DNA from: Botryllus schlosseri
Lineage: Eukaryota
Reading direction: 5' to 3'
Length of the DNA: 64,000 nt
NCBI GenBank assembly: GCA_051294905.1
Contig: CM119371.1
Coordinates: forward strand, 10,914,001-10,978,000
The notes under the pieces: model-generated
Databases searched by the model: none
What the model saw: the letters and a program-made list of their open reading frames with translations, nothing else
What the model was told of the DNA's origin: nothing
Shown: positions 1 to 64,000 of the stretch, one piece after another
How the letters are laid out: the number at the start of each line of letters is the position of its first letter
Position numbering within the stretch: position 1 is the stretch's first letter
Position numbers and translations under genes: made by a program

Positions 1-406
1 CTAAGAGATCTGTCGAGTACTTGGGACCTATCCTCTGGAATGCATTACCACCACATATCCGTGAATTGCCTTATAATAGATTCGAAAAAGACCTACTTGA
101 TCACCTCCTGTCGTTATACTATTAACACTGCCCTACCTCGCCCAGACATTGCTTCATTGATCATTTGCTACCATCGTTTAATTTTTATTCTATTTTCCTT
201 CATTAACTAAACATTTTTTATGGTCATACTGTTCAGAGTCAAGTGTACCTGTTTGATGCTGGTGTGATCTGACTAGATGACCTTCACGGTGTTATCGATC
301 ATTCCTATCTAATACCGAATACTGTGCATGCATATTTTCTGTACCACCATCACTGCCGTTTGTTATGTATTTTGGTTGGATGAAAATAAAGACTCTCTCT
401 CTCTCC
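1..406 (+). mobile_element. 3' end of a CR1/L2-group LINE (ORF2 C-terminus, 3' UTR and (CT)n tail)
   Basis: Frame from 3 to TAA at 123-125 reads KRSVEYLGPILWNALPPHIRELPYNRFEKDLLDHLLSLYY*, matching the S-x-x-Y-x-G-P-x-L-W-N-x-L-P ending of CR1/L2-type ORF2. The region ends in AATAAA plus a short (CT)n run at ~392-406. Confidence 0.75.
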
Positions 407-511
407 CCAACTACAAACAGTTGGTCCGAAAATTCGTATCTGCATATCGAAAACTTGGAACAATCATGAGCATATAAGTTCACTTCCTGTTCAGTCATGT
501 TTATATATTGT

Positions 512-1793
512 CAGAGGTGGTCAGTAACGAAGTACTTCTACTTTTTAGAAGTACTCAAGTAGTTTTCCTCTACTTCTGGTACTTACTCAAGTAGATCTAA
601 TTTTCTTTACTTCTACTTCTACTTCGTAAAATTTTGTGATCTACTTACTTACTTTTTGCTATTTTCAGTTTGTCAAGTAGAAGTAGTTTAATCCCCCAAT
701 ACGAAAGATAGCCTGTGGAATTTCGGGGCTGTGTTGCACGGAGTACCTACAATATTCATAAAAGTCAAGTAAAGCTCAGAAATTTTGTTGCGCTTCGCGC
801 GCAGTAGTTATGGAGTGACAAATATGTTTTCACAAAAGTATCAGTGAATATAATGTAGGTACCGGATTGCTTGGTTCCGCTCATACCGCATTGTCGCCCA
901 TATCAAATATTTCATCACAGTAAATATGGCCCACCATAACGTTTGAAACTACCGTTTCGCAATCTAGCAATTACCAATCATATCGTAATCTAACAGCCCA
1001 TATTACGTGTCTTGCTGATCCGGAAAATCCTGTTTTTTTGAACGTTACACCTGTTCAAGCAGATCACCTTTGAAGCTTTCAGGACAAATAACATCAAGTA
1101 TAGTTGCCGCTTTTTAAAAAGTGGTATATGCATTTCACTTTCAATTGCGAGTATCATACTTTGAGTTCTCATGAATTTCAGTTCTTTTGTCTGCAGAACA
1201 TACATGTTGAAGCATAAAAGCGAGTGCAGTAACGCCTCATTTTCCGGAAATAAAGCTACACTAAATATAATTTTTACCATCCACAATATTTGTTATTAAC
1301 GTATACTAATTGCGCAAAGTGATGAACCCGTATCCGATACAACTTATACGTATTGCTCTTCGCCTAAACTTGGGGCCTTATAATATGGGATAGGGCGCCA
1401 TGTCATGATATATTCTAAAACGAGGTCTTCTAGTAAACAAAGGGTTAGGATCGCATTTTCATATCAATACTATAATTTGCATCCCATGATGCGAAAAAAT
1501 GCTTATTCTGTCGAAAATTGATACCTCCTGGGATGCATCAATACGAATCAAGCACTCTGCACTTTCCGCATGGCTCAATTCGCAGCGTTTGACAGTCCTT
1601 GCAGATGAATTAAGACTGTTTTCAAAACTACCTACTTACTTGAGTAGATTTAAAGTCAGTCAATTCTACTTCTACTTTAAGTAGTTTTATGTGGCTTATT
1701 GAAAAAGTACTTCTACTCGTACTTGAGTAGATTTGTTCGTGGTTACTTCTACTTCTACTTGAGTAGCTTTGTTTACTACTTTGACCACCTCTG
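512..1793. mobile_element. Non-autonomous Tol2-like hAT element
   Basis: TIRs CAGAGGTGGTCA...TGACCACCTCTG; many TACTT/AAGTA subterminal repeats at both ends; flanks tatattgt/tatatttc (degraded 8-bp TSD). Confidence 0.8.
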
Positions 1794-3343
1794 TATATTT
1801 CCCGATCATCATGTTGATTAGCAAGGGGAGAGGTTCTAACAAGACATCAGAACAACCATTGAAAGATACCAGGGCAGATGAGATGACCATTGATCATATT
1901 ATGTCAGACTGTTGCCGGAACCTTTCGAGAAACTGCACTAAATAGCTTACAGGCAAAAATCATACAAAAAACAATTTCGATTTAAAATATAACAATAATA
2001 TTGTATTGCAACTGATTATTTCAAATTTACAATAGGTGGTTGACGTAAATCTGATTGAATTAATTTATAATCCAGCACATTTATATAAGCACTAATACTA
2101 GAATAAGTGGACGCTTGCATTTACATAAAACCGTAAGAGCCGGTCGTTCGCGTATACTGAGACGGAGCATATCCGTCCGAATATATCGTCAATATAGAAA
2201 TAGAAATCATAAAGCTTGCTTGTGTCTGATCTACCTACATTCGATTTATTCCCTGTAGAGCAGTCATGGCGATCATTCTAAATTCTAAATTTAACTCCTA
2301 AAATCGCACCAATCCTCAAATTGATAGTATCGGGTGAGAATGACGGATTCACTACAATCTCAATAGAGACGCAACAACTATACCAGTCATGACCCGCACA
2401 ACGACGTGTTGACTACAGCATATATGCATTTACAATGTAAGCTACATATACGTCTGAGTACATGGAAACGACATGCAGCGAGTCACACTTTTTTCCACAT
2501 TACGCAACAGAGTTGCGATCATTTATTGATAGTCTATGTATATATTTGTATCGAGGTGCTGATGACATTTTAACTAGGTCACCACAATTTAGTGTATGTG
2601 TAAAATTTCCGATATTTCTTGCTTTTGCAATGAAATAAAGACAACTTTTACGACATGTTATTGCTTATCGTGTGTTTGTAATATTGTTGTTTCGACATCA
2701 ATGCTAATTTCGCCCGATGCAGATATTCTTTCCTATGTTTCGTTAAATGCCAACTCATAACAAGGCATACTTTTGCTCTGGGCTTTTCTAAACCACCGCT
2801 TACGCGGATCGGGTGGCTATGAGAGAAAGCCTTAGAAAAACCAACAACACTTCGTTATTGATTGTGGTGTCCGTGGTATTTTTGTTGGAGTGCAATGTTC
2901 ATTTACGTCAGGCCGATATTCCGTATTTCTATTCAGCAGCTGCCGACTTGCAGCATGGTCCACCTCTAGGCTTCTTACGATGCCACTTACGCAGATCAAT
3001 TGGTAAAGCGGAGCCTAAATAAACCTTTAACACTTTAGTCAGGACACTGGAATCGTCCTGGGCCTATTGGTGTCGCCGCTAGGGATCACACAACTGCGCT
3101 ATTTTGCCATATAATTCTGAGGTCGTCCGAGGCTCCAACTCACTAAGCCATCAGGGAGGAGCATTTTAACAAAGATGAAAGTTTTGCATCTATTCGATGA
3201 ACTGGAGCCTCCGGGATCAATATGTAATACTCTTAAAACGATTTCTACCCCGAAGCATCTATGTCTCGGAAAAAGTACGCTGTATTCTGGGTAGGAGTGC
3301 TATGGGTAGTTCTTATATACACCTGGCTATCCAAGCACTAGAC

Positions 3344-3964
3344 CAGGGGTTCCCAATCTTTTGTACCGTCACGGACCCCCGCGGACACCCTAAAGTTTTA
3401 GTTCAAATTAAACTCAAATATCGCACCATCGTAATCTGTTTGGTGTGAATATCAAGTCTAGGCTAATAATAAACAGCAACAAAATAGCCTTTCTTGGTGC
3501 TGGGTGCCGGGTGGTGACGAATGTGATAGTAACGTGTAACGCTTCCGACGACACCTTTGCGTATGATCGCAACATATATGGCATCGAATTGAGAAGCATA
3601 TTTTTTAGGAGCCTATACCGTCCAGCGTAGTCATTTCTTTCCAGCAGCTAATCTTAAAGTTATGCTGGAATAGTGTTTGGATATATATCACAGGAGAGAA
3701 TGGAATTTTGCAAACCTTTCGAAGTCACGCCGCTTGACAGCTAAACAGCAATACGTTTGTATCAGTGGGCTATTAGGCAATCTGGCAATTAAAATGAGTT
3801 TGCACAACAGGATATTTCATCTCAGACGGTCGTTCTGTTGATATGAGACCTGAAGTTTTGAAGCGAACATGCATCGCGATATCCCTGACTGAAAGAAATT
3901 CGAATTGGCTTTCGACCATTATGCCAATTTAGAGGTTCCGCGGGCCCCCGATTAAGAACCACTG
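3344..3964. mobile_element. hAT MITE (same family as 16272 and 17069)
   Basis: CAGGGGTTCCCAAT...ATTAAGAACCACTG ends; TSD cactagac/tactagac. Confidence 0.75.
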
Positions 3965-4300
3965 TACTAGACGTTTTTGTACCCAACAACTTATTCGACC
4001 GAAAATGGCTATAGTGCACTGTAATTGAAGTTTCTAATGAGATTCTTGATGGCCTAAACCGTAGCCTACTTGTTGCGCGTCTGAACAAAATAATGTTACG
4101 CCTCTTTATTTTCTTTCGGTAGAACAATTTTCGGCAGGTTAGTGTGGATGGATTTTATTTGCAAAATAGAGCGGATGGTACCCGAAAAGGTTGGAAATCA
4201 CTGATACATAGTAGCCTATACCAATTGATTGCATTCCATTTGAAGCGTTACCGAGACTGTTGCAGTCGCACGATCGCACCTGTATGTATGTAGTATCGTC

Positions 4301-4910
4301 CGGTATCCCAATAAAAAGACAATGTTACATTGTCAATCAGCTGATATCCGATGAGTAAACGATCAAAAGATTCAAATACCCTTCCGTTAAGACCTATTCG
4401 ATAATATTATTTGAAGCGGGCTATGCCTGAATAAATCGCGTTTACTGCGGAATATTGCTTACAGTATCGACCGTTGCAAGTTGCGTCTGCAGATACGTGT
4501 TCACTGATCTCACTCAAATGTGATTACTTCTCTCAGAATGAGGTGTATTGTCATCGACATTCCAGATGAAAGTAGATGCCATATCACACAACCTCATATC
4601 ATTCCTCTGAAGCAACTTCGTGTTATCGCATACTCGCAGTTGAGACTATGATGACGGAGTAATCCAATTCACTACGAAATCATAAATCCTATATCTACGA
4701 AATAGCACTAATCCCAATAAATTGCTATACAATATCTCAGCTACTTCGGGCATAGCAACCATTTAAACCTACTTAAACATTAGTTCACTCGTACATAGTC
4801 CTACATCCGTAATGCCATGACAGAACGGTCTCGACTATAGCAAACTGATTTCCGCGCTTTGTTCCTTGCTATCGACTAATCGTGCTACTCGCTGGCCTTG
4901 TAGTGTCTAG
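4301..4910. repeat. Dispersed ~600-bp repeat of unknown class, copy 1
   Basis: Colinear, diverged match to 32869-33429 (shared blocks such as gatctcactcaaatgtg, acttctctcagaatgag, taatccaattcacta, ttccgcgctttgt). Confidence 0.7.
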
Positions 4911-5813
4911 ATATACTATTTCCTGGTTGTTCAACTTCTCCAAGAATATGGTAAGTTCTTAGGATTGTTTGTTACGGTCTTGAAGTGGAATGTTCACTTA
5001 CCAACTGGTTTACTGATATAACGGTTATGTTTTACAGCAGTGACGAAAACATGTCGTATGGAGCGTGCAAAAATATGTTGATATCAAAACATACCAACTG
5101 GCGTGTCAAACTTTTTTCGTAATCATAATTTCAATCGAGGAATTTCCTGAACCGCTTATCTGAAATTGGCAATGAAATCGGGTAAATCAATGGATGACGC
5201 ACCTGGCCTTACAGGCGAAAAGCGTCACTCATCTTTTCATCAATAATAATAATAATAAAGTATGGATTGCGACGGGTATAAATTTGAGTCGGTACTGCAC
5301 CAGAGCTATAATTTGCTTAATTTCTTGCAAAGATATATGCCGGCTCTTAACAGCCACACTCCCACACACCAGATCAGGGTTGTCAAACTTCCCGCGCACC
5401 AAGCGATTTCATCCGGCCCGCCAAGCAATTCTGAGATGGTGGCATTATCCAACACATTGTCAACAAAAGTTGAAATTTACTTGTTACATATTTTTATTTA
5501 ATAATCTCTCAAGACATCAAAAGTCGAACATGCTCATAGGCTACATTATAACTATTCGACTACGGCATGGGTCACCAAAACGCGGTCCGCGAGGTCCCAT
5601 TTTGCGGCCGCGACCTCATTTTGAAAATTCCGAAGAACGCTAGTAAAGCATTTTGGAATGCTGAATTTGATTTCAGTTTACACATATTGTTGTTGTTCAA
5701 AGTAAGCTATTCTCCTGTTTCCAATATCACTATTACTCACCGGTAGATACGGCTTCGGCGATGATAATATCATTCCATGGAGGAATGGATGGTTGGCATC
5801 AATGGGCATATAA

Positions 5814-6691
5814 CAGTGGTCGGGAACCTTTTTCGTATGAAGAGCCATGTTGGCCCTATATTTCCCATTTTAACTTAGATAGAGCCTTACATTTCAATCA
5901 ATTGTTACGTCACAATTGAAAATTCGTGACGTCATAGCACTACCAATTCGAACTGACTATATGGGATTTCATTGTGGGAGCAATATTTTCTCTCTAGAAA
6001 CTCATAGGTTACTAATCATCTTGGGATGGCGCAATTCATCGTAAACAGCTCAGAATTTATATTTAACTGTGAATAATCTAAAAAGACAGTAGTACTGTTT
6101 ATGAAAATCTAAATATTGATCGACTTCTCAATTCCTGAAGTATTCGGTGGTAATATAAACGTTGCACCACACGCAATCACGCATAGGCTATATATTTCAA
6201 CGGCAGTAAGACTACTCAGTACTCACACATGAAGAACGTGGATGGCGAATCGTTTTTGTAATTTGGATTTGTAATTGGAATGTCACTTCCAAGGCAGTTC
6301 GTCTCTCGGCATAGATCGGGAAGACAATGTGTATTTCAAAACTAGATCGTCATATAGGCTATTCTCTTTGACCAACTAACGTATGGTGCAATGCAGGATT
6401 ACGCAGCGCGCGATGTCGGATACGTCGAATTTGCGCTCGCAATTTACATTTCAGGATTTTGTAAAGGGATCCGAGCCCCTAACCCTGGATACGCCACTGT
6501 CTTGACCTCTCAAATACGTGTTCCTGCTCATGCTGCCACGAATATAATTATTATGGCCATTGTGAAAATTTACTAACAAGTTGCTGCAATATCGATAACA
6601 TTAAATACAAAATTGAAAATATGCCAAAAAGCCATATCTTACTCCCAAAAGAGCCACATATGGCTCGCAAGCCATAGGTTCCCGACCACTG
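5814..6691. mobile_element. hAT MITE family A, copy 1
   Basis: TIR CAGTGGTCGGGAACC...GGTTCCCGACCACTG; TSD gcatataa/gcatatag; internal sequence matches 46662-47530 and 48013-49338. Confidence 0.88.
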
Positions 6692-9600
6692 GCATATAGC
6701 CTTGATTGCAATGGTCCAACACTGCCAAAGCCGGAACGGTTGGAAAGCGACTTCCGGCTCCCCAAAAGACCAAGCATTACGAGGAGATAGTTTTCCCGAA
6801 AGTGCCGTGTCTAGCCAACCCCAATATCTAATATTTGGTCCAGGCTTTGATTAAGAAGATCCAAGGGTTGCTAATCCGCGGCTGTAGAAGGAAACACTTA
6901 ATTCGATTATGATGTGGTGATTTTACGCGAACTGACTTCCTATGAGAGGTTTGAATTATTCTTTAAAATATTTTCGCGCTATGGGATGAGAGGGGATAGT
7001 AATATGTGAAACTATACTAATATTTGTGACGAAATTCACTCATGAATATGGACGAATTTTCGCGCTTGACGGAACTAGTAGACGAATCTCCGTTGCTACT
7101 CATAACATGACTCTTCACGATTTTGGTGCGCATAGTAAACCGATAAATTTGAGTAAATAGATTAGTCAGGAGTTCACAGGCAATGGACATGGACAATTTA
7201 GCGTTGATATTTTGCCTCGGGTTAGTTCATTACGACTATGCACTGGAATGCGGCTCTAGGCTACATAAGTATCTGAAATGCTGCCGTGAATAGAGTAAGA
7301 AGGTTGACCACGCCTTCTTTAGTTTCAGAAGAGAGTTGTCAGCTATCAGCTATCATAGTTCGAAATAAAATGAATGTCTCCAAACAATATTGTTTCTTTG
7401 TGGTAACTCTGCCCGTCGCCCATGTTAGATAGCACAGCGTTATACCGACGTCAAGTGGTTGTTAAACTGCGTTGCCTATTGTTATCTCGATATTGAATTC
7501 ATGAGTCCCGCAGCCTCAAGGAATTTTGAAAAGTAGCCCGGCGATGCGTTTTGGGTTGGCCACTCCTGATTCATGAGAAGAAGTCATGTATTGTTGTTTC
7601 AAAAAGTAGGTTTGGTCGAGGGTCGCATATTTTAAGTAGATGGTTTGAAGAGGCTACTTCCGATGGTGAAAGCTCGATCTTCGTAACAAACGCAAAAGGC
7701 CTAATGACACTACATATATAGATAGAATCGTTGAAACTTTATTCAGTTAACGTAATACACGGGTTAATTCATGCGGCTCTTATGGCAATTACGCTGGTAA
7801 AATGATATTAAATTATCGCAAAACTATTGTCTGCATTGCAAACTCCAAATTCTCGAAGACGTAGATTTTCCTTCAGACTGTTCAAGTGGCAATTGGAGTC
7901 GACTAGTTTAAAACATACTGACTGGATTAAGTAAAGCGTAAGTGGAAACAACCCACTTGGGTACTCCTGAATGTCTGCGGGTGCACAGTAAATGTAGCAA
8001 CTGCATCTTTGTAATGGAATGACTTCCCCACAGATGTCGTCGAAAAAAATGAACTCATCAAATATTTGATTCACGAATCAAACGCGATAATCTTAAAACA
8101 TTGTCTCTAAGGTTAGTGAGCAAATGGTCGATTCCCTAGCTAGCCATAGTTCCTTGGCGGTAAACTGTCTACTTGCACATCTAGTTACAACAGGACGTAA
8201 TAACGATGGTCGATGTAGCCCTTGTCAGCAACAAGAAGCCGTTGAAAAATTCTTTATTTATTGCTAAGTAAAAGTAGCCTACGTGAGATGTGCAGCAACA
8301 CAGAAACGCGTTCCACTTTCCATGGACAGGTTTCTGACTCACCCCGCTATTACGGTTGCTACGGCAATTGAATTTCGTCTGCTCAAAGGAAGTGGTATTT
8401 AAGGTAGCAATATATATAATAGTCATATATTGCCTAAGACTGCCTCTATAAAGAATCATTTTAGCAATCCAACAACAACAACAATCCACAGACATTTACT
8501 TTTACTGATTACTTTTACTGATAGCGCACGGGATGTTCGTTGCAATTGTTACACAGTGAGTATATACTATCAATCCATGTATTAGTAAATATTGATTTCC
8601 AACAAATTTTCATGAAATGCATATTTCACAGCCAAGGTCTCTCACTCATTATCATTTTTCATTAATCAACGATGATGTAGTACGCTAGGTTATAGTAAAA
8701 AATATTTCAGTTAAATACGCTCGAAGATGCGATTAATATAAATACGAAGTCAGCTTTACTTAACGAACCTACAATCGTTTCCCATGCAATATATATTATC
8801 CCAATTTGGATTGTAGCATGAGGTGTATTAGAGCATGTTGTCCGTCTTTTTCAAGCTATCAAACTGCCAGTCTTATTGTAAGCAAGGAACGAACATTCAG
8901 CCCGTCGTTTATAATGTTACAGCTCTCGTATCCATAATTGTAGTGATAAGAAGCAGTTGAATGTCATCATCTTACTTTAAGACTGGATGGAATACAGTTG
9001 TACACAAAATGATAGTCTTTATAATAACAACGATGTCACTGCACTGAAACTAAGTATCATTTTCATTGTTTCAGGACGGAGTTAAGGACTACTGTCATAC
9101 GACATGACAGGGGAAACCAGATCTACTGAATATAAACGCATTTATATCAATTTAAAGCAGGCGAAGCTCCCTGCGATTTTCATTAAGTATCCACATGATA
9201 TGCTCCTTTCTACATCCTCTGTCATATGACACTTACATTATACCTGGCTACATATTGTGCTGTACTTTCTCCTAACATGACCTTGGCAATTAGCGTACTT
9301 CGTCCAACAGCTTATCCAGAAAAAGGCTAGCTCAGCAACAATTCCATCTGTTCGGTCACAATTACTCAGAGAAATGTCCACACAGCTATGCATAGCTTAT
9401 GGATTTTTTGTTGAATATAAATCAAATATATTTAATGACTTACGCATCCGGCCATATTCACCGCACATAAACACAATCAAATGGTGTGGCTTCGTAACAG
9501 ACTATCAGCTGATATTGTATTCGATGAATCCTCCATTAATATGCCGCTTGGCGTGAGCCCATGAAAAAGATAACGTTTCTATGAACTCGGAATAAAAAAA

Positions 9601-10190
9601 TAAATTGAAACTTGCGTAGCTCTCTAGATTGTTCAATGCTGATGCTCATTGTTTGTGCATGCTTCATTTTATATTAGTGTAAATCATTGTTTCATGTCTG
9701 GTTTGCCCAACCCCGTGATTATCAACCTCAGCAATGTACATGGTATTTACCCATCATAGATGCAGTGGCACATATCCTAACACATAAATGGGTGACTACA
9801 TCAGTCATGCTTCAAAGTACAATCTAATATGATAGCTTTTACATAAGTCTGTTGATATCATTGGTAGAAGTGATGGCCACGAGAGGTCAAAGACGCCACG
9901 TGCAAGTGGCACTATCCTTGCCACCTCGAATTACACGGATATCACCATGTGGATGAATTAATGAAAATGAAAACTAGTTGCTGACGATTACCCCTGACGA
10001 GTGTCAGCCGAAAATATTCGGGTTCATTTGAATATGAATATACTATTTAATTGTATATTGAAGTTCTGTACCTCTAAGAAGCTCTTCAAATATACTGCAT
10101 ATGTAAATTAATTTTGTGGGTCATTGTACGGAATTTACATTCCGAGAATTCGACGTTTATTATTTGCTTTCATTGTCAATCTTAGGATCG

Positions 10191-10408
10191 CTACCACCAG
10201 TTAAAGCCTACACAATCGTATGTACCATTGCCAGCCGGGAGTTGAACATGAATGCGCTAACGTGAATAATTAGGTAGTTCATTATGTTGATCACTGTCGC
10301 ATATGGAACGTTAGTGTGACTGGTGTCGATGGTCTCCTGCTCAATTTTGAGGCCTGTAAAGCTCAACTCGCGAAAATGTCCCACATTCACATAATCGGTA
10401 AGGCAAGA
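10191..10408 (-). pseudogene. Degraded cytoplasmic-tail remnant of a Tyr-motif receptor
   Basis: Minus strand reads TDYVNVGHFRELSFTGLKIEQETIDTSHTNVPYATV, then with a frameshift DQHNELPNYSR*RIHVQLPAGNGTYDCVGFNWW*. Four spaced Tyr motifs, as in the intact tails in this window. Confidence 0.35.
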
Positions 10409-10762
10409 TCAAATACCAATTCAGTGCGCTTTTTCAAGTGGTCAATGCATGATGTACTGCATTGTTTTATAATACGGGTAAACCTATCGATATGATGGTG
10501 AAATGTATGTGCATTGTACAATTTTGCAATCAATTAAAAGCCGTATTTACGTGCTCAACGAGCAGCCTCCGACTCGCACAGTTTGGCCGCCATCATGGTA
10601 CATCTACAGAAAATAGTGCAGTATTCAGTTAGCTACCAAATATCCACCACTACTACTTCGATCTTCCGCGGCTATCGGAAGTAATCATGACATTTGAAAC
10701 CCTGCCCATAGCTGTTACCATATTTGCCATGATTAATAGCGAAATAATCGCCACCACTCAAT

Positions 10763-11582
10763 CAGTGTTAGGAAGAGTCGGGTCGCCTTTTCGTAAGAGT
10801 TGACTTGACTCGAATCACTTTGCAAAAATTACTTGACTGGACACGACGTTTCAGAAATGCGGATTGATTCGTGACTCAAAGCAAATTTTACCAGTCAATT
10901 TCAAGTCACCTATAGTAATCGATGTCGATTAAATCGCTGTATCTCGTATAAGTTCGGAATGCTCAATAATTGTGCGTTTTACCGAGCCTTCATTGTTATA
11001 TCACAAATAAATGATCACGAACGCAGTGATCGGAACTTACAGCTTACGTTGTAAACTTGCTCACCTTAACCTACCCTCTTGTACGGTTTAAATCGAACGA
11101 ACATAGTTTGTACGTTTTCAATTGTATAATGTAAATCATGGATATGTAGGTTGGTAGGGTATTTTACCATATCATTTTTTGAACTATCTGACGTTTCGTA
11201 TGTTATCCTGAAGTTTGGCAGATAATTATAGACTGACGCTATACCGTTATCCTTATGTCGTTTAGCAGTTCAACGTATGCATGAGTGCTACAGCGCGTTT
11301 TTGCGTGCACAATCAACGTTTTATTCGGTATTCGTTTAAAAATAAATGGGGACTTAATGTGTATTTAAAGCAGTTGGCAAAATGCAATGACTTTAAATCA
11401 TATATCGTACATTAAAAATTCCGCGTGACTTGACTGGTGACTTGACTCGTGACTTAGCTTGAATTTACTCGAATTGACTCGATTCACCTTTGAAAATCGA
11501 GTGCTTGACTTGACTCGAGTCAAAATGTGCAATGACTCGAGATGACTTGTGACTCGAAGGCAGTGACTTGATCCCAACACTG
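10763..11582. mobile_element. hAT-like non-autonomous element with GACTC/GACTT subterminal repeats
   Basis: CAGTGTTAGGA...TCCCAACACTG ends; dense gactcgagtc-type repeats; related fragments at ~39190-39650 and ~51350-51570; no TSD seen. Confidence 0.65.
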
Positions 11583-13266
11583 ACATATAGTGTATTTCGT
11601 TCTTGATGTTGTGTAATAACGGGTCAAGCTCGCAGTAGAGAGTCACTAAATTTTCACAAACGGAAAGCTGAATATTTCGAGCAAATTCTTGTAACAAAGC
11701 AACTAAAATTTTTTAGATTGTCAATGCGCATACTCGTTTAGTGTTGATTTATTACGATGTCAGCGACCTGCATAGAATGGTCCGAAGTTGAAATGCTAAG
11801 AATTTCAACGAAAGATGTTATAATGTCGTGAAAATTTGAAATTTATGACAAAGGTTGACAGTGCAGAACCTACCAAGGTTTGTTTGTGAACTTGAACATC
11901 CAAATTTCTGGGGTTCACATACAGAACGCGAACGTTAACCTCACTTTCACACCATCCCTATTAATTACCGCCACCCTAATATCGCAATGGTCGCTTCGTG
12001 CATCAACACTCGGCGGATTTGCTATAATGTATCTCATCCAAAGGTGCGCTAGTAGGGCTAGGAAAGGACTTGTTCCTTAAAACTAAAATTTTGCTGGCCT
12101 TTTCAATGATACCTGATGTTCTTATACTATAGCAAAAATATCGCAACAAGATTGCGAAGACGTGTGAAACGGCGGCCTCAAAATATGATATTTGCGTATT
12201 TCAGTTCATTATGCAAATTCCAAGACTGGTTTGAGATGTAAATCAGAGTATAAATCCAAATCAATAATTTATATCGTATCATTCCCGAGTAATAGTCCTA
12301 ACTCTTAGCCTTACTCTAGCCCCAAACATAACCACAACTTGAGCTATCCCTCTAACCTCCCCTCAATCCAACCCTAACACCTAGTCAACAAAAGTCTGTA
12401 TGTTCAATGCCGAACCAGGTGAAGATGGTGCAGGAGAGAACTAAATGTACCTGTTTCAACACTACAGTGAGTTGGCACCTTTGATGTACAAAAACTGATC
12501 GCTCTCGAATCCAAAAGATCAATTGTTCTTCTTTACATCGCCGGCCGGAAATATTGGTGTCAGCGTTAACGAACCAGATCGTGCATGATTTTCACAAGGC
12601 TTCACTGTGCTCGTCTCAATAAAGGGAATAGTTGTATAAAACTTGACCCGGAAAGAATTTCTATTCGTATTTCGACTGAAATCAATGTGCCGTTTTATGC
12701 ATTTTATATCACTGCAGTATGTCTGTATCTGACCGATCGTTTGTATGTATGCTCGTGATGGATTTTTATTATAAGTAACAAGATAATCAAAACATATTGC
12801 CAAATTCTGATAGCTTGCAACATAAAGGTTAATAAGTCTGTCAGAAAGTAAGAATGATTCAGTTAGCGATAGAGTTAATAGCGATCGTAGGCTGCAGTAG
12901 CGAGAGGGTTAATGCGCGGCAAAAAAGGGTTAATGAATCTACAGCTGCAGTGTGAAAATTCTATCTTTTGAAGCTTCATTTTGCCCCCGAAAGCGTATAA
13001 TACGCCGGGCGATCGCTTCCTATTTTGTTGACTGGACACTGGACAGGTTCAAGTGTCGCATGCTATCGTGTCGTATACCCGGTATCGCATCTACCTTTCA
13101 ATTCTCTCGAATGTAGCATTTAAATTAAAATATACAAGCAAACACTATCTCTTTGAATTCAAAACCTGACATGGTTTCACAAGCAGTCTGTATAAAATCG
13201 GATAGAGAATGTTTCCCAACAGGTGGGTCGCTAAGCGTTCAGGTGGGTATCAGATAATTTCTAGAT

Positions 13267-14397
13267 CAGAGGTCTCAAACACGCGGCCCGCGGGCCGCAT
13301 GCGCCCTGCCATAGCATTTTGTGCGGCCCGCGACGACATTTTAGATTTTTATTAATTTGACGATATATAAGTGTCACACATATCTTTTCAGGTTATAAAG
13401 TGAAAATTTCCTCTAAAACTGCTTCGAAAGCCTTAACTATTCATCAAACGTCTCTATCACATCAATTGCAAACGTCACCATGCAGTGGAAGATTCACTAT
13501 TTCGCCACATTTTCAATTCATGATGACAAAACCTGACCCTTAGACGATTCGTGTTGAAATTTGTGAGTTGGATTTGGGCGCGACCTTTCTTAGAATCACT
13601 CAGACTCGGGCTAACTCGATGGGAAAATGAAAGTAACTTTGACGCAACAAATAGTAATAGATCAGAAGGTCGCCGCTTGGTATTTCGCTAACTATTAAGC
13701 AAGTAGTTATGGCAACCATCGGCAATCTGTTAGTTAGATCTTCGGTCGCTAAACCATATGTTACTAGGGCCACTTAAAGATTCCGAGTACCGTAGTGGTA
13801 CGCTCCAACGATGTAACAGCAATACGTCGTCCGGTGTTCCGACATTTCAATCACTAGGACAGATTCATTAACATATTTATATTTTTTCGGCTCCTATATT
13901 TGAAGATATTTTGCCATGAGATTATTAGCCTACTTATCAGAAGTATACCCGAATCCTGGATTGGAATTACAATGCTCAACTTGAAAATGTTTTGATATCA
14001 GATCAGTCTCTATTATTAATCTGACAAATTCAAAATACTCATAATAGCTGAAAAATTATAACCCGATAGCTTTTATGATGGCATCATACATTTTTCCACC
14101 CATATGGTGTCTATATTTTATAATTAATCTATATCAAGTACAACAATAATTCTATTCAAATAGTTATAAATGTTATGATTCTTTTCGTGCCAGTCCTAAA
14201 TTGATACAGGAGTAAATCACATTTGGACGGTGTGTGTTTACTGTCAGTCTGCTGGATCGGCTCACTTTCATTAGGACAATTCATTGGCGACAAATAAGGC
14301 CTACTTGGAAAGACATAGAATACCCCTATAAATGCTGCGGCCCGCGGCGTCGTCAAAACTGGAAAACTGGCCCGCGAGCACATTTGAGTTTGAGACC
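13267..14397. mobile_element. hAT (Charlie/Buster-like) MITE
   Basis: CAGAGGTCTCAAACACGCGGCCCGCGGGCCGC at the start, GGCCCGCG...GTTTGAGACC at the end; right terminus degraded. Confidence 0.65.
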
Positions 14398-15188
14398 GAA
14401 AAGGTTAGCCACTCTTGGCCTAAGGGTATGAAACCCGGTGGTGCGGAACAATCAGTCAATGATACTTCGGCACATGTCGTATATTCCTCCCCAGAACACA
14501 TCAAATCCTTAGTAATTCGGCGCACCTACAACGAATTACACAGTATTGCCAGAGAGAACGCCTGTGACAGAACCTTGGCCCCACAAAACACTGCATTTAA
14601 GACCTGAATCTCACCGCCCATGTAATCTGCGTCACCCAGTACAAATATGACCCTGGAGTGAAATAATTCACACTGTGAAGGAATGTGAATGTTAAATCGC
14701 GTGCGTCTCGAGAAAGGAGAGTTTCTTTTAGTTTAGTTAGCACGTGTGAGCTCTACCAATATTAGATTAGTAGCGACAATCCTAAACTGACGCAATGAAG
14801 AAATTATGTTAAACAATTTCATGAAGGCTCAAGCGGTACGAGCGCTAAAACGGTTGGGAAACAATGATCTATAATGCGTATTCTTGTCTCCTTGATACAC
14901 TCGTATTCTCTTATTGTCGCGCAATTGCACTTGTGGGCGTGTGGTTTAACTCGTTACTCACACGACTCGTTAAAATCGAATTATGTTCTCATTCGTTCGG
15001 ACATCTCATGGTAGGTCACACAATGAAAACAGGGCATTGTAAATGGCGGGTCGCAAATAGTAAATGGTTGGCATGCTCGAAACACGATATCGATAAAATG
15101 TTTGTAAAACAAATTTCAAGTTTTTTCATCACCATGTCATATAGTCCCGCCAATCAACACTGGTAAGCTCGAGCCCCCAAGCGAAAGT

Positions 15189-15408
15189 TTATCCTTCAAC
15201 GACCTCGTAGGTATGACCACAGGCTTGTGCAGAATTGGTAGCCAAATCGATCCCCCATTCATACGCATTTTTTTCTTCTAGTTTCGCTCCAGAAGAAATC
15301 TGATCGTTGTCATACGGCGATTGCTCTTGCGGTCCATCCAATTCGTAAGTTTCGTATTCGTTCACCTCTGAGTGAGCATTTGAGCTTCCGCCTTGTTTAC
15401 GTCCATTT
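15189..15408 (-). CDS. Gene A exon 6: cytoplasmic tail
   Basis: ttttaag|A AAT...; NGRKQGGSSNAHSEVNEYETYELDGPQEQSPYDNDQISSGAKLEEKNAYEWGIDLATNSAQACGHTYEVVEG*. Confidence 0.82.
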
Positions 15409-18400
15409 CTTAAAAGCAGAGAACTGTCCTGCTTTAATGTATAGTGCGACAGTTGCGGCCCTGGCTAGAATGCAAATCGCTAGGTCCGATAAACTTTAGC
15501 TATAAAGTGGAGCAATTGGCATATTGTGACGTAACACGCAAATGATGTCACTATAAAATTGACAATTGTTCTCTCATGAGGCATTGTCGTTGCTATCGTT
15601 CTATTGTCTTCGTATATGTCTTCAAAGATCAATTCTAAATAGAATCGTAATCGACTACTTCCTGATTTTGCTGTCATGGTATTCGTAATTGCGTGATTAA
15701 AAAGTAATTGTAATCGCAATCGATCACATTCAGGTAGTAATCACCCCATGTCCAGTTACGATTGCATTTACTAATATTCCCTCCTGATGATAGTTGGTCG
15801 AGTTGCTCTGACGGAACTGTTTGTTGCAATTATCCATACATTATGCAAAAATGGGTAATTTTCAGAAATTGTGAAAAGATTTGCAACGTTTTTAGTGATG
15901 ACGTCAGTTGCAACTGAAACTCACCTAATGTATATCAATATGAAAATTCCAATGAAAATCAGCAGGAGGAAGGTTGCCACCGATGCAATGATTGGAATAC
16001 TAGCTTCGAAACTTTCGGAATCCGTGCCTGAATAGATTGAATACACTACTTATCCGCTTCAAAATAACAATGTATCCAAGTGAAATCCAGTGTCGCACGG
16101 ATACTGTATTCGTTAGTTTAGTATTTATGCTGTTTCGAATTCTATTGTCATTTTGCACCAGATTGATATTCTTAATTACGAATCGCTTGCTCAACTTTTC
16201 GCACGACCTGTATTCGTCTCCGATTTTCCCAAGAAACCCCTTTGTATATCGGATGTCGCTAGCGCGTAGATCAGTGTTTCTCAACCTTTTTGTCCTCACG
16301 GACCCCTTTCGAACCGTCACGGACCTCCGCGGACCATCAGAAGTTGTAGTTCAAATTTAGCTCAATTATCATGCAAGCGTCATATGCCTTGTGCAAATAA
16401 CACCTGTAAGCTAGTGATAACCAGCAGCAAATGTCGTTTTTTGAAAATAGCATCATAATACTATTTATGTAGAAATTGGGTGGACTTTTATTTGAAAGCG
16501 ATTTCTGTAGCTGCATTTTTTGAAGTACGTGATCGTATATCGAAAATCCGCGTCTTCAAATTGATATGAACGATTGCCGAAAATCCATTTTCGCAAATAT
16601 AGAGGATGGCGAATGTAATAATAACGCGTAACGCGTCCAACGAGACATTTGGGTATAATTGCAACGTATATGGAACCGTAAGTGAGAAAAAATATTTTGA
16701 ATGAACATATAACGTCCAGTCTAGTCATTTCTATCAAGCCTCACATCTTCAAGTTATTACGGCATACTGGTTATGTATATCACACGACTAAATGGGTTTT
16801 TGCCAAAAATTTGAAGTCACCCTGATTGACCTGCACTACTCCAACTTTTTTCCTTTTCCGACAAACCAAACAAAACTTCCAATCTGTTGATGTGAGTCCT
16901 AAAGTTTTAGCAGCGATGAATTAGGGTAACTGCCTCGTGATTTTCCTAATTTAATGAAATACAAATTAGGTTATGAACTATTTTACAAATTTAGAGGTTT
17001 CGTGGATCCCATTAAATTGCTTCGCGTAGCGACGGTTGAGAAAAACTGTCGTAGATAAACCTTTAACACAGTGGTTCTCAACTGAGGGTCCGCGAAACCT
17101 CTAAATTTGTAAAGGGATTGATAACATAATTTCTTCTTTTTAAATTAAGAACAGCATGAGACAGTTTCGCTTCACAATAGCTAAAACTTTAGTCCTCAGC
17201 TCATTAAAATGGTCGTTTGAGAGGAAATATCCGACTGTGCAAACTTATTTCAGTTGTCAAATTACCAATAGCCCGCCGATGCAAACGTATTGCTGTTTAG
17301 ATATGTTTTTTGGGGCTTATGGAAAAATGAAATGTTGGAGATAACATTTTGGATTTGGAATTGTCAGTCTCAGCAAGTTAGTAAACAGTCGTTTGAACAA
17401 AAGGCCTGAATTTTTTCCTAATCCGTCCCAATGACGAAATTTAAACATCGCCACGAAATCCATTTTCTCCTTTGATATAACCACTAAACAGACCCATCTT
17501 CAAGATGAGATGCTAGCTAGAAATGACTAGGCTGGACATGATATGTTCACCACCGAAAGCTGTCGTCGGAAGCGTTACGCGGTAATATTACATCCGCCAC
17601 CAATATACCTTTGTGTAAATGGATTTTTGGCACTCATTCATATCCAATCGGAGACGCGTATTTTCAAGACAATAAATACAGCTGCAATATTCATTTCGAA
17701 ATTATAAAAGTCCACCCAATTTCTACATGTAGTGTTATGGTATTTTAAAGAAAAGTCATTTTGTGATGTTTATTACTTGGCTGCAATAAATAGTTGTACG
17801 AGACAGTTGACGGTTGCACGATAATTGAGTTAATTTTGAACGAAACCGTGAGGGTTTCCGCGGGGGTCCGTGGTGGCCAAATTGGGTTCGCCACGACCAG
17901 GGGTGGGCAATTATTTTTCTCCGCGGGCCAAATGAGAGCTTAAGTAATGTTGGCGGGGCGAGTCAGAAATTTTACCGAGATTTCTAGTATACACTAATGG
18001 GTAACGTTGGATGCCCTAATCGCGCGAAGCGCAGAAATTTTCAATAATTCATGATCAAATCGGTCAATAATATTGCTATATTTTGTAACCTCTCTCAGCC
18101 CACTTACTCAGTTCTACTGCTATAGCTGAGTGAGGTGTTGTCTTGGAAATATTCAGGGGGAGGGGGCGTTGGTATAATTAGTTCGTAACATGTTGTTATT
18201 TCGTGACTTCCCGTCTGCCACGTGAAACAATATTGAAAGCGTACTAAACTAATAGACGCACACAATTCCAAATTAGAATTTCTTCACTGCCAAATATTGC
18301 CTATGGACAATTGGACATCGTGGTTTTTTGTCAACATAAAGGCAGTGCTTTTTGGTATTCCGGTTTTCTCGCTGTCGAACATTTTCCCTTTATTTAGTTA

Positions 18401-21400
18401 ATTTAATCAGCAGTTGCAATTGCAGTGCCTAGTCGGAGTCCCGTGTTGGCCTAAACTTCATATGTCGTAGCGCGGTATCTAAATCGCGCGTAGCGCGGGG
18501 AAAAATTTAAAAGAAGTTGTATAAATTTTCAAAATATTACTCTATTTATGTTCATTCATGATATTATTTTGGGCCACCTTCGAACGCGCCCCTCGAAATG
18601 AGGGGTTAGGGTGCGGCAGTTACGGTCCTGGGGACACTATAAATCTTATTGTCTTGGTCGCTGGCTTCCGAACTTTGTGAACTGTGCAGCTTGGCAAAAT
18701 GGCAGTGTTGTTGAGCCAAGTTAACAGTTCTTCCGAAATTCACCGTCCCTTGACCGAGTCTATATGTATTCGTGTTTTGTCATAGAAGCGACTTAAATTA
18801 TACTCCTTAAACCTGCTCAAACATGGCGACCTGCTCAGCTCTAACTACTAGAAACACGAGTTTACCCCCGGCCCCAGTAAAAAAATATTTATCGCTCCAA
18901 ACCAACCAATAGCTTTTTTACAGCGGTTGCTCGACATATTTGAGGTAGGCTACTATTAGTCATTTTCTTAATCGATCTTAAACGTATGCGACTCCACAAC
19001 CAAATGTAGTTTTAAAGACTTCACGATAATTCCGAAATAGCCATGAGCAGGCCGTGTTATTTTTGGCATTTCAGGAGCCAGATGCCAAAACTGCCAAAAA
19101 TAAAAATTTGAAAATGCCAAAAATAAGCAATTTTTGGCATATGCCAAAAATAACACGGCCTGCCAAATAGTGTATTTCGTTCATGGTGTTGTGTTAACAG
19201 GACCACGTTACAAGCGAGAATAGCGTTTGTGAAAGGCAGGTTTCTTAATCTGGGTCCAGCCCACCCATTAGGGGTGAAAGCATGGTGTCCTAAATGGTGC
19301 GGGCACAGCGAGATTGAACGGCTGACTGCATTTGGTTTACGTCATACTTTCCATTTGTCAAAAGGCAATTTTACGACCATTTTTGACCGGCTTGTCGAGC
19401 GCTAAATTTGATAAAACGGTTATCAATGAGAAGCTGCCGCAGAACTGAATATTAAAATATAAATTATATTCTGCTCATGGAACTGGAACCTCCAAAATCA
19501 ACCACGATTTTTGCATTGTGATCGAGTTGAACATTGTGACGCAACAAACTGTCTGGCTATTTCTGAGCTGCATACATAGTCTGTAGTCTCGTTTTGCCAG
19601 ACAGTCTTGTTGCGTCAATGTTCTGAAACAAGCTAACCTTCCCAGGACTCTTCCATGCGAGTTGGTAATATTAAAGCCACCTGCGGTGACAAAAGTCCTC
19701 CGAAAATATATCGGTAGACTGAAGGAGAAATGATAGTCGGGCTACTAAATAGAATGTGTTGAGAGACAACACAGGAAACTCCTGGGAAAGGATCTGGAAG
19801 AAAATTCTTTCCGCGATGAGATCGATGGCATTGGCGAAGTGATCTCTTTTCATGATGCATGGAAGCCGGTTCGGCCCTCCAAAGATTTTGAAGGTCTGAA
19901 AACCTTTTGTGGATGACTGACAACATTCTTTCCCTCAACGGCTACTGTTGAAGCCGATATTTCTCAGACTCGCTGGGCGAGAAATGAATTTATGAGAAAC
20001 TAAGCTGACCTGAGCTTGGAAGCACTGTTACAGTGCAAACGATTTAAGTCTATTCGACAGCTGTAACAATCAGCTGTTGAGCGTGTTTGTTAGGCTTTTT
20101 TTTGGCTTATTGGCACCGATTCCGATGGATACTGCACATTTTGTGGTTTCGTTTGATATTATTAACCTATGAAATAGTTAGGTTTTTTCTTCTTCTTATT
20201 GTTTGTTGGCACTGATTATACGTGGATGCTGCACATTTTGTGGTGTCTTTTGACAAACTAGCCCAAATAAAGCGTTTTTGTGACTAATTCGAGGCTGAAA
20301 CTATCTATTTAGATGACGATGCCAAAACTGCCAAAAATAAAAATCGAAAAATGCCAAAAATAAGTTATTTTTGGCAGTTTTGGCATATGCCAAAAATAAC
20401 ACGGCCTGGCCATGAGTGTTGGCTGATGGATTCGTGACACGCATCGTCGCGAATTACCGATTAGGCTGGTTTCTCGAGTAATTTACATATACTATGGAAT
20501 TCCCCTTATATATTTCAGTTAAACTATACGAAAAATAATATATTCCTATTCAAATTAACCCAATGTTTTACCTGACACTTGACAGGGCTAATTGTCAAGC
20601 AGGGCGAAACGAGTTTATTGAAACGGGATTATTTCAATATAAATATTTTAACACTAGAACTATCAAGTGGCTTTTTTGACGTATTCTCGTTCGGCTGAAA
20701 CTTCTTGACTTTTATTTATTTGATGTAGGCCACCTTACCTATGATTTTCATCACTCATCTAGTACAAATAAAAAAGTTTCACAGAGAACTACCTAGAACT
20801 ACCAAGTGGCTTTCTGGACGCATTACAGTTTTTCTACCTTCAGGCATCGCAGTTTCATATTCTCGAAAGTGGTTATATATCTGATAAACCCAAAAAAGCC
20901 GTTTGTAACAACAGAACTTTGTTAATATCGACTTGGTCTAACTGTGTTAGCAACAACATCCCTTGTAATAGAAGGCCCCGGATCTTCCTCGTTCCGAGTC
21001 ACCAAAGCTCTGTAATATTATATTTCTGAAGCTTAGCGTGTTACAGGACATGACATTTGAAATGTACCGTTAGACCAAGCCGAGATCTGTATCGTCCATA
21101 CTAATAAAGGCTACTATAGGGTTGTACAAGGGCAAAGGGCCTTTGCTCCGGTCTACAAGATGGATCCTCGGGGGGGAGAGGGAGCTGAATCTAGTAAATT
21201 TAATGCATATGAGGACTGAGGGCATGGGTGCATTATGTTTAGTCAGGCTCTCTCGGGGAACAAATTTATGGAAGTCGTGAGCTTTCTATTGACGTAAGGA
21301 GTAAAAAAAGGTGTGGACTCGATAAAGATAATATTGTTTTCGTTCATTACATGGTCGAAATGCCAGCAAATAATTGGGGTAAAATGTCAGATGGTGGACG

Positions 21401-24400
21401 CTGCTGCTACCAAGTATCTGTACAAGGGTGTCTCATATTTAGACAAGGATAGAACAGGACACCTCTTCCATAATCCATACATTTGCCAAGCATAGTAATG
21501 TGAAGAGTCCGATGTAATCCATCTTGAAACACTGTCACGTGAATGTGGCTGTATACGCTTGTAGAAGCAAACGAAGTCCCAGTTGACAATATTGATAAAA
21601 GTTGCTTGAAGCTATACCCAGGACCAGAAGGAACACAGACAGCTTCATGTAGCCACCCTTTTCAAAGTTATCATCTTATTGATAAGCGTAACAGCAGCGT
21701 GATTCCAGTGTAGAGATCGAAGTTGTACACATGTATATTGAGTTCACTCCGACCGGAGGTATCTATTTCCTTCAGAAACAACATAAATAAGAAACCAGTG
21801 ACGGTCAAATGTTATAACGAATCAACCATGGGGATATTATTGGCCAATAAGTTGCAAGGCAGTATTCTATGAGGGTACCAACAAGTCGACGATGGTCCGT
21901 GCATGATTTCTTAGAATGTGAATGATCTTCTACTTGCCAAAATACCGATACTATAAAAATATGCAAATCGAGGATTAGTTGCGAGATTACATTATGCAAA
22001 TCTTATCTGATAAGCTTTGTGATATGTCAGCAATAACCAAGAATGATGATGTGGCTGAAGCGGATCAGGAACCTACTCCGAATGTTTAAAGAAAGTTCTC
22101 AAATACCAAATGCGCACCAGAACAACACTTATATGTTACACCAAAAACGGCGATTTGTTATATAGGTGTTGCACTAAGGTGTATGTAAAATATTGCAAGT
22201 AGCTGTGAGCGCAATAAACAATGGTTTCTGATGCCGTTTGTTGAGATTTGTGCTGATTTTTAGCTCCCGTGAATGCATTTAATCGAAGAAAATTCAACAT
22301 GCGTCAAATAAGCCACAAGGTAGTTCTAGGTAGTTCGAAGTTACGGTAGTTCTAGTGTTAATTGTATATTCTATTTTTGTACCTCCAATAGTTTTTCTAC
22401 TTTTATTCAATTCATCGGCACAATTTGAACAGTAGATGAACAACTCCATACCAATTCCCGTAACTTCGACGGCGCCTGTAGATTCAAGTTGACCCGCCGT
22501 TGTTATCATGCTCAATGGTGTGGATATATATGGAGTATCGGCAGTGGTCGTGGTGGTCGTGGCGGTGGTTGTTGCAGCGGCAGTATAGGTCACCATGCTG
22601 TCTATCACAAGAATGACGAGTAAGACATCACTGCGATTGTTAAGTATTGTGTCGGAAGGAAAAATCTATCAAGATTGTTTCCTACAGATTATGAACATTT
22701 TCATATGGCTGGCTTGGGTAGACCGGAAACTCGTGTTATTTAATTGAAATTCAATATGCAAAATCCAAAATTTGATGATCTCAGGAGAAAACAAACAGTA
22801 GCACCTCAATAAAGTTTAGGCCTTGTAATTATTATGTTACTATGGTACGACATCACGGCTGTATTGATATATCACATGTAAAACGTTCCACAAATTTTAT
22901 CAAATACCACTTTTGATTTGAGAAAATCAGAAATTCAACAGCTGTAATTGCCTCACTAAATGATGAAGTAGAGGAGGATTTTTCTCAACACCAGCGCTAC
23001 GAAGTCACCAGTGCGGCCAGACAGAATTCATTTACGTCATCCCTAAAATTCGAAGTAGGTCAACTTGGTTTTTGAATTGATCGGCACACCTCCCAATATT
23101 GACTACTATAACTTGTTACCAGCGCATATTTCTTTGCTTTCGGACAAAAATCAATTTTCGCTACTCGTGAGCACGTCGATAATATATGTAATCATCTATC
23201 AGATGGGTTGGCACACTAAGGCTAGCGGGCAGCTTGTGGCCATGACATCATTTTGTACGGCCCGCGAAGGCATCGACAATCGTATTAGAAATATTGATAA
23301 CATGCATAATAAAAATCTAATTATTGGAGCAACTTGATCAATTTTTTTCTAAGATATTTCATCGTGATATTGATACAGTTACAATATTAATATTGTATTT
23401 TTGATTTTATTGTTCGTGAAATAACCCTACCTCGAGCCCACGCATTTTAACATGTTTCGATTGCTAAACATCCAAGAAAACCATATCGAAAATGAATTAG
23501 CTCGGATCACAATTGTGATTTTAGAATATAACTCCAACTGTGCTGTAGTAGGAAAAACCTCTCCCGTTCTCCATATGCGCAGTTAAGTACAAATCATTCA
23601 TTTATTTCAGTCCCGGAAAGACGGGTTTAAAATCAATACAAAAAGCGAAAAGTTGAAGACGACTGCTTTGGAATCAATAAAATAACAACTGATGGATACT
23701 TCGGTTTCGGCGTCAGAGGTAACGCAATGCATATTACTTTTCATAATATGACATTATTGTTATGAATTCGCTTGCTGCAATTTGAACACCACCTCTATCC
23801 GAACATTCTGATTACAAGCATAATTTCTCAAATTAACCCAATTAATCAAAGCAAAAGCTTATAAAACTTCGTTAATGTTTTCCACGAAAGTGTGTTATCA
23901 TCAAGCCGATATTTAAATTGTTTTTGGTATACATATAGATGTATTTTATCAATTTCTTTGGTTAGTATATGATTATTATCACTATATAATAAATGAAAAC
24001 TTGCGCATTGGCTTATAATTCCTAATATTCAATAATGCGGCTCGCGAATGGTTTCAAATGTTGAATGTGGCTCGCGAGCTGAAAAGTTTACCCACCCCTG
24101 ATCCATCTCATGACCGATTACCGAATCCCGTTATCATAACGACCACTGCCAAATTAACGAAAGTCGCACCGTTTTGTAGTAGGTATTTGTTCGCTATTGT
24201 TTCAACGTATTCCTTTAACCAATAGTTTTCAGCCGGGATGCTGAATAAACGATTTCGGAATATCGGGGGTAAATGAGGTAGAGTGGATTGCCATCCACAC
24301 ACAACAAAAGGTAAATTCTGATTAGCATTACGGATGCTGAGATATTTAAATGGGACACGACAATAGGCCTAGCCGATAAACAAGCCCGATAGATGCCAAA

Positions 24401-26772
24401 ACGACCAACGGCAGTCCCGTATCAGCCAACAGCCACATCCGTCCGATGCCCGGTGCACTAGCGTGTGATTTACACCTATTCGGTTGTTTTTTAGGCGCTC
24501 TGTCCTTGCTCTTAGTGTTCGTCATTCAATCACGGTACTGTAAAAACGGACTGAAATAAAAATATCCCACACTTTGACATTTCGGAACATGTCATGGACC
24601 AAGACCTTTCTTGGAAGGTGGGGAATTTACCATCACCTCTAACTTCCAGTATAGCGACTAAAATATCAATAGGAATAGGACGTTGTTCATATTTGTCCTT
24701 GATGTTTTTGCGGCATATACATCGACTCATGATAGACATACAAACGATGTTAGCATATGCTAGGGTTACCATACGTCCTCTTTTAAAGGGATTTGTTCTC
24801 TTTTTTCCATAAATTGAAAGTGTCCTTGGAGGACGCCTAAATGCCCCCCTTTTCGGGAAATTCTTCGCTTATATCTAGAAAACGTAATAAAATGCGATCA
24901 AGTATTGGACCTGGACACAGCGATCATCAGAGTTTTATAAAAAAAAAATCGGGTAAAACGAAGTGGAGGCCTTTTTTGTTAGTCAACTCAACACCACATA
25001 TTATCGTAACAAAGCGGGTAATTTGGGAGTCGGAAGTGATAACATTTTATTAGTCAACACTATCGGTCGAAAAGTTGTCCATATCACCAGTTTTCTTTTC
25101 CGGCGCTGGAGATTTCCGGAATTTTAAAACGTGTCATCTTTTTCGGATCTCAAATTATGCTAACCCTAGCATATGCAATATGCATAACATGAGTTCATGA
25201 TGCGCATATGTCGCTTCACAAGGGGTGTGCAGAAATGGCCTTGTAAGGTTTTCAAAGTTTTCCACCATTTCTCTATTCTGTCCCGTTTATGCTGAGCGCC
25301 AAGCAAGGACGTCATGAATCCCATTGCTACTAATCAGGTCGAACTCACGATCTACATTCGAGAAGCAGGGCGCTCCGCCATTACGCTATCCTCTCGTGTT
25401 CATCACTGGCGATAAGACCGTGATATTGAGGCTGAGCCATCACAATATGGGGCTGAATAGCGATATGCCGGACTTCGATGACCTTTGGAATCTTTCAACT
25501 TCCTACTCGGAGTAATATAAGTGATAGGGTGTCACGAACTAGCTATGTTGCCATCTTAGAGGGTGCCACAAAGTCAAAAGATTGTGAACCATAGCTTGAA
25601 ACTCTGACATTCATCATATTCAACCAACCTTGGGTATCACACTGGTATTGAACTTTGAGATAGCTTCCCGAATGACTGCAGTATTCACCAAACACAGATT
25701 TCGAAGCTTCTAGCACACATGACTTGCGATCTTGGCAAGTCTCTTTCACTATCTTCAGGCTACCCGGAGTCTTACAAGTACTCGTCCTTGATAAACCGCA
25801 CCTATCACAGGATCATAAAGCTGGTATCGATTCTAAACTTGAAATTTGCTATGTGCGACAATGAAAGATTATGACAAAATGAAGCGCTATCGATATTTCA
25901 CAATAATATCATGCCGGGCAATTTTGAAACTTTACCGATATGACTGAGTTTACAACAAAAATGAGGTAGTAAATGTTTTGGAGATAATTGTTCCTCGGAA
26001 GCACCTCGACTGAGATCTGTCAACATATGTGCCACACTGACTGCGGATAATCCCCGAAAAGGGGGCGAATAAATAGTAAAAAGATATGTGAAAACACCAC
26101 CAAAGAACACAGACCAAGTTTATAATCATTATTATAAAGCTGAAATATCACAAAAAATACATCGATACGAGCTGGGTGAATCATCAAGAGAATGAACTCC
26201 GCTAATAAAAGCCGAAGGAATTATACTTGCTTTCTTCAAAAATTAATGCGTTGCCAGGCCCGTCTATTTAATGAATTTTTTAGCTGGGGGATCAAATCGA
26301 ATAGACAAATCAAATAATATGAATTAATGTGTTTGATAATTTGAGCACATAATGCAATTAGCAAAATGCCTCTGGCACGTTCCGCTCAGCGTCAATTCGA
26401 TATATATTCCATCAAATTGTCATTTCACAAAGTCATGTCGCCAGACTCAGGCAAAAGTAGTAATATAGAGATTTTGATTAGCGTTTCGTCGTAGAAGTAG
26501 ACTTCTGGAGTGTCATAGATGCGAATTTCCTTACCTGGAAAGTATTGATAGTATTCCATAGTTCGCATTTGTGATATTCAAAACTCCATCATTTTTGCAC
26601 TTTATTGTTTTCAGACTACCTGGACAGATGCTCTCGGTAATCATCTTTGTATGCTCATGGTGCTTTAGGACATTTATCGACAAAAACAAAACTGCAAAGT
26701 CAAGTCAGTAAACGATATACTTGTCTGGCGATCAAGAATAGTATTACTGAGCAATAGTAACCAACATATCAT
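15189..26772 (-). CDS. Gene A (6 exons, 275 aa): type I membrane protein with signal peptide, SUEL/rhamnose-binding-lectin-like domain, Thr/Ser-rich stalk, TM helix and Tyr-rich cytoplasmic tail
   Basis: Exons 26772-26748, 26691-26535, 25801-25629, 22601-22452, 16027-15925, 15408-15189. All introns are GT-AG, phases 1,2,1,1,2 join without stops, and the total is 828 nt. Domain order is coherent. Confidence 0.85.
15925..16027 (-). CDS. Gene A exon 5: transmembrane helix
   Basis: attcag|...|gtgagt; GTDSESFEASIPIIASVATFLLLIFIGIFILIYIR. Confidence 0.88.
16272..17048. mobile_element. hAT MITE in gene A intron 4
   Basis: CAGTGTTTCTCAACC...GGTTGAGAAAAACTG; TSD gcgtagat/tcgtagat. Confidence 0.82.
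17069..17890. mobile_element. Second copy of the same MITE family, inverted relative to 16272-17048
   Basis: Starts CAGTGGTTCTCAAC; internal blocks are reverse complements of the adjacent copy (e.g. ataaaagtccacccaatttctacat vs atgtagaaattgggtggacttttat); distal end replaced by another element at ~17898. Confidence 0.75.
19048..20408 (+). mobile_element. Composite hAT element: 115-bp mini-element plus transposase C-terminal remnant plus second right end
   Basis: TIR CAGGCCGTGTTATTTTTGGCAT; its reverse complement ends at both 19162 and 20408; perfect outer TSD gccatgag. 19752-20066 (+) encodes ...FEGLKTFCG*LTTFFPSTATVEADISQTRWARNEFMRN*ADLSLEALLQCKRF, resembling a hAT C-terminal dimerisation region. 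Confidence 0.85.
20652..22357 (+). mobile_element. Decayed piggyBac transposon
   Basis: TTAA|CACTAGAACTA...TAGTTCTAGTG|TTAA; subterminal inverted repeat gaactacctagaactacc; plus-strand transposase remnants (TKYLYKGVSYLDKD, NKKPVTVKCYNESTMG, ARQYSMRVPTSRRWSVHDF) with stops and frameshifts. Confidence 0.85.
22452..22601 (-). CDS. Gene A exon 4: Thr/Ser-rich mucin-like stalk
   Basis: gtgatag|...|gtatgg; DSMVTYTAAATTTATTTTTTADTPYISTPLSMITTAGQLESTGAVEVTGI; phase 1-1. Confidence 0.82.
23202..24100. mobile_element. Degraded hAT MITE in gene A intron 3
   Basis: Right end AAAGTTTACCCACCCCTG with GCTCGCGA subterminal motifs; left end degenerate. Confidence 0.6.
24761..25168. mobile_element. hAT MITE with TAGGGT ends (Blackjack-like)
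   Basis: TAGGGTTACCATA...TATGCTAACCCTA; perfect 8-bp TSD gcatatgc. Confidence 0.82.
25629..25801 (-). CDS. Gene A exon 3: C-terminal half of SUEL domain
   Basis: gtgatag|G TGC...; CGLSRTSTCKTPGSLKIVKETCQDRKSCVLEASKSVFGEYCSHSGSYLKVQYQCDTQ; SUEL cysteine spacing and VFG..C...YL.V.Y.C ending. Confidence 0.9.
26535..26691 (-). CDS. Gene A exon 2: end of signal peptide and N-terminal half of SUEL domain
   Basis: ctttgcag|...|gtaagg; LFLSINVLKHHEHTKMITESICPGSLKTIKCKNDGVLNITNANYGILSILSR; ANYG motif. Confidence 0.88.
26748..26772 (-). CDS. Gene A exon 1: start of signal peptide
   Basis: ATG at 26772, MICWLLLL, then a 56-bp GT-AG intron containing a TACTGAC branch-like motif; joins in phase to give MICWLLLLILFLSINV. 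Confidence 0.65.
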
Positions 26773-26999
26773 AAGTTTCGATCATTGATTTGTACTAACG
26801 CTTGCAGCTGGTTCCTAGCTGTTTCGTTCCTGAATGAGACCTATTGGCTTCGTGCTTTGTATCTGGACTTTTCGTTCTCGCGGTAGCACCGCAATCAATG
26901 TCCACACAAAATGCTCAGACCGAAGTGGATTATTCGAGAACGTCACATTATGTGTGGATTGTTTCGGGTGTTGTATTGATGTTTTACAGTGCTCTAAAT

Positions 27000-27908
27000 C
27001 AGTGGCTCTCAACCGCCGGATCGCGGACCGGTGTCGGTCCGTGGCAAGTTTGTTACCGGTCCGCGAAGTATATTCGAATTTTATACCTCAATTCCGAAAT
27101 GCAAGAAGATGGACGCTTATCCAATAATTATAGAAATAAAACATCAAATTATACATCGATTTATGAGTTACGGACGTATTTTGTGCGTTATGTCGCAATA
27201 GAGCATGCAGACCCCAATCTGGGGACGTGAAACAATCTGCAGTGGGACGCGAAACCGCCCGAGAGAATTGAAGTTTCTTGAACTCAGAATGAGTTCAATT
27301 TGTGCCTAATCTTCCGAGTTCCATCAACGGCAATATTCCGAATTACATCGCGATTTTAACTGCAATGGTCGTGTCGTACCAACTATACAACTAGGATTGC
27401 ATGTAGAGCAAAACTCAGTTCAAAACAAAAAAGTTTTAAACATGGCTCTTTTAAAACAGTTTTCTTGACTGATTTTAATCGAATTGTCTCACATCGTCGA
27501 ACTTCTTGTATACTCTTTATGAAGCGCATTTTATGGCAGGCCAAAAGTATTCAATTGAATTAATTATTCTCTTGCCGAACACCCGCGATCCAGAGATATA
27601 AATTGTTTGTCCTGTGAAGAAGTGACAAGTTTGAATGGCGTGCGGTCCGCGCTATTGGTTTTTGATTTAGCTCATGATCACACCTTTGAGCCAAGCTTAA
27701 GATGGTATTGGACACTAAAATCGCTAAAATATGTATATGATACTTGCCATAGGGTTAGTTGAACATGATAACTTTGTCAAATTATTAAACAGATTTTTTT
27801 TTCAGTTCGTAAATATTGCCCTGTGTTCGGTCCGAATTTATTTCATATCAACGATAAGGCGCGCGAAATATTTCACTGTCACCACGGGGAGCACTGAGAG
27901 AAGCACTG
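27000..27908. mobile_element. hAT MITE just upstream of gene A
   Basis: CAGTGGCTCTCAACC...GAGAGAAGCACTG; perfect TSD ctctaaat. Confidence 0.8.
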
Positions 27909-28202
27909 CTCTAAATTACATTACTTTGAACAGCAATCAGTTGAAGTCGCATTCATTTCCGAGTTAGCAGCTGTTGGATTCACAATACCTCTTGCGCGTG
28001 CAGCATAAAACGCATTCAACCAATTCGGTGGAGCAGGATATTGTTATTATAGGAACATTTTCATACTTCAATTGACATATTTCATGGGTGGCCAACCTTT
28101 TCGACTTGCAGATCGAGATGCGAGAGAAGCCGCAAACATTGCACAGGAAACCACGACCTACGATCTACCGCTAACAGACGAGTAAGCCTTAATGATCCGT
28201 CA

Positions 28203-28765
28203 TTGCAAGTCGATCTGGAATGGGCTATATACCAAAGGACTGACCAGGGAGCAACGTATCGTCAATACCAACCTAACGTCTACACGACAATTCCAAGACA
28301 AGTATCGCGAAGAAATGAATCCACGATATTACGGTTAGGAACGGGACAATGCGGGTGGAATGGACATCTCCCCAGAATAGGAGTGTCTGCTACATATCTT
28401 TGTGCACATTATGGAGTCATCGAAGACGTGCGACATTTTTAGATGGATTGTCCGGCACTGGAACTACGCAGACAGATACTAAGAAACAGTGCACAGCGAA
28501 AGCGAATCCCATTCAACTTGAACAACTTATTGACGTACACCAATATATTACAACACGTAATCGACTTTGTGGTATCATCGGGACGACGTATATAATTACT
28601 GACATTTGACTTCCCAATGAGAATATCGTGTACTGAATTTGTAATGTAGCTTGTGCTATTGATGAAATTTATTGTTGTGTGGTGCAGAAGACCACGCTGT
28701 TGTAAGCACCATAACATGGTTTTATTAATATTAAATAAAATAAATAACAAACAAATTACAGACAA
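28203..28765 (+). mobile_element. 3' end of an I/Nimb-type LINE (ORF2 C-terminal zinc-knuckle region), 5'-truncated
   Basis: One frame to TAA at 28593-28595: ...SRRNESTILRLGTGQCGWNGHLPRIGVSATYLCAHYGVIEDVRHF*MDCPALELRRQIL...VIDFVVSSGRRI*, a degenerate RL.TG...L.RIG..C..C..ED..HF..CP motif; followed by a TAAA/CAAA-rich tail. Confidence 0.75.
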
Positions 28766-29439
28766 ATCTTAAGATGTATTGGCAATGGCATGATACACAT
28801 TACTAGACTATAGATTTACGTATTTACTCGGCGAATAGATTCAGAGACATTGCTTTGGTTAGGATGATTTACGCTCATAGTTTTGTTTCAATGAGCTGTC
28901 TACGTCCATCGTGATGTAGCCTACATTGTCACATTGCCTATACATTGTACACGTGAGCTAAGACTGCCTTTCTGAAAACCACAGGAAACATATTCGTAAA
29001 TGCCTATGGCTGTTGGTATATTGCAGTGCTTTTCAACCTGTGGGGTAGCATCACGCACTTCTGCCAATGCAAAAAATTGTATTGCAGATGACAAACTTTT
29101 TCTGTTGTCGAATAGTTCCAATGAACTTTATGGGATATTTAGGTACAGTGGCTCTGACACTTTTGCCGTTGAGACGCATTTGTTAAAACCTGTTGGACCT
29201 CCGACGCCACATTATAATCGTAGCTTCAAAAATATAGTTGTCTCTTCGCAACCGTAGTTTAAGCCTGTAGAGTTGTGCAACGACCGGATGCGCAGCTAAG
29301 AGACACATGTATTTTGAGACCAACCCCGTTCGCAACGGAACACATAAGGGCATGAGGTTTTGGCAACACGTGCTAGGTTACCATGAGGTCGTATCTCCGT
29401 TCAGTAAAGCATATCGATGGTGCAGGCAAAAAAATATCA

Positions 29440-29585
<146 letters not shown>

Positions 29586-30458
29586 GGCAGCGGGATAAAA
29601 CCTTGGCTACAGACTAACCGTTGCTGGTTAGCTAAGGCCTTTGATGCTAGTATGTCCGGTAGTTAAAATTGCCGGCACCGAATACTCCGGCCTTGCAATC
29701 TGAGTTGTTAGAAGTTGAAATATAGTGCAAATGCAGTCCAAATGCAACTCGAAGAGGAAAATGACGCACCCCAATTTGAAATCGCGTTCGTGACACATGT
29801 TTCATAGAGCGGAGTTGCGTAGATCTTTAATCTGCGCGTTCTCCATATCATGCATGCCCGTAACATGCTAATATGTAAAGCAAACATTCCGTTTAATGTG
29901 TCAGGATTGAGTTGCGACATGCCAGTAAAACTCAGATTTCGGTCTCTAGCAAAAAGTTTAGGAATCTTTAAAGTTATTTATGGTTAACTTCCGAGTTAGA
30001 TTGAGCTAAAGAATCAAGCACGCGGCGTGGAGACTCCCTCTGCTCTTCTAATTTACTCACGAGTCATAAAATGGAAAATTGTAGAAACATAACACAAGTA
30101 AGAACAGCGTACAATAGGGGGCGAGCTCTGATGTCCCCACTATCATTTTTTGTATCTTATTTTTCAAGCCATCAGGGAGAAGCATTTAAACTAAGATCTA
30201 AGTTGTTCAAACCTTTGATAAACGGGAGCATCCGGGACCTATGTATCATACTAATAAAACGATGTCTACCCGAAATAATATTTTACCCGCAGAAAATACG
30301 CTGTATTTTGGAAAGTAGTGGTGGATAGTTATTAAAAAGACCTGACCACCAAAACACTGGAAGTTCAATTACAAACCTAGCGACTTATTCGTGCACTTAG
30401 TTGAAATCAAAACGAGGGAAACAGTTGTCATTTTAATTGGATTATTGATTGCCCAGAC

Positions 30459-30778
30459 CAGTGGTTCTCAACCTTTTTCAGACACGCCCCCCTCATGATA
30501 GTGAAAAATTTCGCGCCCCCTTATCGCGATATCACGAAATCCAACCGTGATGCTAGCAACCCCAACATATTGTTTGATGGCATGGAAGGTTATGACTGTT
30601 GATGAGAGAATTAAAAAAATTGAAATTCGGTCAATATATAGAGAAACACCCGTGAATTGGAGGTAAATCGCGCAGTGCACGAATTTTTTTTCAGTTGACA
30701 TCTTCTTTTCACCCCCCCTTCAAATGTTTAACGCCCCTCAAGGGGGGGGGGGGCGCGCCCCCAGGTTGAGAACCACTG
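30459..30778. mobile_element. hAT MITE, 320 bp
   Basis: CAGTGGTTCTCAACC...GGTTGAGAACCACTG; TSD gcccagac/gcctagac; same family as 39977-40134. Confidence 0.88.
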
Positions 30779-31069
30779 GCCTAGACCATTAGCCATTACA
30801 TCTGAACAAAACAACTGTTACGTCTCTCGATTTTTTCTGTAGAATGATTTCCGGATGATTTGTGCGGATGGAATTTTTTTTGCTGAAATCTGCGGATAGT
30901 GTCTAAAAAGGTTGTAAACCACTGGTACATAGAATACCAAGTTATCGCATTCTTTTTGATGCCTCACCGAGACTGTAAAAGTAAATTATCGTCGCATGAT
31001 CGCACATATATCTATAACAGTGATTTTCATCCTTTTTGAGCTTCATTCGCTCTTTTTTTGGAATGTTCG

Positions 31070-31305
31070 TCTACCAGTGCTTGGATGGCGAGGTCTTGAG
31101 AACTCTTCTGCACTTCTATCCAAAATACATCGTATTTTCCGCGAGTGAAAAGTGCCTGCTGGCAGAAATCGTTTTTGAGAGATGACACATGGAGGCTCCA
31201 GTAAGAAGAAAGGAGAAAATCCCACATACAGCGTATTTTCCGCCAGAGAAAATGCTTCCTGGCAGAAATCGTTTTTGTGAGATGACACACGGAGGCCCAG
31301 TTTGT
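31070..31305. repeat. Two-copy tandem unit within a dispersed repeat family
   Basis: ctggcagaaatcgtttttgWgagatgacaca occurs twice about 110 bp apart; the reverse complement resembles ~3270-3343 and ~30290-30360. Confidence 0.55.
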
Positions 31306-32868
31306 CGAAATGAGGAAAGTCCCACGTGTTCGTGTTGGGGCTTTTGCCTGGTACCGTGGAAAATAATATCCAAAACGATCAAGGAGAGTAGGGGCATTAA
31401 ACCTCGCTAACTTATGATATGTTGCTCCAACTTGTGTTCTATTTTTTGCGATGTCCCATTTCTGTCTCACAAGTAAATGAAAAGAGCAACGGAAGTCACG
31501 ATACCGTATGCTCGGCTCCTTAGCACAATCTATCTTTAAAGTTCATAACAGTTGAATAAACTCAAAACCATTATTTGAACTACGACTAAAATTTAAGTTT
31601 TCGTGGCATCTTGCGACTCGAGCCTCACACATGAAAGAGAACTTATTTTTAATATTACAGTAGTATGTTAAGATTTTACGGACATGTATGACATACAGAG
31701 CGCGCACACCACGATTGTACCCAACACAGCTCTACGAAACATGGCTGACGCACGCGATTTCAAATTAGGGTGAATTAAATTCCTCTGCGCGTCGCATTTG
31801 TACTATAGTATACTGTCTACTCAGATTGCAAGAACGGAACTATCCGGTGCCGACTGCTGAAAATGTAGCATATCCAAATCGAAAGGTTTAGCCATCCAGC
31901 GACGGTCATTTTTTTGCCAAATTTTTGTCGCCGCTGGTGTTTGGGCACCGCATTTTATCAGAGGTATGTTGACAAAAACTTTACTTCTTCATGCCTCCCG
32001 ACGAGGAAGGGATTGGCCTCGAAATGACTGAGTCTCAAAAACCTGAACTCGCTCGTTGCACAGTCCTACACTATAGTTCTTCTTAACGGTATTCAACCAT
32101 GTTTTCCAAAAGAAAAAAAAAACACCCGGACAAATAGTACCATGAATCGAAAACAAAGTTCGGCAGATTCTCATGATCAAGGCATATTTTCGGCGTGTGT
32201 CGCGTATTGGCTATATTGCCCAACACACTTTGATATGTAAAAATTATCGCAGTATTTTTGTAATAAATTCAACGAATATTACATACATATACACAGATAG
32301 CTCTGGCTTCGTGTTGACCCAAAATCTTAATCCTTGCGGCTCAAACTTCAATAACCCTTGAAGGGGTATAAATTTGCGTTACAGTAACATGCAAATGTCG
32401 GTCTGAAATAATGGTATTCACTACTATCCTCGTGCCTCGCGCTAATCGAACTGTCATTACGAAAATATGATAATTTCTAAGCGAAATACAGTAGAAAGTC
32501 GATTTGATGTAATTTTTTCAGCTTGTCTCCGGCTGAGACTGACTGATATAGTGTATGTCTTCCACTACACCGGCTTTCAAACCAGGCTTTTGATTACGTA
32601 ATAGTTAAAATGCAAAAATAATAATTCACTACTGCTTGTGGGAGACAAAGTTATTGTCAAAGTATTTATACAATTGCGACGCAACTACAAAAGTTAGGAA
32701 GACACTACCCTTGAATTTCGTAATAGGTTCATTTGAATTATCAGAGAAAAATGAACCAGTATTTACGATTTTCATTCGGATTTTCATTCGCACCATTCTC
32801 ACCACCTTCGTCATTCGTACAAGTGCGTACCATCTCACAGGTTGAGAAGCACTGGTCTATAATATGTT

Positions 32869-33429
32869 CCGGCATCCCGATGAAGAGACAGTGTGACATT
32901 GGCAACCAGCTCAGATGCGATGATTAGACGATCAAAGATTCAAAGGCCATTCCAGCATGGCCTATTCGATATTCATATTTGAAGTATGCTTAAATAAATT
33001 GCATTTACTGCGAAATACTGCTTTCTGAATCCACCATTACAGGTTGCGTATGTCTGTGGCGTTTAACGGATCTCACTCAAATGTGCTCACTTCTCTCAGA
33101 ATGAGATAGATTGTCGTGGAAATTTCTCTCAGGCAACTTCGCACTATCGTATACTCGTGGTTGAGACACTGCTGACACGGTAATCCAATTCACTATGAAC
33201 CAACAAATCCTATATCCACGAGATAGCACTCATCCCAGTTAATTTCTATACAACATCTCAGCTACTGCGTGCATAGAAATAATTTATACTTTCATAAAAG
33301 TTTGATGAGTCACACATTTTCCTACATCCGTCATTCCATGACAGAAAGGTTTGGAATACCAAACTAACTTCCGCGCTTTGTCCCTTGCCATCGACTAATC
33401 ATGATTTTCGCATGCTGTGTAGTGTCTTG
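32869..33429. repeat. Dispersed ~600-bp repeat of unknown class, copy 2
   Basis: Colinear with 4301-4910, with a short internal deletion. Confidence 0.7.
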
Positions 33430-34166
33430 ATCGGGGGTTCTTAAACTGTGGGCCATTTGAGGTGAACCCCAGAGTTATGCGGAAAATTGTAAAATTAGTG
33501 AACGTTTTATATATATATATATATTTGTTGTTTTTCGCTTGGAAATCGATTCATATTATCGAATTTTACGCAGGCTAGCCTACCTAAAGCTTTTCATCCG
33601 ACTCCCTTGAGACGTAGCGGCGCGTATGGGGTCACAATGTGCAAGTGGAATTGAGGAGGGGGAAACAGCGGCTATGACAGGGGTGGACAAACTTTTTAGT
33701 TAGCAGGCCACATTCAACATCTTGATTCATTCGTGGGCCACACTATATAAAATTAGGATTATAAACCAGAACGCAAAATCGGTATTTGATTAGATAGTGA
33801 GGATATGGAAATAAAATATATGCCTATTTAAAACAATTAAACCATTGATTTGGTGATATCGTACATGCGACAGAAACACTGGCCAGATTTCAGATGCTGG
33901 CCAACCTCAATAAACAATTTTCAAAAATCTCAGATTCCCTGATTCTCAGAACAAGATGCAGATTTGAATCTGTGAGCAGTGATCTGTTTATAAATTTGCT
34001 GATTCTACTTTGGATCTTTTTAAATGCGAAGACCCATGATCACATGCGTAGGTGGAGCCAAAAATGGTCAGTACAGCACGCAGTAGTAGCCTACATACCC
34101 ACTGTAAGGTGTGATGAGTCAGTGACGTGGGTTCAGGGGAGGCCAGTGAGACAATGCTTCACCTAC

Positions 34167-34966
34167 CAGAATTGCCAGACATCTTTTGAGAAAAAGGACC
34201 AAACAGCGCCCGAAAGGGGCCAAAAAGGGCCAAACTGATCAATATCGTTAATAACGTTGCAACATTATCCATATACATTTTGGCAACCACCTGGAATTCC
34301 AGTTTTATATTGTTGATACTGTTGTAGGACACCAAATCCACTGCTTACCACTACACTGGATCCAACTAAAATAACTGCTATTATTTCAGGCCTTTTCCAG
34401 CTGAATATAAAATCGTAAAATGAAACTTTTTGTGCTATAATATGAGAGCGATTAAATTTCATGAATTTTAATTAAAAATTGAGAGAATAGTGTTTTTACA
34501 TTTGAAACTTATCCAACTTATATACTTAATTTTGAGGTTTTTCAGCAAAAAACGCGGTCATGTTGATTTTTTTTTTTAATTTCTATCAATCATCAAGAAC
34601 TATAAGGGTACTCTTCTTCAGACTTTTTCTACTACTTAGCTTCCAGCCCTGATCGATGCTTTCTCGTCTACCTGTTCACAAATCTGTATTTACAATTCTA
34701 ACACAGTCTACATTCTACAAAAACAAATCCAAATCTTCTACAGTGTTTCTACTCGAATCTTTGACATTGGCATAAGCATTGTCAGCTCAATTTGTGAGAT
34801 AGATTTATTTGTAAATTTTTTGATGGTATGTCTCAACTACTTCCAAAAAGGGCCAAATATTGAAAATAAAGGGCCAGGGGGCCAAATTATTTTTTTAGGG
34901 CCAACTGCCTCTAAAAAGGGTCAAATTTTGGAATTTAGCCCCAAAAGGGCCAATCTGGCAACCCTG
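34167..34966. mobile_element. hAT MITE with AAAAGGGCCAA subterminal repeats
   Basis: CAGAATTGCCAGA...TCTGGCAACCCTG; perfect TSD tcacctac. Confidence 0.85.
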
Positions 34967-34973
34967 TCACCTA

Positions 34974-35555
34974 CCGAATATAAACATGGAATGGCAACTA
35001 CCGGTTTTGTAACTTCGCTCCGCTTCGCTCCGCTTCGCTGAGGCTGCATTCAGAATTGTTTCGCGGCAGCGACTGTAGGAATTCTGGCAATCCAAAAACT
35101 TTATTCCAGATTGCAGAATTTACTGAATCTGGTCTTGATCCACAGATACTGTCGCCCTGATTCCGAATATTTTATTTAAAATATGGTCAGGCTCCGGACT
35201 TTGACGAAAAATCACCCTCCGCATCTAAAACCTGTATTGTTCAGAACAATAGGATGGCCGCTAAACAATGACCTTAACAATGACCCGTTGCGACTCTTCC
35301 ATTGTTTTGACAATGCCGATATTTCAGAATCGGAAGGCGAATTCCTGGTGGTTCAGTGCGTGATCGTATTTCAACTTATATTTTAGGAATCGGCGCAACA
35401 GTAGTTTCAATCAAGACCAGATTCAGTACATTCTGGACTCTGGAAGATAACTTTTGGATTGCCAGAAATCTTACAGTCGCTGCCGCAAAACAATTCTAAA
35501 TACTACCTCAGCGAAGCGGAAAAATCGGTCGTTGCCATTCCATGTTAACATTCGA
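34974..35555. mobile_element. Foldback element with ~200-bp inverted arms, TA-flanked (Tc1/mariner-like MITE)
   Basis: ~34974-35170 is an imperfect reverse complement of ~35385-35555 (aacatggaatggcaac / gttgccattccatgtt; gcggcagcgactgta / tacagtcgctgccgc); TA on both sides. Confidence 0.75.
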
Positions 35556-35671
35556 TACCTCGCCTGTCGTCAGGATGAATGGACGATGTTCAGTTCATAC
35601 ACGGCTAATTTTGAACATTCTACCCCTGCAATCAGGATATTCTCATATTGCGCCAAAGGAGGGCGACGAGG

Positions 35672-35885
35672 AAGCAAGCGGTGCAGTTGGTTACCCACCA
35701 GCGTCACGACACCGATATCAGTGGTTCGTATCCCGATTCAGTGGTTCGAATCCCGATTCGAGCCAAGTGCCTATGTGCCGGAGGTTCATCTGGGCTCTTC
35801 ATCGCTAACCTTGCTGAGATTGCAGTGTTTGAAAAAGCCCAGGATGAAGGTGAGCCGAGCCAAGCAGTCGGCAGCTATGACTGAA
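35672..35885 (+). mobile_element. Putative tRNA-derived SINE
   Basis: A-box-like GGTGCAGTTGG at ~35680 and B box GGTTCGAATCC at 35743-35753, with a 20-bp tandem duplication covering the B box; no intact cloverleaf. Confidence 0.5.
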
Positions 35886-35889
35886 GTTA

Positions 35890-37026
35890 CACACGCACGA
35901 AAAACGAGATGCCAAGCACCAAAACTGCAAAAAATAAAAGTGTAAAAATGCCAAAAAATTGGACTTCTGAAAATATAGATTTTTAGGAATAATTTTGACA
36001 GACATGTCTACAAGAATGGACAGGAGTTTTTATGAAGCGACAAAACATGTGAACAAATCAGAATTCTTAAATTAGGGTGCGTGAATACTCCGGGGGTCCA
36101 TGAAATATGAAACGTGAACGAAAAGGTCAAAAAGTCCGGTGAATAAATGTGCACATACGACCAATCTGTGGATTGATCAATCCAGCGATTAGGAAGTAGA
36201 TGATCTCTGCAGGCCAAAGTAGTAATCAGCATGTTTTGGAATCTGTGATAGCGCGCCCCAATTTCAAAACATAGTGCGATTACTAGGTATTTTCCTGTTT
36301 TTACCGCTCGTGCATTTTGCTACGTCATGTAGCCGTCACGCGTGACCCAATCTGCATTTAGCTCAATGCGCGTTATACCATATTCTATTGCCCTTTAACT
36401 TGCAATTGAAAACTGTCTGCATGTTCTTTGTTCAATAACTCATATATTGTGTCACGCTTCCAATAGGAACAGTCAAGGCGCAAAAAGCCTCCAGATCTAT
36501 GCGTACCATACATACATATGTATATTCAGTACTTTCTTAGTTTTTCATTGCAAGGTGGATTATTTTTAATAGTATAAATATTGATTATAAAGTCACTCAT
36601 GATTTCTAACAATTGGTTGTGTAGTGAAAGCTGCCATTCAATCGTGTCAGAAACCTTTTTGAATTGTTATCATAAGTATTGTAACCTGTGTGAATGCCGG
36701 AAATTTTGCACGCATTTTGAATCGACTATATTGAGAATGGATATTACAGATGCGCTCGGTTTCTTATCGGGTAAATTTGGTCTCCAACATTGTTTTCAAT
36801 TCGGATTTAAATCTTGCTGTTTGGTGGCACAGTGTGGATTGGATACTGCATGGATTGGGACTTCAGTAGCACAAGAAAGACCAAACTGAAGCGCTTTACA
36901 TGGTCAATTCGAGTCTATAAATATGGATTCATGGCGATGCCAAAACTACCAAAAATAAAATCTGAAAATTGCCAAAAATAAGCTATTTTTGTTATATTTG
37001 GCATATGCCAAAAATTACACGACCTG
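35890..37026. mobile_element. Degraded member of the 19048-20408 hAT family
   Basis: Right end TTTGGCATATGCCAAAAATTACACGACCTG and GCCAAAA repeats at both ends. Confidence 0.6.
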
Positions 37027-38484
37027 CTGATGATGGACGAGCGCGTGAATGGAAGTCTTCCGTAATACTATTGAAAAAGACGTCACAAAGAATTGATATT
37101 ACGGAACTTAGTGTACTGGGTGCAAATGACTTCAGAGTTTAAAAGCGCCAGTGTCGTGAATAAAACAAACAAAGAAACAGGCGAGAGTCGTAGAAGAGTT
37201 CTTTCGTATTTCAAGCTGATGTGTTGCTGAGTTGCATCTATGAACTTCATTGATGCGGTTTAATGTGAAGGCACAACTTCTACTGGAACTTGTGTAAAAT
37301 TTAGCTTCACTACTTCTACTGCATGATTACTTCGACCACCTGTACGTTTTCCTGATGCATATTCAGCATCTTCTGCGACACAATCATCGACAGATATGAG
37401 ATTTCGCACAGAGCACATGTCATATAGAATGTACGTTCTTAGAAAACTATCCGTTACTATGTAAATTAACTCATCTGAAGCGGAAATACTTCCGTTCCGA
37501 TCATTTCTACAGAAAAGTCGAAGAAGCGCAATCTGTTAGCGACTTATACCATCCATCATAATATTCATAAAGCATGTGTATTTATACGGAAAATACAAAA
37601 CCTATTGAAATACGCAAGTGGCAATTCCGTTTATTATAGAGAGTGAGTAACAGCGACATAATAACTCTATAGTAACATAACACGTCATAATTACAATGAT
37701 ATGACTGTTTAATACTGCCTGATTTTCAAATGCAACATGCGATATTTTGCAGCATCAACGGTTTACAACTGCGAGATTAAAATGGCTATAACCAAAATAT
37801 ATCGCTATCGTAATTGTTGTATTGGTATTCATGGTGCTTCGAAAACATTGGACATTTTACATCAGGCTCCTCCTCGCCATATCATCCGGGTAAGCTGTGC
37901 CTTATAAAAGCCTAGCAGTGGGCCGTGCTATACTAGTCGGCAGCTACGGAATAAGAATAAATAAAATTTGCCAGGGGTAAATGACCATAGTAGTCGATAA
38001 ACTCTATGAATAGGTCTACCACGAACAAACAAACACTAGACCGATATTTAATTCGTATTAGTCACCCGATCAATCTAATTCTTGCGGATATATAATTTTT
38101 GAAGTCGTCTGCTGCACAACACCACATAGTTCTATGAAATCGGATGTATTACAACAAACATCATCCATCCTTTGAGGTTGATGTCAGTGAAATTTCTTAA
38201 TTATAGTATTTCCATGCAGGACTGTTTTTCATTTTGCACATCATCGATTCATCCAGCATTAACATTTGTCTACGCCGTCTGGTGGTTTTTATAATACAGA
38301 AATTACCGACTCCTAATGCTGAAGTCACGCTTAAACCAGTGACCAAATTTGTCTACTTTAAAAAGAAGCGTTAAGATTCGTGAATCATGATGGATCCGGG
38401 ATGGAGCTAAGGTCACTGTATCATGCGTCAGAGTGAAGCTTCAATACAACGGAAATACGTCAACAATTTGGTCTATCGACAGAT

Positions 38485-38767
38485 TCAACGATTCCCATAG
38501 ATAATGTTCTCCTTCATGGAAGCGCCTTTAGCAATACCTTCCACCTGCTGTTCTGCAAACGTGAATGGGCCGTGCGATTGGGGTGGATTCTTTTGATTGA
38601 TGACGCCGCCCGAATCTTCTCGGTAAGTGACCCCTTCCTCCGCCACTTCCGCGTACGTCGGATCCATTTCAGTGAGAACGAACTCTCTGTCTTCTCGGAT
38701 AACTCTTTGTCTGCTTCTTTTTCTAGCCAAAGCAATTTGAATTTCATTGGAATTTTCTATAACTGCC
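38485..38767 (-). CDS. Gene C terminal exon: cytoplasmic tail with Tyr motifs
   Basis: Phase-2 AG acceptor (alternative in-phase AG 12 nt downstream); AVIENSNEIQIALARKRSRQRVIREDREFVLTEMDPTYAEVAEEGVTYREDSGG...MKENIIYGNR*; joins the TM exon at 40733 in frame. Confidence 0.7.
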
Positions 38768-39976
38768 CTATTCGTTAATTTAGCTCGAAATGTAACCTTC
38801 AATAGTGTGGAGTACTGCTTATTGGATGAACATTTGAATGTTTTGAATATTTACGCCGATCAGTCGGGTCTCTCAAATGCAGAAATATCACGGGGATGTT
38901 AATACAAGGATGGCCGACAAAAGGAATATTTTTCGACACTGATACGAACTAACACATGTAGCACTCCAGTACCTAGTTTGCTAGTTGTTCATATGTTCAC
39001 TGGTCTTTATTGATACAGTACAATGGTATCTCAATGACGACACCTGGCTGTGTCACAGTGCTTAAACTATAGTCACATAAATGTTGAGTTGAGACTTTGA
39101 TGATAAACTTGTCGAGATTCCAGTGTCCCGGCTTTATTACAATTTATATTTCCTGTGTTAGTGTGACAGAATGAAAAATGAAAAATACTCGACTCGAGTC
39201 AATTTGTGTATTCAGTCGACTTGTGCTCGAGTCATGGCACATGACTCGGATCAAGTCATATGACTAGAGACTGGGTCTACCAAGACATGTATATCATTTT
39301 AATTTGTTTTGTTATTTAGTCTATCAGTACGAGTATTCGAAAATGCTGCCAGAAACTGTGAAAAGTGAGGAAAATAAGTATCCTATGAATGCGATGAATC
39401 AGATGTCACCGAGAAGAGTTCTCAAAAGTGGGATTACATGACATTAACTCGGAACTGAACAGTCAAGACATTGGCTTGAACTCGGAATTGATTCAAAACA
39501 CTATGACTCGGTCTTGACGTTCTACTCCGTGACTTGGACTCGGACTTGACTCGGTAGTGAAATGAAAATGACTCGAATTGACTCGATTCAAAACTACAAA
39601 AGTCAGATTGACTTATGACTCGGAACCTTGTGATTTGGTTACAACCCTGATCTCTGCTGTGAGCTTTACCCGCAATCATACAACATCAAGAAAAAAATAC
39701 GCTACATATAGGTGGTCAAGGAAAGATTTTATTCAACGAATCAATGAAATCGACATAGGAATACGTCGTTGTCTAATATGAAGAAATTTCGCAGCCGTAC
39801 GGGATCGATGTTGATTTGATATGGTTATTGTATCATGAAAACCAAATCCGTGCAGTTGGGGTGTTGGCTATAATATGCCATTTTTATGGAGTAATATCGA
39901 TAGCAAATATGGAACTACGTTTAACACTCTTTCACAATAGTCAGAAGCCGAATAAATTGTCCGGTTAGGCCTAGAC

Positions 39977-40134
39977 CAGTGATTCCCAACCTGGGGGGCG
40001 CGCCACACTTGGAGGGGTGGGGGGTACCATCAAACAATTTGTTGAGGTTGCTAGCATCTCAGTTGGATTTTGTGATATGATGATAAGGGGGCGCGAAATT
40101 CCGGCCGTGTCTAAAAAAAGGTTGAGAACCACTG
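39977..40134. mobile_element. Short hAT MITE, 158 bp
   Basis: CAGTGATTCCCAACC...GGTTGAGAACCACTG; perfect TSD gcctagac. Confidence 0.88.
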
Positions 40135-40732
40135 GCCTAGACCGTTAGAACGTAAGATTATATTCGGTTGCAAGTCCCCGTCCATGAGATTGGGGTGTTG
40201 GCTACTGCTGTATAAATTGTTAATGGGGTGATATCGGTAGCTAGTATAGAAAACCGTTTGCACTCTGCTCAATATCAATACTCAGACGCCGAATACATTG
40301 CCCAGTCTGGCCCTGACCGTCAAAGCGTAAGCTTATATTCCCGTGCAAGTAGGCTACTCGTCGGAACATAGTGATTTTATGGGATTATTATATCATTTGA
40401 TTACGCCAGTTCATGCATTGGGCGACGTTTAAAACGTCAACATGTACTTCAGTATTGTGGCATTATGTGGCCAGAGTCGTCGCTAAGTATTTTGTACAAC
40501 TGTACGTACATTTATATAGGCTATCACTTCACTGAAATGTAGGGCTGGAATTAGTAAAATGACGTCACTTGACGTCATGAGGTTCACGTTCGCGTTCACG
40601 CAGAACATTTCAAAAAAGTTCGCGTTTACACGAACCTGAACCTTTCAGAGGTTCACACCATCCCTACCCCGGACTATTCACAAATGACCGAATGAATGTT
40701 CTCTTTTACCAGCTCCACCTATTTTTACTTAC

Positions 40733-40832
40733 TTCTTGTACAACATCACGATGACCACTACCCATAGAATCGCAACAAGTCCACATGCCACTATTCCGAC
40801 CATGACGCCTGGCTCTAACTTCGATGCGAGAC
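40733..40832 (-). CDS. Gene C transmembrane exon
   Basis: tttttag|...|gtaagt; GLASKLEPGVMVGIVACGLVAILWVVVIVMLYKK; phase 1-2, like the gene A TM exon. Confidence 0.8.
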
Positions 40833-41010
40833 CTAAAAAAATAAATTGTCGATATGGTTCGATATGGTGTCGCAGTGTGTGTTAATACTTGAATACGTTG
40901 TGTTGGTATTCGTTGATTCATCGCAAAATGAATATAAATTGAGAACGAGGCAACGTTCGTCACATCAATGATATAATAAATGAAACTTAACAGAGACGGT
41001 TGGTCTAGAT

Positions 41011-41357
41011 CAGTGGTTTCCGACGTGGGCAGTATCGAACTCCAGTGGGCGATTTTGAGAAACAAGAGGCGAAAAAAACAATGGGGTGATGGGGGAAGGG
41101 TGGGCGAAAATGTTAGAACGTCCAGTCAGATATAATTAATTTAGACGGTCAAAATGCACGTGAAGACGGCTTATTCTACATATGACGCGAAAAAAGGTCG
41201 ACCCAACTCTTCCTATACTCGGAAAAGCGTCGTTTTTTAGTCAATCCCCATTGAACAAACTAAGGTGATTTATTCTGGATCCGTGAATATGAGGGGCAAA
41301 AATTTGTGTCGAGCATGATAAGGGGGCGATGAGTCGAAAAAGGTTGGGAAACCAATG
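41011..41357. mobile_element. Degraded hAT MITE
   Basis: CAGTGGTTTCCGAC...GGTTGGGAAACCAATG; flanks gtctagat/ggcaagat. Confidence 0.6.
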
Positions 41358-41602
41358 GGCAAGATATTATTTTTTAAAGCATGCTTGAGCACCAAAATGA
41401 CTTCGCAGGCTTGGACTGAAGACATAACGTCACTATATTATTCGATTGAAATGTGGTGATTGGTCTCCCTTGCTGTGGTTGACTTTACTGCAAGCTGCTT
41501 TGGCTTTGACTTGCATTGGTGTGTGTATTAATGAATGGGCCCTATTCTGGTCTGAGTCCGATGTTTGATTGCTAGATTACATTCCAAAAACGACTAAACA
41601 GT

Positions 41603-41979
41603 TTACAGCAGAGAGTTGTGAAATAGACGTTCATTCGGATTTAGGTAAGGAATATTTTCCAACGTAGAGTTTGAGCATAAATTGAAACCGGAACACTCAA
41701 CGCGACGTTCAATTTTCCTCAGGATATTTGCATGGGAACTGTGGGTCGGTAGTTGTGAAAGTTCGTTAAACAACAATTTATCAGTGCAGGTAGAGCCGGA
41801 TAACACGAGAGCAATCAATTTGGGAGGTATTCTCGACAATTTATGCGGCGACCTCGATTCTAATCTGTCATCCGTCGAATACATTAAGTGAAAATAATTA
41901 TCACCGTTAAAATCAAAGCAATACATACGTTCGTTTCCCATTTTCGATGCCGCTGTACATTTGGACGCAAATGGTGATG
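41603..41979 (-). other. Candidate ectodomain exon (possibly degraded) upstream of the gene C TM exon
   Basis: Good acceptor tttttcag followed by about 125 open codons with several Cys (SPFASKCTAASKMGNERMYCF...); no convincing donor; domain not recognised. Confidence 0.25.
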
Positions 41980-42364
41980 CTGAAAAATATTCATTTATTA
42001 TTGACTGACAGAAACACTCATTGCATCTATATCGTGTGTATCATGCCCGGCAACCCTACGCTCGAAACAAAGCTCGGAAGAGCTAGTACGCGAGTTATGA
42101 CAGTCATATGCAGCAGGGATAAAATACTTTGGCATTTGGTAGATCGTACCTACTTGATTCTGATTTGTGTTATTACTGCTGGTCGATCACTACTTCACAG
42201 GAATGTCGACGAATGTCAGAATGAGTTGGATGTTCTGATATTACCAATCGACGATTTAATGCTTCCTCCGTGAAAGCATACACTTGTCGTTAATAAAATT
42301 ACTTTTAAAGACAAGGGGCGATTAATTTCGGTACTGAACTTTTTTACTCGAATCATTGCAATAA

Positions 42365-42646
42365 TTATTCGATTCGGCTCCATGTATTCATGCGAGTTGC
42401 AGGCTGCTCTCTGCGTGGCTTTGGACGGCTCACGACGTCGAGATTTTGATTGGAGTGTTCCAGCTCTTTAAAGCTTACGCTCGATAATAATTGTGACTCG
42501 TACGCCATGTATGATCTATCCTCGTTAAACGATGAATATGCATTCGATCTTGACGGTGTTAAAATGTTTGTACAACTGCCATTTCCAAGTTTTTATGCCG
42601 ATGGCTCAATATTGATTGCAAATTCATTCAGATGTTTGAGTGTATG
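42365..42646 (-). pseudogene. Possible degraded cytoplasmic-tail exon
   Basis: ctttcag| then 94 codons with one internal stop, containing NAYSSF and AYESQL, plus HEYMEP in a shifted frame at the end. Confidence 0.3.
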
Positions 42647-42754
42647 CTGAAAGGTGGATTGATGCTTTTGCGTACCCATATAAATTGATACTCATTGCTG
42701 TGATTGGTTGGTCACGTTCGATGCAGCCTTTACGCGGATGTAGTCTACCAAACC

Positions 42755-43242
42755 AGGCACAAGCAAATATTTTTGTAGCACTCAAATCCGTGGAAAGTTG
42801 CACTTATTTTTGACAAAAGTTGCACGAAAAAATTGCATATATGGATCAGTTCCTTAAATTTTTAGGGTATGGGATACTCGAATTGATCCGTATCCAAGGC
42901 ACTTTAGTAAAACACAGTGTTGGCGAGTTCAACAAAATCAATAGCGTGACAAAATTGACCCAGTGAAAATTTCGGCGGTCTAGCCTGAATGTACGTCAAT
43001 CAGAAAGGACCTCAAATTAAAACGACATTGAAATAAGCAAGCGATATATTAATAAACGTTTCCAGTAAAAAGTTACTTGCGTGGAAAATTGGAAAAACTT
43101 GCACGACAATTAGAAAAAAGTTAATATGCAATATAAGATTTCTTCAAAAACAGCTTAAAACACCATACTACATAACTTCTAAGTATTTAGGAAGCTGCCG
43201 GAACCTGTAGAAAAGTTGCAAAGGTTACAAAAACGTGCCCTA
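42755..43242. mobile_element. Non-autonomous TIR element with AAGTTGCA repeats (same family as 56855-57221)
   Basis: Reverse-complement match to 56855-57221 (gtatttaggaagctgccggaa / ttccggcagcttcctaaatac). Confidence 0.65.
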
Positions 43243-43378
43243 TTAAATACTCATCGTGCTTTTCCTCAACTCCCATTAAGTTAACGACTAGCAAAAAACC
43301 CACACTTCGAATAAACATATCGTGATATGTAAAATAATGTGTTCACTGTACAATGTTGAATGTACAGTGTACATACAC

Positions 43379-45173
43379 CAGTGACGTGCGGTGCGGTGAG
43401 CAGTGTCCCCCTTCCTCCTGCATCACACATACACAAAAAAAAAGTGCCTGATAAAGACCCACAGAGATTTGAATAACAACAACATCAAGAGAAAGCGGAT
43501 AGCCGAGACCAATTTCTTCGCACCCTGATGACTGTAGCAATTCTACAATACATATCACAATTTTTCCGTTAGTGATATATACAGTTATTTACTGCAGATT
43601 TCTCAACGCAAAGAATGAAAGGAGAAATACAAAAATATTTTATTCAAGGTTCTAATTTCAGTTTTATATTCTCTATTGTCATTTGCTAGTCAAACGCAAG
43701 ATTGAAATAGACACAGTATCAACAAAACTAAATATTGTCACTCACTAACATTAAACTTAAATGTTCGAAAACATCTTTCAGACTATTGAAAATCAAGGTT
43801 AGATTCATGATGCAGATTTGCTTGGAATATGATTTGCAAATATATAAGAGCTACAAGGTTAGCTGATTTAAGTGGCGTCCTGTTTGTTATCGCATTAGCC
43901 ATCTTCACACGACGGCTATCTAGGCTGCTCCTCGCTATCTGATCCGCGTATGTAGTGTATTACAAAGCCTAGAAATGGGCCGTGCTACAAGTCGGCTGAT
44001 GTTAGGGTTACATTAAAAAAGATCAATTTGAAACAAACATGTTTAAAACAAATCCCTAATTCAAAACATTTATTTTATTGTTTTTTGTGTTTTTTAAGCC
44101 ACGACACCACGAATTTTTAATTGTGACGTCATAGTGGATTGATATTGACGTTTGAAAATGTAGGGTAAAAATAGTTCCTTTGACGAAATATATGTACTAT
44201 TGCCGTTGTACCGACCATTTAGCGGGTTCCAACCATCCCATATCGATATACGTCGGCTAAATCGGATGGTAATTGTCCGTAGGCTCATACAACATGTTTT
44301 TTGTAAAGTATTTACACAATTATGGCATAATTTTACAACATGAAAAAAACACAACTTTTTTTTTAAAAAGCCTTTTTTTTAAATACTGCATAAAACATGT
44401 TTTAAACAAAGTGTTTGTTTTAAATGCAACCCTAGCTTATAAGGTATCATAACATGGAATATCGACCTGTTATAAATGACTATTGCAGTCGAAAACACCA
44501 TAAATGCCACAAACAACGACGACACAGGCTATGTAAGTATAGCTATCACATACCACCATTTACGGTAGCTAAGGATGAAAAATACATAACAGCTACATCA
44601 GTAAGTGAATGTATTCGTCTTGCATTGCGTACTGGGCGCAGCTATTATACAATTCAAACAAAACTATACTGCCGTTTTCCGAAATCGATAGCGCGTTTCA
44701 CTGCTGTGCTGCGATTGTCCGATTGATAGCGAATGGTGTGTGCGGATATACCTGAATATTGTTTCTCTGCGCTGTCATTTCATGTAATAAAGCCGAATTT
44801 CACTTTCCTTGGCGATTTTGACGGGGTTTCACTGCTTGACGATTGTCAGTATTAGGATTTTCGGAGTCGGTGCGATAATGGAATTTGATTGATATTATTA
44901 TGAATTCTGAGCTGTTATAATAAATTTAATTGTCGTAGGTGAGACACGACCCGCCGGTGCCTCACCTGTGCCTCACCTCTCCTTTCGCACTATATTTTAT
45001 AACAATAAATATGAAAATTGGTTATGTTGGATGAAAAATGTTCGAATTTAGTTATTCATGAGCATCGACGATTAATATGAATAAATCATTGAAGTCTTTC
45101 ACAATTTTCCTTTACTCATCATGACGACAGGTGAGGCACTGCCTACCTTGCCTCGCCCGACCGCACGTCACTG
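43379..45173. mobile_element. hAT non-autonomous element carrying a nested MITE
   Basis: CAGTGACGTGCGGT...ACCGCACGTCACTG; flanks acatacac/acatgcat. Confidence 0.75.
44003..44434. mobile_element. Nested MITE with TAGGGTT ends
   Basis: TAGGGTTACATTAAAA...TTTTAAATGCAACCCTA. Confidence 0.65.
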
Positions 45174-46661
45174 ACATGCATGTGCCGATGCACATCAATA
45201 TTGGAGATGTTGATTACTAAGGTCTCTTGCAACAGAACGGTTAGAAATCTTCCGGAATAATTTATCACGAAACCTTCTATTTTGGGTGGATTATTTCGGA
45301 ATATAACTCCTATTCACAGTTTACGATCATCAGGTTGGTTAATGCATAGGCCTACACTGGCATTCCATGAATCGGATATTCATCAACTAGTCATTGTCAT
45401 TTAGCAATGCTTAATCATCAAATAATTCATTGTTGAACTTTTGGTCTTCGCTTCAAGAATGCTCTTTAAGTGAGGTCAACAGAGGTTCAAAGTCCCGTGA
45501 TTTGTAGTGGTGTGATATGTCATATATCGGTTAAGTCATACCTTTTTAATAATCTTTTTTCTAGGAATTAATGCCAAGCATGGGCACATGGATGTACCGT
45601 TTCGTTTGTTTGACTGAAAAATCATTTGAGTAACTTAATGAATGTCGTTTTGAGTGACATATTGGCACGTTCTAACTAAAATGCGGAGTCTGACCAATAA
45701 CCCTAACCCTAATCTATACACTAACTCCAAGCTCAAATATTTGTGAATCGGCAATACGTCTGAATCAGCTTTCATTAATATTAAATTGATTTACCTCATC
45801 CTGACTCATTTGTCCCTCAGTCCCATTCGACCTTATATAGTAGGGACATTCAACTACTTTTAGTAAAGATCCAGATACAAAACTTTGATGCTATTTGAGA
45901 AATGCTGGAAATCTCATGAAATGTCATCAGAACGTTATCTTACAATTTTTTTATTGCTTTACCGTCTACTTGCGCAGACTAAAAAAGAGGTCTATAAACT
46001 TCTAAACATTTTCATTTGCCAATGAAATGAGCATTATCCGACTTCACAACTTCATTCCTTTCCGCTACTCTAATGAAAGTCAATAAAATTATATCGACCA
46101 AACCTGGAATGGATTTAATCTCTCAGATGCTGGGCGCCATGTTTTCAAGAAAGCCGTCATTGTTACTTATCACTTAGTTTAGGCTCCAAAGCACTCTAAT
46201 TTTGCGCGGGCCTGTATTTTTTAGTGGTTTCATACTAACCGATTCGGACTGCTAGTTGCAGTGTTCCATCCACCTGTTAAAACCGACCGTAACTGTCCTA
46301 TACAACTCTTGAAATACCAATTGGTATTCAGTAACTACTTGAACCATTTTTTCAGAGTATTCAAGTAGTTTTTTCTGGTAGCTCTTTATACCTGAACTAT
46401 TTAAACCGGCACTGCGATCTTAATTATCGTTCCAATCGTGATAAAAAAACTTTTAGCACAATATAATTTTAGCTGGGGTTACCAAACGTCACCCATTTTC
46501 AAGAAATAAAAATGTCTTCCGAGGAGGAAGGAAAGGAAAAGAAAGAACATAGTTTATTTTTGTCCTTGGTGTTTTTGCGGCATATACACCTAGATATCCT
46601 CCTTTTTGAAAATTCGTACTTTTTTATTGCTTTGACAGCCAGGCTTATGGACAGTGTACAG

Positions 46662-47530
46662 CAGTGGTCGGGAACGTATGGCTCGTGAGCCATATATGGC
46701 TTTTTCACATATTTTTAATTTTGTACCTAATTTAATCGATATTGGAGCAACTTGTTAGTAAACGGCTAGAAGAATTATACTCGTGGAAGCGTAAACATGT
46801 ATCTGCGAGGTCAATAGCGTATCCAGGGTTAAGGGCTTGGACCCCTTTACAAAATTCTCAAATTTAAGTTGATGTGGCGCCAGCGACCAATATCCCTCGC
46901 GAATCCGATGTACCCGGCATCGCGCGCTGCGCAATCTTGGATTGAACCATACGTTGGTTGATCAAAGAGAATAGCAGACATGGGGACACGTATATGACAA
47001 TATAACTTTCAAATACACATTGTCTTCCTGATCTACCCCGAGAAATGAACTGCCTTGGTAATTACATTCCAATTACAAATCCAAATTACAAGCAACCACG
47101 CTATCCACGTTCGTCATGATAAGTAACTTTCTAGTACTGCCATTAAAATGTATAGGCGTGTAGTGCAACGTTTATGTTACCGCCGAATTGAGACGTCGAT
47201 CAATATTTAGATTTTCGGAATCAGTGCTAGAGTTATATTAGATTAATATCAAATATTATAAATGATGAGCTATTTACGATGAATTGCGCTACAACAGGAT
47301 GATTAGTAGCCTACCATTTTTTACAGAGAAAATATGGCGCCCACAATTAATCCCATGTAGTAAGTTGGAAGTTGTTTGTATAGCTCAGTGGTTGGAATTC
47401 GTACTACCATGACGTAATGAATTTTAGATTGTGACGTAAGAATTCGTTGAAATATATGGCTCTGTTGCAGTTAAAAGGGAAAATATAGGTTTGACATGGC
47501 TCTTCAGACTAAAAAGGTTCTCGACCACTG
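46662..47530. mobile_element. hAT MITE family A, copy 2 (opposite orientation)
   Basis: CAGTGGTCGGGAAC...GGTTCTCGACCACTG; reverse-complement colinear with 5814-6691; TSD not preserved. Confidence 0.8.
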
Positions 47531-48012
47531 CTGTCACCACCACCACTATCACGCCATAAATGAAGCGAAATCTGCAATGCGGATATTTGGACGGGTCTTT
47601 TGGGAGCAGGTCTGGAAAAATTACGTACACATAAATATCACGAATTCGAACTGTCCTTGCTCATTTCGCTTCAGTGGCGAAATGCAGCTTTTAATTGTTA
47701 AAGCAATGACATTTGATTGACTACTATAATTTTGGGGTGCCTCGACCCAATCGATTGTTTGAAACTACTTACTTGTGTACTTTTAATATCTTCATTTTCC
47801 ACTTCAACTTCATGGAGTTTGGACGTGACATGGAACAATAAATTACCTGGTATAGACATTAGGAGCAGTAAATTCATCAGGTACTGTCTTATACAGGACC
47901 ACTATTAATATTTATTATTGAGGTACAGTTACATCACAGCTTCGGTATTCCAGTACTGATAGCTGGCATGATGCTGCGAATACTGTGTGATCTCACCAAG
48001 GTCATTATATGC

Positions 48013-49338
48013 CAGTGGTCGGGAACCTTTTTTGACCGAAGAGCCATATTGGCCTAATATTTTCAATGGTAACTCCCAAAGAGCCATACATGTCAATCAA
48101 CTGTTACGTCACAATGTAACCTCCGTGAGGTATTGGTAGCACTAATATATGGGATTCGTAGTGTACGCCATATTTTTCTGCCCACATGAGTATAGGTGGA
48201 GCCAACACATCATCATCATCATCATCATTGGTTTATTAGCAATTTTATCAGTTCAATACACCACAAAAATGCGATACAATGAAAAGAAAGGAAGATGTCG
48301 AAGCGACTAGGAGTTGTCTATGGAATCGGACACCCACCTTGGCCTAGGCGATGTAAAGAGGAGGCATGCACACTGAATGAAAGTAAAGAAGATCGTATAG
48401 AAAAAGGAAGCGACAAGAAAGAGGGCGGCATGTCAGGGGAAGCGAGATCGATAGGTCAGTCGTGGTCCGGTAATCTTGAGGATGGACTGTATTTATTTAG
48501 TAGTAATTGCTTGTATTTCGACTTGAATGTGGACATCCTCGTCGACTGCTTGATGTCCGCCGGATACTGTTCCACACATCAGGTCCGGCATATTTGATAG
48601 AGCGATGATCTTTTCGGTCATTCATATGATATTTGGACGACGTGGACGCGCGTGTGTTGTACTTGTGCGCTTTTGATTCAGAGGTAAAGAAGTCATTGAA
48701 GTATTCGGGGCAACAACCGCAGTGAAACTGATACATAAACTTGGCGATTTTTAATTTCCGCATGGTGTCGCTGATTCTGAAAATCCGAGTATTGATCGAC
48801 TTCTAAAATATTCGGCGTAACGCAATGTTGCGTTACCTACCTACATTTTTACGGCGGTGATAGAAAGCCACTAACTAATCAAGAAAATGGATAGCTATGG
48901 CGTAGTTTTTAATTTAAATTTATAATTGTGGGTGTCACTTTCAATACATTTTATTTATCGGCGTAGATAAGGAAGACAATGTGTATTTGAAAACTGCATA
49001 GTCCTACAAGTGTCGCCATGACTGCTATCCTCTTTCGTTAATCAAGGTGTCGCGCAATCCAAGATTTCTAGGCGCGCGATGGCGGTTAGGTCGAATTCGC
49101 GAGTGGGAATTGAATAGAGGGTGGTACGAGCCCCTAACCCTGTATACCCCGCTGTTTTGACCTCTAAAAGACATGTTATGCTGCAACGAGAATGATTATT
49201 CTCGCTGTCATGGTCATTTACCAACGAGTTGCTGGAATATTGATAAATTTAATACAAAATTGGAAATTTCTCCAAGAGCCATATCTTATACCCAAAAGAG
49301 CCATATATGGCTCGCGAGCCATAGGTTCCCGACCACTG
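48013..49338. mobile_element. hAT MITE family A, copy 3, interrupted by a LINE fragment
   Basis: Same TIRs as 5814-6691; perfect TSD ttatatgc. Confidence 0.88.
48208..48765 (-). mobile_element. 3' end of a CR1/L2-group LINE nested in MITE A3
   Basis: KLKIAKFMYQFH...PEYFNDFF...HKYNTRAS...RSIKYAGPDVWNSI, typical ORF2 C-terminus; ends in AATAAA plus an (ATG)n tail on the minus strand. Confidence 0.82.
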
Positions 49339-49348
49339 TTATATGCGA

Positions 49349-51201
49349 TGCTTGCGATTTCGCATGTTTTTTTCTATCCTTTATTTGATAACGGTTTTAC
49401 AGGAATCAGTTCGTCTTTCAACTGTCCTTGTTTGTATTTCGTGTTTCTACTAATTGATTTGTACGGTTTTTAGTGATTTTGATTGTTTGATTACTCTTTA
49501 ATTTTCTTTTCGCTAGTGTATAAATTCGATTTGGGCTGCTTGATTCTATTTGAATACAAGATTGATACGCAAGGTTAGCGAGTCCAAGAGCAGATTCAGC
49601 GAAGCAGACAGAGTTCGACGCCTGCTAAATCGGCACTAATTGACAACGGAGTGTCGCATCGAAACAGATAATTTAAAACAGTAATCAAATCACTATAATC
49701 GTACAAATACAATTAGTTGTTCTCCGATGGTCAAGGAATTTCCGAGGAGTGACGACCCTTGAGACATTGGTTACCGATCACTTGGGTAAAATGTTCGCGC
49801 TGGAGCCGCATTCGATTCTCCGTCACACCAACGTTCTCAACACTGGTAGAGCTGCCGGACGCCACCTTACTATTCAAGGTGGTTTATTCTCGTCACTAGC
49901 AGATTTGCTGGACGCCTCTGTACGATTGAATGTGATTTATTCTTATCACTAGTATAGATTTGCTGAACGCATCTCCGCCATTTAATGTGATTGGTTCTCG
50001 CCAGTAGGGTTGCTGAATGCTGCTTTACCATTCAAAGTGAATTATGGAACGTTCGTGTTATCGGAGGTTATAGCTTCTAATGCGACCGATATTTGCCATT
50101 TAACTCTGCCCTTGTGTATCGACAACATGACTCGGCATTTCTGACCACTTTAGAGCTGCTGGAAGCCTCTCTACCATTTAAAAGCGATTTATTCAAATCA
50201 CTTTTAGAGTTGCTGGATGCCTCTGTACGATTGAAGGTGATTTATTCTTGTAACTAGTACAGATTTGCTGAACGCCTCTCTCCCATTTTAAGGTGATTTG
50301 TTCTCGCTAGTAGGGTTGCTGAACGCCGCTTCACCATTCAAAGTGCTTTTTCGAACGTCCGTGGGATCTAATACGAGGGACATTTCGTCATTTATTTTTG
50401 TTTTCAAGTATCGAAATTAGGACTCTGGCATTAGTCGGGATGGAATCGCCCGTACGCCGTTAGACCAAATTTCTCTGACCGAGTTGCGAGTTGCTTATCT
50501 TGATGACTTCCATCGAACTATTCTTGTTTCGAAATTGACTGAACGTGATATGCAGACTTAATTATCATTTCTTCCCTTTTACTCTAAAACCCATGGTTCT
50601 CGGAAGATTTTACACGACCACGCAGGAACGTTTTGATTCCGAATTAATGTGGTCGAAGATTAGATTGATGTATGCTTTCCGAGTATTGACTGGTCAACTT
50701 GTACATTTAGTACATTGGTGCAATTCTGTTGACTGGGTTCAGTCAAATGGGGGAGTGTTTGCGATTTCGCATGTTTTTTTTTCTATCCTTTATTTGATAA
50801 CGTTTTTAGAGGAATCAGCTCGTCTTTCAACTGTCCATATTTGTATTTCGTGTTTGTACTAATTGTATTTGTGCGATTATAGTGATTTGATTACTGTTTT
50901 AAATTATCTGTTTTCGCTTGTATAAATTGCCCGCGCTACCGTTGTCACGGCCTCCATACCATCGAGCAACGGACGAGCGAGCACTATTGCAAATCACCAC
51001 TCGCTTGTATTAACATCTTAGTATTTTCGAAGCAATTCCGAAGTTCATATTGTTTAATCTTCGGTTTGGGTTGCTTGATTCTATTTGAATACAAGATTGA
51101 TACGCAAGGTTAGCGAGTCCAAGAGCAGATTCAGCGAAGCAGACAGGGTTCGACGCCTGCTAAATCGGCACTAATTGACAACGGAGTGTCGCGTCGAAAC
51201 A
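49349..51201 (+). mobile_element. Small non-autonomous LTR element (possibly BEL/Pao-derived)
   Basis: LTRs 49349-49666 and 50756-51201 (TG...AAACA); polypurine tract GGGGGAG immediately before the 3' LTR; perfect 5-bp TSD tgcga; no intact ORF inside. Confidence 0.85.
49850..50365. repeat. Degenerate ~50-55 bp tandem repeats in two blocks inside the LTR element
   Basis: Recurring ttgctgRacgcctct...attNaaNgtgattt units at ~49850-50060 and ~50150-50365. Confidence 0.75.
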
Positions 51202-53019
51202 TGCGATAACCATAGCAGAAAATCATCACTTACGCGGCATGATAGTTATTCAAGTTTCAATATATTTGACAACGATATATGCAATATTGAAGATTGGCTG
51301 GCTGGCTCGATTTCAACCGACCGACTTCTTGTGTGGCATTCGATATCATGCCAGAGTAGAAAATCGAGTTGCAAATTACTTGCAGTCGTAAATGAGCAAA
51401 CCATCATGACTCGAACTCGGTCACGAGTCTTCACACTGAGTCAGACTCGGCCATTAGCACAGTGACTTGAAGTCGGACTTGACTCTTTTGTGTGTTGAAA
51501 GCAACTCGACTTCACTTGAATCAAAACCACATAAGTATAGTTGACTTGTGACTCAGAACCGTGTAACATACTTTCCAGTCATCTCTGATCTAAATACTTA
51601 GGCCTTCTTAGCACAACAATTCGGAAAGGTTGCTGGCAATTTTGGCTAACAGCCTTCAATATCCAACCGTGAGTGACTTCGACTTTGAATACTTTTTGAA
51701 AATCTTTCCATCCGACACAGCAACGTGAAGAAAATGGACTAACTATATGTCAAAATCCTATCAGAGACAACAAAAAATAGTTTTTATGCTAAACGCACTA
51801 ATATTAGTGCTGTCATTCCCAAATTTCAATAATGTCTGCCTAATTACTATCGAAAAATCCTACTTTCTGCTTCGACGATTATCTACTTCCTTGTAAATCA
51901 CGGTGTTGAGTACTCGGCTATTGTTCCCGAAATGAATATTTTAATTGGTCTTTCAGTGACCTCCTATAAGACTGGTCTGCGGACCGTCAAGACGTTCATG
52001 GACTCCAGTTGAAATAACACAACCACTCAACTACCATACACAACGTAACTCATCCACATATTAATTGAAGTGTGTATTTTCTACGGCAGGGGTCACCAAC
52101 CTTTTTGCACCCGAGAGCTACTTTTTGATACTGATTGATGCAACGGGCACCATTTACTCCCGCCGTTTACCCTCCTGAATTTCCACTTCGATATCCATAG
52201 GGCAGTAATCACATTGCAGTAAGACTTCTTTCCAAGACAGTCTTGTAAAATCAAAACATCTCATTTCAACTAGCTCTTCACTGGCATTTATTAAGAAATT
52301 ATGAATTACTTAGCACCATAGCACCTATTTGTATAAATAATGCAACAGTCAACTCAAATCAAGTCAACTTTGGACTGGACAGTGGACATCTTGTTATCTC
52401 TATTTATATCAGTCAGTGGGAAGGCTGGCATTGCATGTTATCAGCTATTGCGCTGTACTCTGGTATGTAACTTGAAACTGCTACTCTGAGTGAGTCTTCC
52501 AGATGTGCATCAGTGAGGCGTGTTCTGTGCTTGTTTTTGATAAAGTTCATGTCCGAGAAGGCTGATTCACAACGATAAGTTGAACCAAACATGCTTGCAA
52601 CCTTCATAGCTGCTGCGCATACACCACTGTACTTTTCCGTGTCAACAAGGCACCAAAAGTTTGCTGCAGCCTAGTGGGCTTTGAGGTGGACGTCACTTTG
52701 CAGTGTAACAATTTCAATCTCTAACTGTTCAGCATCCATGCTCAATGTTGCACTTAACTGCTCAGCGATGTATGATATGTCCACGTTCATGAAAGGATTA
52801 GAAAGGAACGACACACATGGCTCAAGCTGATACAGGTCAGAAAACCTGTTCTCAAACTCTTGACCAAGTCTATTTATGGTCTGACAGTACTTTCCTGCAA
52901 CTTTGTCAAAAGCCCCCGATGCAGAAGCATTGTCTTTCAGCACTATCTGCAAAGATGGAAAGTGCAGCACTTTTTTCTTCTGTATATGCACTGAGAAAAG
53001 GCTCAACTTAGCTTTGAAT

Positions 53020-55328
53020 CAGTGATGAGCGGAGTCTGCTTTTCGAGACTCCGAGTCCCTCCGACAACTTTGGTCTCTGAGGCAAAGTCCCTCCGACTCC
53101 GGGGATCTCAATCCCAGACTCCGAGATAACCCGAAGAATCTTGTCCAGTCCCCGAAATATATTCAGACCATTGTCGAAGAATCCCAATCGATGTTTTCGA
53201 TAGCCTGTCTGATATTCATACCAGTGTTTTTAGTATCTGTGAATTGCCGAACAGTCGCCACATTACTTCTGAGAGTCAAGTTCTCTCCAACAAAATGGAC
53301 AGTCAAGCTAATAGAACTGCGACCCTTTAGATCGGTCCACATATCTGTGGTGATGCCAGCCAGCCCATAACACTTGATAGCAACTCTTAGTTCCTCTGAC
53401 AGCTTCTGCTTCAAAGATGAAGCCTCCTCATCGAACTTACGTTTCACCGTAAATCTGGATGGCAAAACGTCTTCTGCACAACACCACGGCAAACCGGCAC
53501 TTCTTCGGTATTCTCCACCCGGCGATCAGTGTTCCCCATGATCACCTTCTCCTTTGATTACTCGCTTACTTGCATTTCAACTGCGATCAATTCTTCTTAC
53601 AAGCTTCGATATGTCTTCGAAGATGCGACGTACCACTTGTCAACTTGTGATGCTTTAGCTGAACATTGCAATTTTGACATCTCGCAAACCCAGTATACTG
53701 GCCGTTATTATCATGCAGCATCAGAGTGAAATCCTTCCACACGTCACTCTTTTTCTGCGTCTTAGTGAGTAACCCACTTGACGTCGACGGTGCTTCAGCC
53801 ATTATATTAAAACGACGAAGGAAGACCAGTCAGATCGAACTAACTACCACTAACACCACTGAAATCGACGATCACATCACAGGTTTCAGTAAATTAAGTT
53901 CCGCATCGCCATGAAACAGTTTATGGAACTGCACTGCACTAAACATACATGATGCATCACTGACGCACCGATCGACGCTCCTTGGAGTTGACTAAATGAC
54001 TAGTGACTTCCAATTTTGAAGCTGATATATGATATCTGGAATTTGGAGTCTGAGACAGACCAGCAGCAGAAACTTGATTGTGGTGCTGATTTTTCTTATC
54101 ACATCAAAGTCATTTCTCAATCAAACCAAACATTACATGACGAAAATTCAGAAGAGTTCTGGATGACTGACTACGTCAATCAATATTGAAGGAAGCGTAG
54201 TTGAGTTGATGCGAGCAGTGCAAAGCAGACGGTTGTAGTTATTTAGTGTGGCTGTTCAGAAATTCGGAATATTCTGTTTTTACAGGGTAAGATCAGCTTA
54301 CCTTAGTGAATTATGTATTGTTGAAATCTTTAAAGCGGGCTTAGATGCTGGTATGCCTCTGTGAGCGGATCTTACTAGCGAAAATTCGTCGCAATGTCAT
54401 TAAATCATGTAACACATTGCATAAGTTATTATTGTTTCCATCCAAATACTTGCTTGTTGTATGTATATTTCTCACAGATATAAAGGTAATATTGATGTAA
54501 CACTTATTATCGATATCTCTCACTGCAAATTGCAAGTACGATGAAAGTTGCGAAAAGTTATCACAAAAGTGGTATCGGATATTATCTTGTTTCAACTGAT
54601 ACCAACGTTGGGAATACATTTTCACAAAATGGACCTATTACTATATTGAATGTCATCAGGATAATGGGATATATTCCGTTATGATCATGAACTTGCTGGA
54701 AGAATCAGGGTAGCCAAAGGCTGTACCATAGGGAAGCCCCGCTGTAGGCTATGTTGCTGATTGTAAATGTTTCGCACAATTACTGGGGTAGCATGAAAAT
54801 TAGTCACGAAACAAATACGCGAGGAATATGATGTGACTATGGAAGACTGCAATGACAGCAACGTGGAAGATTCTGGAGATCTGATCTCATAATATGGTGA
54901 CATTCAGCAGTGGATTCAAAGACTGCATCTCAAGGCAGGGAGAAAATGATGCGCTGCGAACGATATTGGGTGTCTTCAAGTTTGTGAACTACAGACACTG
55001 CTCAGCGGAAATGCCTTGCTAGATCACTAGGTTACTCTCCAGTCCCCAATTGCAGTGCAGATGGCTGATTTTTATGCACTTGTCAATCATTTTTGCATGT
55101 TACCGGTCATATTCCAACTTTACAAGGTGTCAACTGTCTGTGTTTTGGTTTGTAATCAATAGTGTCTTCTGGTCAAAGCTATCGAAAGATATCGGGGGCA
55201 AAACTCACAATACTCCGTAAAACTCCGGAAAAATATCTGTTGTAAACTCCGACTCCACTCCGGGTATCACAAAATTGGCAAAACTCCGCTCCGAATCCAC
55301 TCCGACTCCGCTCCGGTGCTCATCACTG
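53020..55328 (-). mobile_element. Nested Ac/Hermes-type hAT element with truncated BED-finger transposase
   Basis: TIR CAGTGATGAGC...GCTCATCACTG; perfect TSD ctttgaat; ACTCCG subterminal repeats. Confidence 0.93.
53163..53802 (-). pseudogene. Truncated hAT transposase (BED zinc finger and first catalytic Asp region)
   Basis: SDVWKDF...ARCQNC...GTSHLRRHIEAC (BED finger), then LPSRFTV...ITTDMWTD...SLTVHF; the C-terminal part is missing. Confidence 0.88.
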
Positions 55329-56854
55329 CTTTGAATGCATTCAAAGCACTTATCATATCAGCAACAGTTTTACCTTTACCTTGCAGCTCAAAGTTCAAAC
55401 TGTTAAGTTTACCAGTAATGTCCGTTAAAAATGCAAGGTCAAATATCCACTCAGTGTCCTCCAACAGTGCGGTGTCCTCGCCTCTGCACTGCATAAACTA
55501 TTTGATCTCATCCAAAAGCGACAAAAAACGTTGCAAAATTCGCCCCCTGCTGAGCCATCGGATTTCTGTGTGCAGTAGCAGATCACCATATTCAGCTGAC
55601 AGTTCCTCCAAAAGTTTCCTAAATGTTCTGTGCTGTTTAGCTCTAGCGCGGATGCTGTTTATGATCTTTACTACGGGAGTCATTACGTGCTGAAAGCAGA
55701 TTACCTTTGCACATAAGGCCTGCTGGTGTATGATGCAGTGGTACTGCAGAAAGCTTGGGAACTCCGCGTCAGCTTTACAGAGACTAACGAATCCTGTGTG
55801 CCGGCCGATCATAGCAGGTGCCCCATCCGTAGTCACAGATACCAGCTTCTCTAGCGGCACCTTTTTTTTCATCAAAAAATCCTTCAATGCTTATAAATAT
55901 CAACTCCCTTCGTAGTTGTCTTCAGGGGCAGTAGTGTTAAAAGATCTTCTTTTGTGGAGAAATCCTCAAACACCATCCGGTAGTTAGCATCGTAGCCTGT
56001 ATGGCACGTGGTGAAATGTCTCTCCACATTGTGACGTTTTGCTGTTGCCACATTTGCCCCGCAAATCAAACATACGCATGATCCTTTCACAGTAGTAAAA
56101 AAAAAAATCCACCTCCCATCCGTCTTGAAAATGATATGTTTTCATTCTTTTTCCTGACATTTCTGCGATCGCTAACATTAGCTTGTTTGTAAAGGCCGTA
56201 TCACACGAGCTGTGCCGGCTTTGTCAGCGTTGCGATCGCCGGCTTCGGGATTGGGCATTGTTAAGTCAGAATGACCTTGGTAGGTATATGTTGCCAAAGA
56301 GTCTCGAAAGGATTTGATTGGCAAGCGAATCCACTTGTCGAGCATTATACCGGGCAGTGACAACTATTACAGAAAATGAGAAACACGGCTATCTGCTACC
56401 GAATAGTAATGCCATTTGCTCATGTGTCATTGTTCTGGATGTCCACTGTCCAGCTTCACCACCGACATTTCAAGAAGACCGTGGATAGCATTCCGCCATA
56501 TGTCGCCTGTATAGGTAGTGCTCAGCGCTCAGTCTTCGATATTTTGTGATTCGATTAGGCTACATGTTGGTATATTACTAGTTGTAATTGGGGATATTTG
56601 CTATCATCATTTTAAGTGTTTATATATATGTATTGTCATTTCCAAGTCACATGTTATAGTGTGATTTAAACAACAATAGCTAAATCACTCAATTTATCTA
56701 TTTAAAAGCTCACTGGTGATAATCTGACGAATATTGGCAAATGCTGCTATTCGATCTATTTTCAGAACAGGCTCGCGGGCACCACATCTGGTCCTCGCGG
56801 GCTACCTGGTGCCCGCGGGCACCGGGTTGGTGACCCCTGTTCTACGGTAATTGC

Positions 56855-57221
56855 TAGGGCAAGTTTTTGCAACTTTTTCAACTTTTTTCTACAGCTTCCG
56901 GCAGCTTCCTAAATACTCGTAAGATATGTAGAATGTTGTTTTAAGCTGTTTGAAGGAATCTTATAGTGCATCTTTTTGCAACTTTTTCGATTTTTCATGA
57001 AAGTATTTTCAATTTCGGTGAAATACATGGCCAAATTCGACTGAAACACCGTAAATCATCGTCGAAGTACGGGTATTTCGGGAGGTGAGCCGGTAAATTG
57101 AGCTTTTTTTTAGTCAACCGAGCAAAATGTGGTCTTTTAGTGCAACTTTTGCAACTTTTGTCAAAAATAAATAAATAAATGCAACTTTTCGCGGATTTAA
57201 CTGCAACAAAAACTTGCCCTT
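56855..57221. mobile_element. Non-autonomous TIR element
   Basis: TAGGGCAAGTTTTTG...CAAAAACTTGCCCTT; TGCAACTT repeats. Confidence 0.7.
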
Positions 57222-57494
57222 GATTACTTTCAGATTATTTACGTAACTTCGCATTGGATTTGTATCTTGTGTTGATATGGCAGAAAACTTTTCAAGTAAC
57301 AACCTATACAGCTATATATCAAAGTATTATCAACTGACAATCAACAATGTACCCTAAATATTCAGAAAAATTTAATGAAATGAAATAGTAAAAGTCTTAT
57401 CGCACGTAATCAAGTAAAATCGTTGTCAATTATCCTTCCACCCATCCGTACGGCTATAAATAAATTGACGGTTATCGAAGATATTTCAGGCTAC

Positions 57495-57706
57495 CTTTAA
57501 GAACACAGCTGTACTTGACGTTCCAAACCCTGTCTGGACCATTTTCGCAATCATTGTAGAATTGATCCAGTATATCGCAGGAGTTCTTTTTCTGACATTC
57601 ACTATCAACTTCGGCATAGAAATCCGTTAAAGAATCACAGTCTTCGTTATTCTTCTTCTCTTTATTATTCCTTCCTTCATTATTCTTTTCTTTATTCTTC
57701 CTGCAC
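57495..57706 (-). CDS. Gene B exon: C-terminal half of a divergent SUEL-like domain
   Basis: cttatag|G TGC...AAA G|gtag, same phases (2,1) as gene A exon 3; CRKNKEKNNEGRNNKEKKNNEDCDSLTDFYAEVDSECQKKNSCDILDQFYNDCENGPDRVWNVKYSCVLK has six Cys aligning with gene A exon 3. Confidence 0.7.
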
Positions 57707-57752
57707 CTATAAGAGTACATATTTAGATTTCTTGCGGTGTATATACAATTAC

Positions 57753-57899
57753 CATACTCCGTACGTCGATACGTGACTAATCTTGCAAAAAACTTTTTTT
57801 CCACATTTTAATTGATCTGTTTTTCTATTTTCACATTCAATACGTTCGATCCGGGTTTCCATGATTTAATTTTACCCAGTGATTGCTCATCAGTAAAAT
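57753..57899 (-). pseudogene. Gene B exon: N-terminal half of SUEL-like domain, apparently frameshifted near its 5' end
   Basis: From ATG 57862: METRIERIECENRKTDQLKCGKKVFCKISHVSTYGVW|gtaatt (CE...L.C...I....YG). The frame opened by the acceptor at 57899 does not join this frame without an indel. Confidence 0.55.
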
Positions 57900-58049
57900 C
57901 TGTACAGAAAGTGAAAGTTGAACAGTATTAAAAATTAAGGTTCTGTTTCGTGTGAACACTTGTATAAAAGGTTCGCTGCGAACTCGAACGTACCCACGAA
58001 CATAGTGTCCGTTGCCGTCACAATGCAGACACACAAATGACTTAACCTG

Positions 58050-58740
58050 TTTGCGAATCTGTCTGTATATCATATTACTGGAGTGATGGTCATATCGACC
58101 GTTAACGCTACTCCCGCGGTCGGCCTCCAGTTCAAATTTCAATGCATCAACCAAAAAGTTCCTAAAATGCGACGCACGTGGCTTGCACCGACGCCCAATA
58201 TATCGCTGTAATCGGAAAAAGTGGCCTCACCGACTGAGCTACTCGGACAGCTCACATTCACGTAAAGGTGCTGGTAGTATGTGAAGTCTACACGATTTTT
58301 TGAAAATAAGAGACGTTTGCTTGTCGGTTTCATCTGACGTCGTACATAGTCCTTCTCTTGGTAAATGACCACGTGGCAGACTTTTACGAACTACATATTT
58401 TATTAGTTGGTCAACTAAGTAACGGTTTTTCGAGTAGTTCTATTTCAAGTTCTAGTTGCTGATTGAGTAAATTGAGTAGTTGTATTTCTAGTCCTAGTTG
58501 CGGATTTTGAAAAGTGATTAGTTGTAGTTCCAGTTGTGGAATTTAAAAACTGAATAGTTCTAATTGCATATTTTGAAAATTGAGTAGTTCTCTTTCTAGT
58601 AAAACACTTGAAAAAAATATCAGTTGCCGGACAACTAGAAAAAACCTGTTGTCGTTTTTGGCTAATTGAGATGCCAGTGATCTGTTGAGCGATGTTTGTG
58701 CAATGTAGAGTCATTGCTCGCGCAGAGCAATCAGTGATAA
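58050..58740 (-). pseudogene. Stop-riddled remnant with Cys-rich segment, Thr-rich repeats, eroded hydrophobic segment and Tyr-motif tail
   Basis: ORFs 58714-58445 and 58372-58139 are in the same frame: ...TTQFTQSATRT*...FVKVCHVVIYQEK...HLYVNV...SDYSDI; a shifted frame continues with GRYDHH and NMIYRQI. Confidence 0.35.
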
Positions 58741-60147
58741 CAGTGGCGTATCCAGCGAGTGGCTTTTGGGGGTCGGAATTTCTCCCATTTCAAACCCTAC
58801 ACCCCGTTCTTTTGAAATGTCGATTCAATGTCTGATATTTCCGATAAAATAGAAACTAATCTGTTGACTAGGAGAATGAAATTCAGCTGTAGACAGTTCT
58901 TAACCATTAATGACTTGGACACCCCTTCGTCACATATGGGCAACTATTTTCCTGAGAATGACAGGCAGGAAATACGTGGGCGAGATTAGTGTCAAGTTTG
59001 CACTATATTCTGCGGTCTATAATTCATAATAATTTATAACTTGAAAGCAATGAATTAGGTGGTTAACACAAGCTTCGGGGTGGATGTGTTATAATCAGGC
59101 GATTAGGAATTTAGAGTTAACATACAAAAATAACATTTATCCCACGTAATTATTCAAAACAATCGTAAACAAGAAACATTATTAACTCTTTTTAATCACA
59201 CTAACCCCTTAACACGGCCATCTATCTCCCACCAAAATACATGGTATTTTGCAGCTTACTCACTATCCCTAGCGGTGTGTAGCGTGGTAAAATCGTCTTG
59301 TTGTTTTGGTAATTTCGCTGGTAGGTTTTTCTGAATTCGTCTTCTCGCAGCCTCAGCCGATGACTGCATTCTCATGTTATAACCCCGACTTTAATTAACC
59401 AATATTATATCGACTTCAATTTGAATATAGATTACGCCAGGGATCGGTTACCATGGTACGCGTGCCAAAATTGGCACGCAAGATGATTATTCATGACACG
59501 CAAAATGATACCAATTGCTGCGCTGCAAATAATTCACAATCGCCATTTGAGAAAAACAGGGCTCCGACATCGTCCAACGTCATCTACGTACGCCACAGCA
59601 CACAACGTACCACCATAATAAAAATTCACCATTCGACTGCTGATCCTGACTTATTGCGTGTAACCAATGACGGCATTGACTGGTTTGCCATGCAAATATT
59701 ATATATGTATAAGATCAGTGTGTTTCGTTATCTCCGGGGATCCCTTGGGACTGGCGTAAGGACCCCAGGAGTGCCCGGAAACACTGGTTGAGAACAACCG
59801 GTATTGATGAATGAATATTCGTTGTCTTGGTGGATGGGAAAAGTCACTCTTTCCGCTAAGAATATGGTTCTATTCTTGTAATTGCCCAGTGTGACATTTA
59901 CGGAATATGTGCCAGTATGGCGTGATACAAGGCCTGTAGTTAATGCGAGCGACACGGATAAGTTTTACCAGATACTGCATAAGTGCTTCCAGCGATAAGA
60001 AAGGCAACTGAAAAAATGATTGTCCTTCTAATTATTAAAGTTCTTCTGAGAGCTATTTACTGTGACGTATTCTCACTCACAGGAGCGGTTTTGCTGTCTG
60101 AAATTGCGTACACTAACCAGGCCATATACATATCCAGGGTGCCAAAC

Positions 60148-60345
60148 AGAGTTGGATCAATTACATTATTTCAGTTCAATTACAATTACAATTACAATTA
60201 CTTTCATGCATGTTTCAATTACATTACAATTACTTCATGCTAAAAATATCAAATTACAATTACAATTACAATTACTCCTTGCATGCTTCAATTAAATTAC
60301 AATTACAATTGCAATTGCTGCTGTTGAACATGTAATTGAATAATC
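60148..60345. repeat. (AATTAC)n array, probably the subterminal region of an older TIR element
   Basis: Repeated caattacaattac; a degenerate inverse end near 62979-63016 suggests hAT copy 2 sits inside this element. Confidence 0.6.
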
Positions 60346-60465
60346 ATAAATTCAACCGTGCTCCTTGACAACCGTAGCGTCGTAATTAACAACAATTCAA
60401 GTCTAGTTCAGATTGTGTAGTAATGAATGCGTTTATGTGCGTACATGGTATGCTATAGTATATAG

Positions 60466-62897
60466 CAGGGGTCACCAACCCGGTGCCCGCGGACACCAGG
60501 TAGCCCGCGAGGACCAGATGTGGTGCCCGCGAGCCTGTTCTGAAAATAGATCGAATAGCAGCATTTGCCAATATTCGTCAGATTATCACCAGTGAGCTTT
60601 TAAATAGATAAATTGAGTGATTTAGCTATTGTTGTTTAAATCACACTATAACATGTGACTTGGAAATGACAATACATATATATAAACACTTAAAATGATG
60701 ATAGCAAATATCCCCAATTACAACTAGTAATATACCAACATGTAGCCTAATCGAATCACAAAATATCGAAGACTGAGCACTGAGCACTACCTATACAGGC
60801 GACATATGGCGGAATGCTATCCACGGTCTTCTTGAAATGTCGGTGGTGAAGCTGGACAGTGGACATCCAGAACAATGACACATGAGCAAATGGCATTACT
60901 ATTCGGTAGCAGATAGCCGTGTTTCTCATTTTCTGTAATAGTTGTCACTGCCCGGTATAATGCTCGACAAGTGGATTCGCTTGCCAATCAAATCCTTTCG
61001 AGACTCTTTGGCAACATATACCTACCAAGGTCATTCTGACTTAACAATGCCCAATCCCGAAGCCGGCGATCGCAACGCTGACAAAGCCGGCACAGCTCGT
61101 GTGATACGGCCTTTACAAACAAGCTAATGTTAGCGATCGCAGAAATGTCAGGAAAAAGAATGAAAACATATCATTTTCAAGACGGATGGGAGGTGGATTT
61201 TTTTTTTACTACTGTGAAAGGATCATGCGTATGTTTGATTTGCGGGGCAAATGTGGCAACAGCAAAACGTCACAATGTGGAGAGACATTTCACCACGTGC
61301 CATACAGGCTACGATGCTAACTACCGGATGGTGTTTGAGGATTTCTCCACAAAAGAAGATCTTTTAACACTACTGCCCCTGAAGACAACTACGAAGGGAG
61401 TTGATATTTATAAGCATTGAAGGATTTTTTGATGAAAAAAAAGGTGCCGCTAGAGAAGCTGGTATCTGTGACTACGGATGGGGCACCTGCTATGATCGGC
61501 CGGCACACAGGATTCGTTAGTCTCTGTAAAGCTGACGCGGAGTTCCCAAGCTTTCTGCAGTACCACTGCATCATACACCAGCAGGCCTTATGTGCAAAGG
61601 TAATCTGCTTTCAGCACGTAATGACTCCCGTAGTAAAGATCATAAACAGCATCCGCGCTAGAGCTAAACAGCACAGAACATTTAAGAAACTTTTGGAGGA
61701 ACTGTCAGCTGAATATGGTGATCTGCTACTGCACACAGAAATCCGATGGCTCAGCAGGGGGCGAATTTTGCAACGTTTTTTGTCGCTTTTGGATGAGATC
61801 AAATAGTTTATGCAGTGCAGAGGCGAGGACACCGCACTGTTGGAGGACACTGAGTGGATACTTGACCTTGCATTTTTAACGGACATTACTGGTAAACTTA
61901 ACAGTTTGAACTTTGAGCTGCAAGGTAAAGGTAAAACTGTTGCTGATATGATAAGTGCTTTGAATGCATTCAAAGCTAAGTTGAGCCTTTTCTCAGTGCA
62001 TATACAGAAGAAAAAAGTGCTGCACTTTCCATCTTTGCAGATAGTGCTGAAAGACAATGCTTCTGCATCGGGGGCTTTTGACAAAGTTGCAGGAAAGTAC
62101 TGTCAGACCATAAATAGACTTGGTCAAGAGTTTGAGAACAGGTTTTCTGACCTGTATCAGCTTGAGCCATGTGTGTCGTTCCTTTCTAATCCTTTCATGA
62201 ACGTGGACATATACATCGCTGAGCAGTTAAGTGCAACATTGAGCATGGATGCTGAACAGTTAGAGATTGAAATTGTTACACTGCAAAGTGACGTCCACCT
62301 CAAAGCCCACTAGGCTGCAGCAAACTTTTGGTGCCTTGTTGACACGGAAAAGTACAGTGGTGTATGCGCAGCAGCTATGAAGGTTGCAAGCATGTTTGGT
62401 TCAACTTATCGTTGTGAATCAGCCTTCTCGGACATGAACTTTATCAAAAACAAGCACAGAACACGCCTCACTGATGCACATCTGGAAGACTCACTCAGAG
62501 TAGCAGTTTCAAGTTACATACCAGAGTACAGCGCAATAGCTGATAACATGCAATGCCAGCCTTCCCACTGACTGATATAAATAGAGATAACAAGATGTCC
62601 ACTGTCCAGTCCAAAGTTGACTTGATTTGAGTTGACTGTTGCATTATTTATACAAATAGGTGCTATGGTGCTAAGTAATTCATAATTTCTTAATAAATGC
62701 CAGTGAAGAGCTAGTTGAAATGAGATGTTTTGATTTTACAAGACTGTCTTGGAAAGAAGTCTTACTGCAATGTGATTACTGCCCTATGAATATCGAAGTG
62801 GAAATTCAGGAGGGTAAACGGCGGGAGTAAATGGTGCCCGTTGCATCAATCAGTATCAAAAAGTAGCTCTCGGGTGCAAAAAGGTTGGTGATCCCTG
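60466..62897 (+). mobile_element. Defective Buster/Charlie-type hAT transposon copy 2
   Basis: CAGGGGTCACCAACC...GGTTGGTGATCCCTG; perfect TSD gtatatag. Confidence 0.95.
61127..62571 (+). pseudogene. hAT transposase pseudogene of copy 2
   Basis: CLIC...ERHFTTCH finger fused by a deletion (ANYR|MVFED) to the catalytic region; frameshift at ~61415; TAG stops at 61804-61806 and 62311-62313. Confidence 0.92.
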
Positions 62898-63099
62898 GTA
62901 TATAGTATAGTATGCTATGTAAGATGTCATTGTGACGTAATATAAGCGTGTTATTTATGCTTGGTAATTATGGCTCACGTAATTGGAAATGTAAAATGTT
63001 ATTTACCCAATTTCCTATGAGTTAGGATTAAGGATAGGGCGCAGTATGTCGTTGAAAAAAGTATTATAATATATGCACGTGTTGGATTTGCGTATATAG

Positions 63100-63430
63100 C
63101 AGGGGTTCTCAGCCCTTTCTTGGCCGTGGCCCATTTTCCGGTTTAAAATTTTGCTGTGGCCCACCAGATATCGTGGAGTCATAATCCTGTTTAATGCGTG
63201 ATCATGATCATGCTGGACAGCGCCGATATGACTATTTCTCTAACTGATGATATTTAAATCTCAATTTCCCGGGATATGAAATCGCACGAAGCGCGAAAAA
63301 AAAATTCAAGTTGACTAAATATCCTCCAACAAACGACCAACGAAATAATCTTGGGCCCATTCGAGTTCTCCGAATTGGGGGTGTGGGTGCGGCAGTTACG
63401 GCCCTGGTAGATCATAAGCTAAAACTCTTA
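63100..63430. mobile_element. Left part of another hAT-like element
   Basis: CAGGGGTTCTCAGCC start with GTGGCCC motifs; the internal block ggtgcggcagttacgg also occurs at ~18610; right end not located. Confidence 0.45.
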
Positions 63431-64000
63431 AGTACATTATTTTCGTCCGCTGCTCCATTCGCGTCGCTAAACACAATGATCATATCCCCGCACTGTGTGA
63501 TTGGGACTTTAGTGATACTATTGTGGGGAATATTATAATCATTTTGGGCCAGCATCGAACAATTCATTGGTGAATGGGGTACTACAGAGAAGTGAAGAAA
63601 GATTTTTCAATATGCATGATGTACTTGGTATGTCTTGTACCAAAACAAATGAAGTTGCGATGTCAGAATATTCAATCCAATGTTACAATCAATTCCTGTG
63701 ACTCTTTCATTATGTACAATGATTTTCAGGCCGGACATTTTAAACCGACTTCAAATATTAATGCACTCCGATAAATCCTCAATCCATTAAGATTCGTTGC
63801 GGTGGTGCAGTATACCTCCGCCAGAAGTTGCTAATAATTTGCAATTATGGCTATTTTTAGCTTACAATAATACGGCCGGCCGAAGTACAGTAAATTTGTA
63901 CATCAATTGCCCTTCATTGCGAGTTCATTGCATGCCCCTTTCAACGGCATACGACATATGACCCTGCCGGAATACTTGGTTACTTCAGCATTATCTTCCA

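What the first reader, a model, noticed from the sequence alone, without database searches (positions are those of the whole stretch)
10191..58740. Co-oriented cluster of SUEL-lectin/TM/Tyr-tail receptor genes and remnants, a candidate diversified immune or recognition receptor family
Seen in sequence: one complete gene (A), a second SUEL exon pair with identical intron phases (B), a second TM+tail exon pair with identical phases (C), and three degraded Tyr-motif tails, all on the minus strand and highly diverged from each other. Established knowledge: tandem birth-and-death arrays of receptors with a variable ectodomain and Tyr signalling motifs typify innate-immune and allorecognition loci, while rhamnose-binding lectins are mostly secreted. 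Inference: this is an expanded family of membrane-bound SUEL receptors. None of it is apparent from the ORF track.
Basis: partly seen in the sequence, partly recalled or inferred. Interest (0 to 1): 0.8.

Follow-up and report, generated by a model that had tools for sequence, protein, structure and literature searches.

The report
Tandem lectin-fold membrane receptor genes
This stretch of animal (likely sea-squirt) DNA holds one unbroken gene model, and likely one second damaged gene, predicted to encode small cell-surface proteins with a lectin-shaped outer domain and a tyrosine-bearing inner tail; they likely belong to a fast-changing recognition-receptor family, but the supposed extra remnants are not shown to be real and an immune role is untested.

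Summary
Partly confirmed. Gene A (26772-15189, minus strand) is an open six-exon, 275-codon model: signal peptide, one SUEL domain (Pfam 46.4 bits), Thr-rich stalk, one membrane helix, five-tyrosine tail. It keeps 1 of 6 rhamnose-site residues. B (SUEL exons) and C (membrane and tail exons) are real and have A's intron phases. They are phase-compatible with no rival exons between them, so they are most likely one gene: two genes, not three. B's front end is broken here. Reads show four B-like versions in the run matching this window, four more in another run, and one B-like contig ending exactly at the predicted splice donor. No reads covered A's lectin exons at 88% likeness. The 'degraded tails' are not established: such motifs occur 5.8 times per kb, and similarity to real tails is borderline. 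A and C tails have no canonical ITIM, ITSM or ITAM. It is not EVA1C, latrophilin or Botryllus FcoR; I found no paper describing it. The scan noted sister genes before on neighbouring DNA (unchecked). Verdict: a real, likely lineage-specific multicopy receptor family; immune role inferred only.

The parts
26748..26772 (-). Gene A exon 1: start codon and first part of the predicted signal peptide; followed by a 56-nt intron
26535..26691 (-). Gene A exon 2: end of signal peptide and N-half of the SUEL domain (Cys1, Cys2, the YG motif); phase 1 to 2
   Evidence: 15.7 bits on SUEL profile
25629..25801 (-). Gene A exon 3: C-half of the SUEL domain (Cys3-Cys8); phase 2 to 1
   Evidence: Pfam PF02140 46.4 bits, E 5e-12; aligns to CSL3 and latrophilin chains
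22452..22601 (-). Gene A exon 4: Ser/Thr-rich stalk (21 of 50 residues); phase 1 to 1
   Evidence: richest S/T/P candidate (0.47) among the 16 listed phase 1-1 exons
15925..16027 (-). Gene A exon 5: single uncharged membrane helix; phase 1 to 2
15189..15408 (-). Gene A exon 6: 72-residue acidic tail with five tyrosines (one YxxV core, one YxN) and stop
57994..58073 (-). Possible first exon of B (ATG, basic then hydrophobic stretch in different frames); broken in this copy; tentative
   Evidence: other copies carry insertions at 58028-58030
57753..57899 (-). B exon: N-half of a divergent SUEL domain; four stops in the SUEL frame precede an in-frame ATG at 57862
   Evidence: two RNA reads of a B-like copy end at about 57901 (inferred from bin depths)
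57495..57706 (-). B exon: C-half of the divergent SUEL domain with a Lys/Asn/Glu-rich loop; phase 2 to 1
   Evidence: a 261-nt contig of run X8 (88% alike) stops matching exactly at 57495
52087..56839 (.). Young hAT transposon (8-bp target duplication) with a 2.3-kb second element nested in it, lying in the B-C interval; not part of the receptor
40733..40832 (-). C membrane exon; phase 1 to 2; likely the membrane exon of gene B
38485..38722 (-). C tail exon: 78 residues, three tyrosines (YxxV core, NxxY/YxN at the end) and stop
37260..37506 (-). Open phase-2 terminal-exon candidate, 81 codons, four tyrosines, no consensus motif; possible alternative tail of C or chance
   Evidence: passes the filter (shuffles gave 3 such tails in 6 strands); no significant similarity to A or C tails
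10191..10480 (-). Candidate degraded tail with an ITSM-like and an ITIM-like motif; no acceptor in frame; unproven
   Evidence: such a pair arises in 27 of 60 shuffled strands; DNA similarity to the A tail ranks within the top 6 of 490 tiles
14301..14560 (-). Candidate degraded tail; unproven
   Evidence: DNA similarity to the A tail ranks within the top 4 of 490 tiles; protein similarity p 0.87

Best explanation
The window holds an open six-exon model for gene A and, likely, one second gene made of B plus C; both are predicted to encode single-pass surface proteins with one SUEL-fold domain outside and a multi-tyrosine tail inside, likely members of a rapidly duplicating recognition-receptor family. 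Shown: the exon plan, the loss of the rhamnose site in A (1 of 6 residues), the broken front end of B in this copy, several 85-96% alike B-like copies, and splicing of one B-like copy at the predicted donor (the run's RNA status is a guess). Inferred mechanism: A's domain, held out on a glycosylated stalk, binds a non-rhamnose ligand, probably a protein; clustering lets a Src-family kinase phosphorylate the acidic-context tyrosines; these then dock SH2 adaptors (Grb2-type at YxN, others at YxxV). The receptor would act as its own signalling scaffold, not as a classical ITIM or ITAM receptor. This copy of B+C is likely a pseudogene or a signal-less variant, with working relatives elsewhere. Use in self/non-self or microbe recognition is inferred from copy number, divergence and architecture only.
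For: Open model with canonical splice sites. SUEL identity. Same intron positions and phases in A, B and C; fish and hydroid lectin domains are split differently (three exons, one exon; PMC3269628 section 7). No further SUEL half-exon above the null lies between B and C (best 2.6 bits; reversed-window top 12.6), and only a weak membrane candidate does. The B-C gap is 11.9 kb without the transposon versus 9.6 kb in A. Four distinct contigs cover B exon 2 in run X4 and four in X5; one version has an in-frame 63-to-30-nt loop change. The X8 contig covers only the exon and runs on for 55 letters past the donor. Sugar site: A matches 1 of 6 residues; 7 of 351 family domains match so few (residues from PMC3269628). 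13 of 16 changed codons between B and its copies are replacements.
Against: No read or contig covered A's SUEL exons in 4 of 4 RNA or RNA-guess runs at 88% likeness; only 6% and 3% of the two raw runs were read, and the B-like contig (87.8%) would itself have missed that cut. No read joins B to C, and no stalk exon was identified between them. A and B are barely alike (21 of 111 columns; local score 42 versus B's median 43 against unrelated family domains), so paralogy rests on gene structure. The tails are not detectably alike (p 0.10). The 13-of-16 figure equals the neutral expectation (83%), comes from 40 of 315 listed differences, and fits decay as well as positive selection. No canonical ITIM, ITSM, hemITAM or ITAM in the A or C tail. 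No tissue, ligand or signalling data.
Confidence: 0.58

Rival explanations
1. The same genes are real but serve adhesion, guidance or gamete/tunic functions, working like EVA-1 as a co-receptor rather than in immunity.
For: The known single-pass SUEL receptor EVA-1 is a Slit/Robo co-receptor, and human C21orf63 binds heparin (PMC3269628 passages). The intact tails lack immunoreceptor consensus motifs.
Against: Several recent, divergent copies and damaged copies are unlike conserved developmental receptors (established knowledge). No close relative was found in public proteins.
Confidence: 0.17
2. The array is mostly decaying: B+C and its copies are pseudogenes evolving neutrally, and A may be silent.
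For: B's front end has four stops in the SUEL frame. At least three other contigs show no gap there, so they share the spacing. One X5 copy has a 1-nt loss in exon 2. The replacement fraction is neutral. No A reads. Young transposons lie inside the B-C interval.
Against: A's six exons stay open over 11.6 kb with eight SUEL cysteines and good splice sites. A B-like copy appears spliced, and the loop change in one copy keeps the frame.
Confidence: 0.13
3. One reading: B and C are two separate genes that each lost half, and the orphan tails are relics of further copies or alternative last exons.
For: A weak membrane-like exon at 43542-43377 and a tyrosine-bearing stretch at 42600-42216 lie between B and C. 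The 14.5-kb and 10.4-kb stretches rank in the top 6 of 490 tiles for DNA likeness to the A tail. An open terminal-exon candidate lies at 37506-37260.
Against: No SUEL exon for C. Repeat tiles score as high as the remnants. ITIM-like words occur 372 times in the six frames. Best protein-level p is 0.024 among 30 comparisons.
Confidence: 0.12

Closest known systems
SUEL / rhamnose-binding lectin domain proteins (Pfam PF02140; chum salmon CSL3, PDB 2zx0; Botryllus BsRBL)
   Same: Eight-cysteine SUEL domain; A exon 3 aligns without gaps to CSL3.
   Different: CSL3 is a soluble two-domain lectin and BsRBL a released opsonin (PMC3269628, PMC5465252 passages). A is predicted to be membrane-anchored with a tyrosine tail and keeps 1 of 6 sugar-site residues.
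EVA-1 (C. elegans) / EVA1C (C21orf63)
   Same: Single-pass protein with a SUEL-type ectodomain (PMC3269628 passages); heparin binding in the human protein shows non-rhamnose ligands are possible.
   Different: EVA-1/EVA1C have two SUEL domains and are conserved single-copy genes (recalled, not from a call). A has one domain plus a Thr stalk, and B occurs in several copies.
Latrophilins (ADGRL1-3)
   Same: One SUEL domain in a surface receptor; PDB hits at E 2e-6 to 1e-4.
   Different: Latrophilins are seven-helix adhesion GPCRs with further domains; here there is one helix and about 275 residues.
Botryllus fester co-receptors (FcoR)
   Same: Type I proteins in multicopy, polymorphic clusters with YxxI/L/V core motifs in the tail (PMC11507803 results part 1; PMC12065747 passages).
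   Different: FcoR are 520-610 residues with Ig and sushi domains and can carry ITIM/hemITAM motifs. These genes use a SUEL domain, are half the size, and the intact tails lack those motifs. They may work alike but are not members.

Membership tests
SUEL / RBL domain (PF02140) | Profile score above the curated cut-off (gene A) | tested here: met
   46.4 vs 31.4 bits on exon 3 alone
SUEL / RBL domain (PF02140) | Profile score above the curated cut-off (gene B) | tested here: inconclusive
   14.2 bits on exon 2 alone, but 0 of 2000 shuffles reach its score on my profile; Atlas nearest cluster 0.92, 25% SUEL, low recognition
SUEL / RBL domain (PF02140) | Eight conserved cysteines | tested here: met
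   A has all eight; B has eight plus one extra, with Cys7 shifted by one column
Rhamnose-binding lectin (activity) | CSL3 primary-site residues E7, Y27, N74, D79, G83, K86 (gene A) | tested here: not met
   1 of 6 kept (Tyr); Pro, Lys, Glu, His, Ser at the others
Rhamnose-binding lectin (activity) | Same six residues (gene B) | tested here: inconclusive
   4 of 6 by alignment, Lys to Arg, register uncertain
Rhamnose-binding lectin (activity) | Measured sugar binding | not testable with these tools
   needs expressed protein
EVA-1 / EVA1C | Two tandem SUEL domains before the membrane helix (recalled) | tested here: not met
   one SUEL exon pair per gene in a six-frame profile scan
EVA-1 / EVA1C | FAM176-type membrane/tail region (recalled) | tested here: inconclusive
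   no such Pfam hit on the membrane and tail exons scanned separately; short pieces weaken the test
EVA-1 / EVA1C | Conserved single-copy ortholog | tested here: not met
   four B-like versions in one run; no close public relative; copy number of A itself not tested
Latrophilin | Olfactomedin, GAIN and seven-helix regions | tested here: not met
   one membrane exon followed by a stop-ended tail
Fester co-receptors (FcoR) | Ig and sushi ectodomain, 520-610 residues | tested here: not met
   275-residue model with SUEL domain versus PMC12065747 passage
Fester co-receptors (FcoR) | [quoted passage not shown] | tested here: met
   one each in the A and C tails; a common motif, 1197 matches in six frames
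ITIM/ITAM immunoreceptors | Canonical ITIM, ITSM, hemITAM or ITAM in an intact tail | tested here: not met
   none in A or C; only in unproven remnants
Polymorphic innate receptor clusters | Multiple divergent copies that differ between individuals | tested here: inconclusive
   B-like versions differ between runs X4 and X5; alleles and loci cannot be separated from contigs
Polymorphic innate receptor clusters | Expression in blood cells or contact tissue; role in recognition | not testable with these tools
   no per-cell or tissue data; no A lectin-exon reads

The most novel reading that the evidence does not exclude
A previously undescribed polymorphic receptor complex of a tunicate, built on a lectin fold repurposed for non-sugar ligands, with individual-specific copy sets. 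Its multi-tyrosine YxN tails serve as built-in scaffolds in place of LAT, which ascidians are reported to lack, and alternative last exons switch a gene between activating and inhibitory output.
Probability: 0.2. Interest if true: 0.8.

Novelty: new variant of a known kind. Interest (0 to 1): 0.5.

Why it matters
Invertebrate recognition systems keep reinventing variable ectodomains on tyrosine-signalling tails. The described tunicate examples use Ig and sushi domains (FcoR). A multicopy family that uses a SUEL fold, with the sugar site lost in some members, would be another independent solution and a testable candidate for microbe or non-self sensing in chordates without adaptive immunity. 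If the array is only decaying, it is an ordinary birth-and-death cluster.

Tried and rejected
No whole genome is held for this window, so the genome-wide paralog search could not be run. Sequencing-run search for 19500-29400: no RNA holder listed; 4 of 20 holding rows have half the words or more, all one sample; the small shares were not used as evidence. Word-seeded protein searches with A exon 3, B exon 2 and the C tail (longer proteins only) found no scoring hit among 2, 7 and 17 candidates, which is weak evidence. The full-library search with A exon 3 gave 603 hits; the best 150 are mostly multi-domain lectins at 28-54% identity. None of the 9 of 150 with an internal helix has one SUEL domain, a helix and a short tyrosine tail, but the ranking favours multi-domain proteins. 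Metagenome scan with B exon 2: 598 pattern matches, none confirmed. Scan look-ups by sequence and words found nothing. Identity with Botryllus FcoR was considered first and rejected. The stretch 20786-22336 looked like a gene but is bounded by inverted repeats. A hydrophobic exon-like stretch at 35966 lies in a dispersed repeat. An assembly error as the cause of B's break was rejected as unlikely: no indel at 57840-57899 among the 12 best-supported of 47 indels, and three contigs are ungapped there. No structure or complex prediction was run, because each SUEL domain is split over two exons and only half-domains could be submitted. Ten literature searches showed no paper on such a family; subscription journals are mostly not covered and no supplements were opened.
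Full report
Setting. The window is repeat-rich animal DNA of about 39% G+C. No whole genome is held. Earlier scan notes on this genome call it a sea squirt; I did not test that, so the taxon is a lead. I read the minus strand of nearly the whole window (52201-53899 only through ORF lists and scripts).

Gene A. Six minus-strand exons (26772-26748, 26691-26535, 25801-25629, 22601-22452, 16027-15925, 15408-15189) have GT-AG borders and give 275 open codons and a stop, with phases 1, 2, 1, 1, 2. The product is predicted to have a hydrophobic leader, one SUEL domain, a stalk with 21 Ser/Thr in 50 residues, one uncharged helix and a 72-residue acidic tail. Exon 3 alone scores 46.4 bits on Pfam SUEL_Lectin (cut-off 31.4) and aligns without gaps to CSL3 and latrophilin chains. 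The model scores 71 bits on a profile I built from 351 SUEL domains.

Sugar site. A review (PMC3269628, passages) names the CSL3 primary site as Glu7, Tyr27, Asn74, Asp79, Gly83 and Lys86. A keeps only the tyrosine. Only 7 of 351 family domains keep one or none. A is therefore predicted not to bind rhamnose. B keeps 4 of 6 by alignment, with an uncertain register.

B and C. B's exons (57899-57753 and 57706-57495) have the intron before Cys3 in phase 2 and the donor three residues after Cys8 in phase 1, as in A. B is far diverged: 14.2 bits on Pfam, 19.7 bits on my profile with 0 of 2000 shuffles as high, nearest Atlas cluster 0.92 with low recognition. A and B share 21 of 111 columns, and B is no closer to A than to a typical family domain. 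Their kinship rests on gene structure, which differs from the three-exon fish and one-exon hydroid domains (PMC3269628 section 7); I did not compare secreted tunicate lectin genes. C's exons (40832-40733, 38722-38485) have phases 1 and 2 as in A. A scan of both strands ranked the A and C membrane exons first among 17 listed rows and passed four terminal exons of 127 candidates, all on the minus strand: the A tail, the C tail, B exon 2 and one at 37506. B ends in phase 1 and C begins in phase 1. No SUEL half-exon above the null lies between them. The gap is 16.7 kb, or 11.9 kb without a nested hAT insertion with an 8-bp target duplication, against 9.6 kb in A. One gene, B+C, is the simplest reading. 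No read proves it, and no stalk exon was identified.

B's front end. From the acceptor at 57899 to Cys1 there are 64 bases, against 65 in A, and the SUEL frame holds four stops before an ATG at 57862. A possible first exon (58073-57994) has its start and its hydrophobic stretch in different frames. Other copies have insertions at 58028-58030. An assembly error is unlikely: no indel at 57840-57899 appears among the 12 best-supported of 47, and three other contigs are ungapped there. This copy is likely a pseudogene, or makes a protein without a leader.

Copies and expression. Laying four runs on 57300-58420 at 80% likeness (24 of 238 pieces shown): DNA run X4 has one contig identical to the window over 413 bases, so it may be the source sample and is not independent. 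It also has three more contigs over B exon 2, for example with 39 differences in 262 and 93 in 674 bases. One replaces 63 bases by 30, in frame. Four versions mean at least two loci if the sample is one diploid animal. Run X5 has four contigs at 57500, all differing from the window; one has a 1-base loss in the exon. Run X8 (RNA is a guess) has depth only on the exon and on a repeat. Its 261-base contig, with 25 differences, stops matching exactly at 57495, the predicted donor, and runs on for 55 letters that were not shown. Two reads of RNA run X23 end at about 57901 by bin depth, next to the predicted acceptor, with the first mate on the plus strand. So at least one B-like copy appears transcribed and spliced. 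Of 16 codons changed by the listed differences, 13 change the residue, against 83% expected at random; this is 40 of 315 differences and cannot separate decay from diversifying selection. For A, the bins 25524-26825 had zero depth in 4 of 4 runs at 88% likeness, and no listed joint (15 of 85 shown) matched an A intron. Only 6% and 3% of the raw runs were read, and an allele as distant as the X8 contig would have been missed. A's expression is unshown, not excluded.

Tails and remnants. The A tail has five tyrosines, with one YxxV core and one YxN. The C tail has three, with one YxxV core and a terminal NxxY/YxN. Neither has a canonical ITIM, ITSM, hemITAM or ITAM (definitions from PMC11507803, and recalled). 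The two tails are not detectably alike (p 0.10). The finding gave no coordinates for its three remnants; I tested stretches near 0.4, 10.4, 14.5, 37.4 and 42.5 kb. The best protein-level p was 0.024 among 30 comparisons. ITIM-like words occur 372 times in the six frames. The ITSM-plus-ITIM pair at 10.4 kb is matched in 27 of 60 shuffled strands. The 37.4-kb stretch is an open phase-2 exon candidate, but shuffles gave 3 such in 6 strands. The remnants remain unproven.

How it likely works. Shown: architecture, lost sugar site in A, multiple B-like copies, splicing of one. Inferred: the stalk lifts a disulfide-bonded SUEL fold that binds a non-rhamnose ligand. The helix has no charged residue, so pairing with an ITAM adaptor is unlikely (established knowledge). 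Clustering would allow a Src-family kinase to phosphorylate tyrosines in acidic context and recruit SH2 adaptors. Src, Syk, Grb2 and SHP homologs are expressed in Botryllus, while LAT and SLP-76 are reported absent from ascidians (PMC12065747 section 12). A recognition role is inferred from copy number and divergence alone.

What is known. SUEL domains occur in soluble lectins and in receptors such as EVA-1/C21orf63, latrophilins and PKD1-like proteins. BsRBL is a released opsonin (PMC5465252 passages). FcoR are 520-610-residue Ig/sushi receptors with ITIM and hemITAM tails. These genes fail membership of EVA1C, latrophilin and FcoR, but may work like FcoR. No close public protein was found, and ten searches showed no paper on such a family. 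Papers seen: PMC11507803 outline, passages and results part 1 of 2; PMC3269628 passages and section 7; PMC12065747 passages and section 12; PMC5465252 and PMC8878817 passages; others as listings only. No supplements were opened; the FcoR gene tables there could bear on overlap with these loci.

Earlier scan notes. Unchecked notes describe similar single-SUEL membrane genes 7.9 kb and 316 kb before this window and 32 kb and 2.1 Mb after it, some broken or sugar-blind. They fit a wider family but are leads, not support.

Verdict. The core observation is real, the gene count is probably two, the remnants are unproven, and the immune reading is plausible but untested. New variant of a known kind; interest 0.5.

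Noticed in passing
window 52087-56839 and 60466-62897: Two over 99% identical copies of a 2.4-kb hAT element in opposite orientation, each with an 8-bp target duplication; the first carries a nested 2.3-kb element (53020-55327) with a weak BED-finger match.
   Followed up: partly
window 20786-22336: A 1.55-kb element with 38-nt inverted ends inside A's fourth intron. It is covered by about 95% alike contigs in two RNA-guess runs. It holds a leader-like start near 21648 beside an 84-codon open frame, and the other copies lack 2 bases at 21613.
   Followed up: partly
window 19510-19657 (-): A Cys-rich frame scoring 8.9 bits on the SUEL profile, below the top null score of 12.6, inside a high-depth repeat.
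   Followed up: no
window 292-510 (-): A 72-codon open frame with four tyrosines ending near the window start; could be a tail or chance.
   Followed up: partly
window 43377-43542 and 42216-42600 (-): A weak membrane-like exon candidate followed about 0.8 kb later by tyrosine-bearing frames; possibly a decayed membrane-plus-tail module.
   Followed up: partly
window 29442-29581: A perfect 70-unit TC microsatellite.
   Followed up: no
window 58432-58600: A degenerate 36-42-nt tandem repeat upstream of B that translates as Thr-rich sequence; probably the source of the finding's right boundary.
   Followed up: no
window 58098-58250: A short, very high-copy repeat just upstream of B's possible first exon (depth up to 3000 versus about 40).
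   Followed up: no
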